Part shown: positions 1-51,779 of the stretch, one piece after another
Numbering within the stretch: position 1 is the stretch's first letter
How the letters are laid out: each line of letters starts with the position of its first letter
IMG/VR virus record: IMGVR_UViG_3300032295_000393
Coordinates: 1-51,779 of that record
Reading direction: 5' to 3' (one strand)
DNA length: 51,779 bases
Source: a virus
Taxonomy: Duplodnaviria; Caudoviricetes
Notes under the pieces: model-generated
Databases searched by the model: none
What the model saw: the letters and a program-made list of their open reading frames with translations, nothing else
What the model was told of the DNA's origin: nothing
Translations under genes and position numbers: made by a program

Positions 1-522
1 AACTCTGCCGCTTATTACGGCGGTGACGGTGTGCCTTTGTTTGCAACCAACCACCCCTTGGTTTCTGGTGGAACCAACAGCAACACCCAATCAACCGCCG
101 CAGATTTGAATGAGACTTCCTTGGAAGCCGCCATTATCCAAATCCAACAGTGGACTGATGAACGGGATCTGTTGATCGCCGCCAAGCCCAAGAAGTTGAT
201 TGTTCCTCCCCAGCTTCAATTCGTTGCAACTCGTTTGCTCGAAACCGAACTGCGTGTTGGCACAACCGACAACGACATCAACGCTGTGAAGAACAATGGT
301 TCTGTCTCTGAAGGTTACACCGTTAACAACTTCTTGACCGATCCAAACGGCTGGTTCCTGACCACCGATGTTCCCAACGGCATGAAGCATTTCGTTCGCA
401 CTCCGCTGGCTAACAGCATGGACGGTGACTTTGATACCGGCAACGTCCGCTACAAGTCCCGTGAGCGTTATAGCTTCGGTTGGTCTGATCCCCTCGGTAT
501 GTGGGGCGCACAAGGCGCTTAA
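1..522 (+). CDS. Major capsid protein, C-terminal part (Mu gpT-like, HK97 fold); 5'-truncated
   Basis: Frame is open from base 1 (NSAAYYGGDGVPLFATNHP). It contains PKKLIVPPQL and ends DFDTGNVRYKSRERYSFGWSDPLGMWG, typical of gpT-like capsids. A strong terminator follows. Confidence 0.9.
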   Translation, partial: NSAAYYGGDGVPLFATNHPLVSGGTNSNTQSTAADLNETSLEAAIIQIQQWTDERDLLIAAKPKKLIVPPQLQFVATRLLETELRVGTTDNDINAVKNNGSVSEGYTVNNFLTDPNGWFLTTDVPNGMKHFVRTPLANSMDGDFDTGNVRYKSRERYSFGWSDPLGMWGAQGA

Positions 523-536
523 TTGCCCTTTGAAAG

Positions 537-563
537 AAAGGCTCCTTCGGGAGTCTTTTTTTT
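537..563 (+). terminator. Intrinsic terminator after capsid gene
   Basis: AAAGGCTCC-TTCG-GGAGTCTTT stem with UUCG loop followed by a T-run. Confidence 0.9.
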
Positions 564-574
564 GCGTTTAAACC

Positions 575-603
575 TTGTACAGCGTTTAAATGTGGTGTAT
601 AAA
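575..603 (+). promoter_or_regulatory. Sigma70-like promoter
   Basis: TTGTAC-17 bp-TATAAA. GTTTAAAC lies just upstream of the -35 and GTTTAAAT lies in the spacer. Confidence 0.65.
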
Positions 604-609
604 CTAGGC

Positions 610-684
610 ATCTGGGCTTTCACTTACGTCAACCGCCCCAGCGGACAATGCAATGATGACGTAGGGACTTTTGCATAAAGGAAT
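610..684 (+). ncRNA. Structured double-pseudoknot RNA leader, candidate Mu-gpT-DE-like element
   Basis: Pairings: CTGGG(612-616)/CCCAG(637-641), CTTACGTCA(623-631)/TGACGTAGG(657-665), CCG/CGG, ATGCAA(648-653)/TTGCAT(671-676). It lies directly downstream of a gpT-like gene. Confidence 0.6.
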
Positions 685-688
685 TTTC

Positions 689-1180
689 ATGGGATTCGCA
701 ACTCACCTTGGCCCTTGGTTGTTGGGCACTGTTAAAAACACAACCGGTAATACTGCTGGCACTATCCGCAACATGGGTGCTACAGCCGTTACTCAATCTT
801 TTGCAACCACTGTTGCCGATACCACTGCAACACGAGCTTTTGTTCTTCCCGCAGGCGCACAGATTATCAACATTTATGTTGACATCACTACCGCTTACGC
901 TGGTACGACTGGCAACACCATCACCATTCAAACCGCCGCAGGTTCTTCTTTAGCAGTTGTTGGCGGCGCAACTACCACCCCCTTGGCTATTGGTCGTGCA
1001 ACCACCACCCTGACTGGCGCTCAAGTCGCTACGTTTGTAAACGTGGGTGCAACTGATTTGATCGTTAACGTCATCTACGCTTGCGCTGGTACGGCAAGTG
1101 GTGGTGCGGCTACTGTGACTGTTGAGTACGTTGTCAGAGACTCCAATGGTTCTGCCAATCCAACTACATTCCAAAACTAA
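689..1180 (+). CDS. Virion structural protein (possible capsid decoration/cement)
   Basis: ATG at 689 with AAGGA RBS. Thr/Ala/Gly-rich beta protein (LPAGAQII) next to the capsid gene. Confidence 0.65.
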   Translation: MGFATHLGPWLLGTVKNTTGNTAGTIRNMGATAVTQSFATTVADTTATRAFVLPAGAQIINIYVDITTAYAGTTGNTITIQTAAGSSLAVVGGATTTPLAIGRATTTLTGAQVATFVNVGATDLIVNVIYACAGTASGGAATVTVEYVVRDSNGSANPTTFQN

Positions 1181-1186
1181 TCTGAC

Positions 1187-1210
1187 GGGGAGCTAGTCTC
1201 CCCTTTTTTT
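1187..1210 (+). terminator. Intrinsic terminator
   Basis: GGGGAG-CTAGT-CTCCCC followed by T7. Confidence 0.85.
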
Positions 1211-1226
1211 CTTTAAAGGATTAGCC

Positions 1227-1733
1227 ATGATGCAGACAGACGTAAAGCAAGCGCACATAAACGCAAGTGGTTTTATGGTGCTGGGCAGGAATCGTGTTCG
1301 TTCAATTTCTTTTACTGGCACTTCCAGCGCTGGTAGTGTTGCGTTATTTGACACAACTGTAGCTCCAGTCACAACAGCAACCTATGGAAGATCAGGAACA
1401 ACAGTTACTGTTTCTTCAACGGCGCATGGCCTTGTTACGGGTGATGTCCGTGGGTTTGATTTTGCGGCAGGAACTGGTGGGACAGCCACCAATGGCAACT
1501 ACACAATCACAAGACTGACCGCAGATACATTCACCATAACTGACATCAATTCAGGAAGCATTACCGCTGGCGCATCTCTTGTGTATGGAACTAAATGGCT
1601 TATGTCTTTTGATGTAGCCGCAAGTGACACATTCAACAATGCCCCAATTATTCCTGCTGAAGGGGTTTTGGTGGCAAACGGTGTCTACGCTCAAATTTCA
1701 AACTTGCTTGCTGTAAATATTTTCTACGGGTAA
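1227..1733 (+). CDS. Virion structural protein with inserted small beta-barrel domain
   Basis: AAGGA RBS. The segment TVTVSSTAHGLVTGD...NGNYTITRLTADTFT recurs in phage structural proteins, and a similar one occurs in the 16241 ORF. Confidence 0.6.
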   Translation: MMQTDVKQAHINASGFMVLGRNRVRSISFTGTSSAGSVALFDTTVAPVTTATYGRSGTTVTVSSTAHGLVTGDVRGFDFAAGTGGTATNGNYTITRLTADTFTITDINSGSITAGASLVYGTKWLMSFDVAASDTFNNAPIIPAEGVLVANGVYAQISNLLAVNIFYG

Positions 1734-1736
1734 CCC

Positions 1737-2489
1737 ATGCAACAAGAAGGCTCATTCAATCTGGCTGGTCGAAAAATAATGATCGGCATTCCTTCGTATG
1801 ACTACAAGGTGGCAACGAAGTGGGCAATCTCATTTGCTCATTTCTGCGTTGAAGCCAGCAAGCACGGCGTTCAAATCCAAGTGGGCAACGTATCTGGATG
1901 CTCTGTTGTTTCTCGTGCCAGAAATCTGATTGCGTATGACTTCTTGGAGTCTGACTGCACCGATCTGATGTTCATTGACTCTGACATCACCTTCAATGCA
2001 GATGATGTATTTCGCTTGATGGCTTGGAACAGCGACCCCAAGAAGGGGATTGTTGCTGGCATTCCAGTGGCTCGCAAAAAGGGCAAGGTCTACATCTCCA
2101 CGTTGGACATTGATGAAGACCGTCAGGTTCACATGAATCCAATGGGTCTTGTTCGTGCCCTGCGGGTTGCCACTGCATTCATGATCATCCGCCGTGATGT
2201 GTTCACCACCCTGCAAGATGCACACCCTGAGTGGGCGTACATCGATGACCGCTTGCAAGACGGCAAGACATATTCATTCTTTGATTTCAAGTCCACACCA
2301 GAAGGCTATGTCGGGGAGGATTACACCTTTTGTGACCGTGCCAGAGAGGTTGGATTTGAGGTTTGGATCGACCCCACCATCAAGCTTGGACACATGGGCA
2401 TCCATGAGTTTGAAGGCTCTTTTGGCGAGGATTATCTGTACCCAATGCTTCGTCCTCTTGAAGAGGACAAGAAGGTTGCAAATGGCTAA
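1737..2489 (+). CDS. Glycosyltransferase (GT-A fold, GT2-like)
   Basis: IMIGIP N-terminal strand, SRARN, DxD motif FIDSD, GEDYTFC and KLGHMG. Confidence 0.8.
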   Translation: MQQEGSFNLAGRKIMIGIPSYDYKVATKWAISFAHFCVEASKHGVQIQVGNVSGCSVVSRARNLIAYDFLESDCTDLMFIDSDITFNADDVFRLMAWNSDPKKGIVAGIPVARKKGKVYISTLDIDEDRQVHMNPMGLVRALRVATAFMIIRRDVFTTLQDAHPEWAYIDDRLQDGKTYSFFDFKSTPEGYVGEDYTFCDRAREVGFEVWIDPTIKLGHMGIHEFEGSFGEDYLYPMLRPLEEDKKVANG

Positions 2490-2796
2490 ATCACCAGCAT
2501 GGCAAAGAGCAGAAGGCAAGAATCCGAAAGGCGGTTTAAACGCCAAAGGGAGGGCCTCTGCCAAGGCTCAAGGGATGAATCTGAAGCGTCCACAACCAGA
2601 AGGCGGCAGTCGCAGGGATTCCTTCTGCGCCCGTATGGAGGGGATGAAGAAGAAGCTCACAAGCGCCAAGACCGCAAGCGATCCAGATTCGAGGATTAAC
2701 AAGAGTCTTCGTGCGTGGAATTGTGCTGAAGGTGGCTATGTCACCAAGGCTGATGGCTGTGCCATTAAGGGCAAGACCAAAGGGAAGTTTGTGTAA
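2482..2796 (+). CDS. Small basic phage protein (DUF6321-like)
   Basis: True start is MAKSPAW at 2482, overlapping the GT stop. Motifs GKNPKGGLNAKGRAS, RRDSFCARM and DPDSRINKSLRAWNC. Confidence 0.7.
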   Translation: MAKSPAWQRAEGKNPKGGLNAKGRASAKAQGMNLKRPQPEGGSRRDSFCARMEGMKKKLTSAKTASDPDSRINKSLRAWNCAEGGYVTKADGCAIKGKTKGKFV

Positions 2797-3035
2797 TGGA
2801 ACTCAGCACAATTTGGTCTGCTGGACTGTCGCTTGTTCTGGGCGGTCTTTGGTTCTTCATCCGAGAGAGGTTTGAAGATGTAAAGCGCCTTGAGCGCCTT
2901 TTAAACATAACTCGTGAGGAGATTGCCCGTGATACAGCAACTAAAGCAGAATTGCAAAGACTTACTGACCACATTGATCAACGCTTCAATCGCCTTGAAG
3001 AAAAAATTGATCAGCTTATTCAAGGGGGCAAGTGA
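2796..3035 (+). CDS. Small membrane protein with coiled coil
   Basis: N-terminal hydrophobic helix followed by heptads; translationally coupled to its neighbours. Confidence 0.7.
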   Translation: MELSTIWSAGLSLVLGGLWFFIRERFEDVKRLERLLNITREEIARDTATKAELQRLTDHIDQRFNRLEEKIDQLIQGGK

Positions 3036-3601
3036 TGCCCAGCCAAAGTAAAAAGCAACACAATTTCATGGCGCTTGTCGCCAACAATCCGTCAGCCGCA
3101 AAACGGCTAAAAGTTCCTCAATCAGTTGGAGAAGATTTTATGAAAGCAGACATGGGCAAGAAGTTTAAAGAGGGCGGCGCTTCTATGAAGTCCGACATCA
3201 AGCAAGACAAAAAGGTTGTTAAAAAAGCCTTTTCTATGCATGACAAGCAAGCTCACGGCGGCAAGTCTACTGACCTCACAAAGCTCAAAAAGGGCGGAAT
3301 GATGGACAAGAAAAAAATGATGGGTATGAGCCCCATGATGAAAAAAGGCTATGCAGAGGGCGGCATGACTATGGTCGAAAAGGGCGGAAAAATGGTTCCC
3401 GACTTTGCCGCTGATGGCAAGGGCAAGATGGCTAAAGGTGGCATGGCTACCATGAAATACGCCAAAGGCGGCGTGATTGCCACCCCAATGGGCAAGGTCA
3501 CAGCAGGCGGCAAGCGTCCTCATGGCGAGCATACAGTTCAGACCAAAGGCATGACCAAGGGCAAGATCGTCAAAATGAAAATGGGCGGCAAAGCCTGCTA
3601 A
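3032..3601 (+). CDS. Lys/Met-rich low-complexity protein with repeated xxxGG motifs
   Basis: PSQSKKQHNFM start; FKEGG, YAEGG, MAKGG and YAKGG repeats. Confidence 0.7.
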   Translation: MMPSQSKKQHNFMALVANNPSAAKRLKVPQSVGEDFMKADMGKKFKEGGASMKSDIKQDKKVVKKAFSMHDKQAHGGKSTDLTKLKKGGMMDKKKMMGMSPMMKKGYAEGGMTMVEKGGKMVPDFAADGKGKMAKGGMATMKYAKGGVIATPMGKVTAGGKRPHGEHTVQTKGMTKGKIVKMKMGGKAC

Positions 3602-3611
3602 GGGGTAAATA

Positions 3612-4547
3612 ATGCCAAAAAAGCAAATGAAGTTCAAAGGTGGTGGCAAGGTCAAGCACTACTACACCGGCAGTCAAGTCTCCAGAGACTCTGACAGCGA
3701 GGATTCTTCTAGCCTAAGAGGCAGGGATCTTCCTCCATTTGATGAGATGGAAAGCATCAATGCAGGTGTGCGCCGTGCTTTGGCTGGTGAGCGCCCTCCT
3801 GCGCCCGAATACACTGAAATGCCTGCCTCTAAAGACACTGGCTTTATTAAGGCCGCAAAGAAGGTTGAGAAGTCGCAAGGTTCTGATCCTCGTATGCTTG
3901 AGGCAATGATGAGTCGTGGTTCTCGACCCGGCATCTCCCAAATCCCCGGTCAGAGCAGAAGTGGCCCAGAGGGTGGAGAGCGTGTATCCGGCACTGAGCT
4001 TGGTCGCAATGTCTCCAACACCATGTCTGCGCTGACCCCCTTGGGTGGCGGTGTTGGCAAGATTGGCGCTGAATTGGCTATGGGTAGCCGTGCGTCAAAA
4101 GCCGCCTCAGCCGAAAAATTAAGTCCCGCTGGTCAACGCCTGAAGAACATGGAAGAAGTCCGTAATGTAGCTATGCCCGGACGGAGAGAGGCTGTAATGA
4201 ACCCTATGGCTCATGCTGGCGGCCCAAAAATGATGGAGAAGATTGCCGCTCAAGAAGCTCAGGCTGTTCGTGCCGCTCAAACCGCCGCAAGAAAAAAAGC
4301 CGCTCAGGCTAAGAAAGATGCCAAAGACCCCGTACTAAGCGCCAGACCGGGCAAGGATAAGCCCAAAACCGGCTACCAGTATGAGGGCGAGGTTCCTTTT
4401 CCTCCTATGTACAAAGAGGGCGGCGCAATCAAGAAGTTTGCCAAAGGCGGCTCTGTAAGCTCGGCTTCCAGCCGTGCAGATGGTTGCGCTGTTCGTGGCA
4501 AAACCAAAGGCATGATCTCCAAGATGAAGTCTGGCGGGATGTGCTGA
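3612..4547 (+). CDS. Disordered basic protein with xxxGG and ADGCAVRGKTKG motifs
   Basis: AAGGGG RBS; 311-aa ORF in operon. Confidence 0.7.
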   Translation: MPKKQMKFKGGGKVKHYYTGSQVSRDSDSEDSSSLRGRDLPPFDEMESINAGVRRALAGERPPAPEYTEMPASKDTGFIKAAKKVEKSQGSDPRMLEAMMSRGSRPGISQIPGQSRSGPEGGERVSGTELGRNVSNTMSALTPLGGGVGKIGAELAMGSRASKAASAEKLSPAGQRLKNMEEVRNVAMPGRREAVMNPMAHAGGPKMMEKIAAQEAQAVRAAQTAARKKAAQAKKDAKDPVLSARPGKDKPKTGYQYEGEVPFPPMYKEGGAIKKFAKGGSVSSASSRADGCAVRGKTKGMISKMKSGGMC

Positions 4548-4548
4548 C

Positions 4549-4725
4549 ATGGCAACCGCAAAACCTAATAACAGTGTAGCTAAGTCTCTAAAAAAGGCTG
4601 GGTTTTATGGTGCAAGTAAGCCCAAGCGACTGGACATTATTAACAAAGTCACAACTAAGCCCCAGCGGATAGAGATGGTTGATAAATTGTTTTTAGCCAA
4701 AAAAGTTAAAGGCGGTGCTAAATGA
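4549..4725 (+). CDS. Small basic hypothetical protein (58 aa, not in ORF track)
   Basis: MATAKPNNSVAKSLKKAGFYGAS...KVKGGAK fills the gap exactly; ATGA overlap with the next gene. Confidence 0.65.
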   Translation: MATAKPNNSVAKSLKKAGFYGASKPKRLDIINKVTTKPQRIEMVDKLFLAKKVKGGAK

Positions 4726-4997
4726 TTGCAAGTCGTGGAATGGGGGCAATAGCCCCCTCCAAGATGCCAAAAGCCAAGACCAAGTCTCGGCGGGATGACA
4801 CTGCGTTTAAACAGTTTAAGGAAGGTGGAAGCGTAAACGAGGCTGGCAACTACACCAAGCCCAGTATGCGGAAGTCACTGTTTAACTCTATCAAGGCTTC
4901 GGCGGTACAAGGCACGGCGGCAGGACAGTGGTCAGCAAGAAAAGCACAATTGCTTGCCAAGAGGTACAAAGAAAAGGGCGGAGGTTATCGTGATTGA
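4722..4997 (+). CDS. Small basic protein (DUF5872-like N-part)
   Basis: NYTKPSMRK...GQWSARKAQLLAKRYKEKGGGY motif. Confidence 0.65.
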   Translation: MIASRGMGAIAPSKMPKAKTKSRRDDTAFKQFKEGGSVNEAGNYTKPSMRKSLFNSIKASAVQGTAAGQWSARKAQLLAKRYKEKGGGYRD

Positions 4998-5106
4998 ACA
5001 CGCCAAAGATTGTCTTCTCGAAGAAGCTGGTCAGTGTACTTGTGACGCAATGACCGATGAGCAAATTGATGATGAGCTTCTTGAAAAAGAAGAGGCAAAA
5101 GATTGA
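4990..5106 (+). CDS. Small acidic His/Cys peptide (38 aa, not in ORF track)
   Basis: GTG start after GGAGG; MIEHAKDCLLEEAGQCTCDAMTDEQIDDELLEKEEAKD; overlaps both neighbours. Confidence 0.5.
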   Translation: MIEHAKDCLLEEAGQCTCDAMTDEQIDDELLEKEEAKD

Positions 5107-5336
5107 AAGCACCGCAGACTTCTCTTAAAAACTGGAGCGATCAGAAATGGCGCACCAAGTCAGGAAAGCCTTCGTCAAAAACAGGCGAAAGATACTTGCC
5201 TGAAGCCGCCATCAAGTCTTTGTCTGCTTCTGAGTATGCCGCTACAACCAAAGCAAAGCGCAAAGGTAAGGCGGCAGGAAAACAATTTGTAGCACAGCCT
5301 AAGAGCATTGCAAAGAAAACAGCAGGGTTTAGATAA
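5103..5336 (+). CDS. Small basic protein (DUF5872-like C-part)
   Basis: SLKNWSDQKWRTKSGKPS...GERYLPEAAIKSLS...KQFVAQPK. Confidence 0.65.
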   Translation: MKAPQTSLKNWSDQKWRTKSGKPSSKTGERYLPEAAIKSLSASEYAATTKAKRKGKAAGKQFVAQPKSIAKKTAGFR

Positions 5337-6259
5337 TGTCAACAACAAGCGGAACATCCTCATTTAATCTTGACCTCGTCAATTTGATTGAAGAGGCGTA
5401 CGAGCGTTGTGGTCAGGAAATGCGTACTGGCTATGACATGAGGACTGCTCGCCGCTCGCTGAACATCATGACCATTGAGTGGGCAAACCGTGGCATCAAC
5501 CTGTGGACGATTGAACAGGGCGTAATCCCCATCGTTACTGGACAGGGCTCCTACCCCCTCCCAGTAGACACAATTGATCTTTTGGACACCGTTACCCGCA
5601 CAGGGAATGGCACTCCACAGCAGTCCGACATCAATATCACCCGCATCAGCGAATCGACCTATATGACGATTCCAAACAAGCTGGCGCAGGGTAGACCTAT
5701 TCAGGTGTGGATCAACCGCCAATCAGGCCAATCTAACGTCACCACAGCCACTTTAAACGGGGCAATCTCCTCAACTGATACCACCATCACGGTAAACAAT
5801 GTTTCAGAGCTTACGACCAATGGCTTTGTGTTGATTGACAATGAAACCATCTATTACCAGTCTGTGGATGGAAATCAACTGATCAATTGCGCTCGTGGTC
5901 AAAATGGAACTACTGCCGCATCTCACTCCACTGCCGCAGTTTTGACGGCTCAAAACCTTCCAAACATCAATGTCTACCCAACAGGTGACGGTGGTGGGCC
6001 ATACCTTTTTGTGTACTACCGCTTGCGCCGCATTCAAGATTCTGGCGGCTCGGGTCAGGTGTACCAAGACATCCCATTCCGCTTCATCCCTTGCATGGTG
6101 GCTGGTTTGGCTTTCTATTTGTCGCAAAAGATCCCCGGAGCCATGAATGTTCGTGACTTCTTGAAAAACGAATACGAAGAGCAGTGGATGCTTGCCTCGA
6201 CCGAAGACCGAGACAAAGCGGCGGACAGGTATGTCCCAAGGAATTTGAACTATGCCTAA
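5336..6259 (+). CDS. Head-tail adaptor/connector-type virion protein
   Basis: LIEEAYERCG...ARRSLN...WANRGINLW and C-terminal PFRFIPCMVAGLAFYL; located in the morphogenesis block. Confidence 0.65.
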   Translation: MSTTSGTSSFNLDLVNLIEEAYERCGQEMRTGYDMRTARRSLNIMTIEWANRGINLWTIEQGVIPIVTGQGSYPLPVDTIDLLDTVTRTGNGTPQQSDINITRISESTYMTIPNKLAQGRPIQVWINRQSGQSNVTTATLNGAISSTDTTITVNNVSELTTNGFVLIDNETIYYQSVDGNQLINCARGQNGTTAASHSTAAVLTAQNLPNINVYPTGDGGGPYLFVYYRLRRIQDSGGSGQVYQDIPFRFIPCMVAGLAFYLSQKIPGAMNVRDFLKNEYEEQWMLASTEDRDKAADRYVPRNLNYA

Positions 6260-6677
6260 TACTTTTGCTTCTGGCAAATATGCCATAGCGGAGTGTGACC
6301 GCTGTGGCCAAAGGTATAAGCTGAAGCAGTTGAAGAAGCTGACGATCAAGACCAAGATTGCAAACATCTTGGTTTGCCCAGAATGCTGGGAGCCAGATCA
6401 GCCTCAACTGCAACTGGGTATGTATCCGGTGAATGATCCGCAGGGCATTCGCAATCCAAGGCCAGACCTGAGCTACTACTCGTCAGGTTTAAACGGCTTG
6501 CAAGTCATCCCGGGCAACGGCACGGAGCAACTTGCAAGCGGTGGCCCTGATGGTGGTAGCAGGGTTTTCCAATGGGGGTGGAACCCCGTTGGCGGGGCTA
6601 GGGCAGACGATGCTGGGTTAACTCCCAACGATTTGATTGCCACAGTTAGTTTAAACAGCGTTACAGTACAGGTATAA
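6252..6677 (+). CDS. Hypothetical protein with CxxC...CxxC zinc finger
   Basis: ECDRCG and VCPECWEPDQPQ. Confidence 0.7.
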   Translation: MPNTFASGKYAIAECDRCGQRYKLKQLKKLTIKTKIANILVCPECWEPDQPQLQLGMYPVNDPQGIRNPRPDLSYYSSGLNGLQVIPGNGTEQLASGGPDGGSRVFQWGWNPVGGARADDAGLTPNDLIATVSLNSVTVQV

Positions 6678-6688
6678 GGAGAAACATC

Positions 6689-6877
6689 ATGGCAGGATTT
6701 GATGGAGTTGCCAAAAAAGGCAAAACAGTCGGTAAACAAATTGGGATTGACGGCCCAAAAGTACCCTCAATGGTGGGCGGTAAAGCCAAGCATGGCGTTA
6801 CTGGCGTAGCCATGAAGGCTATGGGTCGCAACATGGCTCGTGCAATGAACCAGAAACGCTCTGGTCGTGGAGGCTGA
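6689..6877 (+). CDS. Small basic protein
   Basis: AAGGAG RBS; DGVAKKGKT and MGRNMARAMNQ. Confidence 0.7.
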   Translation: MAGFDGVAKKGKTVGKQIGIDGPKVPSMVGGKAKHGVTGVAMKAMGRNMARAMNQKRSGRGG

Positions 6878-6878
6878 T

Positions 6879-7166
6879 ATGGGATACAGCAAAAAAATGA
6901 TGGGCAAAGAAGTGGGTGATGCTTCTGTGTATGCGCCTCCTCACAACATGAAGGGCAAGAGCATGACCATTAATCAGCTTGAAAACTCACGCAACAAGGC
7001 GGTTGACCCTAATACATTGTCAGCAGACAAAGTAACCACTCGCACTCCAGCAATGCGGGTGAGCTTGGGCAACCCCAATGCTGATGACATCAAAACCAGT
7101 GGCATTGAAGTCCGTGGTAGTGGTGCGGCAACCAAAGGTCGCATGGCTCGTGGGCCAATGGCGTAA
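6879..7166 (+). CDS. Small basic protein
   Basis: GGAGG RBS before ATG 6879; C-terminal KTSGIEVRGSGAATKGRMARGPMA. Confidence 0.7.
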   Translation: MGYSKKMMGKEVGDASVYAPPHNMKGKSMTINQLENSRNKAVDPNTLSADKVTTRTPAMRVSLGNPNADDIKTSGIEVRGSGAATKGRMARGPMA

Positions 7167-7176
7167 GGAATAGCCC

Positions 7177-7863
7177 ATGACATACAGCGAGTTGGTCACA
7201 GCCATCAAGGGATACACGGAGAACTCCTTTCCGTCTTCCCAAGATATGACTTCGACCGCCCAAATAAACACATTTATCAAGAACGCAGAGATTCGCATCT
7301 ACAACACGGTGCAAATGCCTCAGTTCAAAAAGAATGTTGCAGGGTCGCTGTCTTCTGGCAATAAGTATCTAAGCCTCCCTGATGATTTTTTAGCTGTTTA
7401 TTCGCTGTCTGTTTACACGACACCCGCTCTTGGGATATCAAGCCCTCAAAGCTATTTACTGGTCAAGGACGTAAGTTTTATTCGTGAAACTTACCCAGAC
7501 CCAACTTATGGCGGAGAGCCTGAGTATTACGCAATATTTGGCACAAACTCAACTTACCCATTGGTTGTTTCATTGATTGTTGGCCCGACACCAGATGCAA
7601 ATTATTCTGTTGAACTGCATTATTTTGCTTATCCAACATCAATTACGGTGTCTTCAACATCGTGGCTTGGCAATAACTTTGAAACCGTTCTTCTGTATGG
7701 TTCGCTTTTAGAGGCTTACACCTTTATGAAGGGTGAGCCAGATGTTATTGCTCAGTACCAGAAGCGATACGATGAGGCGTTGTCTCAACTCAAGCGTTTG
7801 GGTGATGGAATGGATCGTAGAGATGCATACCGCAACGGTCAAATAAGTATTCCTGTTAATTAA
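7177..7863 (+). CDS. Phage adaptor / tail tubular-type protein
   Basis: MTYSELVTAI...FIKNAEIRI...GPTPDANYSVELHY...LLYGSLLEAYTFMKGE. Confidence 0.65.
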   Translation: MTYSELVTAIKGYTENSFPSSQDMTSTAQINTFIKNAEIRIYNTVQMPQFKKNVAGSLSSGNKYLSLPDDFLAVYSLSVYTTPALGISSPQSYLLVKDVSFIRETYPDPTYGGEPEYYAIFGTNSTYPLVVSLIVGPTPDANYSVELHYFAYPTSITVSSTSWLGNNFETVLLYGSLLEAYTFMKGEPDVIAQYQKRYDEALSQLKRLGDGMDRRDAYRNGQISIPVN

Positions 7864-7874
7864 AGAAGAACATT

Positions 7875-8315
7875 ATGGCAATCACACAATGCATTCCAAC
7901 AAGCTTCAAAGTAGATATTTTGAGCGCCCAACAAAACTTCAGTTCGCTGAGTGGTGGCCCAAATGCTTTTAAGATTGCCTTGTACACATCTGCGGCAACG
8001 CTGAATGCCGCAACCACCGCATACACCACGACCAATGAAGTTGTTGGCACTAACTATACCGCAGGCGGGGAAGCACTGACAATCTCTACAGCGCCAACAT
8101 CAAGCGGGACAACCGCCTACATTTCGTTTTCAAATGTAACGTGGGCGGCATCAACAATCACCGCCCGTGGGGCATTGATTTACAACAACACTTTGGCTGG
8201 TAAAAATGCCGTGGCAATTCTTGATTTTGGTAGCGACAAGTCAAGTGTTGCAAGCACTTTCACAGTTCAATTCCCAACAGCATCAAGCACCTCTGCAATC
8301 ATAAGGATTTCATAA
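7875..8315 (+). CDS. Virion structural protein (paralogue of 8520)
   Basis: FKIALYTS...TAYTTTNEV.GT.YTAGG...ARGALIYN...DFGSDK, shared with the 8520 ORF. Confidence 0.7.
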   Translation: MAITQCIPTSFKVDILSAQQNFSSLSGGPNAFKIALYTSAATLNAATTAYTTTNEVVGTNYTAGGEALTISTAPTSSGTTAYISFSNVTWAASTITARGALIYNNTLAGKNAVAILDFGSDKSSVASTFTVQFPTASSTSAIIRIS

Positions 8316-8509
8316 TGGCAATCGTCACAACAACCAAAGGCGAAATGGATGACTCTTTGCTGGAAAAGCGAGAGGGTAATGTTGACAATGAAAATGAATT
8401 AACCACATGGGTTGAGTATTGGTTGGATGGGGAGCTTGTCCACCGATCTGCTCATGTGACTTTGAAAAAAATGCCACCTATTGGCGGCGAAACACAACCT
8501 CTAGGCTAA
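8315..8509 (+). CDS. Small hypothetical protein
   Basis: Coupled ORF; TWVEYWLDGELVHRSAHV. Confidence 0.7.
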   Translation: MAIVTTTKGEMDDSLLEKREGNVDNENELTTWVEYWLDGELVHRSAHVTLKKMPPIGGETQPLG

Positions 8510-8519
8510 AGGAAGCATC

Positions 8520-8996
8520 ATGGCAAATACTCAATCGATGACAACTTCGTTTTTGGGCGAAATTCTCACAGCAACACACAATTTCGGCACTGCCCCTGTT
8601 CGTGCATCAGGTGCGGCTGATTCCTTTAAGGCGGCTTTGTACCTGACCTCTGCCACCATAAATGCGGCTACAACCGCATACTCTTCAACGGGAGAGGTGA
8701 CAGGCACAGGTTACACCGCTGGCGGCGTGGCGGTGACCAACGCAACCGCACCAACAGCAACCAACTCCTCTGCAACTGCTGGCGTGGCGTACTGGACTCC
8801 ATCAGCAAGCATCACATACACAACTGTGACCTTGGCTACAGCATTTGATTGCGTTTTGATCTACAACTCTACACAGAGCAACAAGGCTGTGAGCGTCCAC
8901 ACCTTTGGCTCACAAACCATCACGGCTGGCACTTTCACTTTGACAATGCCTTCAAACACCACATCAACCGCTTTGTTGCGCTTGGCTACCACCTAA
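8520..8996 (+). CDS. Virion structural protein (paralogue of 7875)
   Basis: FKAALYL...AYSSTGEVTGTGYTAGG...LIYN...FGSQ. Confidence 0.7.
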   Translation: MANTQSMTTSFLGEILTATHNFGTAPVRASGAADSFKAALYLTSATINAATTAYSSTGEVTGTGYTAGGVAVTNATAPTATNSSATAGVAYWTPSASITYTTVTLATAFDCVLIYNSTQSNKAVSVHTFGSQTITAGTFTLTMPSNTTSTALLRLATT

Positions 8997-9006
8997 GAGG
9001 TAGTCC

Positions 9007-9834
9007 ATGTCTCTCGGCTGGGGTGACGGTACATGGAGTAGCGGCCCTTGGGGTGGAGGGACGGTATATCCAACAGGGAATGAGGCGACTGGCTCTGTTG
9101 GATCAGTCTCGTCCAGTCTGACTGTTGCATTAAGTGGGGTATTGGCTTCTGGGAATGTTGGGGACGTTGCTGAGACAAACAACCCGACAGAAGATGGAAA
9201 TATTGCTTATGGAAACGTAGGCAATGTAGGAGGCTCTCTTGTAGTCGCCTTGTCTGGGGTTTCTGCATCTGGTTCTGTTGGCACTGTTGTCCACAGCAAA
9301 AATGTTGCACTGACTGGAGATTTGGCAAGCGGCGGTGTAGGCACGGTTTCTCGTGGAGCCACGCTACTGGCCTTGACGGGGGCGGCGGCTTCAGGATTTG
9401 CAGGGACGGTAACTCACGGCAAAGAAGTTGCGTTGACTGGTGATGAGGCGGCGGGTGCGGTTGGCACTGCTGTTTCCAGTAGGGCAATTGAATTGACCGG
9501 TGATGAGGCTTATGGCTATCCGGGCGGGGTAGTTGTTCCGATTAACAGCAATCAGGCTAATGGCTCGGTTGGCTCGGTTTCTTTTGAGGTGACTGTCAAC
9601 CTAACCGGCAATCAGTCAGGCGCTGTTGTGGGAACGGTTGGTAACGGAGCAAGAACATTTGCTTTAACAGGAAATCAAGCATCAGGGGCGGTAGGCTCTG
9701 TGGTTGCTGTTTATTGGAAGATCATAGATGACAATCAGACCGCAAACTGGCAAAATATCAATAACCCGCAGACTCCCAGTTGGTCATCCGTTGACGATGA
9801 TCAGACAGTTAATTGGGAAGAAGTAGCAACTTGA
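9007..9834 (+). CDS. Repeat-rich tail/fibre protein
   Basis: About 21-aa repeats VALTG..ASG.VGTV; Trp-containing termini. Confidence 0.65.
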   Translation: MSLGWGDGTWSSGPWGGGTVYPTGNEATGSVGSVSSSLTVALSGVLASGNVGDVAETNNPTEDGNIAYGNVGNVGGSLVVALSGVSASGSVGTVVHSKNVALTGDLASGGVGTVSRGATLLALTGAAASGFAGTVTHGKEVALTGDEAAGAVGTAVSSRAIELTGDEAYGYPGGVVVPINSNQANGSVGSVSFEVTVNLTGNQSGAVVGTVGNGARTFALTGNQASGAVGSVVAVYWKIIDDNQTANWQNINNPQTPSWSSVDDDQTVNWEEVAT

Positions 9835-9842
9835 GGTAAATC

Positions 9843-10673
9843 ATGGCAACAGCATATACATCACTTCTGGGTCTTGCGCTACCCGTCACTGGAGAACTCT
9901 CTGGGACTTGGGGTGACACCGTCAACAACTCCATCACTCAACTGACGGATGACTCTATCGCTGGCGTGGCAACACAGAGTGTTGCATCTGGGGACTGGAC
10001 ATTAACCACCACAGGCGGCGGGGCATCTAATCAGGCTCGAATGGCAATCTTAATTCCAACTGGCTCCCCCGGAGTTTTACGAAATATTATTGCCCCATCC
10101 AAAAGCAAGCTATATACGGTTGTCAATCAATCTGACAGTGAGGTTATTCTCAAGGGGGCGGCAACCACTGGCGCAATAATTCCATCAGGATCGTCAATTA
10201 TTTGCGCTTGGAATGGTTCTGACTTTGTGCAGGTAACAACTTTAAAAGTAACCACAGGCACAACCACACAACGCCCCGCAAGCCCTTCTGTGGGTATGTT
10301 GCGCTACAACACAACCACCAATCAGTTTGAAGGCTATAGCGGCTCATCTCCTGCTTGGACTTCGGTTGGCGGCGCAACAATCAGCAACGACACAAGCACC
10401 TCAACCAACGTCTATCCTTTGTTTGCAGGTGCAACAAGTGGCACGGCATTGACCATTTACACAGGCAACGCCAAGCTGTTGTACAAGCCAAGCACGGGCG
10501 AGTTGCAAGCAACAGTGCCTGTTGCGTTGAATGGCATTGTGGTAAACAGCCAAACGGTTGCAACAAGCTACACGATTGCGGCAGGGTATTCAGGAATGTC
10601 AGCGGGGCCAGTCACTGTGGCAAGTGGTCAAGCGGTGACAGTCAGTTCAGGTTCACGCTGGGTTATCCAGTAA
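9843..10673 (+). CDS. Tail fibre / baseplate-attachment protein
   Basis: GELSGTWGDTVN N-terminus; GTTTQRP...GMLRYNTTTNQFEGY fibre segment. Confidence 0.75.
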   Translation: MATAYTSLLGLALPVTGELSGTWGDTVNNSITQLTDDSIAGVATQSVASGDWTLTTTGGGASNQARMAILIPTGSPGVLRNIIAPSKSKLYTVVNQSDSEVILKGAATTGAIIPSGSSIICAWNGSDFVQVTTLKVTTGTTTQRPASPSVGMLRYNTTTNQFEGYSGSSPAWTSVGGATISNDTSTSTNVYPLFAGATSGTALTIYTGNAKLLYKPSTGELQATVPVALNGIVVNSQTVATSYTIAAGYSGMSAGPVTVASGQAVTVSSGSRWVIQ

Positions 10674-10683
10674 AGGAGAAATT

Positions 10684-11937
10684 ATGGCAAGCGTTGTTGT
10701 TAATGGAGATACAAGCGGGGCTGTAACGCTATCTGCTCCTGCGGTAGCGGGTACGGTGACTGTGACTTTGCCTGCCGCAAGCGGGACTATGCTGACTACA
10801 GCATCTTCGACAGGCATCAGCGGTAGCGCAATTTCTTCTGGTACTGTTGCCGAAGCTTATGGTGGCACTGGAACTTCAACTGGCTACTACGGCTTCAAGA
10901 ACCGCATCATCAATGGTGCGATGGTGATTGACCAAAGGAATGCGGGGGCGAGTGTTACGCCGACGAATGGACAATACCTTGTAGATAGATTTTATTATGG
11001 CGCATCACAAGCATCAAAATTTACAGCACAGCAAACACCATCTGCTACCGAAACAGGATTTGCAACCCGTGTAGCGGCTGGGTTTACAAATTACTTGGCT
11101 TTTACAGTTGCTTCTGCTGTATCTGTTGGTGCTAGTGACTTATTTTTCTTTTCGCAACCAATTGAAGGATTGAATGTAACTGATTTAGCTTGGGGTACTG
11201 CAAATGCTAAAACTGTAACGCTATCATTTTTAGCCTATAGCTCTCTTACTGGGACATTTGGTGGAGCGTTAACAAACAGCGCAGCAAATAGGTCTTACCC
11301 ATTTAGTTACACAATTTCAACTGCAAATACTTGGACTTCTATTTCGGTAACTATTGCTGGTGATACATCTGGGACTTGGTTAACAACAAATGGCGTTGGA
11401 ATTTATTTGCGTCTTGGTTTAGGTGCTGGTTCTAATTTTACAGCGGCATCAGGTGCATGGGGTGCTGGAAATATTATTCAGCCAAATTCAACAGTCTCAG
11501 TTGTTGGTACAGGTTCTGCTACTTTCTACATCACAGGCGTACAACTAGAAAAAGGCTCAACAGCAACATCATTTGATTACAGACCTTATGGGACTGAGTT
11601 GGCTTTGTGCTATCGCTATTACAGAAAATATTATGGTAGTAATGGTGGATACACAGCATTTGGTTCGGGTATATCCGTCAGTGCAACTTCAATTACTAGA
11701 TGGGGTTTTATGTTAGATGTACCAATGAGAGCAACACCTACGCCATCTTTTAATAGCGCTGTTGGATATAACGGCGTTGTGGGTGGAGGTATCACTGTTG
11801 GTACAAACTTTTCTTCAACAAATTATATTGATGCTGATTTAACTACTAGCGGGTTAACGGCAACAACAGGTCTAGCAGGAAAAGTTTTAGTAACAGGAAC
11901 AACTGGATTTTTAGAATTAACTGGAGCCGAGTTATGA
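10684..11937 (+). CDS. Tail fibre / receptor-binding protein
   Basis: FKNRIINGAMVIDQRN...GVQLEKGSTATSFDYRPYGTELALCYRYY carbohydrate-binding-like fibre module. Confidence 0.75.
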   Translation: MASVVVNGDTSGAVTLSAPAVAGTVTVTLPAASGTMLTTASSTGISGSAISSGTVAEAYGGTGTSTGYYGFKNRIINGAMVIDQRNAGASVTPTNGQYLVDRFYYGASQASKFTAQQTPSATETGFATRVAAGFTNYLAFTVASAVSVGASDLFFFSQPIEGLNVTDLAWGTANAKTVTLSFLAYSSLTGTFGGALTNSAANRSYPFSYTISTANTWTSISVTIAGDTSGTWLTTNGVGIYLRLGLGAGSNFTAASGAWGAGNIIQPNSTVSVVGTGSATFYITGVQLEKGSTATSFDYRPYGTELALCYRYYRKYYGSNGGYTAFGSGISVSATSITRWGFMLDVPMRATPTPSFNSAVGYNGVVGGGITVGTNFSSTNYIDADLTTSGLTATTGLAGKVLVTGTTGFLELTGAEL

Positions 11938-12122
11938 AAATCATTACAGCCAAACTTTGTAAAGACTTTTTTTCAAACGCAGTTATTTCTGTTTCTGTTG
12001 TTGATGAACTTGGCATAAGCCGAGGCATCCCTTTTGACCCTGCCAACACAGACTACCAAGCCTACCTAAAGTGGCTTGCAGAGGGCAACACACCACTTCC
12101 CGCAGATGAGGAGAACACATAA
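11934..12122 (+). CDS. Small tail-fibre-associated protein (putative chaperone)
   Basis: IPFDPANTDYQAYLKWLAEGNTPLPAD motif directly after the fibre gene. Confidence 0.7.
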   Translation: MKIITAKLCKDFFSNAVISVSVVDELGISRGIPFDPANTDYQAYLKWLAEGNTPLPADEENT

Positions 12123-12736
12123 TGGCTGTAACAATCAATGCCAGCACCACTGCTGGTCTAGTCCAGACTGCTGACACCAGCGGCGTGTTGGCGCTTCAAA
12201 CTGCGGGGACAACGGCGGTATCTATTTCATCAGGTCAGGTTGTTACGTTTGCACAAGCCCCTGTACTGCCTGCCGCATCTATTCCACAAGCCGCACTTGC
12301 CGCTAACGTGACTGGTAATGGCCCTGCGTTTCTTGCGTATGCCAGTGCTCTTACTGTAGCAAGCGGTGTTGCTACAAAAATACCATTTAGTAATGAGCAG
12401 TTTGACACAAACAACAACTACGACCCCACTACAAATTATAGGTTTACACCCACTGTTGCTGGTTATTACTGGTTTAAGGCTCAATTTTTTGCCAGTGTAG
12501 CTTCTGGCAGAGCTGGAATTCTTCTTTATAAAAATGGAGTTAATATAAACGGTTCGCTTGTGCCCGGTTCTGCGGCTGGTGGTGGTGTCGTTTACACGGG
12601 CGTAGCTATTGTGTCTATGAATGGCTCATCTGACTATGTTGAGGCTTATGCATATCAAGAAAGTGGCGGCAATACTAGTATAAATACTTCGGACAATTTA
12701 ACAAACTTCTGCGGATACATAGTAAGGAGCGCATGA
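12122..12736 (+). CDS. Short fibre protein with C1q-like beta-sandwich head
   Basis: GPAFLAY...FDTNNNYD...RFTPTVAGYY...MNGSSDYVEAY. Confidence 0.7.
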   Translation: MAVTINASTTAGLVQTADTSGVLALQTAGTTAVSISSGQVVTFAQAPVLPAASIPQAALAANVTGNGPAFLAYASALTVASGVATKIPFSNEQFDTNNNYDPTTNYRFTPTVAGYYWFKAQFFASVASGRAGILLYKNGVNINGSLVPGSAAGGGVVYTGVAIVSMNGSSDYVEAYAYQESGGNTSINTSDNLTNFCGYIVRSA

Positions 12737-12900
12737 TGACACTCTACGAAAAAATAATTTCTCTATACCCAGAACTTGCAACATACGATTTTATGAATGG
12801 TGCGATTTGTCTACAAAACGACAGCGATGGCAAAGGTGACTACATAGCCAAGTGGGAGCACCCAACATTGGCTAAACCTACAGAGGAGCAATTAGCATGA
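12733..12900 (+). CDS. XkdW-like small fibre-associated protein (not in ORF track)
   Basis: AAGGAG RBS; MMTLYEKIISLYPEL...LQNDSDGKGDYIAKWEHPTLAKPTEEQLA. Confidence 0.7.
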   Translation: MMTLYEKIISLYPELATYDFMNGAICLQNDSDGKGDYIAKWEHPTLAKPTEEQLA

Positions 12901-13547
12901 GTTTAATTCTTTCAGGCACAGACGGACTGTCCGATGTTGATGGTAGTGCCGCAACCCCTGCTATCAGGGGAGCAGATGCAAACACAGGTATCTTCTTTGG
13001 CACAGACATCATCGGGTTTAGCGAGGGTGGTGTCGAGGCTATGCGTATCAATGCAAGCGGCAATGTGGTGATGACTGGCACTCTAACAACAGCGGCACAA
13101 AGCATTGCCAAAGCATCTCTGCCAGCGGGTAGTGTGTTGCAGGTTGTACAGAGCTACACGGCAACTGGAACAACCACTACTTCTGGAAGTCCAGTTGACA
13201 CCGCCTTGTCTGCGTCCATTACACCAACAAGTGCCTCAAGCAAAATTTTGGTTTTGATGAATGGAAACGGATACACATCTAGACAGACTTCTATTAGTTA
13301 TGGGGATATGTATTTTTATATTGTGCGAGGGTCAACCCAATTGACTAGCTCCAGAAGTGCTATCAATTTTAATTACAACACTTGGACTGATTTTTTTCCC
13401 GCTCAAAATAGTTTTGTGTATTTAGATTCGCCAGCAACAACAAGCGCAACAACATACAAAATGCAAATTAGCATCAGCAATTCTCAATCGCTGACTGTTC
13501 CATTTCAGTCTTTTTTAACAATGACACTTTTGGAGATTGCGGCATGA
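12897..13547 (+). CDS. Short fibre / receptor-binding protein
   Basis: GSVLQVVQ...LSASITPTSASSKILV...YLDSPATTSATTYK...TLLEIAA. Confidence 0.7.
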   Translation: MSLILSGTDGLSDVDGSAATPAIRGADANTGIFFGTDIIGFSEGGVEAMRINASGNVVMTGTLTTAAQSIAKASLPAGSVLQVVQSYTATGTTTTSGSPVDTALSASITPTSASSKILVLMNGNGYTSRQTSISYGDMYFYIVRGSTQLTSSRSAINFNYNTWTDFFPAQNSFVYLDSPATTSATTYKMQISISNSQSLTVPFQSFLTMTLLEIAA

Positions 13548-13795
13548 TTAACCTACACCACGCTATCCTTGCAAGCAATCCTTCAGTTATAACTGTCCGA
13601 GGTGATATTGCATACGACCAAAACAACAATATTGTTGAGTACGATGTTGCTCAGGCTCAAGCCAAATTGATTGAAATGCAGGCAGAAATAGAAGCCGCAC
13701 AACAGGCGGCACAGTCAACTAAAGCATCTGCACTTGCAAAGCTGTCTGCACTTGGTCTGACTGCTGACGAAATCAAAGCGATAACAGGAGCCTAA
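13544..13795 (+). CDS. Small fibre-associated protein
   Basis: C-terminal KASALAKLSALGLTADEIKA; coupled to the fibre gene. Confidence 0.65.
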   Translation: MINLHHAILASNPSVITVRGDIAYDQNNNIVEYDVAQAQAKLIEMQAEIEAAQQAAQSTKASALAKLSALGLTADEIKAITGA

Positions 13796-13798
13796 ACC

Positions 13799-13942
13799 AT
13801 GAACGACATCAAACTCTCAACCAACTTGGTAAACGCCATCCTGCAATACCTTGGAACACGCCCATACACTGAAGTCTTTCAGGTCATAGAGGCTATTCAA
13901 AAGGAAGCGAAGGCCGCTTCTGAGCAACCTCCTGCGGAGTAA
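13799..13942 (+). CDS. Small hypothetical protein (47 aa, not in ORF track)
   Basis: AGGAG RBS; MNDIKLSTNLVNAILQYLGTRPYTEVFQVIEAIQ... Confidence 0.7.
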   Translation: MNDIKLSTNLVNAILQYLGTRPYTEVFQVIEAIQKEAKAASEQPPAE

Positions 13943-13944
13943 TC

Positions 13945-14640
13945 ATTGATCCAATCTCCATTCTCTTTGCCGCAAATGCTTGTGTCGCCGCCATCAAAGA
14001 AGGTTGTGAGTTATACAAGCAGGCTAAGACATCTTTCATGGAGGTCAAGGCAACGGTTGACGAGGCTATTGGAGTTGCACAGGAGGTATATGGCTTCTGG
14101 GGAAAATTGGCAAGAATGTTTGGCGGTGCGCCAGAGCCGACCCAAAGCAAGCCTGTGGCGAAAAAGAAGGAGAAGTATGTTGCCGTTGACGAAACTAAAG
14201 TCATGGCGGGTGTCGTAGAACAGCTTACCCAGTTTTTCAAACTACAGGAACAGCTTGCTACGCACATAAGGGAAGAGGAAGAAAAAAGCCGGAGCGTCTA
14301 TGACCCCGATGCAAACTTGATGGAGTCAGCCCTTAAGAGGGTCATGGCTCAAGATCAGATGGCAGAGCTGGAAAAGACGATTCGAGAGGTCATGGTGTAC
14401 CAATCTCCACCCGAAATGGGGGCGATGTATTCCAAAGTGTTTGAGATGCGAGACACCATCAAGGAGGAGCAGGAAGGCGCTAGACTGAAAGAAGAGGCGA
14501 AGGAAAGGTTTAAACAATGGCAACAGCGGGAGGCAAAAAGAAACTTCCAGCAAAAGTCAGTGTACCTAGTAGCGACTACTATATTCCTCCTTTACCTGTG
14601 GATGTGGCTCCTGTTCGTCAATCGCTTGGGGAAGACATAG
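13945..14640 (+). CDS. Coiled-coil protein with C-terminal TM helix at the head of the lysis cassette; probable ATT start
   Basis: GGAG then 5 nt then in-frame ATT-GAT-CCA-ATC (IDPISILFAANACVAAIK). No ATG, GTG or TTG occurs between the upstream stop and 14038. Confidence 0.6.
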   Translation: MDPISILFAANACVAAIKEGCELYKQAKTSFMEVKATVDEAIGVAQEVYGFWGKLARMFGGAPEPTQSKPVAKKKEKYVAVDETKVMAGVVEQLTQFFKLQEQLATHIREEEEKSRSVYDPDANLMESALKRVMAQDQMAELEKTIREVMVYQSPPEMGAMYSKVFEMRDTIKEEQEGARLKEEAKERFKQWQQREAKRNFQQKSVYLVATTIFLLYLWMWLLFVNRLGKT

Positions 14641-14804
14641 TGGGCTGGATTGCCGCTTGTGTGCTGGTCGCCCTGCTTCTTCCAATGCTTGGGATGTTGT
14701 ATCTTGATGTTTTGGAGGCGAAGCACGAGGCCAAGGTGCAATTGGAGAAGATTGAAAAATTAAGGCGTGAAGTCGAACGGCAAAAGCGGGAGAAGGAAAA
14801 ATGA
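14640..14804 (+). CDS. Small membrane protein (TM plus coiled coil), i-spanin-like
   Basis: GTG start overlapping the previous stop; GWIAACVLVALLLPMLGMLYL then a charged helix. Confidence 0.55.
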   Translation: MGWIAACVLVALLLPMLGMLYLDVLEAKHEAKVQLEKIEKLRREVERQKREKEK

Positions 14805-14983
14805 ATATTTTTGAAGTTTGGTTGCTTTCTGTCATGTTGATTCTTGTAACCGGCTGTGAAGACCGCTATCGTTACCCATGCCAAAACCCCAAGAATTGGG
14901 AAAATACCGAATGCAAGCCGCCAATATGCACCGCCGCTGGCACTTGTCCTGAGATGCTTGTTAAACCAGAGGAGAAGAAGTGA
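14801..14983 (+). CDS. Small Cys-rich lipoprotein
   Basis: Signal peptide with lipobox LVTG-C; four further Cys. Confidence 0.7.
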   Translation: MNIFEVWLLSVMLILVTGCEDRYRYPCQNPKNWENTECKPPICTAAGTCPEMLVKPEEKK

Positions 14984-15306
14984 TGCCTACCATTGGATAC
15001 AAACCTAACAGCCGCCTAAATTCTGACGAGATTGAGGTCAGGGTATGGGCATTCGTAATTGTGGTCTTGGTGACCATTCTTTTGGCCTCTATGGGTATGT
15101 TCCTGTACTCGGTTTCGTTTGTCACCCAACCCATGAATGGGCAGATGGCGGCAATTGACAGGGTATACACCCAGCAAATCAGCACCATCATGGTTTTTAT
15201 TACCGGGGTGCTTGGCGGTGTTGCTGGTCGCTCAGGAGTCAAGGCAATTGCCAACGCAAGCGCCAAGGCCGAAGCCACTGATAACGATGAGCCACCAAAG
15301 CCATGA
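14980..15306 (+). CDS. Putative holin (two TM helices)
   Basis: Two hydrophobic segments and a charged C-terminus; located upstream of spanin and endolysin. Confidence 0.55.
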   Translation: MMPTIGYKPNSRLNSDEIEVRVWAFVIVVLVTILLASMGMFLYSVSFVTQPMNGQMAAIDRVYTQQISTIMVFITGVLGGVAGRSGVKAIANASAKAEATDNDEPPKP

Positions 15307-15770
15307 GCCTGTTTAACCCTTGGGTGATCCTCGGCATCGTCACAGCGGTGCTGTCATCATTTGCCGGTGGCTACCTAAAGGGGTCAGGCGATGAAGAGGC
15401 CCGACAACAGATTGAGGTAGCCCGTTTAAACAATGAGGCAAGAGAAACCGAAAAGCGCATGGGTGAAGTTGCTCAAACCTATGCCGAGACTTTAAGGAAA
15501 GCAAACAATGTTGCACGGATTAAAGAAACTAAGCTTCGTACTGATCTTGCCTCTGGTGAGCGCAAGCTGTTCATTCCTGTCAAAGCCCCCGAGTGCGCCG
15601 TATCAGCCCCCACAGATACCGCCCCTGCCTCTGGAGATACAGAAGCAAGAGCCGAGCTTGACGGACGAGTTGCTCAAGCTCTTGTCGATCTCACCAGCCG
15701 AGGCGACCAAGCCATCCGCAACCTCAACACCTGCATCGACCAATACGAACAAATGAGGAGCTTCAAATGA
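15303..15770 (+). CDS. Rz: i-spanin (Rz-like)
   Basis: N-terminal TM, coiled coil, LASGERKLFIPV...AELD...GDQAIRNLNTC. Confidence 0.8.
   Translation: MSLFNPWVILGIVTAVLSSFAGGYLKGSGDEEARQQIEVARLNNEARETEKRMGEVAQTYAETLRKANNVARIKETKLRTDLASGERKLFIPVKAPECAVSAPTDTAPASGDTEARAELDGRVAQALVDLTSRGDQAIRNLNTCIDQYEQMRSFK
15508..15756 (+). CDS. Rz1: o-spanin (Rz1-like lipoprotein) fully embedded in Rz, +1 frame
   Basis: Basic N-terminus, hydrophobic core, lipobox SAS-C and a Pro-rich mature part; lambda-type nesting. Confidence 0.7.
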   Translation: MLHGLKKLSFVLILPLVSASCSFLSKPPSAPYQPPQIPPLPLEIQKQEPSLTDELLKLLSISPAEATKPSATSTPASTNTNK

Positions 15771-16231
15771 ACCTATCAACCAACTTCTCCCTGCATGAAC
15801 TCACAAAATCTGAGACTGCACTGCGTTTAAACATTGAGAACAATCCTGACGATCGACAGGTTGAAAGCCTTCGTCTCTTATGTGAGAGGGTTCTTCAGCC
15901 TGTGCGAGATCATTTTGGCAAGGGTGTCAAGGTGAACTCAGCATTCCGTGGGGTTGAGTTGAACCGTGCGGCAAATGGCTCTCCCACCTCAGACCATTGC
16001 AAAGGCATGGCGGCTGATATTGAGATCCCCGGTGTGCCAAATGCCGATCTTGCTCAGTGGATCATGGACAACTTGGATTACACACAGCTTATCCTTGAGT
16101 TCTACACACCCGGCATCCCTGACTCCGGCTGGGTTCATGTCTCCTATGACCCAAACAATCTCAAGAAGCAAGAGCTTACGGCTACCAAGATGGCGGGTAA
16201 AACAGTATATTTAAACGGTCTTGTTGCCTAA
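15767..16231 (+). CDS. Endolysin, peptidase M15A-type
   Basis: NFSLHELTKS...SAFR...LN...SDHCKGMAADI...WVHVS zinc ligands. Confidence 0.85.
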   Translation: MNLSTNFSLHELTKSETALRLNIENNPDDRQVESLRLLCERVLQPVRDHFGKGVKVNSAFRGVELNRAANGSPTSDHCKGMAADIEIPGVPNADLAQWIMDNLDYTQLILEFYTPGIPDSGWVHVSYDPNNLKKQELTATKMAGKTVYLNGLVA

Positions 16232-16240
16232 AGGTTAATC

Positions 16241-18091
16241 ATGGCGCTACAAAAACTTATTTATAAGCCCGGTTTAAACAGGGATCAAACCAACTACAGG
16301 GGCGAGGGTGGTTGGTATGAGTGCAACAAAATTAGGTTTTTGTCTGGCAATCCGCAAAAAATAGGCGGCTGGCTCAAATATTGCACCTCTCAACTTTTGG
16401 GTGTTTGCCGCCAAATGTTTAATTACGTCACCAGTTTTGACGACAATATTATGTTTCTTGGCACAAGCTCTCGTGTTTATGCGGAGGTTGGAACGATTCT
16501 GTACGACATAACCCCGCTGAGAGTAATTTTTGCGCCAGCCACAACAAACAATTGCCTGACAACAGGGGCGGTTGGTTCAAAAGTTATTACTTGTGTTATT
16601 GCTGGTCATGGCGCTGTGACGGGCGATGGAGTCACATTTGCTGGCGTTACAACCTTTGGCGGAATTCCTGCCTCAGAGCTAAATACAACACAAACAATTA
16701 CATACATTGATGCCAATACATTTAGCTTCACCGTAACAAGTGGCGCAACTTCAGCCAGCGTAACGGGCGGAGGAACGGCTATCTATGCAGGGTTTCAAAT
16801 CAACATTGGTAATCCAATTTCTATTACTGGATACGGCTGGGGTGCAGGCCCTTGGAGCCGCAAGGCATGGGGTCAGGGGGCGGCGGCTCCCGTTATCAAC
16901 CCTCAAAGAGATTGGTTTTTTGACAACATTGACAATGATGTGGTGATGAATATCCGTGGTGGAGCCATCTACTACTGGACATACAGCCAAACCGGTGGTG
17001 ACCCTAACTTCACGCCGCCTGTCGAGCTTCAATATATGCCAACAGCAAGTGATGCCCCAATTCAAGCAACCCAAATGCTGGTTTCTCAAAATCAAAAAAT
17101 TCTTCTGGCATTTGGCGCAAATGATTATGGATTAACCACCTTTAACCCATTGCTGATTCGCTGGTCAGATATTGACGATCCTTTTAACTGGACTCCAACA
17201 ATTGAAAATTCTGCTGGATTTCTTCAGTTGCCATCAGGCTCAAGGATTATTTGCGCCTTAAGAACAAGGCAGGAGATTTTGGTTTGGACTACATCAATTC
17301 TTTATTCGTTGCAGTTCACTGGAACAAATGACATATTTAGTCAGCAACAGCTTGCTGACAATATTTCCATTATCAGCCCAAGAGCCAAGGCGACAGCCAA
17401 CAACACAACCTATTGGATGGGGTTGGATAAGTTTTATATGTACAACGGTACAGTTACAACCCTGCCGACCTCTTTGCGAAACCATGTTTTTGGCAACTTA
17501 AACTACGAACAAGTAGATCAAATCATTTGCGGAACAAACGAGGGATGGAATGAGGTTTGGTGGTTTTATCCAAGCGCAGACGCAACAGAGAACGACAGTT
17601 ACGTTATTTGGAACCACGTTGATCTTATTTGGTATTACGGAACAATAAACCGAACCGCTTGGATCGACAGTCCTCTGCGTCAGTATCCACAGGCGGTTAG
17701 CTTTGATGGTTACTATTACAACCAAGAAGAAGGTTGCGATGATGACACCAACCCAATGAATTCGTTCATAACCTCAAATGATGTTGATTTGGATGATGGC
17801 GAGCGCCTGATGCTTATTAGAAGAATAATTCCAGACGTTGACTTTACCGGCTCAACTGCCGCAAGCCCAGAAGTTCTTATTACCATGAAGCCACGGAACT
17901 TCCCCGGAGGTGCGTACCAAAATGAGCCTGACGAGCCGGTTATTCAGACTGCTGTAGATCAATACACCAACCAAGTGTTTCTTCGTGCCCGTGCCAGACA
18001 AATGGGCTTCAAGATTGAGTCTGCAAATTTGGGTGTGAAATGGCAACTTGGCGCACCTCGCCTTGATGGCAGGCGAGACGGGACTCGCTGA
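16241..18091 (+). CDS. Tail nozzle / stabilisation protein (P22 gp10 or T7 gp12-like beta-propeller)
   Basis: 616 aa beta-rich with IRWSD, EVWWFYP and RTAWID; C-terminal RARARQ...WQLG.PRLD; precedes the ejection genes. Confidence 0.7.
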   Translation: MALQKLIYKPGLNRDQTNYRGEGGWYECNKIRFLSGNPQKIGGWLKYCTSQLLGVCRQMFNYVTSFDDNIMFLGTSSRVYAEVGTILYDITPLRVIFAPATTNNCLTTGAVGSKVITCVIAGHGAVTGDGVTFAGVTTFGGIPASELNTTQTITYIDANTFSFTVTSGATSASVTGGGTAIYAGFQINIGNPISITGYGWGAGPWSRKAWGQGAAAPVINPQRDWFFDNIDNDVVMNIRGGAIYYWTYSQTGGDPNFTPPVELQYMPTASDAPIQATQMLVSQNQKILLAFGANDYGLTTFNPLLIRWSDIDDPFNWTPTIENSAGFLQLPSGSRIICALRTRQEILVWTTSILYSLQFTGTNDIFSQQQLADNISIISPRAKATANNTTYWMGLDKFYMYNGTVTTLPTSLRNHVFGNLNYEQVDQIICGTNEGWNEVWWFYPSADATENDSYVIWNHVDLIWYYGTINRTAWIDSPLRQYPQAVSFDGYYYNQEEGCDDDTNPMNSFITSNDVDLDDGERLMLIRRIIPDVDFTGSTAASPEVLITMKPRNFPGGAYQNEPDEPVIQTAVDQYTNQVFLRARARQMGFKIESANLGVKWQLGAPRLDGRRDGTR

Positions 18092-18390
18092 TGGCACTCT
18101 TAAAGTTTACAGCGCCAACTCTTCCTAAGCCGTCAACGGCATACGATGTGAATTTTATGAACCAGCTTGTTCGTGTGCTGGGTAATTATTTCAGCCTCTT
18201 GGACTCAACGACCCCCATCCAAGTTGACTCAATCGTCTTGTCAAGGCTCCCAGTCACAGGCGCTAACCTACCCATTGGATCTGTTTACAAGGACGGTGAC
18301 GTTCTCATGATCGTTGTTGACTACAAGGCATATGCCGCAAGTTTTTCTGCCACCGTAGACCTCGGAAGCGTAACCGTCACAACGGTTTAA
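18091..18390 (+). CDS. Small tail-associated protein
   Basis: APTLP...YD..FMNQLVRVL..YF; coupled to the nozzle gene. Confidence 0.65.
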   Translation: MALLKFTAPTLPKPSTAYDVNFMNQLVRVLGNYFSLLDSTTPIQVDSIVLSRLPVTGANLPIGSVYKDGDVLMIVVDYKAYAASFSATVDLGSVTVTTV

Positions 18391-18394
18391 CCCT

Positions 18395-18422
18395 TTGTCA
18401 AACTGTTTAAACATGATACTAT
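18395..18422 (+). promoter_or_regulatory. Sigma70-like promoter for the ejection-protein operon
   Basis: TTGTCA-16 bp-TACTAT with extended -10 TG; GTTTAAAC (18405-18412) in the spacer. Confidence 0.6.
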
Positions 18423-18450
18423 TTCAACAATTTAACGCCTTGAGGCCGCT

Positions 18451-18816
18451 ATGAAACCCTCTGAAATCATTGCAAATGACCCCGAAACAAAAAGAGTAGG
18501 AGCCGCAAAGGTTCTCGCTGGCGTTTCAAAGCTCTTAAAAAGCGGCAGAGGAATCATCCTCCAAAGTCAAAACACTGTCCTTTTGCTTATTGCAATTGGA
18601 GAAAATCTTGCTGAACTACACATTTATAGCGTTGATAGACCAGCTAACATTGGCGCATCAATGAAAGATTTTGAGCAAAAAATTCGTAGCTCCGATCTTG
18701 AGCGAGTGTATGGTTCGGCTCCTCTTAACTCGCAAATTATGCGGTTAATGAGAATTATGGGATATCAGGTAATGAAGTCTGACAAACCTAACTACACATG
18801 GATGGCTAACGTATGA
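18451..18816 (+). CDS. Hypothetical protein (possibly degenerate GNAT fold)
   Basis: GAGG RBS. Acetyltransferase-like genes often occupy this position before ejection genes; the motif support is weak. Confidence 0.5.
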   Translation: MKPSEIIANDPETKRVGAAKVLAGVSKLLKSGRGIILQSQNTVLLLIAIGENLAELHIYSVDRPANIGASMKDFEQKIRSSDLERVYGSAPLNSQIMRLMRIMGYQVMKSDKPNYTWMANV

Positions 18817-20570
18817 ACTACTCACTCAGACAACTATATGCCTTGGGCGAACCACTTGGTGAATCAGCTACCCGCTTAAAGCTTGGTGGTCGCATATACG
18901 GTGGTGGTGGTGGTGGCGGCGGATTGAGCTTTATTGAAGATGCTGTTGGAGATTTAGCAGGTGGCGCTGGCGATATTGTTGAAGGTGTTGTTGGCGGCGC
19001 TGGCGATGTCCTTAGCGAAGTTGTTGGTGGCGTTGGCGATGTTGTCGAAGGCGTTGTTGGTGGTGTAGGTGATGCCGTTGGTGATGTTGTTGGTGGTGTA
19101 GGTGATGCAGTTGGCGACCTTGGTAACTCAATTGATGATTTTGTTGCCGACACCATTCCCGGAGGTTGGACGACTCTAGCTGAAGTGGCGATGGCTTTTA
19201 CTCCTTTAGGGCCAATGGGCTCTGCTGGCGTTGGCGCACTCTCCGGCGCAACAAATAAAGGCAAGGGCGGCTTTAATTTGCAAGGCGCAATTATGGGCGG
19301 CTTGCAAGGCTATGGCGTGGGAAGTCTTGCCACCAGTTTGGCAAGTGCAGGAGCGCCAAACCCTTATGGAAGTGGAGCAGAGTACGATATAACCACCGCC
19401 ACAGGCCCAGAAGCTTTTAATCCTCCTGTTGAAGTTGGCTCTATGCCAGCAACAGATTACTCCTTGGCTTCTAGCACCCCCCCTACCGTAAACACCGCAG
19501 GCGTATCTCCTGTTGATTACGGCCTGTCCAACGCCGCTTCTTCTGGCATAAATCCAGTTAGCTCTGCACAAGTTGGGTACACGCCAACTGGCGAAATTGG
19601 GTACACCCAAAGCGCAATAAATCCCGGTCAACTGCCCGGCGGCAGTAGTATGGCGGGGATTCAAAATGCCAGCTTTGGAGCGCCTCCTTCACCATCTGGC
19701 CTTGAAGGTCTTGGCTCTAGCATGATTGATAAGGCCGCTCAAACTGGTCAAGGAATCAAAAACCTTACTGGCTTTGGCCCAGAAGGTATCAGTGGAATCA
19801 TGCCAGCCGCATCTGCCGTTAATGCAGGCATGAGTACAGCCTCATACAGCGGTCTTGGTCTTCTCGCCATGCAAACAATTGCAGAAAAAGAAGCCGAAAA
19901 ATTGCAAAATGATGAGCGGCTTCGGTCTGGTTCAATCACAAACGAAGAGTATCAAAAAAATCAAGTGATGATTGATGAGGCAATTGCTCGTGCAAGAGAA
20001 ACGGTCAGCCTGTATCCGTACGAGCCCGATCCAGAAAAAACAACTCAACAAGAAGCTCTTTATCCAAGAAGTCAAAAAACGCTGTATGACAATTACGGTT
20101 TACAAAATTTAAACTCGCAAGAGGTTTTGTACGATAAAGACAGCGAGCTTTTATATGCCGATGGTGGCGCTGTAGATGGTTACGAGACACCAGACACTCT
20201 AAAGGCTGGAGGCATTACCAGCGGCTTTGACTTCAAATCAGGCAGTCAAATGCCCATGTATGCGATGGGTGGAGAAATTCCCGCATACGGAATTGGCGGC
20301 TATGCTCGTGGCGGAGAGCCAAGATTTTTATCTGGTGGCGGCGATGGCATGAGCGATTCAATTCGTGCAAATATTGACGGCAAGCAAGAGGCTCGCCTTG
20401 CAGATGGTGAGTTTGTCATTCCTGCTGATGTTGTTTCTCACTTGGGTAATGGTTCATCTAAAGCCGGAGCCAAACAACTTTATGCAATGATGAATCGAAT
20501 TCGCAAAGCAAGGACTGGCAACCCCAAACAGGGGAAGCAAATTAATCCAACAAAGTTCATGCCAGCTTAA
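18813..20570 (+). CDS. Internal virion / DNA ejection protein
   Basis: Poly-Gly after an N-terminal leader, GDVVGGV repeats, hydrophobic Gly-rich helices, C-terminal GDGMSDSI...LADGEFVIPADVVS domain. Confidence 0.7.
   Translation: MNYSLRQLYALGEPLGESATRLKLGGRIYGGGGGGGGLSFIEDAVGDLAGGAGDIVEGVVGGAGDVLSEVVGGVGDVVEGVVGGVGDAVGDVVGGVGDAVGDLGNSIDDFVADTIPGGWTTLAEVAMAFTPLGPMGSAGVGALSGATNKGKGGFNLQGAIMGGLQGYGVGSLATSLASAGAPNPYGSGAEYDITTATGPEAFNPPVEVGSMPATDYSLASSTPPTVNTAGVSPVDYGLSNAASSGINPVSSAQVGYTPTGEIGYTQSAINPGQLPGGSSMAGIQNASFGAPPSPSGLEGLGSSMIDKAAQTGQGIKNLTGFGPEGISGIMPAASAVNAGMSTASYSGLGLLAMQTIAEKEAEKLQNDERLRSGSITNEEYQKNQVMIDEAIARARETVSLYPYEPDPEKTTQQEALYPRSQKTLYDNYGLQNLNSQEVLYDKDSELLYADGGAVDGYETPDTLKAGGITSGFDFKSGSQMPMYAMGGEIPAYGIGGYARGGEPRFLSGGGDGMSDSIRANIDGKQEARLADGEFVIPADVVSHLGNGSSKAGAKQLYAMMNRIRKARTGNPKQGKQINPTKFMPA
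18943..19125 (+). repeat. Coding tandem repeats (about 33 nt; VGGVGDAVGDV-like)
   Basis: Repeated GTTGTTGGTGG(C/T)G and GGTGATGC units inside ORF 18813. Confidence 0.7.
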
Positions 20571-20579
20571 GGAGCAATC

Positions 20580-21452
20580 ATGCCAACTTCAACCACCACA
20601 GTATCGGGACAACAATCAATTCCACCGGAGTTGATGCCGTATTTCAATCAGGCCGAATCATCCGCTGGCAAAGGCGACATGGGCATTTTGCCTAGAGCCA
20701 GAGAGTTAACTGCTCGTAATTACGACACAGTGTATGGTGATGCACTAAGGTCGGCTGGCCTGTATGGTTCCGATCGCATTGCCGGTCTTTCTCCAATGCA
20801 ACAGCAAGTAGGTCAACAATTGCAGGGATTAAAACTTGATCCAAGTTTTGGTCAAGCAAGGGATATCTACGGAGGCATGACAGATGTAAACCAAGTTGGC
20901 AGGTACATGAATCCGTACACGCAACTTGCTTTAGATCCTCAAATCCGACAGGCGACAGAAAACGCAAGGATCAACTCTGTTGCTCAAGATCGTGGTGCGG
21001 CTCGTGCCGGATCATATGGCGGCGCAAGAAACATTCTTGCTCAACAGCAAGCCAATAAAAATTTACAAACAAACTTGTCTGACATTGTTGGCAAGGGATA
21101 CAACACGGCGTATGAAAACGCCATGAAGACCCAGCTCTCTCAGGCGCAAGGATTGACAGACACTGCTACAAAATCCACTGGAGCAAACATTGCAAACCTA
21201 CAAGCGCAGGGTGCTTATGGTGATTTGCAAAAAGCCGTTCAACAACAACAGCTAGATACCCAGTATGCCGATCTGATGCGTAAGCAAGACTTCTCAATGG
21301 AGCAAGTTGGCAACATGGCAAACATTCTTCGTGGTGTTCCTATTGTTCAGACGGGCGGTCAAACCACAGTAACAACTCCTCCGCCAAGTTTTGCAAGCCA
21401 GTTTACTGGCGGCTTGCAAACCCTGTATGGACTTAATCAATTATTTAAATAA
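20580..21452 (+). CDS. Internal virion / DNA ejection protein
   Basis: Gln/Ala-rich; YMNPY...GSYGGAR...QQQLD motifs; AAGGAG RBS. Confidence 0.7.
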   Translation: MPTSTTTVSGQQSIPPELMPYFNQAESSAGKGDMGILPRARELTARNYDTVYGDALRSAGLYGSDRIAGLSPMQQQVGQQLQGLKLDPSFGQARDIYGGMTDVNQVGRYMNPYTQLALDPQIRQATENARINSVAQDRGAARAGSYGGARNILAQQQANKNLQTNLSDIVGKGYNTAYENAMKTQLSQAQGLTDTATKSTGANIANLQAQGAYGDLQKAVQQQQLDTQYADLMRKQDFSMEQVGNMANILRGVPIVQTGGQTTVTTPPPSFASQFTGGLQTLYGLNQLFK

Positions 21453-21467
21453 TATTGGAGCTTTGAA

Positions 21468-23873
21468 ATGAGCATTTTGAGCGAACTCAAGCAACAGAAA
21501 CACTCTCTTGATGATCTGGCAAAACTGCCGCAATCTATGATTATGCAGATGGCGCAAAAGAAACAGATCATGCCCGAGATGGTTGCGCCCATCCTTTCTC
21601 GCAAAGCGGAGATGATGGATGCTGTTGCAAAGACAAAAGCGCTTCAATCTGCTCCTCAAGCAATGGCTCCCACCACCGTGCTGGAAAGCCTGATGGCAAA
21701 GAACGCACAACCCGCTCAAAACATGGCTCCTCAAGGTCAGCCAATGCCTCAACAGCAACCTCCTGCAATGGGTGGTCTGGGTCAGATGCAACCTCAATTT
21801 GCAGGTGGCGGTGTTGTTGCCTTTGCTGAAGGTGATTATGTTGATGGAGAGGGCCAAGACCCAGAAGAAGACGAGTTTAATCGTCATCAAGCCTATTTAA
21901 ACAGGATCATGGAAACCTATGGTGGCGACAAGTTTGCCTCCCCAACAATGGCAAGTTCTCGCTCAACGCCTCCTGAGATTGTTGCCTTGGCATCTCCAAC
22001 ATCCAAGCAATACGATATGCAGAGAAGCTCTGTCATTCAAAAGTCTCCAGAGCAAAGCCGCCCCGAAGTTCGTGAGGTGACCAAAGAGCGCACCCAAGAG
22101 ATAAGCCCACAAGCACCTCCCAAGACGCAAGAGCGTGTTGAGGTAAAGGCCACTCCGACAAAAACACCCAAGCGCATTCCTAATCCATTGGATCACCCAT
22201 ATGCCAACATCGTTGCTCAAGATGCCAAGAAGTATGGTGTCGATCCAAAGATATCACTGCGCTTGTTGAACAACGAAACAGGCGGCATAAAGAATCCTGA
22301 AACAGCAGTCTCATCTGCTGGCGCTGTTGGTATTGCTCAATTCATGCCAAAGACCGCTGGACAGTACAAGATTGATCCCACAGACCCAAGACAATCCTCC
22401 GATGCCATGAATAGGCACGTTAGGCATTTGATGCGTGAGTACGGCGATCCTAAGCTTGTTGCCATTGCTTACAACTGGGGCGAGGGAAACACCAACAAAT
22501 GGCTCCAGAGGGGCGCTGATCCAAGAATGTTGCCAAAGGAAACACGCAACTACTTAGAGAAGTTCATGGTCACCGCTTTGGCAAAGGGTGGTGAGGTTAA
22601 GAGCTATGCAGAGGGCGGCTCAATCATTCCTGACTCTTACGAAAGCAAGATGAAGAGAGCCTTTGGCTATGAGCCTTTCCAAGGCCCAGCCGTTCAAAGA
22701 TATATGTCTGGCGGCAAAGTCCAACATTTTGAAACTGGCGACCTTGTGAGCGGCGACCCAATGGGTATGGGTGGATTTGAAATAATGGATGTTGAAAAGA
22801 AGCCGCACGGTCTTTCTTCTGCGGAAAAATTGTTCTTGCGCCAAACAGGCAATCCAGAGTGGAAAATTCAAGACGCAGACAAAAAGGCGCTTGCAGAGGA
22901 CATCAAAAACAAGGCGGCAAAGTCAGCCGCACCTGCGCCAGCAAAACCAGCACGACCTGTAAATCCAAAACCCTTGGTGGCTCCAACTCAAGCGCAGATT
23001 GATGGCGCTAAGACATCTGTTGAGAGGCAAGCCGAGCTTGGCCCCGTCCCATCACCCAACATCAGCAAAGTAAGCCCTGAGAATGTCAATGAGGCACTCA
23101 TGGCTCTGTCACAGCCAGACAAGGAGGCCGAGGCTCCAGTTGATCAGATGGGCAACGTGACAGGCATTTCTCCTGAGTACGACAAGCTGATGGAGAAGTT
23201 TTCCAAGCAAGAAGAGGCCAATGCAAAGCAAAGGAAAGAAGACAAAGCCTATGCAATGATCATGGCTGGTCTTGCCACGATGGGCGGCGAGTCTCCCAAT
23301 GCCTTGACCAACATTGCCAAGGGTCAGATGGCTGGCTTGGGTATGTTGCAAGAGAACCGCAAACAAAGCGCCGCAGAAGATGCTCGCCTTATGCAAATGC
23401 AAGGCACTGTGTTGCGTTACAAAGATGCGGCGTTGCTTGCAAAAGAAGCGCAGACTCAAACCCTTGAGCTTAGAAGAGACAGGCTAAAGCTTGATCAATT
23501 AATAGCCAAAGAGAACAAGACAGCCAAAGAGTTAGAGCTTCAGCGCAAGCTTGCAAAGGACGTTGAAGACAAACGTGCTGGCGTACAAAGAAGCATGGAC
23601 TACCATGAAAAAATGCACTTTGAAAACGCAAAACTCCAGTACGGAAAATTGATGGAACAAGCCGAAAAAGCGGTATTGCCAGCGGATGCGGAAAAGCTAA
23701 GAAATCAAGCAAATCAAGTTCTTGTGCAGGCTCAGAATAAATTTAACAACAGCCCAGTCACCAAGAGGTTCAGAAAAGAGCTGTTCCCAGAAATTCCAGA
23801 GGATGAATACTCCAGCCAAGAGCCCAGTGCGCCGCCGATAATAGACACAACAGGGTTTAAACGAGTCAAATAA
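21468..23873 (+). CDS. Internal virion protein with lytic transglycosylase (SLT) domain
   Basis: NETGG...AVSSAGAVGIAQFMPKTA...AYNWGEG...ETRNY at about 22200-22560. Confidence 0.85.
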   Translation: MSILSELKQQKHSLDDLAKLPQSMIMQMAQKKQIMPEMVAPILSRKAEMMDAVAKTKALQSAPQAMAPTTVLESLMAKNAQPAQNMAPQGQPMPQQQPPAMGGLGQMQPQFAGGGVVAFAEGDYVDGEGQDPEEDEFNRHQAYLNRIMETYGGDKFASPTMASSRSTPPEIVALASPTSKQYDMQRSSVIQKSPEQSRPEVREVTKERTQEISPQAPPKTQERVEVKATPTKTPKRIPNPLDHPYANIVAQDAKKYGVDPKISLRLLNNETGGIKNPETAVSSAGAVGIAQFMPKTAGQYKIDPTDPRQSSDAMNRHVRHLMREYGDPKLVAIAYNWGEGNTNKWLQRGADPRMLPKETRNYLEKFMVTALAKGGEVKSYAEGGSIIPDSYESKMKRAFGYEPFQGPAVQRYMSGGKVQHFETGDLVSGDPMGMGGFEIMDVEKKPHGLSSAEKLFLRQTGNPEWKIQDADKKALAEDIKNKAAKSAAPAPAKPARPVNPKPLVAPTQAQIDGAKTSVERQAELGPVPSPNISKVSPENVNEALMALSQPDKEAEAPVDQMGNVTGISPEYDKLMEKFSKQEEANAKQRKEDKAYAMIMAGLATMGGESPNALTNIAKGQMAGLGMLQENRKQSAAEDARLMQMQGTVLRYKDAALLAKEAQTQTLELRRDRLKLDQLIAKENKTAKELELQRKLAKDVEDKRAGVQRSMDYHEKMHFENAKLQYGKLMEQAEKAVLPADAEKLRNQANQVLVQAQNKFNNSPVTKRFRKELFPEIPEDEYSSQEPSAPPIIDTTGFKRVK

Positions 23874-23875
23874 AA

Positions 23876-26800
23876 ATGCCAATCTTCAAAGTTCAGGCTC
23901 CTGACGGCAGTGTGATGGAAATCGAAGCTCCCGAGGGGGCTTCTGATCAGGCGATTCTTCAATTTGCGGCGCAAACCTACAAGACACCTCCACCCTCTGT
24001 GCGTGATACCGGCTTCACTGGAGCGGCAAAAGCATCCATAGAGCAGATACAAGCGGATGCCTATAAAACCGCTGGCAAGCTTGGTATTCTTCCAATAAAG
24101 GAAGCCGAGGCAGAAAGCGCCAAGCACGAAGCTCGTTCCAAAGAAATATTTCAGCCAACAGAAAAAGATTTTCTTGAGCCTACTGGGCAAAAGTTTCGTG
24201 AGTTGCTTGGTGGCTCTCTCCCTTATATAGCGGCTCCAGTTGCCGCCGCTGGCGTTGGTATGCTCGCCGTTCCAAGTGCGCCTATCCTTGCCCCCGCAAT
24301 CGCCGCTGGTTTAGCTGGTACTGCTCAATACACCGGCTCCAACCTTGCTCGTCAAATGGAAGCCGACAAGAAAGGTCTTGAAGAAACCAATCTTGGCTAT
24401 GCCGTTGCTGGCGCTGTTCCTCAAGCATTGCTTGACACCTATTCGCTGGGGATGACTCCGCTTATCCGCAGGATGTTTGCTTCCGCAGGAATCCAACTTG
24501 CCGAAAAAGAGGCGGTAGATATTGCCAAGCGTGGGTTGATGTCCACCCTCAAAGACTATGGCGGCGTGACTGCAAAGACGGCAACCAGAGAGGGTTTGAC
24601 CGAGGCGGCCCAACAGTCCATCGAGCGTTTGCAAGCTGGTTTAAACATCACGGACGCAGAAGCCAGAAAAGAATACTTTGACAGTTTCATTGGCGGCGCT
24701 GTCCTTGGCGGCACACTTGCCCCAGTTGGTCGGTACTTAGAAGGCCCTGCTCGTCCAAGCGATCAGGGTATCAGACCCCTTACCGATCAGACAAATCCCC
24801 TGACCGATCAAGCCAACACCCTTACCGATCAGAGTATTGCCCCCACCGGGGTTGCTCCTGAGACGTTTAAACAGTCTGCCGTTGATGCAGGCTTGGCTCA
24901 GGGCCAACAGCTTTACCAAGAGAAAGCTCCACTTACCTCAACCACCCCAATCGGTGGCGCTATCGACACATCCGTTCCTTTGGGTCGGGAGTTGTCTTCT
25001 ACTCAAGCTGAGATTGAGGCGCTGGGTAAACAGAATGCCACCTTGCTGGCTCCAGAAGCCGCAACGGTTCAACCCACTGTAGCCCCAGAAGAGTCTGCCG
25101 CTTTGGCTCTCAAGCTGTCAGATGGCTTGAAACAAAACCCTGCGCTCAGAACCCAGTTTGAAGCCGCCAAGCAAGAGTTTGATACCCAAGGAAGACTAGA
25201 CCTGTCTCAGGTCTTTCAGACCGTCCTAGACACCGTTCCTCCAGTTTTAACGACTCCAGTCATCGCCCCCGAAGTCCAGCAAAAGGTGCAAGAGGTTCGC
25301 AAGACTTTGATCCCTGCGCTCAAGAAGTATGGCTTAGAGGGAACTGGTCTGCAAATCATGGACAGCCTTGGCAACGGTCAGGCCGATGGCTACTACGCCG
25401 AAAATCTAATCACCGTGGCACTGGACTCAGACAATCATTTGGGAGCCATGCGCCATGAGACAGTCCACGCCCTAAAGAACCTCAATGCATTTACACCGCA
25501 AGAGTGGCGGGTGTTGACCAACAAGGCTAAGTCAGATTGGATTCCTCAGTTCATCTCCCCTGAGAGGCAACAGCTATATCGTGATCAGTACGCCGAAGGC
25601 AACAATGGCGACATGACCGGCTTTGATGAGTACCTTCAGGAGGAGGGTATTGCTGAGGCGTTTAAACACTTCAACAACAAACTGCCCGCCGGGATGGTGG
25701 GTAACCTGATGTACCGTTTAAGGCAGTTCTTCCAATCACTGAAGAACACTTTCTCTGGTCAAGGCTTCAACACATCAGACTCCATTTTCCGTGGCATTGA
25801 GGCTACCAAGTACAAGCCTCAAGCACCAGCAATAGCCGAAGGTAAATTTGCCAAGCGTGAACCCGCATCCAAAGCGCCAGAAGGCATTCCTCAAAGTATT
25901 TGGGACTTGCATGAAAAGGTTCGGCGAGCAGATGCAGAGTCGATGGGCGAGATCGCCAGAGAAAAGGGCTTGTCACGGGGAGCAATGAAGCGCAATCAAA
26001 CGATGGCTTTTAAGCGTTTAAACAAGGCCGTTAATGATTTTGTTGGTGAAGAAAAATCGCTCGACCTGATGGTTCAAATGAATCAGGAGAGTGGTCGCCG
26101 TGAGGCACAGCAAGAAAGCGGCAGATTCTCCTTTGTTCGCAAGGCCACAAAGGGCGAGAAAGAAATCTCCACCCAGAACGCTACAGGCGTTAAGGCCAAG
26201 TTCGATCCGCTGGAAGACATCTACTCAATTGATGAGAAGGCTGTGCTTGAGGCGATGGAGATAAATCCAGCCATCAAAGCCAGAACGATTGAGGCAATTA
26301 AGGATTACGGGTTTATACCTAAAGACACCGCAGATGACCAAGTGATTCCTTTGTTCAAAAAGAACATCGTAAACAACTTGCTCTTCTTGTACAACTCTGT
26401 CCCTGCTGAAATTCGCAACCGTAGCAAGCTTTGGTATGACGGTGCAAACAAGATTGCCAAGCAGATGGGCAAAGAGTACAGCCTGACAGATATGCAGGTG
26501 TCGGGCATCTTGGCGGCAATGTCTCCTCAGAAGGATTGGTTTCAGAATGTCTCGATGGCTGAACGTGCCATCGATATTCTTTCCAAGCGTGGCGATATGG
26601 CTTGGGATGCCAATATGCTCAAGTACGCTCAGAGCTACGTCAAGAACACCAAAGATCGCAAAGAGCAAGAGAAGCGTGGTCTTGCCTACAAGAAGATTGA
26701 GAAGGTTGCCAAGGCTGGGACAAAGCTCAATGACATGGATATTGAGTCTGCCGCCGCCTTTGTCCGTGCATACGATGAGGCTTTTCATTCACGTTCATAC

Positions 26801-29800
26801 CGCATCGTCACTCCAGAAGGAGGCTTTAGCGGCTTGGTGATGAATATGCCGGACAAGAAGGGCGACATCAAAGAATCAACTTTGATGTGGTCTACCTACG
26901 ATCCGATTGAGAAGTCAGTCAGTATCTACCGTAACGGTAGCAGAGACAACATCAGCCAACAGCTTGGCTTTGAACACAAGATTCGTTCGTTCTACAACAA
27001 CATCGTTGCACCTAACAGCGACATCAGCCATGTAACCATTGACACCCATGCGGTTGCCGCTGGTTTATTTGAGGCTTTAGCTGGCTCAGATTTGGCTGTT
27101 GCTCAAAACTTTGGCGCAACAGGCACTGCCGACAACATTGGCGTGGGTGGCACATATGGTTTGATTGCTGATGCTTATCGTGATGCGGCAAAGCAAGTCG
27201 GCATGAAGGCCAGAGAGATGCAGTCCATTACATGGGAGGCTGTGCGGGGCTTGTTCGATGAGAACATGAAGTCCAGCATGAAGGCTCCAATTCGTGGACA
27301 GTGGACAAAGTACAAGAATGGCGATCAGACGTTTGAGCAAGCCAGAGAAAAAATTATAAAAATTGCCGGTGGTATGCAAGACCCTCAATGGGTTGGCAGT
27401 GACGCTGGACAGACGATTGCAGAAGGCGCTTCCAGCTATGACAAGTCCTTCCAGCCAGAGGGTGGCGTAAGACTTCGCAAAGAAGAAGACATTCGTGAAA
27501 AGATCACGGTCAACCTCTCGAACGTCACATCCAGCATACCCGGTTTAAACGAGCTGTATAACCGCTCCATGTCCGGTGACGAGAAAGCCTACGCCGTGTT
27601 GCAAGACACCGCCAAGGCTCATCTTGAGCATCTACTCAGCGGCACATCTGCCAAGGTAAACATTGAGCCTGTCATGGGTGCGTACGGCTCCGAGCGTGAG
27701 CCAGCCATCAATGCCGCCCTTTCATTCCCAGAGGCAGACCGCAAAGAAGTCATGGCGGCAGTGGCGAGGTTTGCCACCAACTTCAATCAGCAACAAGTTC
27801 ATGTCCGTCAGGCGACTGCATATCCATTTGGTCACGACTTTGGCGATGGCTCATACGCCACCAACGTCTGGAAAATGGGAATTAATCGTCAGTTGACAAA
27901 TGATGAGCTTGCAGAGATCATCAAAGAAACAGGCATTCCAGCTATCACTGTGGCTGGCAAAGAGAAAGATGGCAAGACACAATGGACTGCCACCACTTAC
28001 TTTGTAGACCCATTTGAAAACACAGAGAAGGCTTATGAAGAATACATCCAGCAAGTCAAATCCCTCGACAAGGCCCTCGCCAGAGTGGTGGGCAGAAGCG
28101 ATAAAGCGGTCAAACCAAGTGTTGAACGGCTCTACGTCTACGGAGATGGATATGGAGCCAGACTTGGATACGAATCAATTGCAGGTGACGTTCGTCCCAA
28201 GCAAGCTTCCGACACAAGAAGTCCAAAGCTAGTAGCCGAATACTTCAAAGGCGAATCCGTTGAAGGCTTCAAGCAAAAGGGTTTAAGCAAAGATGAGATT
28301 GCGGCGCAGAAAAGCCTTGCTCAAGTTTTTGAGGCTCTGCCAACCAATGACCTGAAGCGTCCAATTGTCCGCAGGGCATACACCGCACTTGCCAATGAAC
28401 TTAAAGAGCAATACAAGGTGTTGCCAATCAAAGTTGAGGTTGTCACCGATGTAATGATGGATGGCAAGTCCTACAACTACTTCAACAAAGACGGAGTCAA
28501 AGAGCTTAGAGACGATTTAACTCGTGGCATGACTGAGGCAGAAGCTGATAGCGCCATCAAATACTTGCAAGACAATTATGGTCAACCTGACTCGGCTTGG
28601 AAAAAGAAGGGCGGCTTGCTCTCCCGGGTTGAGGCCGACAACAAGGACGTTTACACGAGCAGTTCTGCTGTGCGCCGTGATGTCAGCGAGAACAACAAGC
28701 TTCGTGTTTACAAGACATCGCCAGAAACATTTGGGCCAAAAGGCGCAAGCTTTAAATCTCATCCATTGCTAAAAGACTCTGGGCTGAAGGATGCCAATGG
28801 CTATCCCATGCTGTACAACGACTTGCTTCGTGCAGTCCATGACTACTACGCCCACAACATCACTGCAACTGAGTTTGGGCCAAAGGGTGAGCTTGCCGCC
28901 GCAAGAAATCATTTGGCGGTTACCAAAGACCCAATGGCTAAGTGGGCGCTGATTGCTGAGACTCGCTTGCAGAACGCATGGCAAAACTTCACCAAGGGTG
29001 TGGAGGCCATACCTCTCAAAGATCGCCCGTTTGCAACTCAGAAGGCGGCTCTGCCGCCCATTGAATATGCCTTGAGCGGCGATCCATTGACCGATGTTCC
29101 TGTGCGTAAGCTGATGGAAGAGCTGACTCCTGAGCAAAGCCTTGGTAGCTTGCCGCCCTCTGCTCCCATCGCCAAGAAGTACAAGTTCTCCTTGCGTGAG
29201 CCAATGTCAACTTTGGGCTATCCAGCCTCAAGAATCAAAGCACCAGACACCCCTGCGTTTAAACAATGGTTTGGCAACAGCAAGATCGTTGATGCCAAAG
29301 GCAATCCGCTTGTCCTGTATCACGGCACTGCTCGTGACATCACTGCGTTTAAACCAAAGCAAGCTGGCGCAATCTTTTTAACTGCTGATCCAACATTTGC
29401 TGAAGACTTTGGTGATGCAAGTGAAGCCTACATGATCAAAGAACTCTTTAACGGAGCAACTCCGCAAGAGAGAAACAAATACATCATGGATGGGGCAAAT
29501 GTTGCTCGCAAAAATGGAGACATATCTGCAAAAGAATTTGCAGAGATCAAGTCTGACTTCTCTAAAATGGATGTGACTTTTGGATTGATTCCATCTGCAA
29601 TTGAGCAAGAGGTTACATACGTTCTGAAGAATCAATTGCCAACTCGTCAAAATATTCTTCCATTGTTTGCAAGTGTTAAAAATCCATTTAACTTTGCCGA
29701 TAAGCAACAGGTTGATGCGCTTAACGCAGAGCTAAACCAACCAGAGTACAACCGCTTTTTGAAAGAAGGCGATGAGAAATATGGCGACAAGAACCGTGGC

Positions 29801-32800
29801 TTTATTGAGCGTGGTCACTGGTCTACCATAGAGTCAGAGAAGGTGCAAAAAGCTCTCAAGAAGCTTGGTCACGATGGCTTCTTTGTGCTTGAAGGCGGCA
29901 GAAAGAATCTTGCCGTCTACGATCCCGCACAAGTCAAATCTGCCACTGGCAACATTGGCACATATGACATCAACAATCCTGATATTCGCTTCAGCTTGCG
30001 TGACAAGAATCTTCAAGAATTTGTCAAGCCAAGCCAAGAGAAGGGTGTTTGGTATCACGGCAGTGCCAATGACATTACTGAGTTCAAGCCAAAACAGGCA
30101 AACTCAATATTCTTGACTCAAGACCCTGACTTTGCCTCAACGTATACACAGTATTCGCAGGAAAGGAATATACGCAAGCTTGGCGAAATGATTGACGGAA
30201 CCAGCGAAAAGCTCCCATTAATTACAAGGCTTGTAGATGAAGCAATTGCAGACAAGAGGCTTCTCACAAATAAAAATTCAGATGGGTTTGTCGATACCAC
30301 AAGGGAGCAACACATTGAAACCTTTATGGGTCGCCCTTTGTCAAAGTCGGCTCAGTCTATTGGCATTGGCAATGAGCTTACAGAATTGCTTGCGGATCGA
30401 TTGGATGTTGGCAAAAACGTCATGCCTGTTTACGTCAGGGTTACCAATCCGTTTGATTATGACAATCCAAAGCACATCAGCAAAGTTGTAAAGCAGGCAT
30501 CAGGTGAATTGTCAAAAGACGATATAACTTGGCTCAAGCGTGGCGAATGGAGCACCGTTGAGTCTGGCCCAATTCAAGATGCCATCAGGTCGATGGGATT
30601 TGATGGCTACTATGTAAGAGAGCATGGGCGCAAAAACCTTGCTGTTTACAACTCAAACCAAATCAAGTCCGCAACAGGAAACATTGGCGCATACGATGTA
30701 GCCAATCCTGACATTCGCTTTGCGCTGAACGTACCACCCAAGCAACTCACCGCACAGACACCTGTTTACACGGCGGGACAACAAGTGCAACAAGCGGCCT
30801 CTGCGGCTCATCAAGTCTTCACCACAGACCCCAATGAGTTTTGGACAAAGCTCCGCATCAACTGGGTTGACCCCAATGCTGGCTTGACCAAGCGTTTGCA
30901 AAACCTGCCAATCTTTGATACCAAGGGTCAGCTCCGTGCTGATATGTTGAACCGTGCAAGAGCGCAATCAATCAACCTGATCAAGAATGGATTGACAGGC
31001 GGCGTACCTGTACTTAACAACGATGGCTCCATCATCATCAAGAACGATGCAGTCAACAACTTGGCAAACAGCCAACTGCTGGCGGACGGTTTAAACAGCA
31101 ACTACTATGTACGGGAGTCCGGCCTTGACGGTCGTGGCTACGTTGCCGAAGTTGCTCGTGCCTTGCGTGGCGAAGAGATCATGCAGGAGGATGCGGCGCA
31201 CAACGCTGTAAACCCACCATCAAAGCATTTAAACAGAGAGAAGCAAGTTGATGCGGCTCAGATTGCATGGGCAAAGCAACAGATGCAGAACGTCCCTGAA
31301 CTTGCAGACATATTCTCAATTTGGAAGAATGTAAACACCTCGCTGGTTGACCTTTGGGAAAAGGTTGGCTTGCTGGATGCCAAGACCGCCAGCGAATACC
31401 GTGGCAAGAAGTCATATGTGTCCCTTGCCGCTTCAATTGCAGACATGGAAGAGCGCATGGGCGAGGGCTTTGGTCACGCCTACACAGGAACAAAGGGCGT
31501 TAAGAAAATCCAACGACTGGAAGGCTCTGACCTCTTCCGCAACATTTGGGAGAACGTGAGTAAGCAGTACGCCTCAATGGTGGCTGGCGCTTATCAGAAC
31601 CAAACCCGCAAAGTTGCTGTAGATCAATTGAGCGGCCTTGGATTGGCAAGAATCACCAACCCAACAGACCCCGATATTAACTTGCGGTACAAAGATCAGA
31701 ACAACCCACAAGCAGACAAGGAAGGCATTGTCTCTGTGGTTGTGGATAACCCCAATGACGTAGCCGCATTTGAATCAATGCACTACCAACTCAGCCCCAT
31801 CATGAAGGCAATGTCAGGCGCAACAGGCGTTCTCCGTGCTGGCGCTTTGCTGAACCCAATGTTTTGGATTCGTCAGTTGATTCGTGACCCCATCCAAGCC
31901 GCACTGACCAACAGCCCTGTGGTGACTCCTTTGCACTCAGCCAAGGAATACATCAACATTCTCAGAAGAGATTCGGCAGAGGCTCGCTTGCTTGCCGAGC
32001 GTGGTGTCATTGGCCCTGTTGACTCAACGCTGGATTTGCAGGACTTCTTGGAAACTGCTGGTCAGGAGTTTTCCAAGAGGGGCGGTACTTCTGCCATGCT
32101 GGGCAAACTCATGGAGATGCACGAAGCATCCGATGCGGCAACCCGTGTGGCAATCTACAAGAAGGCATTGAGCGAGGCCCTAGCTCGTGGTTTAAACACT
32201 GTTGATGCCACCAACGAAGCTGTGTACAAGGCTCGTGAGTCCATCAACTTTGCAGTTCGTGGCAACTCCCCAACCCTTGCCGCCCTGCGCCACATGACTC
32301 CATTCTTGTCTGCCGCAATCTCCAGCTTGGATGTTTTGTATAAAGCCGCCACCGGCTACGGCCTACCACCCAGAGAACGAGCAGAGGCTCGTGCAATGTT
32401 TAAACGCAGAGCATTGATGATGGGCGCTATGAGCATCGCCTACGCCATGATGATGCAAGATGATGAGGAATATCAGAAGGTTCCTGACTACATCCGTGAC
32501 AACAACTGGCTGATCCACAACCCATTTGGCGAGGGATTCATCAAAATCCCAACCCCATTCGAGGTTGGCTTCCTGATGAAAACAATTCCAGAGGCTATGG
32601 TTCGCTACATCAGTGGCAACAGCACGGGCCAGCAGGTTATCAAATCGTATTTAAACGGCCTTGGCAATTCACTTCCCGGGGATGCTGTTCCATTGCCTCA
32701 GTTGATTAAGCCAGCCGTTGAGGCCATCACCAACTTCTCGCTGTTTACATACACTCCAATCGAGAGCATTGGCGAGTCCAAGCTTCCTGTTGAGATGCGT

Positions 32801-33358
32801 GGACGCAAGGCTTCCGAAACCGCAAAAGCCTTAAGTCAGGCTGGACTTGGCGAGATTGGTCTTTCGCCAGCCAAGATTGATCATCTGATCCAAGGCTACC
32901 TTGCGGAGTGGGGGAGCTTCTCGACCTTCTTGTTTGACAAGGCGGTCACTGAATCCAAGGGCGAAACCCCAATGGATAAGAATCTTGCACAGCAACCATT
33001 CTTCAAGTCATTCATTACCGACCCCACAAGGGATAAGGTGGTTGGCGACTTCTATGAGTTGTACAGAACCGCAAATCAAGTTTCTGCGGCTGTCAAAGAG
33101 TACAAGTCTATAGGCGAGTACAGCGCAATTGAGGACATCTACGCTGACGAGGACAAGGTCAAGTTACTTCAAGCCGCCCCCGCCTTGAACCGTATTGCTG
33201 ACAACATGGGCAAGATCAACAGCCAAATCAGGTTGATACAGAAAAGCCAGAGTATTCCTTCAGATGAGCGTTTAAAGCTTGTAACCGAGCTTGAAGGTCA
33301 GCTTGCACGAGTGGCTCGCCAGCACCTCCAGCTATCAAAAGCTCTAGGGATTCAATAA
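23876..33358 (+). CDS. Giant polyvalent internal virion protein (3160 aa)
   Basis: Contains an HETVH zincin motif, an HhH-glycosylase-like segment, RAVHDYYAH, two tandem ADP-ribosyltransferase-like domains (YHGT/YHGS) and an LPD38-like C-terminus (IRDNNW...KIPTPFEVG). Confidence 0.8.
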   Translation: MPIFKVQAPDGSVMEIEAPEGASDQAILQFAAQTYKTPPPSVRDTGFTGAAKASIEQIQADAYKTAGKLGILPIKEAEAESAKHEARSKEIFQPTEKDFLEPTGQKFRELLGGSLPYIAAPVAAAGVGMLAVPSAPILAPAIAAGLAGTAQYTGSNLARQMEADKKGLEETNLGYAVAGAVPQALLDTYSLGMTPLIRRMFASAGIQLAEKEAVDIAKRGLMSTLKDYGGVTAKTATREGLTEAAQQSIERLQAGLNITDAEARKEYFDSFIGGAVLGGTLAPVGRYLEGPARPSDQGIRPLTDQTNPLTDQANTLTDQSIAPTGVAPETFKQSAVDAGLAQGQQLYQEKAPLTSTTPIGGAIDTSVPLGRELSSTQAEIEALGKQNATLLAPEAATVQPTVAPEESAALALKLSDGLKQNPALRTQFEAAKQEFDTQGRLDLSQVFQTVLDTVPPVLTTPVIAPEVQQKVQEVRKTLIPALKKYGLEGTGLQIMDSLGNGQADGYYAENLITVALDSDNHLGAMRHETVHALKNLNAFTPQEWRVLTNKAKSDWIPQFISPERQQLYRDQYAEGNNGDMTGFDEYLQEEGIAEAFKHFNNKLPAGMVGNLMYRLRQFFQSLKNTFSGQGFNTSDSIFRGIEATKYKPQAPAIAEGKFAKREPASKAPEGIPQSIWDLHEKVRRADAESMGEIAREKGLSRGAMKRNQTMAFKRLNKAVNDFVGEEKSLDLMVQMNQESGRREAQQESGRFSFVRKATKGEKEISTQNATGVKAKFDPLEDIYSIDEKAVLEAMEINPAIKARTIEAIKDYGFIPKDTADDQVIPLFKKNIVNNLLFLYNSVPAEIRNRSKLWYDGANKIAKQMGKEYSLTDMQVSGILAAMSPQKDWFQNVSMAERAIDILSKRGDMAWDANMLKYAQSYVKNTKDRKEQEKRGLAYKKIEKVAKAGTKLNDMDIESAAAFVRAYDEAFHSRSYRIVTPEGGFSGLVMNMPDKKGDIKESTLMWSTYDPIEKSVSIYRNGSRDNISQQLGFEHKIRSFYNNIVAPNSDISHVTIDTHAVAAGLFEALAGSDLAVAQNFGATGTADNIGVGGTYGLIADAYRDAAKQVGMKAREMQSITWEAVRGLFDENMKSSMKAPIRGQWTKYKNGDQTFEQAREKIIKIAGGMQDPQWVGSDAGQTIAEGASSYDKSFQPEGGVRLRKEEDIREKITVNLSNVTSSIPGLNELYNRSMSGDEKAYAVLQDTAKAHLEHLLSGTSAKVNIEPVMGAYGSEREPAINAALSFPEADRKEVMAAVARFATNFNQQQVHVRQATAYPFGHDFGDGSYATNVWKMGINRQLTNDELAEIIKETGIPAITVAGKEKDGKTQWTATTYFVDPFENTEKAYEEYIQQVKSLDKALARVVGRSDKAVKPSVERLYVYGDGYGARLGYESIAGDVRPKQASDTRSPKLVAEYFKGESVEGFKQKGLSKDEIAAQKSLAQVFEALPTNDLKRPIVRRAYTALANELKEQYKVLPIKVEVVTDVMMDGKSYNYFNKDGVKELRDDLTRGMTEAEADSAIKYLQDNYGQPDSAWKKKGGLLSRVEADNKDVYTSSSAVRRDVSENNKLRVYKTSPETFGPKGASFKSHPLLKDSGLKDANGYPMLYNDLLRAVHDYYAHNITATEFGPKGELAAARNHLAVTKDPMAKWALIAETRLQNAWQNFTKGVEAIPLKDRPFATQKAALPPIEYALSGDPLTDVPVRKLMEELTPEQSLGSLPPSAPIAKKYKFSLREPMSTLGYPASRIKAPDTPAFKQWFGNSKIVDAKGNPLVLYHGTARDITAFKPKQAGAIFLTADPTFAEDFGDASEAYMIKELFNGATPQERNKYIMDGANVARKNGDISAKEFAEIKSDFSKMDVTFGLIPSAIEQEVTYVLKNQLPTRQNILPLFASVKNPFNFADKQQVDALNAELNQPEYNRFLKEGDEKYGDKNRGFIERGHWSTIESEKVQKALKKLGHDGFFVLEGGRKNLAVYDPAQVKSATGNIGTYDINNPDIRFSLRDKNLQEFVKPSQEKGVWYHGSANDITEFKPKQANSIFLTQDPDFASTYTQYSQERNIRKLGEMIDGTSEKLPLITRLVDEAIADKRLLTNKNSDGFVDTTREQHIETFMGRPLSKSAQSIGIGNELTELLADRLDVGKNVMPVYVRVTNPFDYDNPKHISKVVKQASGELSKDDITWLKRGEWSTVESGPIQDAIRSMGFDGYYVREHGRKNLAVYNSNQIKSATGNIGAYDVANPDIRFALNVPPKQLTAQTPVYTAGQQVQQAASAAHQVFTTDPNEFWTKLRINWVDPNAGLTKRLQNLPIFDTKGQLRADMLNRARAQSINLIKNGLTGGVPVLNNDGSIIIKNDAVNNLANSQLLADGLNSNYYVRESGLDGRGYVAEVARALRGEEIMQEDAAHNAVNPPSKHLNREKQVDAAQIAWAKQQMQNVPELADIFSIWKNVNTSLVDLWEKVGLLDAKTASEYRGKKSYVSLAASIADMEERMGEGFGHAYTGTKGVKKIQRLEGSDLFRNIWENVSKQYASMVAGAYQNQTRKVAVDQLSGLGLARITNPTDPDINLRYKDQNNPQADKEGIVSVVVDNPNDVAAFESMHYQLSPIMKAMSGATGVLRAGALLNPMFWIRQLIRDPIQAALTNSPVVTPLHSAKEYINILRRDSAEARLLAERGVIGPVDSTLDLQDFLETAGQEFSKRGGTSAMLGKLMEMHEASDAATRVAIYKKALSEALARGLNTVDATNEAVYKARESINFAVRGNSPTLAALRHMTPFLSAAISSLDVLYKAATGYGLPPRERAEARAMFKRRALMMGAMSIAYAMMMQDDEEYQKVPDYIRDNNWLIHNPFGEGFIKIPTPFEVGFLMKTIPEAMVRYISGNSTGQQVIKSYLNGLGNSLPGDAVPLPQLIKPAVEAITNFSLFTYTPIESIGESKLPVEMRGRKASETAKALSQAGLGEIGLSPAKIDHLIQGYLAEWGSFSTFLFDKAVTESKGETPMDKNLAQQPFFKSFITDPTRDKVVGDFYELYRTANQVSAAVKEYKSIGEYSAIEDIYADEDKVKLLQAAPALNRIADNMGKINSQIRLIQKSQSIPSDERLKLVTELEGQLARVARQHLQLSKALGIQ

Positions 33359-33596
33359 GCAACTCCTCCTCAGAGACTTTGTGTTTCCTCTCAAAGGCTT
33401 TGCGACCTAAGCCGTGGATTCCGCTGTCTCCTCTGTGGTGTTCGGGGCATAGCCCGATAACAGGGGCGTTGCTTCTCTTTCCTGCTCTTCGTATATGGTG
33501 GATTTCGCACGGAGTTTCACCATAGCCAAGATGGCGACAGAGCGAGCATCCCAGTCCAGCAATGGCTGAGTAATGTTGTTTTTCATTTTTGGTCAA
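33228..33596 (-). CDS. Ref/DUF968-like HNH nuclease
   Basis: GCSLC...EIHHIR...GLCPEHHRG..GIH. Confidence 0.75.
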   Translation of the reverse strand: MTKNEKQHYSAIAGLGCSLCRHLGYGETPCEIHHIRRAGKRSNAPVIGLCPEHHRGDSGIHGLGRKAFERKHKVSEEELLIESLELLIAGGAGEPLVQADLQARLQALNAHLKEYSGFSVST

Positions 33597-34039
33597 AAGG
33601 GCAACTCCAAATTTACAAGCTTGAACTTGTCGATTGGAACATCATAAAAATACTCACCCTGCGGAACATGGATATTGCAAACTTCTCTGATTTGGCTTGT
33701 AACGATACTCTTTGCATCGCATATGTAGGCGTGTCTGAAGTCGTTGGTGACCGCCGCAAAGTAAGTGGGAGCTGGATTATCCAACAGCTTTGCCTTGCGT
33801 AAGCCAACGTGGATGGTTTGGAATGGGCATAAATTGTTTTTGCCATCCCACCAGTTCCTGACCTCAACCTCCATGAAGGCGTGAAGAGAGCCGTTGAGTC
33901 GCAGGATCAAGTCAACCCTGTAGTCCTCATACTCAGCCGCCTCCACTCCATGCCCCCACGCCAGCCAACAGGCGACCGCCCTTTTTGCAGGGAGGTCGTA
34001 CTTGTCATTCTCCTCTTGGCTGAACTGTTTAAACGTCAC
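33593..34039 (-). CDS. Putative PD-(D/E)xK nuclease-fold protein
   Basis: YRVDLIL...FMEVEVR...RKAK...GEYFYDVP. Confidence 0.6.
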   Translation of the reverse strand: MTFKQFSQEENDKYDLPAKRAVACWLAWGHGVEAAEYEDYRVDLILRLNGSLHAFMEVEVRNWWDGKNNLCPFQTIHVGLRKAKLLDNPAPTYFAAVTNDFRHAYICDAKSIVTSQIREVCNIHVPQGEYFYDVPIDKFKLVNLELPF

Positions 34040-34278
34040 GCAAGTTCAGGGATTGCTTGAGTCGCTTCGTTTGAGCCGCCATCCAAGTCAAGCTTAGTTT
34101 GATCCGGCGACACCGCAGTCTCAACCGTCTTGCCTTCAGCCAAACACTTGATCAAGTCATCTTGCGATGCCACACGGATGTTGTACTCCTGAGCGGCTAC
34201 AAACTGCAATGCTTGCGCTCTGTGACCTGCTCTAACCAAGCGTGAACCGCTGTTGCTAGACACCATATAAACTCTCAT
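34036..34278 (-). CDS. Hypothetical protein
   Basis: RLVRAGHRAQALQFVA...VASQDDLI; coupled ORF with AAGGA RBS. Confidence 0.7.
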   Translation of the reverse strand: MRVYMVSSNSGSRLVRAGHRAQALQFVAAQEYNIRVASQDDLIKCLAEGKTVETAVSPDQTKLDLDGGSNEATQAIPELA

Positions 34279-34457
34279 TTTTCTTCCTTTGAAATTGAAG
34301 GCGACTTGTGGTGCGCCTCCTTAACCTTGTGCTCCCTTAAGAACGCCCTGAGCCACTTGCCAGCCCCAAGCTTTTTGTATTCTTCGTACTCGCTCTGAGT
34401 CACACGAATACCTATTGTTTTTCCGGCTTTGGTTATTTCACTTTTGGGTCTTGGCAC
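34275..34457 (-). CDS. Small DNA-binding protein (ribbon-helix-helix-like)
   Basis: MPRPKSE...IGIRVTQSEYEEYKKLG..WLR. Confidence 0.55.
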   Translation of the reverse strand: MPRPKSEITKAGKTIGIRVTQSEYEEYKKLGAGKWLRAFLREHKVKEAHHKSPSISKEEK

Positions 34458-34638
34458 TTTCTTTCCCCCTGCTGTAAATAACTATTTGCTTTTTCTCGTT
34501 GAGCTTATCCATTGCTCGTTGACTTGCAAGCTGACCTGCTCTAGCCCCACTTGCCATTTGCTTCATCTTCATATCGCTTGAGAAAACACTTGGCCCTTGC
34601 CAATCAAACGCCGTCCCCGTAGATCTCCGCACAGTCAT
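34438..34638 (-). CDS. Hypothetical protein
   Basis: In-operon ORF with GGAG RBS. Confidence 0.55.
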   Translation of the reverse strand: MTVRRSTGTAFDWQGPSVFSSDMKMKQMASGARAGQLASQRAMDKLNEKKQIVIYSRGKESAKTQK

Positions 34639-34777
34639 GCTTGTCTCCCTCTCTCTTTGTTAAAAATACCAATCTGCATTTGGCGCAAGCCCAAGCCGAA
34701 CCGACCACAACGATGGTCTTTTTGTTTGCGTGTGCGCCAATCAGTCTTCCAAAAAATGTGCGTATGCGTTCAAGCAT
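34604..34777 (-). CDS. Small zinc-finger-like protein
   Basis: Start MLERIRT; CAKC...FLTK...HDC. Confidence 0.55.
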   Translation of the reverse strand: MLERIRTFFGRLIGAHANKKTIVVVGSAWACAKCRLVFLTKREGDKHDCAEIYGDGV

Positions 34778-34970
34778 TTTTTCTCTCCCATCGTTTACAC
34801 AGCGCCCTCGCATTCTTGCTCTTGGGCTTCCTGTTGCACATCTCGTTGATTGATTTTTCTTTTGCCATCACCTGTAACTGTCGAGGTGTAATGGGTTTGG
34901 GCGGGTCAGGGAAGAGTCCGTTGTATCCAGTTACAGATAACGCAACGCCAAGAATGAGTCGGTCAATCAT
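34770..34970 (-). CDS. Small secreted/membrane hypothetical protein
   Basis: Hydrophobic N-terminus; coupled ORF. Confidence 0.6.
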   Translation of the reverse strand: MIDRLILGVALSVTGYNGLFPDPPKPITPRQLQVMAKEKSINEMCNRKPKSKNARALCKRWERKNA

Positions 34971-35254
34971 GTGTTCTTCTCCCTTAATAGTTTGTTCGTC
35001 AGTGTGACCGCATGGTCTTTTGACCTCGCCTGTTTTGCAACGACTTGAATCTCCTCATCTGTCAGATCTACCCATGTGCGCTGTGACTTTAAATAATCGT
35101 GCATTGCCATCATTGCGTTTGCAAACCAAGCCAGCATCAATGACTCATCAATATCTTCAATCTGCCAGCTTGCCTTTTCTTTTGTATGAATGAAAAACTT
35201 TGCCCACGCTTGTGCGTCTGGATTGCTATGAATTTTCATGTCGTATTGCGTCAT
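34967..35254 (-). CDS. Hypothetical protein
   Basis: Start MTQYD; RTWVDLTDEEI...LREKN motif common in phage small ORFs. Confidence 0.65.
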   Translation of the reverse strand: MTQYDMKIHSNPDAQAWAKFFIHTKEKASWQIEDIDESLMLAWFANAMMAMHDYLKSQRTWVDLTDEEIQVVAKQARSKDHAVTLTNKLLREKNT

Positions 35255-35400
35255 TGCACACCCCGCATTTCCCATCCAAGCAAAAAATAATTCCAGCGAG
35301 TTTGAACTCCGCTGTTGTTATACCTACCCTTTGCCCCGCTGAAGTCTGTATAGCCTTTGGCTCTCATCATTGCTTCAAACACTTGTTGTGCTTTGCTCAT
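35251..35400 (-). CDS. Small hypothetical protein (49 aa, not in ORF track)
   Basis: AAGGAG RBS; MSKAQQVFEAMMRAKGYTDFS...QTRWNYFLLGWEMRGVQ; ATGA overlaps on both sides. Confidence 0.65.
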   Translation of the reverse strand: MSKAQQVFEAMMRAKGYTDFSGAKGRYNNSGVQTRWNYFLLGWEMRGVQ

Positions 35401-35657
35401 AGCTTCTCCTTCAAATAAAACTCCATTGCAATCCGATATGGGTCAAGCGCAGGTAGAGGGCTGTTGTTAAAGTAATAGTATGTCGGCTTGCTCTCATCCA
35501 CCGATGTAACAACTGTTCCATCAACGACATGGTGATACCTTGTTTTGCTCTCTTTGATTGTGTAACCCTCTGCCCTTGCCACAGCCAACTTCAACTCAAT
35601 GCTTCCAATGGGAGCATAGTTCTTGATGGTGTCGTCTTTTCCAATCAACTTATTCAT
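35397..35657 (-). CDS. Hypothetical protein
   Basis: Coupled ORF with AAGGA RBS. Confidence 0.6.
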   Translation of the reverse strand: MNKLIGKDDTIKNYAPIGSIELKLAVARAEGYTIKESKTRYHHVVDGTVVTSVDESKPTYYYFNNSPLPALDPYRIAMEFYLKEKL

Positions 35658-35836
35658 TTCTTATCCTTTACCCACAAGCAATCAAAACAGATACGCATCA
35701 TCCAGCGCACAAACAAATTTGGAACCTTACCTTTTGTTGGGCGATATACGATACCCATGCCGTTGGGTCTGTTTCCAAACAAATAGCACTGCCAGTCAGA
35801 TTGTTCAGGAGTTATTTGAAATTTGTGTTCAGTCAC
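35654..35836 (-). CDS. Hypothetical protein
   Basis: Probable GTG start at 35836 (TEHKFQ...SDWQCYLFG...VPN.FVRWMM..CF). Confidence 0.55.
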   Translation of the reverse strand: MTEHKFQITPEQSDWQCYLFGNRPNGMGIVYRPTKGKVPNLFVRWMMRICFDCLWVKDKK

Positions 35837-36045
35837 ACCTTCTCCCTTGTAATCTTTGGCTTCCTGCGTAAGACGTACAGCCAATACCTGAATGACTTAT
35901 GCCCCACCTTCCATGCGCCAATGTTTAAACGGACTGCATACAGGAACACACCCCACTTGTACGCCCATGCAAGTTCTTTCTGCATTGAAGCCCAATCAGC
36001 GTAGTTGCCGTTTTTGTATGCGATTCGGTACTTGTACTCAGTCAT
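35833..36045 (-). CDS. Hypothetical protein
   Basis: Coupled ORF. Confidence 0.55.
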   Translation of the reverse strand: MTEYKYRIAYKNGNYADWASMQKELAWAYKWGVFLYAVRLNIGAWKVGHKSFRYWLYVLRRKPKITREKV

Positions 36046-36224
36046 GCTTCCCTAGCTTTCAGCATTGCGTCTGCAATTTCGTAAGCCGTCTTTGCAAGCT
36101 GTTCGTAGGATGCGCCCACGCTTGTTCTTAACATTGCTTGTGCCGCAAAGTAGTCCCGCAAGGTCATGCCTGTGTGTTGCATTACGCTAATGATTGGCGT
36201 TGGAAATGCTGGTTCGCTGTTCAT
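36042..36224 (-). CDS. Conserved small phage protein (GMTLRDYFAA family)
   Basis: PAFP...GMTLRDYFAAQAM...AYEIADAMLKAR. Confidence 0.8.
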   Translation of the reverse strand: MNSEPAFPTPIISVMQHTGMTLRDYFAAQAMLRTSVGASYEQLAKTAYEIADAMLKAREA

Positions 36225-36454
36225 TTCTTCAAGCTCCTGATATAGATTGCCAACGAACTGATGGTGTCTTGACCAAAGCCTTTCATCTTCTCGATGTGCT
36301 GTGCTACCTCTTCGATGGTGTCGTTCATGCCATCTTTGTAGCCTGAGTCATACAAATCACTTGCCAGTGCCGCCCTCATTGCCGCTTGCACTGACTCTTT
36401 GCGTTGCTTTGCTTGTCGTTCAATCTCGTTGAATGCTTCATCCTCTTCAGTCAT
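36221..36454 (-). CDS. Hypothetical protein
   Basis: Start MTEEDEAFNEIER; NDTIEEVA...FGQDTISS. Confidence 0.65.
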   Translation of the reverse strand: MTEEDEAFNEIERQAKQRKESVQAAMRAALASDLYDSGYKDGMNDTIEEVAQHIEKMKGFGQDTISSLAIYIRSLKK

Positions 36455-36632
36455 GTTTATCCCCTGATTGTTTAAACTTCTTGATGGCATCCTCAAGAGG
36501 CGGTATGGCTTCTGTTGCAATTAGCACGGCGCTCTTGTCGGGCATAACAGCCATGTGTAGCCACCTTGCGCTTTTGATTTGCCGCAAGGCGACAAGCGCC
36601 TTCTGCATTGCCTTTAAAGCTTCGTCACTCAT
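36447..36632 (-). CDS. Hypothetical protein
   Basis: Coupled ORF. Confidence 0.55.
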   Translation of the reverse strand: MSDEALKAMQKALVALRQIKSARWLHMAVMPDKSAVLIATEAIPPLEDAIKKFKQSGDKHD

Positions 36633-36744
36633 CTTTGTCTACGTTCTGTAGCAAATAGAGCGCCCAAATCAAAATAGCGCCAAAGGCAATCACCGTGAAA
36701 GCTCCAAACAGCATCAGCATAAAAGTGACAGCAACATCCCACAT
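36625..36744 (-). CDS. Small single-TM protein (39 aa, not in ORF track)
   Basis: GAGGAGG RBS; MWDVAVTFMLMLFGAFTVIAFGAILIWALYLLQNVDKDE. Confidence 0.6.
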   Translation of the reverse strand: MWDVAVTFMLMLFGAFTVIAFGAILIWALYLLQNVDKDE

Positions 36745-36753
36745 AGCGCCTCC

Positions 36754-36909
36754 TCAGTTGAACCAAAGATAAAAGCCGTGCAATATCCCAATGGGGAAGA
36801 AGATTGCGCCAGCAACCAAGAACCCCCACATCGCTTGTGCAAAGCAAGTGAAGATGTGCGTGAGCCATGCGATAAAACACATCAACCCAATAAATGATGC
36901 CCAGTTCAT
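36754..36909 (-). CDS. Small two-TM protein (51 aa, not in ORF track)
   Basis: AAGGGG RBS; MNWASFIGLMCFIAWLTHIFTCF...GAIFFPIGILHGFYLWFN. Confidence 0.65.
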   Translation of the reverse strand: MNWASFIGLMCFIAWLTHIFTCFAQAMWGFLVAGAIFFPIGILHGFYLWFN

Positions 36910-36918
36910 GCTTGCCCC

Positions 36919-37842
36919 TTACTTGAGGCTGATGAATGGTGTTGCACCGCCAGCCATTGTTGTTGGGAGGTTGCCGTCCCACTTCTCAATCGCTTTAAGT
37001 TGCACATAGCTTGCGCCGCCTTGGCTGTTGATGGCTTGAGTTTCAATCTGAATTGCCTTGGCACGACCCTCTGCTTTGGCAATCTCTTGCTTGGCTTCGA
37101 CCTCAATGCGCTGTAAGTCCTGCTCTGCCTTCAGCTTGCTCTGCATGGCAATGACCTTGGCTTCAATTGCCCTTTGGTACTCTGCGCTGAACCCAAAGTT
37201 AACTAAGCTGATGTCGCCAACCAACACGCCGTACTTAACCAGCTTCCCCGCCAAATCCTCCTTAACCCGAGAAGACACCACATCACGCTTGGTAATCAAT
37301 TCTTCGCTGGTGTAGTGGGCGGTGATGGCTTTCAATGACTCGCTCATGGCGGGAAACACTACACGGTCTTGCAGGTCAAGCCCAAACTCCTTATAGATGT
37401 GTGCGGCTTGGGAGCCGTCCAATCGGTAGTTCAACACAATGTCCGTGTGAATTTGTTGCAAGTCCTTTGTTCCTGCGCTGGCTTTGTTAATGCGGTATGC
37501 AGTCAAGCGCACCTCAACCTCTTTGATGCGAGACAAAGGATTGATCAAGTGAATACCTTCAGCCAGCGTAACCTGATTGACCTGACCAAAAGTTACCTGT
37601 ACGCCAATGTGACCGGCGGGTATGACCGCAATGGACTCAAAGCCAATAACCAAACCAATCACAGCCGCAGAGATGCAGGACGGCAGTGCCCTGTTAAATA
37701 CAGGCTCCACCGCAGTGAACGTCTGTCCAACCCTAGAGTATTGATCTTTCAAGCGCACCCACTTGGAAAGCTCCTGACGGTGATAAACATAAAACCCAAC
37801 AAAAATACTAACAGCCAAAATGATTGAAAAAATAATTAACAT
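36919..37842 (-). CDS. SPFH / band-7 / prohibitin-family membrane protein
   Basis: N-terminal TMs; IPAGHIGVQVTFG, TKDLQ, FGFSAEYQRAIEAK and IEKWDGNLP. Confidence 0.9.
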   Translation of the reverse strand: MLIIFSIILAVSIFVGFYVYHRQELSKWVRLKDQYSRVGQTFTAVEPVFNRALPSCISAAVIGLVIGFESIAVIPAGHIGVQVTFGQVNQVTLAEGIHLINPLSRIKEVEVRLTAYRINKASAGTKDLQQIHTDIVLNYRLDGSQAAHIYKEFGLDLQDRVVFPAMSESLKAITAHYTSEELITKRDVVSSRVKEDLAGKLVKYGVLVGDISLVNFGFSAEYQRAIEAKVIAMQSKLKAEQDLQRIEVEAKQEIAKAEGRAKAIQIETQAINSQGGASYVQLKAIEKWDGNLPTTMAGGATPFISLK

Positions 37843-38024
37843 GATTGCTCCTTGTTTAAACTGTCTATGATTTCTTTTACTCGTTTGCCAAGCCCAACAT
37901 ACAAGCCTGACTCATCTTTTTCTAACTCTTTGCACCGACCTCTAGCGTAATCAAGCCAACCCTTTGTCATAGCCATCTTGGCAATCCATTGGGCAGTTTG
38001 TTCAAACTCTTCGGCATTGTTCAT
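37836..38024 (-). CDS. Hypothetical protein
   Basis: Coupled ORF. Confidence 0.6.
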   Translation of the reverse strand: MNNAEEFEQTAQWIAKMAMTKGWLDYARGRCKELEKDESGLYVGLGKRVKEIIDSLNKEQSC

Positions 38025-38233
38025 TTGCGCTTGCGCTTTGCAGAGGCGATACCCACACCAGCCGACCTTGCCGCCATAAACCAGTCAGCCACCTCAAAGG
38101 ACATGGCGCAAAGATTGGCTTGTGCGCTTGCCTCTTTTAAGTCATCTGCCTCGTCCTTTGACTTCAAAATAAGACCGACCATTGCAAACATCGCCGCCAA
38201 GTCACGCAAGTTCTCTTGATGTTCTTCGCTCAT
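38021..38233 (-). CDS. Hypothetical protein (distant relative of 36042)
   Basis: LRDLAAMFAM...FEVADWFMAAR resembles LRDYFAAQAM...AYEIADAMLKAR. Confidence 0.65.
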   Translation of the reverse strand: MSEEHQENLRDLAAMFAMVGLILKSKDEADDLKEASAQANLCAMSFEVADWFMAARSAGVGIASAKRKRK

Positions 38234-38547
38234 TTTGAAACCTTTGAGCGTTTAAACTGCAAGAGTTGATCGCACACCAACTGACCGAACGACTTGCCTG
38301 ATGGGAACATCATCTTTGCGCCCTCTGTGCCTTTGACGATTTGTATTGCCGCATCAATGCCAGCGTTGTAGCCGTTGTGGAATGGATCATTCGATGGGGA
38401 CATGAACGCATTGAACGCATCTCTAGCCACCTGACTTACCGACAGGTTTCGATCAATCGCATACAGCTTTAGCTTCATCGGCTGATCGGGTTCTAGGTAG
38501 ACCATCAATGGAACAATCGATTTAAAACGACTCTTGGGATTGCTCAT
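38230..38547 (-). CDS. Putative ribbon-helix-helix DNA-binding protein
   Basis: GGAGG RBS, start MSNPK; PLMVYL...KLKLYA...SVSQVARDA. Confidence 0.55.
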   Translation of the reverse strand: MSNPKSRFKSIVPLMVYLEPDQPMKLKLYAIDRNLSVSQVARDAFNAFMSPSNDPFHNGYNAGIDAAIQIVKGTEGAKMMFPSGKSFGQLVCDQLLQFKRSKVSK

Positions 38548-38926
38548 ATTCCTCCAGCATTTCATCAAACTTTGTTTGAGCCTCAATGTTTCCATTGAGT
38601 TCGGTTCTTGATGCAATACCGCATCTGCTGTACAGGTAGTTGATTGCCGTCTCCTCAAGCACGATGTTTAAATCAAGTTGCGATCCAACCCAGTCTTGGA
38701 ACTCTTTGCTTCTGCAAAGCTTTCCAGCAGTCTTGACTCGGTTGTCGTACACCCTTGCAGTCTCATCGGACTCAATGCGAGCCATAGCAACGCCGTACCT
38801 TGTCCCTACAAAATCCCTAAGCAACTCGTCAGGGATTTCGTCAGGATGGATGGTTAGCGTCAGAACGTAACCAGTCCGATCCTGTTTGAGGGCAATCTTG
38901 ATACCTTCAAATTGCAGTGCGTTCAT
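38522..38926 (-). CDS. Conserved hypothetical protein
   Basis: FEGIKIALKQ...LTIHPDEIP...CGIASRTEL. Confidence 0.7.
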   Translation of the reverse strand: MNALQFEGIKIALKQDRTGYVLTLTIHPDEIPDELLRDFVGTRYGVAMARIESDETARVYDNRVKTAGKLCRSKEFQDWVGSQLDLNIVLEETAINYLYSRCGIASRTELNGNIEAQTKFDEMLEEYEQSQESF

Positions 38927-39192
38927 TTGTCTGTACGCATCGAATCAATTTTGGACTCAAGGTAATCGATCACTGTGCGGTATTGAGCGGCTTGATGCTC
39001 AAGGCTTGAGATCTTTATCACCATTGCCTGTGCAAATTCTTGGAGGTCAAGAAAATCTTTGGCTGGATCTGCTTGCTTGGCCTCCTTTCGACTTCTCGCC
39101 TTTTCCTCTCGCACAGAACGTGCATGAGCGGCTCTCGCACGAGCATCCTCCAATTGCTGTTTTGTTTTGTTTTTTCTTTTGGTGCTGATCAT
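38923..39192 (-). CDS. Hypothetical basic coiled-coil protein
   Basis: In-operon ORF; start uncertain (39192 or 39216). Confidence 0.55.
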   Translation of the reverse strand: MISTKRKNKTKQQLEDARARAAHARSVREEKARSRKEAKQADPAKDFLDLQEFAQAMVIKISSLEHQAAQYRTVIDYLESKIDSMRTDK

Positions 39193-39199
39193 TGTGATT

Positions 39200-39511
39200 T
39201 CAGAAAGGGATGTCATCGTCTTGCTCCTGATGCTGAGGTTGAACATTATTTGTTTTGGGCGATTGCTCTTGTTCGGGCGTGTAGTTGTTGAGCTTTAAAG
39301 ACAGGTAGCTTTTGCCTGACTTGTCAACAGACTTCCATCCTGAGATTCGGAATTCAACTTCGTTGTTGACGATCTTGACGGAGTTCAAATTAAGTTTAAA
39401 CGAGCCAAAGTAATCAGGCGACTCTGCTCTCTTCTTTACCTCTGTCTTGCGTAGTGAGCCTGTGTCAGGCTTTACTTCGTATGGCTTGTCGTACTTGGGG
39501 GTGTTATACAT
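39200..39511 (-). CDS. Single-stranded DNA-binding protein (DUF736-like)
   Basis: Start MYNT with GGAG RBS; PDYFG...SGW...KSYLSL; acidic tail DDDIPF. Confidence 0.75.
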   Translation of the reverse strand: MYNTPKYDKPYEVKPDTGSLRKTEVKKRAESPDYFGSFKLNLNSVKIVNNEVEFRISGWKSVDKSGKSYLSLKLNNYTPEQEQSPKTNNVQPQHQEQDDDIPF

Positions 39512-40235
39512 CTGTGGCTCCAATGCTTTCTGAAAGTTGCTTTTTGATTTCTGCAAATGCTTTTTGCAGTCCTTTGAACAGACTGGGTTCTTCGTCCTTG
39601 ATCTGATCGATTCGCCCTTGGTTTTGTTTCCACAGCTTGGCGAGGTCTGTGAGTGTTGTGCTTGCCTGAGCAAGCTCAATCAAACCCTCAACAAAGAGTT
39701 TTGATTCGGTGTGACCAACAATTGGCTTCTTACTGGGAACTGGCTGGATTACCTCGCCTGTCGGCTGACCCTGTGGTGAGCCTGTCACGCTCTCAAGCGC
39801 ATCATGCTCAACGATAGCCATCGCCGTGACATACAGGTATCTCCGCTGGTAGGTTTCAACAGCACCGAGGTTCTGAATGGGGTGACATCCTTTCAACTGA
39901 GCGTCAGCCATAGGCGATGTAAACGTCACGCACGATCCATCGATCACATCGTAGATGGTCATGGTTGCCATGTCGGGCGTGAAGCTGATGACATCAACCA
40001 AGCCCCACTTGTTGAAAGCCACTTGGATCGCTGGCAAAAAGTCCCCAAGCTCAAAGTAGCTGTAGCCAGCAAACTTGTTGTGACCCGACTTCTTGATCGG
40101 CATTGTTTGAAACTCTGCACGAGCGGCGATGAGTCGGGCAAGCACCCCACGCTTACCACTCATGCCCATCAACACCAACTGGTCTGAATGACTCACGCTT
40201 GGATCAAACGCCATCGCTTCATTTTCATTCGTCAT
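39504..40235 (-). CDS. erf: ERF-family ssDNA annealing protein
   Basis: KSGHNKFAGYSYFEL...QNLGAVETYQRRY...EHD. Confidence 0.85.
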   Translation of the reverse strand: MTNENEAMAFDPSVSHSDQLVLMGMSGKRGVLARLIAARAEFQTMPIKKSGHNKFAGYSYFELGDFLPAIQVAFNKWGLVDVISFTPDMATMTIYDVIDGSCVTFTSPMADAQLKGCHPIQNLGAVETYQRRYLYVTAMAIVEHDALESVTGSPQGQPTGEVIQPVPSKKPIVGHTESKLFVEGLIELAQASTTLTDLAKLWKQNQGRIDQIKDEEPSLFKGLQKAFAEIKKQLSESIGATDV

Positions 40236-41118
40236 TTTGTTGCTCCTTCAAATAGGATTGATACTGTGAACACCACTTGCTGACACCGCAATAATCTTGC
40301 GTACAGCGCACAGGTTCGGCTTTGCGGATTTCTATGAACCCTTTGTCCTTTGCTGGAATCGTTGCCAGCAAGTCGTTTGCTTCGTTCATCGTGTCAAAAA
40401 CACGAACAGCAGTCTTGCGTCCTTCTTTCTTGACTGCAAATTTGGGGTCACGCATCCAGCGATCCTCGTCAGTGCATGGGGGCAACTCATCACCCCAGTC
40501 TGCGCTGACCTTTGAATCACGGTGCATCTCGACACGCCTTTCGATAAAGCTCTCTGTGAAGCTCTTGTCCCAAATCGGAATGTCAACCACTTGAATGGGC
40601 GCTTGTGGGTATGTGTCTTTCCTGTCAGCCTCACGCCGTGACCAATCACGAACGATGGCAATGATCTTCAAGCCCTTGACCTTCTTGCCCTTGGCTTTCT
40701 CCACGATGTAGCCGTAGATGTTTTGTTGCTCTGCCCACTCAGGCTTCTCGTTCATCAGCGCCCACGCAGAGGTGAACTTGTAGTCCATGATGATGATGCC
40801 GTCCTCGTCAATCTGCTGGACATCGACTGCACCTGACAAGCGAACGCCATTCACATCAATGGTGAGTCGCTCTTCGTTCGTATAGTTGTCGATGACCGAA
40901 CGCTCCATGACAACGTGCAGAGCGGAGCCAACGATTGACCACCACATATCGGTGACATCCGTTTCCATTTCGTCATCATGTTTTTTGCGTAGCCGCTGAA
41001 TGCGGGGCGGTGAAATTATTTCGGTGACTGAGTAGTCAGCCGCACCCTTGCTGTAATACTGTTTGTTCGCAAGAGCGTATAGTGGTTCGGGTAAACCAAA
41101 CTTGTTCGTCACTTTCAT
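40225..41118 (-). CDS. PD-(D/E)xK exonuclease (RecB/Cas4-like)
   Basis: GSALH...LSGAVD...DYKFT...QQNIY; C-terminal Cys cluster (C...RC..YC.VS.WC). Confidence 0.85.
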   Translation of the reverse strand: MKVTNKFGLPEPLYALANKQYYSKGAADYSVTEIISPPRIQRLRKKHDDEMETDVTDMWWSIVGSALHVVMERSVIDNYTNEERLTIDVNGVRLSGAVDVQQIDEDGIIIMDYKFTSAWALMNEKPEWAEQQNIYGYIVEKAKGKKVKGLKIIAIVRDWSRREADRKDTYPQAPIQVVDIPIWDKSFTESFIERRVEMHRDSKVSADWGDELPPCTDEDRWMRDPKFAVKKEGRKTAVRVFDTMNEANDLLATIPAKDKGFIEIRKAEPVRCTQDYCGVSKWCSQYQSYLKEQQNDE

Positions 41119-41151
41119 GGAGCCTCCTTGATTGATAAAATGCGAACGCTT

Positions 41152-41180
41152 ATGCTAACACGAGAAAATTAACCATGCAA
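41152..41180 (-). promoter_or_regulatory. Sigma70-like promoter of the recombination operon
   Basis: Minus strand TTGCAT-17 bp-TAGCAT with extended -10 TG. The -35 overlaps the rusA start codon. It has the same -10 as the 50370 promoter. Confidence 0.6.
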
Positions 41181-41543
41181 ACACTTTCGTTAAAAATTTT
41201 TGGTGAGCCAGCAAGTAAAGCCAACAGTCGCAGGGCGGTGATGGTCAACGGCAAATCAATGTTCATCAAATCCGCAAAGGCGTTGGGCTATGCCAAGATG
41301 TTTAAACAACAAGCTGTTGTGCCGCCTTTGTTGAAATTTCTTTCGGAGGATGTCGCTGTTGTGATTCGCATTTGGTATGCATCAAGGCGACCTGATTTGG
41401 ATGAGTCGCTGATCCTCGACCTGTTGCAGGATGTTGCTTACCTCAACGATAGACAAGTCAAAGAGAAGCACATCTACTGGATGGGTGTAGACAAAGAGAA
41501 CCCTCGTTGCGAGATTGAGGTCAGCCCCATACAGACAAAATAA
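41175..41543 (+). CDS. rusA: RusA-like Holliday junction resolvase
   Basis: GEPASKANSRR, RRPDLD, D..Q...Y.NDRQV and NPRCEI. Confidence 0.8.
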   Translation: MQTLSLKIFGEPASKANSRRAVMVNGKSMFIKSAKALGYAKMFKQQAVVPPLLKFLSEDVAVVIRIWYASRRPDLDESLILDLLQDVAYLNDRQVKEKHIYWMGVDKENPRCEIEVSPIQTK

Positions 41544-41614
41544 AAGCCACCTCAAGGGTGGCTTCTACCGATCTTTCGATCTGCTATACAGGAGGCTTAA
41601 TCATGTCTAGGTGC
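41537..41614 (-). ncRNA. Candidate small RNA B (about 75 nt) with anti-RBS loop UGAUUAAGCCUCC
   Basis: Own promoter (41619-41646) and own terminator (AAGCCACC/GGTGGCTT plus TTTTATTTT on the minus strand). The loop is complementary to GGAGGCTT RBSs elsewhere in the genome. Confidence 0.7.
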
Positions 41615-41618
41615 GTGA

Positions 41619-41646
41619 ATTGTAGCCCCGCTATCACTCGTGTCAA
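41619..41646 (-). promoter_or_regulatory. Near-consensus sigma70 promoter for sRNA B
   Basis: Minus strand TTGACA-16 bp-TACAAT. Confidence 0.75.
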
Positions 41647-41681
41647 CACTCGTTCGCAAAATATTTTGGGATAATGCGATT

Positions 41682-41758
41682 GCAGTTGCCGTTTGTTTTT
41701 TCAATGCTTTCTGAACGGCAATCTTTGAGAGATGTTTAAACGCATCTCTCTTTTTTTT
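41682..41758 (+). ncRNA. Candidate small RNA A (about 77 nt)
   Basis: Extended -10 TGgGATAAT (41667-41675). Stem GTTGCCGTT/AACGGCAAT with a 20-nt U-rich loop, then terminator GAGAGATG/CATCTCTC plus T8. Confidence 0.65.
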
Positions 41759-41885
41759 GTCTGGAGTTTCTGGCGTTTGCCGGGAAAACTGCTCCGGGGT
41801 TGATTTGCAATTGTTTAAACAGCGCACAAAAATATTTTGCGCTTACCCCATTGTGTCGCCCCTGTTTCGTGGATTAAGATTCACT

Positions 41886-42096
41886 CCTCTTTTGATCGTT
41901 GGGAGAAATCGACAGCAGGGTCAAGAGGTTTATTGTCGGTACTGTTGGAAGTGCATTAGATACCGAAGGGGGTGGCGAAGACAGAGCCCCTTGCACGAGA
42001 AGTCTGTCGGGGCGCATCATGCGTGAAGGCTCATCTAGGATAGGCTAGGTGCGCCTTGCGCTCCCCCAAGGGGGGCGCAAAGAGTTGATATCAACT
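41886..42096 (+). other. Highly structured non-coding segment upstream of HNH/primase (ncRNA leader or replication origin)
   Basis: Promoter-like TTGTGT-18-TAAGAT at 41851-41880, at least five hairpins, a possible pseudoknot and the 14-bp palindrome AGTTGATATCAACT. Confidence 0.5.
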
Positions 42097-42118
42097 ACAT
42101 ACAAATTGGAAATCTCAT

Positions 42119-42394
42119 ATGCCTTATGTGAACAAAGCAAGACCTTACAAAAAAGAATATGAGCAACAGCTTGGGCGTAGTGAACAACCAAAGCGCAATG
42201 CGAGAGAACGTGCAAGGTATGAGATGGACAAGAATGGTGTTGACCGCAAGGGTAAAGACATCGACCATGTAGTGCCACTATCCAAGGGAGGAACCAACGC
42301 ACCATCAAACTTGAAATTAAAAACACCATCAAAGAATCGATCATTCACACGCAACAGTGACCACACTGTCAAAGTGAACAGACCGAAAAAGTAA
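42119..42394 (+). CDS. Small HNH endonuclease
   Basis: GKDIDHVVPLSKGGTNAPSNL...NRS. Confidence 0.8.
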   Translation: MPYVNKARPYKKEYEQQLGRSEQPKRNARERARYEMDKNGVDRKGKDIDHVVPLSKGGTNAPSNLKLKTPSKNRSFTRNSDHTVKVNRPKK

Positions 42395-42409
42395 ATCATC
42401 AGGAGGCTT

Positions 42410-44131
42410 ATGAAATTTGCAGGATCATCTGCAATGAGTGGCATCGACCATCTCGTTGCGTCAATTGCGGCACACAAACCCGAACGTGCCGTCTGTCCCG
42501 AATGCTCTGACGAGCGTTCAAAAAAAGGCGATAAAGATTTAGCCATTCACCCGAAAGAGCGTGGATGGACTTACCACTGCCATCACTGCCACATCGGCGG
42601 TTTCGTCTTCTTCCCATCAAATCAAATTCAACCGCCCAAGCGTCAGGAGCAAAACGTGATTCCACTCAGAGCCTTTCAACAAACACAACTTGAACCACAG
42701 CACTTTGCATTTTTGAAAGCACGAGGGATATCAGAACAGACCGCCCTTGACATGAAGTTGTTTGCCGCAAATAAATATTTCAATCGAATCCAAAAACAAA
42801 CTGATGCAATCGGTTTTCCTTATTTCAAAAATGGTCAGTACATCAATGCGAAGTATCGAAGTATTGAATCGAAGGACTTTACGCAAGACACAGGAGGCGC
42901 TCATGTATTCTTTGCAATTGACAAGGTTGATCCAACCAAGCCGATGATCATCGTGGAGGGCGAAATAGATGCACTGACATTGATTGAATGCGGCATTGAG
43001 AATGTTGTCAGCGTCCCTGCTGGCGCTCCCATCAAAGTCAGCGATGGCAAGGTTGCACCAAGCGAGGATAAAAAATTCAGTTTTATTTGGGATGCATTTG
43101 AAACAATTGAAAAGCTCCCCTACGTTGTCATTGCAGTTGATACCGACACTGCTGGTCAAGCCCTTGCAGAAGAGTTGGCAAGACGCATAGGCAAAGACAA
43201 ATGCCGCATCGCCAAATCAGAGTTCAAAGATTTAAACGAGGCTTTCCTTGCAGAAGGGGCGACCAAGGTTAAAGAAATTATTGATGCCGCAGAGCCGTAC
43301 CCAGTTGCTGGCTTGTCGTCCGCCACAAAATTTGAAGACCGTTTAAACGATCTGTGGAGCAAAGGCACGGGCAAGGGTGTATCGACCGGCTACTCAAACG
43401 TGGATCAGATTTACACCGTGGCTGAAGGTCAACTCACCATCGTGACAGGCTACCCATCCAGCGGCAAATCAAATTTCGTTGATCAACTTATGGTCAACCT
43501 CGGGCGATCCAATGATTGGAAGTTCGCCCTTTGTTCATTTGAGAACGCACCCGAAGTTCACATCTCCCGCCTGATGGAGATTTACAAAGAGAAGCGATTC
43601 TTTGAAGGCACAAATCGGATGACAGACGATGACCGCAAAGATGCCTTTGATTGGGTGCAACAGCATTTTTTATTCTTGGACTCAGAGGGCGTTGAACCAG
43701 CGTCAATTGATTCGATATTGGATCGGGCAAGGATTGCAGTTGTTCGCATGGGCATACGAGGGCTGGTGGTTGACCCCTACAACTACATTGAAAATAAATC
43801 AGGCATGGCAGAGACAGAGTTCATATCGTCCATGCTGACCCGCATACAAGCGTTCGCAAAGGCTTATGGAGTCCATGTGTGGTTCGTGGCTCACCCAGCC
43901 AAAATAACTCGCTCAGGCATGGATTTACCTCGTCCTGACGGCATGGCTATCAGTGGATCAATGGCGTGGTGGGCAAAGGCTGATTGCGGCATGACCGTGC
44001 ATAGAACCAAGACCAACGATGTTGAGATTGCGATTTGGAAATGTAGGTATCGGTGGGTTGGAACGCAAGGCGAAACCCAGTTGAATTATGAAAAGGTCAC
44101 CGGAACGTACAAAGTGGCTGATGACTTCTAA
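42410..44131 (+). CDS. Primase-helicase (T7 gp4/Twinkle-like)
   Basis: Zn finger CPEC...CHHC, TOPRIM EGEIDAL and DTD, Walker A GYPSSGKS, VVDPYN, VAHP and ISGS. Confidence 0.92.
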   Translation: MKFAGSSAMSGIDHLVASIAAHKPERAVCPECSDERSKKGDKDLAIHPKERGWTYHCHHCHIGGFVFFPSNQIQPPKRQEQNVIPLRAFQQTQLEPQHFAFLKARGISEQTALDMKLFAANKYFNRIQKQTDAIGFPYFKNGQYINAKYRSIESKDFTQDTGGAHVFFAIDKVDPTKPMIIVEGEIDALTLIECGIENVVSVPAGAPIKVSDGKVAPSEDKKFSFIWDAFETIEKLPYVVIAVDTDTAGQALAEELARRIGKDKCRIAKSEFKDLNEAFLAEGATKVKEIIDAAEPYPVAGLSSATKFEDRLNDLWSKGTGKGVSTGYSNVDQIYTVAEGQLTIVTGYPSSGKSNFVDQLMVNLGRSNDWKFALCSFENAPEVHISRLMEIYKEKRFFEGTNRMTDDDRKDAFDWVQQHFLFLDSEGVEPASIDSILDRARIAVVRMGIRGLVVDPYNYIENKSGMAETEFISSMLTRIQAFAKAYGVHVWFVAHPAKITRSGMDLPRPDGMAISGSMAWWAKADCGMTVHRTKTNDVEIAIWKCRYRWVGTQGETQLNYEKVTGTYKVADDF

Positions 44132-44160
44132 AGCGTTTAAACGCTGAGTGTTTTCAGGGC

Positions 44161-44199
44161 AAAAAAAATCCCCCCGAAGCCGTGGAGCTAAGGGGGGAA
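44161..44199 (-). terminator. Intrinsic terminator of the early operon
   Basis: Minus strand TCCCCCC...GGGGGA hairpin followed by T8; converges on the primase gene end. Confidence 0.75.
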
Positions 44200-44210
44200 C
44201 TGGTCAGAAT

Positions 44211-44456
44211 TTAGTGAATGGGTGAATCCTCGTCAGGCATCTCGCTTGCGTACTTCACGGTGATGCTGGTGACAACAGCTTTCAAAATGTTCGTGAGGTC
44301 TACGCCCGACTCGAATGCGGTATCCGCAAGCAGGGACGCAAGCATAGGCAAGATGACCTTTATCTCGTGACCCTCAAGAACATCGCAGACTTTGTCTCTG
44401 AGTTCTATGTAGGTGTCGAAGTGCTTTTCAATTTCTTCTTGGGTTAATTCACTCAT
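44211..44456 (-). CDS. Hypothetical acidic protein
   Basis: AAGGA RBS; clean ORF. Confidence 0.65.
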   Translation of the reverse strand: MSELTQEEIEKHFDTYIELRDKVCDVLEGHEIKVILPMLASLLADTAFESGVDLTNILKAVVTSITVKYASEMPDEDSPIH

Positions 44457-44471
44457 GATGTTTTCCTTTGT

Positions 44472-44666
44472 TTAGTTTTGCTTGTTGAAGTAATCGCCTA
44501 GTGGACGGCTAAATTTTTGTGGGTTGCGACCCATCTGCATACCAAGACCGAAGACGGCATCCTCTCTATTTTTTGCGGTGAATCCAAGACCCAGCCTGCC
44601 GATCTCATCACGATATTCTGCCCTCCACATTTTCAGTGTCTGTATGTATTCGACTTTGATTCCCAT
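44472..44666 (-). CDS. Hypothetical protein
   Basis: AAGGAAAG RBS. Confidence 0.65.
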   Translation of the reverse strand: MGIKVEYIQTLKMWRAEYRDEIGRLGLGFTAKNREDAVFGLGMQMGRNPQKFSRPLGDYFNKQN

Positions 44667-44709
44667 GATGCTTTCCTTTTTAAAAGATGGGGAGCAGGCT
44701 CCCCTTGGT

Positions 44710-45516
44710 TTACTTCAATACTTTCAGAACCTTGTTGAGCGATGCGCTGGTGAGGTCTTGAATGTTGGTCACGTTCTCTGCGTGTGTAAAGCACTCGGCA
44801 ACCTCGGTGTGTCCAATGCCAATTGCAATCAACGTGATGCCTTGCTTGTCAGCAAGCTTTTGCAGGTACTGCATATGCGGCTGGTTGTAGCCATTCGCAT
44901 CAGTCAGCAAGAACAAAACTTTGCGTGGCTCTTTGCGTATAGCCAAGTCCTCAATTGCAAGAGCGATGGACGAGTAGTCAGGCGTGGAGCCCTGAGCGCA
45001 TTGAGCGATAGCGCCAAGCTTTGCAGATGCCTTGCCCAGTGATTCACCCCACTTCTTGAATGGGATGAAGATAGGCTTCTCGACTCGCACTGCTATGTCT
45101 CGTGATGCACCTGTTGCATTCTGCACCTGTGCATCATCGCCGCCGTAAAAACCTGTCACCGAAAACTCAGCGTTGGCCTTGTCGAATATCTTGCATAGCT
45201 GAACAGCAACCTGACCAGCAAGGGCGATCTCGCCGCCATAGGTCATTGAGCCCGAGCAGTCGATCATGATGCTGACCGCTGACCGCTCTGCCTCACGCAC
45301 CTGACGCTTGCTGAAGATGTTTGCATCACCACAGGCGTAGCGTGTAAACGCTTTGCGATCAACCCTGCCCGACTCCTCGTGTGTAGACCAGCTAACCAAA
45401 TCATTCGAGCGCAAGATGCGAAGCAAGTTGGCTCGTGTTGCACCCATGCCTGATGGCGTGAGCGTGTAGTTGTTTTTGTATGTCTTCTCTGCTCTGTCTT
45501 TGTCAACGTGTCTCAT
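44710..45516 (-). CDS. vWA (MIDAS) domain protein, CobT C-terminal-like
   Basis: SGRVD, IMIDCSGSM (DxSxS), GSTP, LLTDA and IAIGIG. Confidence 0.85.
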   Translation of the reverse strand: MRHVDKDRAEKTYKNNYTLTPSGMGATRANLLRILRSNDLVSWSTHEESGRVDRKAFTRYACGDANIFSKRQVREAERSAVSIMIDCSGSMTYGGEIALAGQVAVQLCKIFDKANAEFSVTGFYGGDDAQVQNATGASRDIAVRVEKPIFIPFKKWGESLGKASAKLGAIAQCAQGSTPDYSSIALAIEDLAIRKEPRKVLFLLTDANGYNQPHMQYLQKLADKQGITLIAIGIGHTEVAECFTHAENVTNIQDLTSASLNKVLKVLK

Positions 45517-45525
45517 GTTTACCCC

Positions 45526-46647
45526 TTAATAAAAAGCTATCTCTTCAACCTTTGGTCTTGCAACAGCAGGACGATGACCCTTGGCATCGACCTTTGACTT
45601 GTGCTGACCAAGCTCGTTCTGAATGAACTTGTCAAACTCAGGACGGCGGCGCTTGTCGGTGAATGGATCGTTGCTGTACCCATTGCCGCCCTTGTCGCTT
45701 GGCTTGCCTGACTCACCGGCTTGATCACCCTGTTCACCCTCGCCATCACCCTGCTCAGGCTTGTCAGAACCGTCACCAGCGCCCTGATCTGCGCCGTCTG
45801 ACCCCTTACCCTCACCGTCAGCTTTATCGCCTTGCTGATCGCCTTGGTCACCAGCCTGATCACCCTGCTGGTCGCCGCCCTGATCCCCTGCTTGGTCGCC
45901 CTGCTGGTCATCACCTTGCTCGCCTTGCTGACCGTCATCACCCTGCTGACCGCCGTCATCTTGCGGCTCTTGCGGAGGTTGCTTCTTCTGCTCCTCGTGG
46001 GCTTGCTGAAGACGTTTAAACAACTCGACTGCAATGTCTGCAATGGTGGTTGTGTTCTTTGCTTTCTGTGCGCTGGTCAATGCCCACTCAATGTCGGCTG
46101 ACCAAGGCGACACGCCAAGCACTGTCGGGTGACTGATGGGGTAACCGTTCAAGCGCCGCCCCTCAATGGCGAGCATGAATGGCACGTTCTTCAGATCGTC
46201 AGGCTTGACGTAACCGTTCTTGTCCAGCACTGCATTGGTCAACTCTTCAAACAATGCCTTGCTGTTGGGCGCATAGCCTGAGTGAATGACGCACTGCTCA
46301 ATGCGTGGGTCTTCAAGACCGTTGATCAATGAGCCAACGTATGAGCCATGCTTCTCACGAGCGTTGTCCCAAGGTGCGTTGTCGGTGAACCATGCATGAC
46401 CAAGCTCGTGCAAGGCGTAGCCAACGGTGTTGTTGAATACCTTGCGAGAGATGGTTGCCATGTCATCGATGGATGGGAAGATCAACTTCACGCTTTGCAA
46501 TGTCTTTGCACTGGAGCGTCTGAAGATGATCCCCGCTGTCTTGCCTGACCACAGAATGTCGAGCTTGTCGATCTTCTGTCCGCTTGCTTGGAAGACACGC
46601 TCAAGCGTTGATGCAACGCCTCGTTTAACGTCTGTACCTAAAAACAT
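45526..46647 (-). CDS. CobT N-terminal-like protein with HExxH motif and Q/G/D-rich tail
   Basis: GYALHELGHAWFT...NGLEDPRIE; low-complexity acidic linker. Confidence 0.75.
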   Translation of the reverse strand: MFLGTDVKRGVASTLERVFQASGQKIDKLDILWSGKTAGIIFRRSSAKTLQSVKLIFPSIDDMATISRKVFNNTVGYALHELGHAWFTDNAPWDNAREKHGSYVGSLINGLEDPRIEQCVIHSGYAPNSKALFEELTNAVLDKNGYVKPDDLKNVPFMLAIEGRRLNGYPISHPTVLGVSPWSADIEWALTSAQKAKNTTTIADIAVELFKRLQQAHEEQKKQPPQEPQDDGGQQGDDGQQGEQGDDQQGDQAGDQGGDQQGDQAGDQGDQQGDKADGEGKGSDGADQGAGDGSDKPEQGDGEGEQGDQAGESGKPSDKGGNGYSNDPFTDKRRRPEFDKFIQNELGQHKSKVDAKGHRPAVARPKVEEIAFY

Positions 46648-46656
46648 AAAGCCCCC

Positions 46657-48162
46657 TTACTTGGCTAAGAATTTTTTGAATTCCACGGTGTCAACCGTGG
46701 CGGTGAAGATGCCTACCAACTCAGCCTCGCAGTCAGCGGGAAACTTGTTGACGATGGCAGAGCGAAACGCTGTCACCGTTGGGATGCCCTTGGTCACTGC
46801 TCTTGCCCACGCAAACAACTGTCGCAATGATGGAGGCTGAGTCAGTACACCAGCCCTTGCTTTCTCACGAGCCACGTTGGCGAAGCGCACGAGAACGTCA
46901 GCGGCATCGATGTTTAAACCTGTCCGCTTGTTGATGAGTGCAACCTCGTCATCATGTGGCAGGTACTCGAACTCCAGCGTGTAGCTGAAGCGATCAATGA
47001 ACGCACTGTTCTGATCACGAACACCAGCGAAGTTGCCGGACTGGTCACCGTGACCGTTGCTGTTGTCAGCGCAGAAGAATGCAACGTGCGATGCAACAGG
47101 GATGCGAGTGCCTGTCTCGGCGATCACGATGGCACGGTTGGCAGAGCGTTCGCACAAGGCGTGGAGAGCGGCGAGGTTCTGCGCTCTTGCGAATCCGATC
47201 TCGTCCAACAGCACGAGCGAACCAGTGTGCTGGATGGCTTGGGCAATGATCCCTGCTTTCCATTCGACTGAACCGTTCTTGACGATGTTGCCGCCGATGA
47301 ATTCGCTACGCTCCATCGCCTCATCAAAGTTGATGCGGAACAGTTTGCGCTTGAGCCTTGCGCTCAGTTGTTCGCAGAATGCAGTCTTGCCTGTACCACG
47401 CTCACCAGCAAGCCACACGTTGTCGGGCAGTGCATCGCTCAATGCACACAAAGCTTGGTGCAGGTTGGCGGGGTTGAAGACGTAGTCATCGACAACAGCG
47501 CAAGCCTCTGCATCATTCCAAACCAGCACCTCCAAGTCCTCGAAGTTGACAACCTCGCCGTCCTGCTCGTACCACAGGGGAGCGGGGAACACCTCCGATG
47601 CCTTGCGTGTCTCGAACACTGCCACGCTGTTGGCAATGACCTGTAGTTGGTCAGGTGTGACCGTCTTCTTCAGAGCCTTGAACAGGTTGCCCACTTCAGA
47701 GTGGATGGCGTTGTCGATCTTGCCGTAGTCCACGCCTGTGATCTTGCTGACCTCAGTGTCGAGACGTTTAAACAGGTCACGCTCAATGCTGTCAGCTTTC
47801 GAGATGACTGCACCTCTCAGTTGGCGAACCTCGTCCAGCGCCTTTGATGCAAGCGTGTTGGTTGACGAGACGATGGCTTGCGTGTTGCGAACCTCGGTGA
47901 TTGCATCGTTGACCAATGCGACTGAAGAGTCAGCCACTGGTGTAGTGGACTGCTTGGCGTTGATCACTGCTGTTGACAGTGGCACGAGGTCACGAATCTC
48001 GCCAATGCTGATGCCGCCCCTGTTGACGATGTCGGTCAGGATGCTGACCACACGCACCTTGTCGGCGCTGACCTCGGAGCCGTAGCCGGTCTGCACGAGA
48101 GCGGCGTTGAGTTTGCCTGTCTGAATGAGTGACAGAGCCTGAGAAATTTTTGCTGTTGACAT
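46657..48162 (-). CDS. MoxR/CobS-like AAA+ ATPase
   Basis: Walker A GERGTGKT, Walker B LLDEI, ADNSNG and NSAFIDRF, sensor SLRQ. Confidence 0.9.
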   Translation of the reverse strand: MSTAKISQALSLIQTGKLNAALVQTGYGSEVSADKVRVVSILTDIVNRGGISIGEIRDLVPLSTAVINAKQSTTPVADSSVALVNDAITEVRNTQAIVSSTNTLASKALDEVRQLRGAVISKADSIERDLFKRLDTEVSKITGVDYGKIDNAIHSEVGNLFKALKKTVTPDQLQVIANSVAVFETRKASEVFPAPLWYEQDGEVVNFEDLEVLVWNDAEACAVVDDYVFNPANLHQALCALSDALPDNVWLAGERGTGKTAFCEQLSARLKRKLFRINFDEAMERSEFIGGNIVKNGSVEWKAGIIAQAIQHTGSLVLLDEIGFARAQNLAALHALCERSANRAIVIAETGTRIPVASHVAFFCADNSNGHGDQSGNFAGVRDQNSAFIDRFSYTLEFEYLPHDDEVALINKRTGLNIDAADVLVRFANVAREKARAGVLTQPPSLRQLFAWARAVTKGIPTVTAFRSAIVNKFPADCEAELVGIFTATVDTVEFKKFLAK

Positions 48163-48180
48163 GATAGGAAGCCTCCTGAT

Positions 48181-48771
48181 TTAAACGAGTTGAAATTGAG
48201 TGACGTTGTCACTGTCTGACTTGCCATGCGAACACCAAGGCAAGCCTGTTGATGACCACTTGGAGGTGAGTCGAACCTTGTAGCCGCACGTTGGACACTG
48301 AGCCAACAACATACGAGTTGATTGCACCTTGCGAACAGCAGAGATGTTCAGCTTGGCGTGTGGGTAGTCGCCCAGTGATTGAATCAATGGAGCGAAGTTG
48401 TCTCTGAATGCATCACCAGCGACAGTTGCAGTGACCTTGCCTTCAAGCCACAAGGCACGAACGCAAGGCACGAAACGTCCACGGTGACCATCGCCATCAG
48501 TCGCCGCATGGGACAACTCGTGGCAGAGAATTGCGAACGCTTCAACAGCGTCATCAACCACAGGGCTGATGCAGATTTCATGGTGACCATCGCTTGATGC
48601 GGCTGGTGACCAATGCTCACCGATGGCACGGTGTTGCGAGCGAGCCTTGCTCGATGGGAAACCACAGGTCACCCTGATCTTGTCAGGCAGGGGGAAGCCG
48701 TTGGCATTGAAGATGGAGCGAAGCTCCTCGACAGCGTGGGCAAGCCACTCTTCACGGTTGGTAGCAGTCAT
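48181..48771 (-). CDS. SprT-like zinc metalloprotease with C-terminal zinc ribbon
   Basis: REEWL...LCHELSHAA...GH...F; CPTCGY...PWC. Confidence 0.75.
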   Translation of the reverse strand: MTATNREEWLAHAVEELRSIFNANGFPLPDKIRVTCGFPSSKARSQHRAIGEHWSPAASSDGHHEICISPVVDDAVEAFAILCHELSHAATDGDGHRGRFVPCVRALWLEGKVTATVAGDAFRDNFAPLIQSLGDYPHAKLNISAVRKVQSTRMLLAQCPTCGYKVRLTSKWSSTGLPWCSHGKSDSDNVTQFQLV

Positions 48772-48773
48772 GT

Positions 48774-48929
48774 TTAAACCTCCTTGTGATTGAGAGCCTC
48801 AGTCACAACGTGACCAAGGAAGAAACCGCCTGCGGCGATAACGAAATTCCACAGCGGTATGCCATCGCTGTAGCTGAAGCCGATAAAAAGAAAAGCCGCT
48901 GATGCGAGCGAGACGAGAACGTAATACAT
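48774..48929 (-). CDS. Small two-TM protein
   Basis: GGAGGCTT RBS, start MYYVL; hydrophobic. Confidence 0.65.
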   Translation of the reverse strand: MYYVLVSLASAAFLFIGFSYSDGIPLWNFVIAAGGFFLGHVVTEALNHKEV

Positions 48930-48990
48930 GGATAAGCCTCCATAAGTTGAACAAGACCGCCTCACGGCGGTTTCGGCTAATCAAGCCTCA

Positions 48991-49236
48991 TCAGTTGTCC
49001 TGTGCGTTTGCGATCTGTTCATCAGTCAAGCCTGCGAACACTGGTAGCTCCCGAATGGGCTTGGTGCGGTCTTCAAGGCCACGCTCTGTATAGGGGTTGG
49101 ACAAGGCGGCAAGTTGTTCGCATCGGCATCCGAACCCATCGATAGCGGGGCAGTCAGGATGGTGCGACTCTTCTGTCATCACGATGGTGTCGCCCCCTTG
49201 GATCGTGTTGATGGTGACGTTGGTGAATGTGTTCAT
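48991..49236 (-). CDS. Hypothetical protein (HxxxC...CxC)
   Basis: GAGAGG RBS; HHPDCPAIDGFGCRC. Confidence 0.6.
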   Translation of the reverse strand: MNTFTNVTINTIQGGDTIVMTEESHHPDCPAIDGFGCRCEQLAALSNPYTERGLEDRTKPIRELPVFAGLTDEQIANAQDN

Positions 49237-49238
49237 GT

Positions 49239-49376
49239 TTAAACCTCTCTATGTGTACCGTTGATGATGGTTTGTGCGTAGGCAATGCAAGCCAACGCAA
49301 TGTCTTTGTCGCCCTGTGCGAGCGCCTTGTACGCCTCTGCAAGCGCCTCTGTCAGTAGCTCTAAATCCTGTTTCAT
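49239..49376 (-). CDS. Small helical hypothetical protein
   Basis: AAGGA RBS, start MKQDL. Confidence 0.6.
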   Translation of the reverse strand: MKQDLELLTEALAEAYKALAQGDKDIALACIAYAQTIINGTHREV

Positions 49377-49386
49377 GCGTGTCCTT

Positions 49387-49728
49387 TCAGATGCCAAGGG
49401 GAAGCTCGTTGTTCGCAAGCTTGTACTTGATCGACTCACCAGCATCAACGCCGATGGCAATCAAACGATTCTGAGCAAGCTCAAACGCCTTGCTCATGGT
49501 GTATGCAACCTCAATGTCGGTTACATCAGCGTTCGTGCCGCCACTTGACCAGTGCAGGGTCACTTTCGGCAATGCACCGAAGCTGTAGCGTTCGATGACG
49601 TAGCAAATGCCCTCTGAGCCCCAATGCGTGGGAGCAGAAAAGGTGTAGAAGATTTCACCGAGCGGTTTGCCGCCGTTATTGCGAACGGTGTTGTTGATTG
49701 TTTCTGTCACGTTGAATTTGCGGAACAT
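49387..49728 (-). CDS. Hypothetical early protein
   Basis: GGAGGCTTAACC-ATG, start MFRKF. Confidence 0.65.
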   Translation of the reverse strand: MFRKFNVTETINNTVRNNGGKPLGEIFYTFSAPTHWGSEGICYVIERYSFGALPKVTLHWSSGGTNADVTDIEVAYTMSKAFELAQNRLIAIGVDAGESIKYKLANNELPLGI

Positions 49729-49791
49729 GGTTAAGCCTCCATTGAAGTGCGACATTGCACTGATATGCCCATCGGGCATACCGCTGAAATG

Positions 49792-49995
49792 TCAGCCTCT
49801 GATTTGGTAAACATCAGAGCCGGAAGAGGTGACGCATTCACCTATTTCGAGCATCCACTCGAATGTGTTACGCACGAATGCGTTTTTGATCTCGTCAAGC
49901 GAGTTGTACTCAGTCACAGAGCTATCTGTGCGAGTGGCTGAAGTGTTCGCACTATTGCGAACCCAATCACCAGTGTGGTGATGAACGAATTGCAT
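49792..49995 (-). CDS. Hypothetical early protein (first gene of operon)
   Basis: GGAGGCTCA-ATG, start MQFVHH. Confidence 0.6.
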   Translation of the reverse strand: MQFVHHHTGDWVRNSANTSATRTDSSVTEYNSLDEIKNAFVRNTFEWMLEIGECVTSSGSDVYQIRG

Positions 49996-50363
49996 TGAGC
50001 CTCCAGTTGTTTGATGCGGATTGCATCCACAAGCACACTGCGAACAATGCACTTGAAGTGGAATCCACTTGCCGCCCTTATTCACGAGGGCGTGGCATGG
50101 GGACAGTGCCTTGCGTCCGCTCCTCTCAGAGCGGTCAGATCGTTCGCTGTTGCCCCCAATGTGTGTAGGTGGTGGGCATGGTGAGAACGGTCAACGTAGG
50201 TGACTGTCGTAGTCATCAGGGCTGTTGCTCTCTGTCTGTCCCCTGTGTGTGTAGGTGGGTGACACGTTGAGAGCCTGTACCTGACGGGCTTTCTGCTCGG
50301 GCTAGAGTGTTTGCGAGTCACTCATCGAAGCCGTCTTTGTCGTTTGATGCAAGCACCAAACTG
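49996..50363 (-). ncRNA. Long structured 5' leader of early operon with duplicated stem-loop domain
   Basis: Two hairpins present the identical 13-mer CCACCTACACACA; further stems; no convincing ORF. Confidence 0.5.
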
Positions 50364-50369
50364 AAGCGA

Positions 50370-50397
50370 ATGCTAGCACGTTTACACACTTCTGCAA
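50370..50397 (-). promoter_or_regulatory. Sigma70-like early promoter
   Basis: Minus strand TTGCAG-16 bp-TAGCAT with extended -10 TG; GTGTAAAC in the spacer. Confidence 0.55.
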
Positions 50398-50440
50398 CAG
50401 GTTGCGAACAAAAAAACCACGTTTTCTGCAAATCGTTATA

Positions 50441-50453
50441 AATCAATGGGTTA
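50441..50453 (+). promoter_or_regulatory. IHF consensus site
   Basis: AATCAATGGGTTA matches WATCAANNNNTTR, with an A-tract upstream; about 45 bp from the early promoter -35. Confidence 0.5.
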
Positions 50454-50840
50454 CGAGCGTTTCGACCCGCTCCAGCCTACCAAAATGAACTTTGGTATTA
50501 ATTGTGGGGCTGACGGCAATGAATACTTGAGTTTTCAATGCGAACGATTGGGGCGAGGGACAAGGCGAAGCCGAATGGACTGATGCTTGATAGGCAGTGA
50601 CTGCTGTAGGGAAGAGAGGCGATGAGGTGAAGAGCATGAGCTTGTGGTGAGCTTGTGCTGAGGAGTGTTTAAACGCAAACCGTTGGCTTGCTGGTGATCA
50701 CCATCTTACTGGTGTACGCCGAGCTTGCAGTTGTGAGGTGCATCGATGCGTTATGCGAACGAGTTGCGTTGTGTGTGTCGTGCTGAGAAAATGATGAGAA
50801 CAATTGCAGAGTGTTTAAACCAAGCGAAAGGGATCACAAC

Positions 50841-51467
50841 ATGGCACAAAACAAAACCAATGAGAACGATATCGGTGTAAGCACTGCACCGTTCGCAGAT
50901 GCAATCATTGACGGCGAGGGAGACTACAGCGAAGCGATACGGTCAGCCGCTCTCCAAGTAGAGATAACACAGAGAGGAGATGGAAAGCCATTCGGTCATA
51001 AACCCAACGAAGATGAAATCGTTGAGAGTAAGAAGACCACTACCAAGATGAAATTGTTCGCCTCTGCCATTGCCGATGGCCTGAGTCCAGCAGAGGCTTA
51101 CCGTAAGGTGTATGACTGCTCCAACAGCACCAATGCAACAGTGATGGCTAATGCGAACAGACTGTTGAATGATGGAAGAATTACTTTACTACTTGAACCA
51201 GTCTTCCAAGCTAAACGAGAGATGGTCATCAATGACGAGTTGGCTACGAGGCGATTCATCATGCAGGAACTCTTTGAACACGCCAAGAACACTGAGCGAG
51301 TGAGTGACAAGCTGAGAGCTTTGGAGATGATGGGCAAGAGCATTGGTATGTTCAATGACACTGCTGACAAAGATGAGAACGATCTTGATGTAGAGAAGCT
51401 CAAGAATGAACTCAAGGCGAAGATGGCATCGATGCTCAACGTCACACTGCCATCAGCCAAGCACTAG
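50841..51467 (+). CDS. terS: Terminase small subunit
   Basis: KMKLFA...AEAYRKVY...ANRLLND..I HTH; KLRALEMMGKSIGMF. Confidence 0.75.
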   Translation: MAQNKTNENDIGVSTAPFADAIIDGEGDYSEAIRSAALQVEITQRGDGKPFGHKPNEDEIVESKKTTTKMKLFASAIADGLSPAEAYRKVYDCSNSTNATVMANANRLLNDGRITLLLEPVFQAKREMVINDELATRRFIMQELFEHAKNTERVSDKLRALEMMGKSIGMFNDTADKDENDLDVEKLKNELKAKMASMLNVTLPSAKH

Positions 51468-51499
51468 GGGAGATAACTGGTCAGAGAGGGTCTGTAGGC

Positions 51500-51779
51500 G
51501 CTATGTGCAAGGCGTGTATGCAGGGCGTGTATGCGTATGCATGAGGCGTGTGTGTGGCGTAGCGTATGCCTGTGCAGGGTGTGTAAACGCTGTTCTCCAC
51601 TCGTGCGCTAGGCGGCTGGAGGCGTGTGCGCTAGGCGTGACCCCACCTACCCCGACCCCCCTTTTCTTGGCGGCATCGACTGGACTTACACTACACTCAA
51701 TTCCACACATTCAATCCCACAAAATAGCCCCCTTAACTTTCCTACTACAAACCCCCACCCCCTATATATTTTTAAAAAG
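51500..51779. repeat. Low-complexity strand-skewed repeats after terS (possible pac/terminus region)
   Basis: GCGTGTATGC twice, GCGCTAGGCG twice, then C-runs (ACCCC, ACCCCC). Confidence 0.4.

Follow-up and report, generated by a model that had tools for sequence, protein, structure and literature searches.

Why does a single 8-bp palindrome, GTTTAAAC, recur along an entire viral genome, and what reads it? The original prediction had counted about 39 copies by eye, and a search of the window (the whole stretch of 51,779 nucleotides analysed here) found 39 exact palindromes, with every coordinate right and none overlooked. The array extends over positions 566..50820; 31 sites lie within called ORFs, two at junctions of stop codon, ribosome-binding site (RBS) and start codon, and six between genes.

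Enrichment and conservation of the word

Shuffling analyses revealed that the word is far more frequent than expected. The mean in 100 dinucleotide shuffles of the window was 0.68 copies, with a maximum of 4. In 1000 synonymous codon shuffles of the called genes, gene hits numbered 1.8 +/- 1.2 (maximum 7) against 32 observed, which correspond to 31 sites, one being counted twice in two overlapping ORFs. The enrichment thus persists under a codon-shuffle null and protein sequence is excluded as its cause, so that the predicted DNA-level origin was right. A fifth-order Markov model absorbed part of the signal, solely via training on the sites themselves. Synonymous contexts able to hold GTTTAAAC are mostly filled (32/43), namely 16 of 23 [GRSC]-L-N contexts and 16 of 20 x-F-K-[QRHPL] contexts. 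Together with the V-stop frame, seen at positions 48772 and 49237, at which GTTTAAAC also spans the gap between RBS and ATG of the next minus-strand gene, this bears out the claim that the word occurs in all three frames.

The array is accompanied by one-off variants, which are frequent as predicted: nine GTTTACAC/GTGTAAAC and nine ATTTAAAC/GTTTAAAT in the window, one variant (at 51581) lying outside 566..50820. When the window and five complete relatives were pooled, these pairs reached 5.8x and 2.7x the codon-shuffle value, respectively, and 7 of the 10 remaining one-off pairs were at or below 1x. Apart from a weak Y preceding it and a weak R following it, GTTTAAAC showed no longer consensus in the window. 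The sites are irregularly spaced (CV 1.09; KS against uniform p=0.07), and a 7.8-kb tail-fibre block (6700-14500) contains no GTTTAAAC site. No tRNAs were found in the window.

The word is conserved in relatives. In 73 of 89 site-by-locus comparisons, which are not independent of each other, the site was intact, compared with 30.6 expected. Each of five complete site-rich relatives contains 29-47 sites, and coding sites are 53-76% saturated in six genomes of the window lineage. Two sites (50667 and 50813; 50667..50820) in the divergent region that precedes the small terminase gene are both kept in 5/5 aligned relatives.

A SprT-like gene that accompanies the word

Which gene goes with the word? 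The candidate is a SprT-like gene of 196 aa on the minus strand (48181..48771; phrog_6361, E=1e-37), identified as the putative reader from alignments, a structural model, fold matches and co-occurrence. All 82 viral loci carrying this gene are enriched in GTTTAAAC (p<0.001 each; 837 sites against 13.0 expected); these loci form 41, 26 and 8 protein clusters at 95, 85 and 75% identity. Relatives that have virion genes in common with them but lack the SprT-like gene hold 0-1 sites in 5/5 records, all at least 90% complete. In the direction from word to gene, a site-pair pattern drew 80 loci, 14 of them strongly enriched; 11 of the 14 have the SprT-like gene (three are contigs already counted and two are one contig), and the other three are 17-21% fragments. 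Within the window lineage the gene travels with the entire early arm, and it is the sole window gene common to all 10 unrelated site-rich phages tested. The RHH-like ORFs at 34275 and 38230, put forward originally as possible readers, are missing from all 10, and an AAA/VWA module was rejected since it is missing from unrelated positives. The SprT-like gene belongs to a large family (1183 clusters at 50% identity, E<=1e-30). A GTDB scan covering 21/64 parts returned four loci and identified no host.

The SprT-like protein consists of a zincin-like domain (residues 1-140), a flexible linker and a C-terminal zinc ribbon. The zincin-like domain has the motif HELSH, and H84, E85, H88 and H96 are invariant in 30 and in 19 aligned sequences. 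The ribbon is marked by QSTR, C159, C162, R167, W172 and C180, with a CxxC..C..H pattern in the alignment. Among 149 distant representatives, HEXXH is present in 146 and QxTR in 127. The full model has a pLDDT of 86.5. VIA fold searches with it, which covered residues 1-132 only, gave middling scores: abylysin (Z 8.3), SPRTN (6MDX; Z 8.2, rmsd 3.0 over 96 residues), selecase (7.7) and Wss1 (7.3). The best Foldseek E was 0.006, with IrrE and CapP among the names listed. PF10263 matched 25/35 relatives, four above the cut-off, and did not match the window protein; a PDB sequence search with this protein gave nothing below E 0.8. For the ribbon, the Atlas lead PF17283 reached 0.78 only and a stand-alone model had a pLDDT of 52. 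A homodimer prediction scored 0.20 against a mark of 0.42, which is uninformative either way. The 'SprT-like protease' of AZ, EH and EB phages belongs to the same family (33-48% identity). The non-toxic SprT of Adephagia (PMC11373665) was left out, since its membership in this family is not established.

Cultured phages revealed that the word depends on the ribbon motif. Among 22 of 164 matching records, 14/14 phages with a QxTR ribbon carry GTTTAAAC or GTTTACAC arrays, whereas 8/8 phages with intact HEXXH and a diverged ribbon, which come from two lineages only (EB and Mesyanzhinovviridae), hold 0-1 sites. GTTTAAAC is found in Venkman (34), R5C (17), Mica (7), Arya (7), ECO1230-10 (5) and Persinger (4). 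GTTTACAC, counted in either orientation, is found in Percival (14), Maureen (17), Liebe (17), Emotion (17), Zeta1847 (22), Honk (33), Marky (35) and JackieB (41), and occurs in both orientations (8:6, 12:5, 15:2, 13:22 and 18:15). JackieB is site-rich despite a ribbon without the Trp and one Cys. Percival and Maureen each have one site at the extreme genome end. Integrase-linked relatives carry 4-7 sites each. A site lies at most 70 bp upstream of the gene's annotated start in 8/11 positives and in 0/4 negatives. Hosts of site-rich phages span Actinobacteria and alpha-, beta- and gamma-proteobacteria.

Predicted promoters and the role of the array

Several sites occupy promoter-like positions. 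Upstream of the SprT-like operon, a predicted early promoter (TTGCAG-16-TGc-TAGCAT; 50370..50397, minus strand), whose promoter function is putative, holds GTGTAAAC (50380-50387) in its spacer. Upstream of putative ejection-protein genes, a predicted promoter (TTGTCA-16-TACTAT; 18395..18422, plus strand) holds GTTTAAAC (18405) in its spacer; L001, L002, L003, L005 and L016 retain this site immediately ahead of the same -10 element, and it is absent from L004, L006, L063 and five non-enriched relatives. Just after the capsid-gene terminator, a site and two variants (584 and 597) were seen by eye over a weaker promoter-like element (TTGTAC-17-TATAAA; 566..604, plus strand), in a region covered by no aligned relatives. 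Two sites lie between RBS and ATG: one (48772..48779) follows the GGAG of the SprT-like gene itself, forms the V-stop of the upstream ORF, and is intact in 5/7 aligned relatives with a one-off variant in the other two; the second (49237..49244) precedes the ORF at 48991-49236 (minus strand). In the region upstream of the SprT-like gene, a same-strand promoter-like spacer holds a site in 22/50 distinct loci (267 sites), compared with 0 downstream (119 sites), in a test devised after two genome-wide promoter tests proved non-significant. Those two tests, in the window lineage, gave 13/268 promoter matches carrying a site against about 11 expected, and 8/311 sites in spacers against 5.7. A simple promoter scan of 41400-51779 gave five matches, none on a site, against 7.3 in shuffles. 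A site at most 60 bp upstream of the SprT-like start was found in only 6/64 distinct loci of this lineage. By crude ORF calls, 239/311 sites of the lineage lie in called ORFs, late genes included, and 70/311 are intergenic against 35 expected. Elsewhere, Honk has a site in the spacer of 10/10 strong promoter matches, AZ phages have a site directly after the -10, and in temperate actinophages with no identified repressor the sites fall in predicted promoters.

Because the word or its variant co-occurs with the gene in unrelated phages and sites lie in predicted promoters, it is quite likely that the SprT-like protein binds the word. The original suggestion of a binding site for a phage factor is supported; the HIP1 likeness fits in its statistics only, and biased repair is disfavoured. 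As to what binding achieves, we lean, without great assurance, towards operator- or stoperator-like sites at which the SprT-like protein acts as a repressor. The zinc ribbon is predicted to grip GTTTAAAC; protein bound over the start point or in a predicted promoter spacer would prevent initiation, that of the SprT-like gene itself included, and the many intragenic sites could serve as added roadblocks or maintain a local protein pool, as stoperators do. The conserved protease site may be a switch or an effector, acting by self-cleavage in the linker or by cutting proteins met at the site. Most sites lie in coding DNA, including late genes, and would be needless for a pure promoter repressor; this counts against the repressor reading.

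Plaque and lysogeny reports bear on this repressor reading. The AZ phage Powerpuff forms homoimmune lysogens with no identifiable repressor (PMC8758107), and EH phages are described as turbid, with integrases and no repressor (PMC7302621). Liebe, whose SprT-like gene is frameshifted, is clear, while the near-identical Maureen is turbid (bioRxiv 10.1101/2025.05.26.655371); we verified the one-base insertion in the Liebe sequence, although three other positions also distinguish the two phages and the plaque types come second-hand, from database notes. A sigma-like HTH protein is another repressor candidate in AZ and EH phages (bioRxiv 10.1101/2025.05.26.655371). For Venkman, the available text of its paper makes no statement on lifestyle (10.1101/2020.04.27.064238). 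In temperate relatives the SprT-like protein might be the missing immunity repressor. Lysogeny is not evident in the window lineage, because 4/5 complete site-rich relatives lack a tyrosine integrase and 5/5 lack a serine recombinase; there, the repressor might instead maintain a quiet state without integration, exclude related phages or act in timing.

A rather unlikely alternative is that the protein binds the word mainly for protection: a protease tethered every 1.3 kb would cut host proteins landing on phage DNA, whether silencers, crosslinked proteins, or proteins of restriction or other defence systems, and promoter sites would provide feedback only. The invariant catalytic residues, the presence of SPRTN and Wss1 among the nearest folds, and the saturation of coding sites in a lineage mostly without integrases are consistent with this, as is the finding that SPRTN requires DNA in order to digest DNA-binding proteins (PMC5128726). 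However, protection leaves unexplained both the precise promoter-spacer positions across unrelated phages and the clear plaques of Liebe, and the few sites of integrase-linked relatives are too few for a coat.

Less probable again is a role of the bound protein in activating or timing transcription, or in marking DNA to be replicated, packaged or ejected. Such a role would fit the presence of sites at start junctions and at both early and late predicted promoters, as well as the terminal site in Percival and Maureen. Positions over the -10 element, over the start point or within a normal 16-18 bp spacer are typical of repressors, and Liebe is viable with a broken copy of the gene; both points argue against activation or marking.

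Very unlikely is a host origin, in which the word is made or recognised by a host protein or by host methylation or repair, and its association with the gene reflects only shared hosts or lineages. The word is conserved in ORFs, as HIP1 is (PMC5861425), and the enrichment of terminal variants (ATTTAAAC 2.7x, CTTTAAAC 2.2x by codon shuffle) is the pattern reported for HIP1 (PMC4390886). Yet the hosts are diverse, and among phages that share the host M. foliorum, those of EH are rich in sites while those of EB and EA are not; this contrast largely refutes a host origin. E. coli K-12, a strain of a species infected by one site-bearing phage, has 87 sites against 98 for the reversed control, and two bacterial genomes with a homologue have 10 and 6 against 35 and 9, showing no genome-wide enrichment. 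Pfam found no methyltransferase in 81 window ORFs, in agreement with the original prediction; of the families sought in five complete site-rich relatives, N6/N4 methylase PF01555 was found in 1/5 and D12 methylase PF02086 in 0/5. The HIP1-like behaviour proposed originally therefore stands for over-representation and ORF conservation, not for methylation or E. coli K-12. Biased repair is disfavoured because the top-enriched neighbour, GTGTAAAC, is an internal transversion and the main word of distant phages. A host-imposed word tied to GCWGC avoidance was rejected, as many site-rich loci do not avoid GCWGC. An artefact of composition, codon use or assembly has a negligible chance of being the cause: nothing was found for it apart from the partial Markov absorption, and it is contradicted by the codon shuffles, by conservation in relatives and, for assembly, by enrichment in independent contigs and cultured phage records.

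Beyond the repressor reading itself, we tentatively propose, as a possibility short of an even chance, a widespread and hitherto unrecognised class of HTH-less phage repressors. A zinc ribbon would read a genome-wide 8-bp word, and the fused metalloprotease would be a built-in switch (DNA-triggered self-cleavage without RecA) or would cut proteins arriving at the sites. Such a protein would be the missing AZ/EH immunity repressor, and ribbon changes would retarget the array (GTTTAAAC, GTTTACAC, possibly GCGATCGC in cluster EB). A published question, namely how AZ and EH phages establish, or probably establish, immune lysogens although no repressor can be recognised in them (PMC8758107, PMC7302621), would thereby gain both a protein and a site by name. 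Family members occur in phages of three proteobacterial classes and of Actinobacteria; since the family is large and widely spread, a quiet state may exist in many phages that are called lytic because they have no known repressor. If true, a protease-repressor with sequence specificity would be a new molecular design.

Comparison with known systems

Searches of literature other than subscription journals and supplements turned up no paper connecting the word with a phage protein. Chi-rich lambdoid phages also carry a dispersed short word enriched under selection (PMC12315714). In their case the enriched word, Chi, is used by a host enzyme and abounds in phages that have no recombination genes (PMC12315714), whereas the present word goes with the presence of a phage gene, and the window encodes Erf, exonuclease and RusA genes. 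HIP1 of cyanobacteria is likewise a hyper-abundant 8-bp palindrome kept inside and between ORFs, but it is chromosomal, GC-rich and has cognate methyltransferases (PMC4390886, PMC5861425), while the word here is phage-borne, AT-rich and accompanied by a protease-like gene. Periodic spacing at 10-90 kb is a further mark of HIP1, on a scale for which the 52 kb of the window are too short.

The candidate reader resembles SPRTN and Wss1 in having a HEXXH zincin fold followed by a small zinc domain. IrrE and CapP cut separate repressors. DNA-triggered self-cleavage has been demonstrated for SPRTN, which is activated by the form of DNA (ss or ds), the available text mentioning no sequence specificity (PMC5128726); here, specificity for one word is proposed. 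The authors who described the AZ/EH/EB protease already list it as a DNA-binding repressor candidate, with a lysogeny link through Liebe (bioRxiv 10.1101/2025.05.26.655371). They predict a SPRTN-like function, and their main text names no binding site and contains neither GTTTAAAC nor 'palindrom'.

The array resembles the stoperators of cluster A mycobacteriophages such as L5 and TipsytheTRex, which number more than 20 per genome (39 in the window), are tied to one phage gene, vary in word between phage groups and are linked to lysogeny in temperate members (PMC9283540). Those stoperators lie in promoters and elsewhere; here the promoters are predicted. No HTH/Stoperator repressor family matched among the 81 ORFs of the window, an incomplete genome. 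In cluster A the sites occupy short intergenic gaps and are asymmetric 13-mers that follow the direction of transcription (PMC9283540), whereas the word described here is palindromic and 8 bp long, its variant occurring in either orientation, and is located mainly within genes (239/311 in called ORFs). The cluster A repressor is a monomer with HTH and Stoperator domains (PMC9283540); here, the candidate reader is a HEXXH zincin with a zinc ribbon.

Occurrence and conservation of the word

The 8-bp palindrome GTTTAAAC occurs 39 times in the window, at exactly the coordinates that had been counted by eye, and dinucleotide shuffles of the window yield 0.68 copies. The original prediction that protein sequence does not cause this excess was borne out as well, with 32 gene hits compared with 1.8 ± 1.2 under synonymous codon shuffling. 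GTTTAAAC is present at 32 of the 43 positions permitted by the encoded protein, where the uncommon TTA codon is often used. At 48772 and 49237, it both supplies a gene's stop and forms the spacer ahead of the next ATG. Ten sites lie inside the gene for a 3160-aa putative ejection protein with ART-PolyVal, DUF7178 and LPD38 domains (23876-33358), and a 7.8-kb tail-fibre block has none (P of about 0.06 for a gap of such length). The tailed-phage genome is incomplete: the capsid gene is truncated at base 1, the large terminase and portal are absent, and complete relatives measure 58-64 kb. It encodes an Rz-like spanin, endolysin, ejection-type proteins, primase/helicase, Erf, RusA and an AAA/VWA module. 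Short words are also avoided in the window (1-51779): GCWGC and CGWCG occur once each, and GGCC, CCGG and AGCGCT are strongly depleted. This avoidance is common to the closest relatives only and suggests host restriction systems.

Sites of GTTTAAAC are conserved in related phages. In 15 aligned stretches of relatives with 72-91% identity, 73 of 89 site comparisons, which are not independent of each other, were intact, compared with 30.6 expected from adjacent coding 8-mers; the longest single relative kept 19 of 24. Gain and loss of sites were also seen. When one-base neighbours were pooled over six genomes, GTGTAAAC was enriched 5.8-fold, ATTTAAAC 2.7-fold, CTTTAAAC 2.2-fold, GTATAAAC 1.8-fold and GTTGAAAC 1.2-fold, and the remaining seven were at or below 1-fold. 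The most enriched, GTGTAAAC, is an internal transversion of GTTTAAAC, which decay of old sites would not favour; the neighbour pattern looks like a binding spectrum.

The SprT-like gene and its ribbon

The candidate reader of GTTTAAAC is the product of the SprT-like gene (48181-48771, minus strand), which has a site immediately before its ATG. In its predicted structure (pLDDT 86.5), a zincin domain that matches abylysin, SPRTN, selecase and Wss1 at Z 7.3-8.3 is followed by a linker of low prediction confidence and by a small domain rich in Cys. The family has more than a thousand clusters. Among 149 distant representatives, HEXXH was found in 146, QxTR in 127 and R-x-[TS]-x-x-W in 123, indicating that both the catalytic site and the putative reader are conserved family-wide. 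Many relatives (L099-L162) retain a site within the gene itself, about +415, where the encoded R-L-N is conserved.

Each of the 82 viral loci carrying the SprT-like gene is enriched in GTTTAAAC, with 4-23 sites and an expectation never above 0.59; these loci are interrelated (8 clusters at 75% identity). A virion protein was used to fetch 80 loci, 10 of which were enriched at p<0.001. Among the 47 virion-protein records searched whole, the gene is present in only one, with 32 sites; five records at least 90% complete lack it and have 0-1 sites each, and the other five site-rich records are 30-49% fragments. Sampling by site-pair pattern alone (the first 80 of 125 loci, drawn from 5 of the collection's 64 parts) gave 14 strongly enriched loci, 11 with the gene and 3 small fragments, and one weakly enriched 4.4-kb locus that also has it. 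Among cultured phages, 22 of 164 records with a SprT-like homologue were examined. Fourteen preserve K-Q-x-T-R..C..R-x-[TS] in the ribbon and show an abundance of GTTTAAAC (hosts Methylophilales, Dinoroseobacter, Burkholderia, Enterobacter, Escherichia and Pseudomonas) or GTTTACAC (hosts Arthrobacter, Microbacterium and Streptomyces), enrichment in ECO1230-10 and Liebe being judged by counts against the reversed control only. The other eight, in which HEXXH is intact and the ribbon diverged, have 0-1 sites.

Of the window genes, the SprT-like gene alone is shared by the 10 unrelated positives tested. In the freshwater lineage, it is inseparable from the remainder of the early arm; the AAA ATPase, peptidase-like and VWA genes after it (44710-48162, minus strand) are present in six site-rich relatives and not in five site-poor ones. 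Two bacterial genomes with a homologue were counted and showed no genome-wide enrichment of GTTTAAAC. Three bacterial-genome homologues (L164:6481-7029, L165:9998-10573 and L166:10001-10591) have a single GTTTAAAC each in 9-20 kb, within or just 3' of the gene.

Six cluster EB Microbacterium phages (L197-L200, L390-L397), which are one lineage, have the ribbon SRSGKSIKL..SISK and carry GCGATCGC 8-16 times, with 62 copies in ORFs compared with 20.4 in codon shuffles. GCGATCGC is absent from Percival, Honk, Zeta1847 and Emotion, and Maureen has 12 vs 5.7. It is possible that the diverged EB ribbon is a reader retargeted to GCGATCGC. Other enriched words were observed: AlexAdler (cluster EA, L398-L399) has the dispersed word GGCCACAC 37 times vs 2.5 expected, and relatives without GTTTAAAC (L070, L074-L077 and L054, L055, L060) have ATGCGCAT up to 7 times vs 0.23 or CCTGCAGG up to 10 times vs 0.78.

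Site positions and proposed function

A site precedes the annotated start of the SprT-like gene by 23-70 bp in eight of 11 cultured positives, a further two have it just inside a start that was possibly called too early, and in R5C it lies upstream of the SprT-like operon; none of four cultured negatives has a site upstream of the start. A TTGCGT promoter-like sequence recurs in AZ phages, and the word comes after its -10 element; Honk has the word in the spacer in 10 of 10 strong promoter matches; and the word is found 6-8 bases past a -10 in Arya, ECO1230-10 and Mica. In the window, the spacer of a predicted early promoter (50370-50397) contains GTGTAAAC, and the spacer of a predicted late promoter (18395-18422) contains GTTTAAAC. 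A near-consensus promoter on the minus strand (TTGACA-16-TACAAT, 41619-41646) has no site within, and sites 41734 (in a hairpin) and 41813 lie upstream. Two genome-wide promoter tests in the window lineage gave no significant site-promoter association, and 239 of its 311 sites fall within called ORFs. A targeted spacer test, devised after these, covered 267 upstream and 119 downstream sites; the per-site background, counting both strands, was 1.5-3%. In the 4 kb preceding the SprT-like gene, a site fell within the spacer of a promoter-like element on the gene's own strand in 22 of 50 distinct loci and on the opposite strand in 12 of 50, several opposite-strand matches being near-perfect (e.g., TTGACA-16-TAGAAT); downstream of the gene, no site lay in such a spacer. 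The word is under selection, is tied to the SprT-like gene and its ribbon motif, and is positioned in promoter-like sequences. The array is real and selected, and is very likely part of a protein-DNA system.

The zinc ribbon of the SprT-like protein probably binds the word, in either orientation and hence in duplex DNA. The most likely consequence at the sites is repression, held with overall confidence slightly above even, because of the promoter positions, the site upstream of the gene itself and published data on Powerpuff, EH phages and Liebe. According to the cited reports, Powerpuff lysogens are homoimmune and have no recognisable repressor (PMC8758107), EH phages are turbid, integrase-bearing Microbacterium phages (PMC7302621), and plaques are clear for Liebe and turbid for Maureen (bioRxiv 10.1101/2025.05.26.655371). 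Liebe has a verified one-base insertion early in the SprT-like gene and three other differences from Maureen. SPRTN is described as cleaving itself on meeting DNA (PMC5128726), and by this parallel one may speculate that the protease domain could be the switch of the repressor.

The main difficulty for repression is that the window lineage is integrase-poor yet site-rich: among five complete relatives, tyrosine integrase is absent in four and serine recombinase in all, and they have 29-47 sites, the majority of them inside genes. Shielding of phage DNA by a tethered protease would fit this lineage better than repression, but fits the promoter positions worse, and we regard it as rather unlikely. 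Repression and such protection may both be true together.

Comparison with known systems

Literature searches, made mostly outside subscription journals, gave no paper on GTTTAAAC in phages or on a binding site for the SprT-like protein. The AZ preprint (bioRxiv 10.1101/2025.05.26.655371) already has the SprT-like protein as a repressor candidate, and its main text gives no binding site. Chi-rich lambdoid phages, as far as the available text describes them (PMC12315714), follow the opposite logic. The likeness to HIP1 (PMC4390886 and PMC5861425) in the original prediction holds statistically, but a linked methylase was not found and phages of the same host differ. The array would work much as the operators and stoperators of cluster A mycobacteriophages do (PMC9283540), but it does not belong with them: its word is a palindromic 8-mer, has no orientation and lies mostly in coding DNA.

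Follow-up and report, generated by a model that had tools for sequence, protein, structure and literature searches.

The antisense RNAs CopA and ctRNA of plasmids are cis-encoded, fully complementary to a single target and control copy number, and Cuckoo/CcsR, RsaE and RNAIII are bacterial trans-acting small RNAs (sRNAs) with loops directed against the Shine-Dalgarno (SD) sequence. Variants of the phage RNA C4 make P1 and P7 heteroimmune. As parts of PMC8198154 set out, C4 is an antisense small RNA encoded by these phages in their immunity region and needed for full repression of ant. Excerpts of a review (PMC12197685) describe P22 sar, lambda OOP and aQ as short phage RNAs that block the translation or the stability of phage mRNAs, with sar interfering with translation initiation. 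On the side of the target, the start-associated sequence (SAS) of cluster K mycobacteriophages is a conserved motif that reaches past the canonical ribosome-binding site (RBS) at 13-19 gene starts; the relevant portion of PMC11373665 presumes it to be a regulator of translation and states its role as unknown. Here we describe a conserved three-hairpin sRNA gene found in related uncultured phages. Its loop complements extended RBSs of early and replication genes and varies in concert with them, and the RNA probably represses their translation in trans.

The window, that is the whole stretch of DNA analysed, is a 51.8-kb virus record that is 84% complete. Its virion genes occupy the plus strand from 1 to 33.4 kb. 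A leftward recombination operon encodes an exonuclease and ERF, with rusA, an HNH gene and a primase-helicase gene beside it, and a leftward early operon encodes a MoxR/CobS-type AAA ATPase with its VWA partner; a small terminase is also present. The annotated phage collection holds no DNA match to the window, the closest isolates are distant (32% for primase and 46% for RusA), and the MinM2 locus gave no match to the covariance model described below. No integrase or repressor family matched among the window ORFs scanned, and to that extent the absence of both remarked on by an earlier, sequence-only reading of this DNA stands. Its relatives differ as regards the integrase: a tyrosine recombinase is encoded in 4 of 20 related records (3 of 7 near-complete ones), and an HTH_3 repressor in 0 of the same 20. 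These recombinase genes, in G002, G003, G006 and G012 (loci L222-L224), are in the leftward operon and are missing from other relatives, complete ones included; in the three genomes examined for position, the gene sits inside that operon without an sRNA target site.

The sequence-only reading had also proposed that a minus-strand promoter drives a short RNA ending in an intrinsic terminator, and had drawn a fold for it; on rechecking, all of its sequence claims held. The promoter, TTGACA-16-TACAAT (41646-41619, minus strand), agrees with the σ70 consensus at 11 of 12 positions and is the top of 8 sites between 38 and 51.8 kb, and the terminator (41569-41539, minus strand) has the longest stem among the 20 found. 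Folding of the 41612-41537 transcript reproduces the earlier drawing, with P1 around the loop UUAAGCC, the GAUC-GAAA-GAUC hairpin and the terminator. When a slightly longer stretch is folded P1 folds differently, and the stability is greater than that of 200 out of 200 shuffles (z -3.3). The ACAUG of the guide forms an anti-start-codon extension. Judged by its sequence signals, the element is non-coding and has its own promoter and intrinsic terminator, and its conserved secondary structure exposes a seed, both of which are expected of a trans-acting base-pairing sRNA. A 245-nt metatranscriptome contig from a close relative covers 41501-41711, shows neither strand nor ends and may be DNA; it comes from a single RNA run (word share 0.06) kept as contigs that possibly hold DNA, and it gives no indication of habitat.

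Table 1. Coordinates of the sRNA gene, its parts and neighbour, and its target sites in the window.
Feature	Position	Strand	Remark
-35 hexamer TTGACA, sRNA promoter	41641..41646	-	promoter scan
-10 hexamer TACAAT	41619..41624	-	24-31 nt from loop motif in 58/66 homologues
Small RNA gene, about 76 nt	41537..41612	-	putative start about 7 nt past the -10
P1, weak covarying stem that presents the guide loop	41584..41610	-	6/6 pairs with two-sided changes
Guide ACAUGAUUAAGCCUCCUG	41589..41606	-	exposed seed UUAAGCC at 41594-41600
P2, small hairpin GAUC-GAAA-GAUC	41570..41581	-	GACC...GGUC in most relatives
P3, intrinsic terminator with U-run	41537..41569	-	convergent with rusA end
rusA-like resolvase gene	41175..41543	+	PHROG 140; constant sRNA neighbour, non-target
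Target site, primase-helicase start (gene 42410-44131)	42400..42412	+	11-nt match
Target site, MoxR/CobS-type AAA ATPase start (gene 46657-48162)	48158..48178	-	best window duplex, -25.2 kcal/mol
Target site, PD-(D/E)XK exonuclease start (gene 40225-41118)	41116..41128	-	8-nt match at 41128
Target site, 113-aa early gene	49725..49740	-	15/16 nt
Target site, 51-aa early gene	48926..48941	-	14/16 nt
Target site, 196-aa gene (phrog_6361)	48768..48783	-	13/16 nt with G-U wobble; in 12/41 relatives only
Probable target site, 81-aa early gene	49234..49248	-	-19.4 kcal/mol
Probable target site, 373-aa gene (GGGGGCTTT, G-U wobble)	46645..46656	-	in 15/45 relatives
Weaker target site, 67-aa early gene (GGAGGCTCA)	49993..50004	-	GGAGGCT match and duplex energy

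The element recurs in related phages. Viral contigs contain 372 relatives of rusA, of which the best 80 were taken. A covariance model built from the window and 37 of these loci finds a full-length match in 69 of the 80 (the 37 training sequences among them), every one on the minus strand after rusA. In the other loci it is cut by a contig end (1), displaced (1) or present as a divergent variant spotted by eye (2), and it is missing from 7, of which 3 have a similar layout with a different loop. The model-fitted alignment, whose 60 distinct rows include 11 weak or partial matches, has two-sided changes in 17 of 19 pairs and 91.5% of cells paired, against 30-51% in slid controls; P2 is paired in about 99% of cells, with two-sided changes in 4 of its 4 pairs. 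The raw, unfitted alignment gives 14 of 19 pairs and 84%, and from it RNAalifold recovered the terminator only. P1 is weak, with a mean of -2 kcal/mol, but real: in 29 of 39 lineages its native arms outdo swapped ones, a result that 0 of 20,000 permutations equalled.

An Rfam scan, one of the checks named in the sequence-only reading, places the element in no family. Nothing in Rfam 15, C4 and Cuckoo-type RNAs included, matches it at the gathering threshold, and the best matches by E-value involve the terminator only, at 20-21 bits versus thresholds of 43 and 70. We found no published description of the RNA in a literature search that left aside the alignments of the Fremin 2023 catalogue, and none of five sequence motifs occurs in the searched supplements of PMC10690425. 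The RNA may already be listed in that paper as an anonymous candidate; six of its candidates are placed upstream of RusA genes, and one of these, DNAVirus_124, is from gut Firmicutes phages.

Bacterial and archaeal genomes yielded 15 rusA relatives, of which 2 carry the RNA (L206, L207); both are short contigs in metagenome bins, so they supply neither an integrated prophage nor a firm host. Narrow, context-free pattern scans of viral contigs found the element confined to this phage group, with 2 new carriers among 46 loci tested and 0 among 16 further new loci. In L045 (6592-7630) a reversed, HNH nuclease-like gene with its own terminator has been inserted, leaving a gap of about 1 kb between rusA and the sRNA, and loop and targets agree despite the insertion. 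More distant loci (L051, L078, L156-L205) have, directly after rusA, a minus-strand terminator followed by the SD-like motifs GGAGAGAG, GGAGGGAGATC and GAAGCAACTGC and a promoter-like site, and possibly represent a broader superfamily whose guides differ.

The minus strand is not the one preferred by folding energy, so the strand call rests on the promoter, the U-tail and the G-U pairs of P2 and P3. A minus-strand promoter scoring at least 9/12 is found in 61 of 66 distinct homologues and a plus-strand one in 5, and the variation in P2 and P3 yields many G-U pairs when read as minus strand. In 40 of 61 homologues the element as a whole folds more stably as plus strand, and P1 alone is strand-neutral (11 G-U versus 20 A-C). 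The same comparison bears on whether the RNA might instead be a cis-antisense to a plus-strand gene for a 23-aa peptide, in the style of a type I toxin-antitoxin, which the sequence-only reading had offered as its own alternative. In the window and the relatives nearest to it, the loop does face an RBS and an ATG, but the ATG follows the motif in only 15 of the 66 homologues, the frames range from 2 to at least 50 codons with no peptide common beyond close kin, and a plus-strand promoter is as rare as just described. The ATG can be explained by the anti-start-codon part that the guide carries. With paired positions changing on both sides, it is the structure rather than the peptide that is conserved, and the cis-antisense reading is extremely unlikely; a type I antitoxin identity was rejected, no conserved small toxin ORF having been found opposite the RNA.

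In the window, the 16-mer around the loop has 4 matches with at most 3 mismatches, itself included, where 0.36 are expected, and the 3 others are all gene starts. Complementarity to several distant starts had been listed by the sequence-only reading, and each of these matches was recovered: those at genes 49728 and 48929, with one and two mismatches, those of 11 nt at 42400 (primase-helicase), 10 nt at 48178 (AAA ATPase) and 8 nt at 41128 (exonuclease), and short ones at genes 49995 and 6879, which correspond to GGAGGCT at 49998 and 6869. GGAGGCT occurs 13 times in the window, against 5.8 expected. When 63 curated starts are ranked by duplex energy, the top 8 (48162, 48929, 49728, 48771, 42410, 49236, 46647 and 41118) all belong to early or replication genes, and three of them, 48771, 49236 and 46647, are targets absent from the earlier list. 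The window primase site follows the HNH stop codon, so coding constraint is no explanation there. In a genome-wide duplex scan, 5 of the six best windows are early or replication starts and the sixth is an internal primase site at 42890. This site (42881-42911, plus strand; ACAGGAGGCGCTCATG) pairs strongly with the guide, at -24.3 kcal/mol, and is possibly an internal start or a second binding site.

The complementarity extends past the SD core, and it is this extension that marks the early genes. Counted over the window and seven near-complete relatives, with genes called by our own script, the cognate 6-nt extension marks 41 of 240 early starts and 2 of 287 late ones (p 4e-13); in a relative that lacks the RNA it is present at 0 of 60 starts. 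The base after GGAGG is C at 57 of 94 starts in RNA-bearing genomes and at 0 of 11 in the genome without the RNA. The 16S end of E. coli would favour U at this position, so the extension does not serve the ribosome. Complementarity is in these respects better than that of a generic anti-SD sequence, as the sequence-only reading had supposed. Loop positions 4-9 are on average 86-93% unpaired, and the part opposite GGA is half masked, the generic UCC being unpaired at 0.32-0.58; a TC able to mask the GGA-facing part, and also able to pair with targets, is present in 60 of 61 homologues. The exposed seed therefore addresses the GGCUUA extension and is not the generic anti-SD part. Binding would then start on the phage-specific extension, which may spare host messages.

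These observations also bear on the reading in which the RNA is a generic anti-SD directed against host mRNAs, a host shut-off factor with incidental phage matches. The loop does contain CCUCC, as such an RNA would, but the phage sites follow the loop even beyond the SD core, they are limited to early genes and they disappear along with the RNA, and the generic UCC is the half-masked part. We regard host shut-off as highly improbable, while extra host targets besides the phage genes are possible.

Loop and targets also co-vary across lineages. The loop falls into classes that read, as target-sense DNA, GGAGGCTT, GGAGGCTA, GGAGGCTC, GGGGGCTT and GGAGGCCA. Orthologous starts were picked by a generic SD score, independently of the loop, in 81 loci with the RNA, many of which are near-identical. 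A primase start was called in 61 of these, of which 60 have a site and 59 match the loop class, with the L060 site in G-U wobble with its loop; the AAA ATPase site matches in 39 of 40 loci, and the exonuclease has a site in 69 of 79, with a full class match in 46. This is the covariation in relatives that the sequence-only reading had named as a test of its proposal. Starts outside the target set seldom have a site (rusA 0/80, VWA 1/46, ERF 1/21, HNH 3/71, a 134-aa gene 3/71), and in loci without the RNA even a loose site is rare, with 1 among 50 primase starts, 2 among 54 exonuclease starts and 0 among 6 ATPase starts. The primase site is missing in L038, L264, L273 and L274, and in phages of the GGGGG class a few accessory genes keep GGAGG sites.

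A 72-row primase tree from a quick search implies at least 9 changes of loop class, 10 of the primase site and 7 of the ATPase site, and the CTA and CTC loop classes each occur in several separate clades. Among those listed, independent pairs agree throughout (4/4, 3/3, 2/2 and 1/1), each set being too small for p<0.05. Loop-uniform clades match in all 19 cases for the primase, in all 13 for the ATPase and in 13 of 22 for the exonuclease, where permutation gives about 6, 4 and 7, a comparison that overstates independence and in which unresolved forks inflate the clade counts. By energy, the cognate guide is the best one at 33 of 41 sites of the primase and at 17 of 29 of the ATPase, a shortfall partly due to the rare GCC-class guide, which binds strongly. 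An out-of-sample set of 80 metagenome loci, of which 40 match the model and 23 are unlike earlier ones (many falling in clades already seen), gave 16 called primase starts, with 13 matches, 3 without a site and 0 of the wrong class, and 4 of 4 matches at the ATPase. Two model-negative loci that have sites carry a divergent RNA copy of the matching class. Short complementarity to distant mRNAs is in this way kept by compensatory change, as expected of a trans-acting base-pairing sRNA. Gene conversion among the repeats was set aside, since 8-10 nt is short for it and it would leave the promoter, terminator and stems unexplained.

Concerted change is also predicted if GGAGGCYHA is the binding site of a phage protein (a translational repressor, an RNase or a DNA-binding regulator) and the copy after rusA a plus-strand decoy or operator, because all copies would change together when the specificity of the protein changes. 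The plus strand folds at least as stably, P1 is strand-neutral, and read-through from rusA could display GGAGG in a loop. The promoter and U-tailed terminator indicate the minus strand in most homologues, however, and the G-U variation of P2 and P3 falls on that strand. At position 3, A-class loops tolerate G in their targets (5 cases, in the primase and the 373-aa gene), and all 19 core targets of G-class loops have G, which is what wobble pairing would lead one to expect, although this argument is weak because the G class is one clade. CsrA-type proteins need a GGA core, which the GGGGG class does without, and the HTH_3 protein is found in 0 of the 20 related records. Taken together, a protein site is unlikely.

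The RNA could also pair with its sites and activate them or reposition ribosomes, acting as a mimic of the 16S rRNA 3' end for private phage messages. Its loop resembles the 16S 3' end, and primase sites often have a short gap between SD and start (3-5 nt in 31 of 45) and many have UUG or GUG starts. Pairing nevertheless covers the SD core and, in 20 of 45 distinct primase cases, enters the start codon, which points to occlusion rather than recruitment, and we know of no activating 16S-mimic mechanism of this kind; we consider activation very unlikely.

Repression in trans remains the reading that brings together the promoter and terminator signals, the covarying structure, the complementarity, the loop/target covariation and the restriction of sites to early genes, all of which are observed. 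The central proposal of the sequence-only reading, one trans-acting RNA with a regulon defined by its RBSs, is well supported by the covariation, the conserved structure and the early-gene sites. The RNA is predicted to be transcribed from its own σ70 promoter by host RNA polymerase. Pairing would begin between its single-stranded seed, UUAAGCC, and the phage-specific GGCUUAA immediately 3' of the SD core, and the weak P1 stem would unzip upon seed pairing. The resulting duplex, with some 10 contiguous pairs, would mask the SD and in many cases the start codon as well, and would in this way keep the 30S subunit from binding. Contiguous complementarity has a mean length of 10.6 nt at the primase, 10.1 nt at the ATPase and 8.5 nt at the exonuclease. 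Since sRNAs that cover both SD and start codon are established repressors, this RNA is likely to repress initiation. The near-consensus host promoter suggests that synthesis is early and steady. Amounts of the RNA would then rise as time passes and genome copies multiply, and the RNA would cap the products of the primase-helicase gene, the exonuclease gene and the early AAA-ATPase operon. Its most likely role is early shut-off and replication control, with superinfection immunity if a carrier state exists.

The surroundings of the gene hold further candidate elements. A second, divergent small-RNA candidate (41667-41758, plus strand) has an extended -10 (TGnGATAAT), a hairpin and a terminator that has a long T-run and whose loop contains GTTTAAAC. 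In 56 of 81 loci a plus-strand hairpin with a T-run occurs within 330 nt, frequently accompanied by GCAGTTGCC and by a CTCC/TCCTC stretch resembling the 16S rRNA end. Cognate targets of the second RNA showed no excess, with 37 matches of at least 8 nt against 37.9 in permutations. In L009 (10345-10470), a phage without the sRNA, a plus-strand RNA candidate contains GTAGTCCTC and the exonuclease start reads GGAGGACTA; possibly the exonuclease target has been handed over to the second RNA. A Betaproteobacteria-1 RNA (Rfam RF02932, 78 bits) lies at 41888-42012 on the plus strand, just upstream of the HNH and primase genes, so that the gap between rusA and HNH holds up to three RNAs.

Two repeats are also frequent. 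The palindrome GTTTAAAC has 39 copies spread along the window, where 0.8 are expected. Related loci have about 1 per kb and related genomes 25-47 each, a genome that lacks the sRNA among them. GTTCGCA/TGCGAAC has 26 copies (8 expected), 23 of them in the early region (window 41065-51158), among them one copy beside the promoters of the exonuclease and rusA (41147), one that separates the two sRNA promoters (41652) and one by a putative early promoter (50409); this early enrichment is inconsistent across genomes. AACGTT or GTTCG is found near the sRNA promoter in 46 of 67 relatives, and the GTTC-N7-GTTC box, which we take to be the alphaproteobacterial LexA-like box, in only 5 of 67 sRNA promoters.

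Repeated switching among a few loop classes would fit selection to escape silencing by relatives. It is conceivable, though on balance doubtful, that the locus is an RNA-only repressor system, in which the sRNA takes the place of CI, the extended RBSs that of operators and the loop classes (five or more, arisen repeatedly) that of immunity groups; a switch may be completed by the divergent second sRNA together with an operator that lies between the two promoters and is shared by them. If this were true, then a resident or co-infecting phage would silence the replication of relatives with the same barcode, a switch of barcode would be the way to escape, and the same logic would explain orphan start-associated sequences elsewhere.

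As far as comparative sequence can tell, this is a real phage sRNA, uncatalogued in Rfam, with unusually clear comparative evidence for a multi-gene barcode regulon. The phage appears to tag chosen genes of its own with an RBS barcode and to carry the matching RNA. Pairing between an sRNA and its targets is usually settled at the bench, and here the regulon can be read from sequence, the compensatory changes recurring across lineages at several targets at once. The locus is a candidate protein-free shut-off or immunity system in a widespread group of uncultured phages, and its loop classes provide natural sets of partly orthogonal sRNA/RBS pairs.

Compared with P1 and P7 C4, the window RNA is likewise a phage-encoded small RNA with antisense control of phage genes, but C4, in the parts of PMC8198154 cited above, acts on its own c4-icd-ant operon and the window RNA matches 8-9 scattered starts, the primase among them. 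The analogy with C4 drawn by the sequence-only reading is apt as to function and fails as to family, given the different operon and the lack of an Rfam match. A C4-type immunity RNA was rejected on those grounds: there is no c4-icd-ant operon, the window ORFs scanned include no antirepressor (the neighbours of the sRNA are rusA and the HNH gene), and the targets are scattered. P22 sar, lambda OOP and aQ have one target each according to the excerpts of PMC12197685, whereas the window RNA lies kilobases from many targets and pairs over about 10 nt; more generally, the phage antisense RNAs in those excerpts hit one phage target or host genes. Bacterial anti-SD sRNAs such as NfeR1 also have a promoter, a hairpin with a C-rich loop, an intrinsic terminator and a predicted block of the RBS; unlike them, the window RNA has a single loop, has no Rfam match, and pairs with an SD-adjacent extension that co-varies with several targets in the same genome. 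The closest parallel on the target side is SAS, likewise a conserved motif extending past the RBS at many starts. The phages that carry it differ from the window group, and a cognate RNA, unmentioned for SAS in the portion of PMC11373665 drawn on here, is present and co-varying in the window group; for the mycobacteriophage sequences this offers a direct test, namely a search for a complementary small RNA. With CopA and ctRNA the window RNA would share the logic of a constitutive small RNA predicted to limit a replication protein by gene dosage, but those RNAs are cis-encoded, fully complementary and single-target, unlike this one. The class of mechanism is a known one, and its use as a barcode-defined regulon appears to be new.

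Follow-up and report, generated by a model that had tools for sequence, protein, structure and literature searches.

A predicted small RNA gene with a conserved scaffold and a variable loop behind rusA in an uncultured tailed phage

Introduction

This study focused on a short intergenic unit in the genome of an uncultured tailed virus, and on whether it encodes a small RNA and, if so, which mRNAs such an RNA might address. The DNA analysed, referred to here as the window, is the whole stretch of 51,779 nt, a 51.8-kb linear virus record that is 84% complete. A preliminary description of it had proposed a small RNA (sRNA A) that perfectly matches 14 nt beside the ribosome-binding site of the gene for the single-strand DNA-binding protein (ssb), and that forms, together with a divergent neighbor (sRNA B), a cassette tuning the replication and recombination genes. 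As far as the available accounts go, few phage sRNAs have a known function, and the tested examples come from temperate phages of enterobacteria and Vibrio.

Results

Genomic setting

The sRNA A unit lies inside a 575-nt gap between rusA, a resolvase gene (41175-41543, plus strand; PF05866) that is by synteny the constant upstream neighbor of the unit, and an HNH gene that is followed by the primase-helicase gene (42410-44131). The PD-(D/E)XK, erf, and likely ssb genes are all on the minus strand and point away from the gap. The ERF-family recombinase gene, erf, occupies 39504-40235 (PF04404, E 8.5e-10). The next gene, 39200-39511, specifies a protein of 103 aa and is likely to be ssb. The protein matches phrog_18154 weakly in PHROG (E 3.6e-4) and ends in an acidic tail, the two features on which the label is based; a Pfam search of it gave no match.

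The gap also holds, on the plus strand (41851-42012), a Betaproteobacteria-1 RNA (RF02932, 41888-42012; 78.4 bits, E 2.3e-14) with its own promoter-like site at 41851-41880. Of 12 related loci tested, 11 carry this RNA ahead of HNH and primase-helicase, and a promoter-like site (18-nt spacing) was found 6-9 nt upstream of it in all 12. One RNA run (X1), available as contigs only, covers 41951-42144, including the 3' half of the Betaproteobacteria-1 RNA, and 42356-42530; neither contig lies on the sRNA A unit. Since related phage contigs are contained in two betaproteobacterial MAGs, a link that is itself weak, and an RNA of the Betaproteobacteria-1 family is present in the gap, we infer a betaproteobacterial host.

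Two other regions of the window were noted in passing. A unit of three genes (44710-48162, minus strand) encodes a CbbQ-like AAA ATPase, a partner of 373 aa whose linker is rich in Q, G, and D, and a VWA protein resembling CobT, and a 3160-aa protein (23876-33358, plus strand) has PHROG matches that are all of unknown function.

Parts and predicted fold of the sRNA A unit

The extended -10 element reported in the preliminary description, TGgGATAAT, is present at 41667-41675 on the plus strand, without a -35 box, and a TGn plus xATAAT arrangement recurs in five of six close lineages. The 5' end of the predicted RNA, about 78 nt long (41681-41758), was placed from this box. Near its start is a GCAGUUGCC element (41682-41690), found in a looser, GCAGUUGYC-like form in 26 of 48 distinct units. 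The hairpin described previously was recovered at 41685-41722, with a stem of 10 bp (41685-41694 with 41713-41722) and an open, pyrimidine-rich loop of 18 nt (41695-41712) that is predicted to be mostly unpaired. The loop includes a UGCUUUC core (41705-41711), and the stretch complementary to the ssb leader, seen in the window genome only, runs from the loop into the stem (41702-41715). A CUUU run and an intrinsic terminator hairpin (41727-41750) with a T8 tail complete the unit (41723-41758). The fold of 41681-41758 had a z-score of -4.6, and none of 200 shuffles was as stable. The terminator with its T8 tail, already part of the preliminary description, was picked up by a terminator scan, while the promoter was missed by a promoter scan that requires a -35 box. 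Rfam 15 covariance models gave no match on 41657-41758 at E values up to 5, and the Rfam search of 12 related loci found RF02932 downstream in 11 and no other family.

The motif GTTTAAAC, around which the preliminary description saw this terminator built, has 39 copies in the window, about 23-fold above the Markov-3 expectation, and is hence no special mark of it. In each of 19 related contigs longer than 30 kb the motif has 9-47 copies, often at gene junctions and in terminator loops; a literature search on it found nothing. As a mark of the family the motif was rejected; a scan anchored on it yielded 115 hits that were mainly due to chance, 14 of them followed up by a T run.

Conservation among relatives

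Searches with rusA showed this gene order to be shared by 80 viral and 80 metagenome loci, 149 of them with at least 330 nt behind rusA and 110 of these distinct. A fixed rule called a plus-strand terminator behind rusA in 77 of the 110 distinct loci and in none of 90 control stretches situated 1.2 kb downstream. It left 33 loci without a terminator and overlooks some that are visible, as in locus L011. Promoters and seeds were counted in 49 units hand-picked by eye (48 distinct), and a -10-like box preceded the end of the U tail by 48-88 nt, mostly with TGn or a TTGACA-like -35; these units are mutually related and a loose score served to pick the best promoter, which makes the counts not independent. 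Many distant units have a TTGACA-like -35 at a spacing of 16-18. The promoter-like site of A is retained at four loci where sRNA B is absent (G007, L241, L253, L256). A TT directly precedes the terminator stem in 47 of 48 distinct units, a count that partly depends on how the stem was drawn, and this U-rich stretch together with the U tail gives the unit the layout of an Hfq-type sRNA.

The covariation check proposed in the preliminary description was run on six close lineages. Both helices are kept, with 99% of cells paired (97.9% in the 5' hairpin, 100% in the terminator hairpin) and one double-sided change in each, two in all; 13 of 500 shuffles scored as high, in a control that takes no account of relatedness. 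Short ORFs on either strand of the unit were not kept among relatives. A 21-aa plus-strand ORF over the -10 box was discarded (ATG in three of six lineages, with frame shifts), as was a 76-aa minus-strand ORF that is broken in relatives. The best reading of unit A is a stand-alone small RNA gene, because the promoter-like and terminator elements are conserved, the helices covary, and no ORF is conserved; at the level of sequence, it has what would be expected of a trans-acting sRNA, namely a promoter of its own, an intrinsic terminator, and no conserved ORF.

The scaffold of A is far better preserved than the seed. The closest-looking relative, L001, has lost most of the loop by deletion and kept the stem and terminator. 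Elsewhere, a degenerate viral scan gave 53 hits, seven of them terminator-bearing copies and six of these beside rusA. No second copy of unit A was found in 20 long contigs, annotated phages gave a single 58-nt hit and nothing else, and sequence searches found neither further close relatives nor the ssb leader that is missing for G002, the loop of which differs from that of the window at a few bases. Unit A is thus likely to represent a new phage sRNA family of a known kind, without an Rfam match.

Some loci differ at this position. About 130-400 nt behind rusA, L046, L049, L054, and L066 have a short cysteine-rich-looking ORF in the place of sRNA A, with a GGAGGCU-type or GGGGGG start, and other structured stretches occupy it in L057, L058, L063, and L065; the position behind sRNA B thus resembles a site of cassette exchange. 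Directly downstream of the unit, 41759-41820 and its counterparts in relatives form a highly variable stretch of 50-80 nt that ends at a second GTTTAAAC, and in which repeated CCNGG-type words (CAGCCAGGC, CCCGGG, CCGGCT) are kept in most relatives. It could be an origin, a methylation site, or a decoy site.

The divergent sRNA B

Units A and B are back to back and divergent. The B unit (41539-41646, minus strand) comprises a TTGACA-16-TACAAT promoter, a AAGCCUCC seed (41591-41599), and a terminator. Its seed matches a GGAGGCU class of start sites that accounts for 7 of the 72 starts in the window (40225-41118, 42410, 48162, 48929, 49728, 49995). Among 15 long contigs with a GGAGGCU-type B seed, 13 have 3-10 GGAGGCY starts and two have 0 and 1, while three long contigs without B have 0, 0, and 1. 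Two contigs with a GGGGGCU seed have one GGAGGCY start each, but 4 and 3 GGGGCUU starts. Across the compared genomes, co-change of seed and targets is therefore visible for B and not for A, and its detection for B indicates that the comparison can see co-change where it exists. The seed-start class of B is the stronger finding in this gap, and B, rather than A, is the better candidate for tuning the early and replication genes of the phage itself.

The two units are separable. Among the 110 distinct loci, 64 had both marks, 13 the terminator unit only, and 29 the B seed only, by a rule that misses some terminators. The idea of a two-sRNA cassette acting on replication and recombination thus holds in part: the pair is back to back and ssb is the best partner of A in this genome, but the ssb match is lost in relatives and A and B can occur apart.

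Between the divergent promoters (41640-41666 in the window), an ACGTTC or GTTCGCA word is present in most relatives, often as the palindrome AGAACGTTCT, and is possibly the site of a shared regulator. Counting both strands, 23 of 26 GTTCGCA sites in the window cluster in 41000-51200, the part with the likely early genes, and one is at 41652, between the two promoters.

The match to the ssb leader

The 14-nt perfect match first reported in the preliminary description is exact: CAATGCTTTCTGAA at 41702-41715 is identical to 39521-39534, which on the minus-strand mRNA corresponds to positions -23 to -10 of the ssb ATG at 39511. The site falls inside the final erf codons and takes in the leading G of the GGAG. 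The suggested extension into the ribosome-binding site by G-U pairing also stood, with three additional pairs, two of them G-U, giving 17 contiguous pairs. Eleven of the 14 matched bases are in the loop of the A hairpin and three in its stem. By co-folding, the ssb leader is the best partner of A in its own genome, ranking first of 72 start windows with a net -18.0 kcal/mol. The shorter match noted earlier is likewise present, as the 8-nt ATGCTTTC (44668-44675, minus strand) in the ribosome-binding site of the gene starting at 44666.

The calculation of chance that the preliminary description had called for was carried out with 20,000 shuffles of the 46-nt body. A 14-nt match anywhere in the genome occurred in 3.7% of trials, and an antisense 14-nt match within a start window in 0.07%. 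For comparison, 4.2% of real 46-nt genome tiles have a 14-nt match, and the window genome holds 43 repeat pairs of at least 14 nt, palindromes included. The match is unusual for a start site, but the feature was chosen post hoc because of it.

Loss of the match in relatives

The same complementarity was sought in close lineages, where the UGCUUUC core of the loop is kept in five of six (L001 having lost it by deletion) and its flanks vary. Four of them have a visible ssb leader, to which A matched exactly over at most 7, 6, 7, and 6 nt, and ssb ranked 8/23, 6/67, 8/25, and 4/12 by co-folding gain, against 1/72 in the window. The hairpin is thus kept while the complementarity is lost, a pattern that the preliminary description had itself named as evidence against its proposal, and ssb as a conserved target of the A family was rejected. 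Over a wider set, the 67 of 80 viral loci with a callable ssb leader, best matches to that leader from anywhere in the 430 nt that follow rusA were 6-10 nt long; this count omits 13 loci without a called ssb start, and L017 is incomplete and the start of L019 looks misplaced. It is likely that ssb is not a fixed target of A, the perfect match being real in the window and lost in the relatives checked.

Two possible cases of tracking between seed and site were also rejected. In L001, an apparent co-change amounted to a 7-nt match to its own altered ssb leader, mostly in the stem, with a gain of just -2.7 kcal/mol; L233 shares the ssb leader of L001 yet carries an unchanged seed, and the matched erf-ssb site of the window differs from that of L001 by one base. 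At the position of the 44666 gene, the GGAAAGCA site does not track the seed across relatives: site and seed occur together in the window, G003/G004, and G005, the site without the seed in G001, and the seed without the site in G002 and L233.

Seeds and start sites elsewhere in the family

The words CTCC, TCCT, and CCTC are found in 32 of 48 distinct units, compared with 12 of 48 reverse complements and 3 of 47 stretches of downstream DNA. In distant units these anti-Shine-Dalgarno words (CUCC, UCCU, CCUC) often fall within the hairpin loop; the loop of A in the window has no classic CUCC word. The loop of G005 has a 13-nt exact match to positions -24 to -12 of another gene, in the same register as the match in the window.

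Start tests, with gene starts taken from a simple script, kept 44 of the 49 units; G003, which duplicates G004, was omitted, as were loci that had fewer than eight start windows. The best start-window helix reached a shuffle p of 0.05 or less in six of the 44, the window included. When own starts were set against about 1,500 foreign ones, the own best start beat every foreign start in four of 43 relatives (1.05 expected, P 0.022), while three control sequences gave 1, 0, and 0; one of the four, L295, has a doubtful start call, and without it the count is 3 against 1.05, with P about 0.09. A rank version of the same data gave 4 of 43 at p of 0.05 or less, with a binomial P of 0.17, a KS P of 0.51, and a uniform spread of p-values. 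None of five genomes at least 90% complete matched its own starts in this way (shuffle p 0.56, 0.09, 0.56, 0.28, and 0.50 for G006, G016, G010, G020, and G009). The strong matches in the window and the four relatives involve a different gene each time. The excess of such matches outside ssb is suggestive only. A class of ribosome-binding sites for A, like that of B, was found in none of 21 genomes or loci with at least 40 start windows, the window having at most two own starts; where B is present among these 21, its seed matched 3-10 own starts.

Host targets, which the preliminary description had considered possible, were sought by pattern searches in candidate host groups, the relatives of the two MAGs containing related phage contigs, to which the host link is weak. 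Nothing was seen above control: patterns occurred in 10 of 401 genomes, without any gene start in common, in 4 of 101 genomes, and in 10 and 11 of 61 genomes, largely the same ones and below the reversed control.

Discussion

The comparison of relatives establishes the layout of the unit and the bias of its seed toward anti-Shine-Dalgarno words. The reading that we prefer, and to which we give about an even chance, is that A is a stand-alone RNA of about 78 nt that represses translation by pairing of its loop with Shine-Dalgarno regions, with targets that vary by lineage and likely include host mRNAs. The host sigma-70 polymerase would transcribe the unit into a short RNA, the exposed pyrimidine-rich loop of which is predicted to pair with Shine-Dalgarno regions, perhaps assisted by Hfq through the U run and U tail, as the layout suggests. 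Such pairing would lower translation initiation. Targets would differ between lineages, and host mRNAs are likely to be among them because A has no class of phage ribosome-binding sites, whereas B matches 3-10 own starts. The ssb leader of the window phage would then be one possible target, gained by this lineage or incidental, and not what maintains the family.

The 17 contiguous pairs, the first rank among 72 start windows, and the rarity of such an antisense match in shuffles (0.07%) would fit an RNA that mainly represses ssb in this phage, and weakly the gene at 44666, by covering the edge of the Shine-Dalgarno sequence, other lineages having shifted to other phage genes. The 13-nt match of G005 in the same register, at -24 to -12 of a different gene, points the same way, as does the excess of own starts over foreign ones (four of 43, P 0.022, with controls of 1, 0, and 0). 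Against this, the match is lost in all four close lineages with a visible ssb leader, the rank test is flat (P 0.17, KS P 0.51) and the excess falls to P about 0.09 without L295, none of the five most complete genomes has such a match, and the site doubles as erf coding sequence that differs from that of L001 by one base. On this evidence, a main role in repressing ssb is unlikely. A bolder version, in which A is a re-targetable cassette with a fixed scaffold and a seed that is rewritten quickly, perhaps by copying from gene leaders, while B addresses the GGAGGCU starts, is equally unlikely. If true, the cassette would silence a different gene in each lineage (ssb in the window phage, a small gene of the MPRPK type in G005, and further ones in G023 and L076), and A and B together would be an RNA address system for phage translation.

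Preservation of the scaffold over the seed, with L001 nearly loopless, is also what would be seen if A had no specific mRNA partner and worked, for instance, by tying up Hfq or a different RNA-binding protein, and the 14-mer were due to chance, as the 3.7% of shuffles with a 14-nt match somewhere in the genome would allow. The available account of VpdS, an sRNA of Vibrio phage VP882, reports that it competes with host sRNAs for Hfq (PMC12197685). The anti-Shine-Dalgarno words are, however, enriched over controls and often lie in hairpin loops, and UGCUUUC is kept in five of six close lineages amid changing flanks; we regard action without an mRNA partner as unlikely. It is very doubtful that there is no RNA gene at all and that the terminator insulates primase-helicase from rusA read-through or serves as a 6S-like attenuator, as lambda 6S RNA stops at a terminator overridden by Q (bioRxiv 10.1101/2024.10.31.621285): the unit does point toward the HNH and primase-helicase genes, lacks a -35 box in the window, and has no rule-called terminator at 33 of 110 loci, but most units have a promoter-like site a short fixed distance before the terminator, the second conserved hairpin covaries, and a separate promoter-like site serves the Betaproteobacteria-1 RNA downstream in all 12 loci examined, so that terminator A need not be an attenuator.

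How the preferred reading, a trans-acting repressor with lineage-specific targets, relates to known phage RNAs was considered next to several systems. Lambda OOP and P22 Sar are short phage antisense RNAs with a promoter and terminator of their own that pair with a phage mRNA, and they are encoded opposite their target, so that the pairing is fixed. Unit A differs from them in that its matched site is 2.2 kb away and is not conserved, and no conserved ORF lies on the opposite strand.

The lambdoid prophages of EHEC encode the anti-sRNAs AgvB (EcOnc01) and AsxR (EcOnc02) (PMC4104026), with which A was compared in sequence through Rfam only. As far as that account goes, they resemble A in being short RNAs of phages that occupy a constant place in the genome and come in pairs. 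Their 3' part, with the terminator, is conserved, and the partner is determined by a variable 5' part, a division also found in A. They differ in being 51-60 nt long, in convergent pairs behind PR', and in binding host sRNAs (PMC4104026), whereas A is behind rusA in a divergent pair, has a 5' hairpin, and has seeds that seem complementary to mRNA start regions.

PreS (LPR1) of lambda is a replication-linked phage sRNA of 68-88 nt with a GC-rich hairpin and a U tail (bioRxiv 10.1101/2024.10.31.621285), and VpdS is similar to A as a phage sRNA potentially acting on both phage and host mRNAs (PMC12197685). Both are better characterized in those accounts than A, which is known from sequence alone: Hfq binding was demonstrated for PreS, which has its 3' end at tL2a, the terminator of the operon, and acts mainly on targets in the host, dnaN among them, unlike A with its own promoter-like site; VpdS, from a temperate phage, has been tested as an Hfq binder and is controlled by quorum sensing. 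By this comparison, A is likely to work most like the trans-acting phage sRNAs PreS and VpdS, and to share the design of a fixed 3' and variable 5' part with AgvB and AsxR.

A literature search found no description of the A element, which may be held in the supplements of two catalogues (PMC10690425, PMC5737381). The part of the PMC10690425 supplements available gave no match, and A may be among its 10,006 candidates; the main text of PMC5737381, as far as accessible, does not name the Betaproteobacteria-1 motif.

The finding is of moderate value, the RNA gene being well supported by comparison and the link to ssb restricted to one genome. It indicates that as many as three non-coding RNA units are kept between rusA and primase-helicase across a widespread clade of phages known only from uncultured material, and the fast-changing anti-RBS seed of one of them would offer a natural series on how sRNA seeds gain and lose targets.
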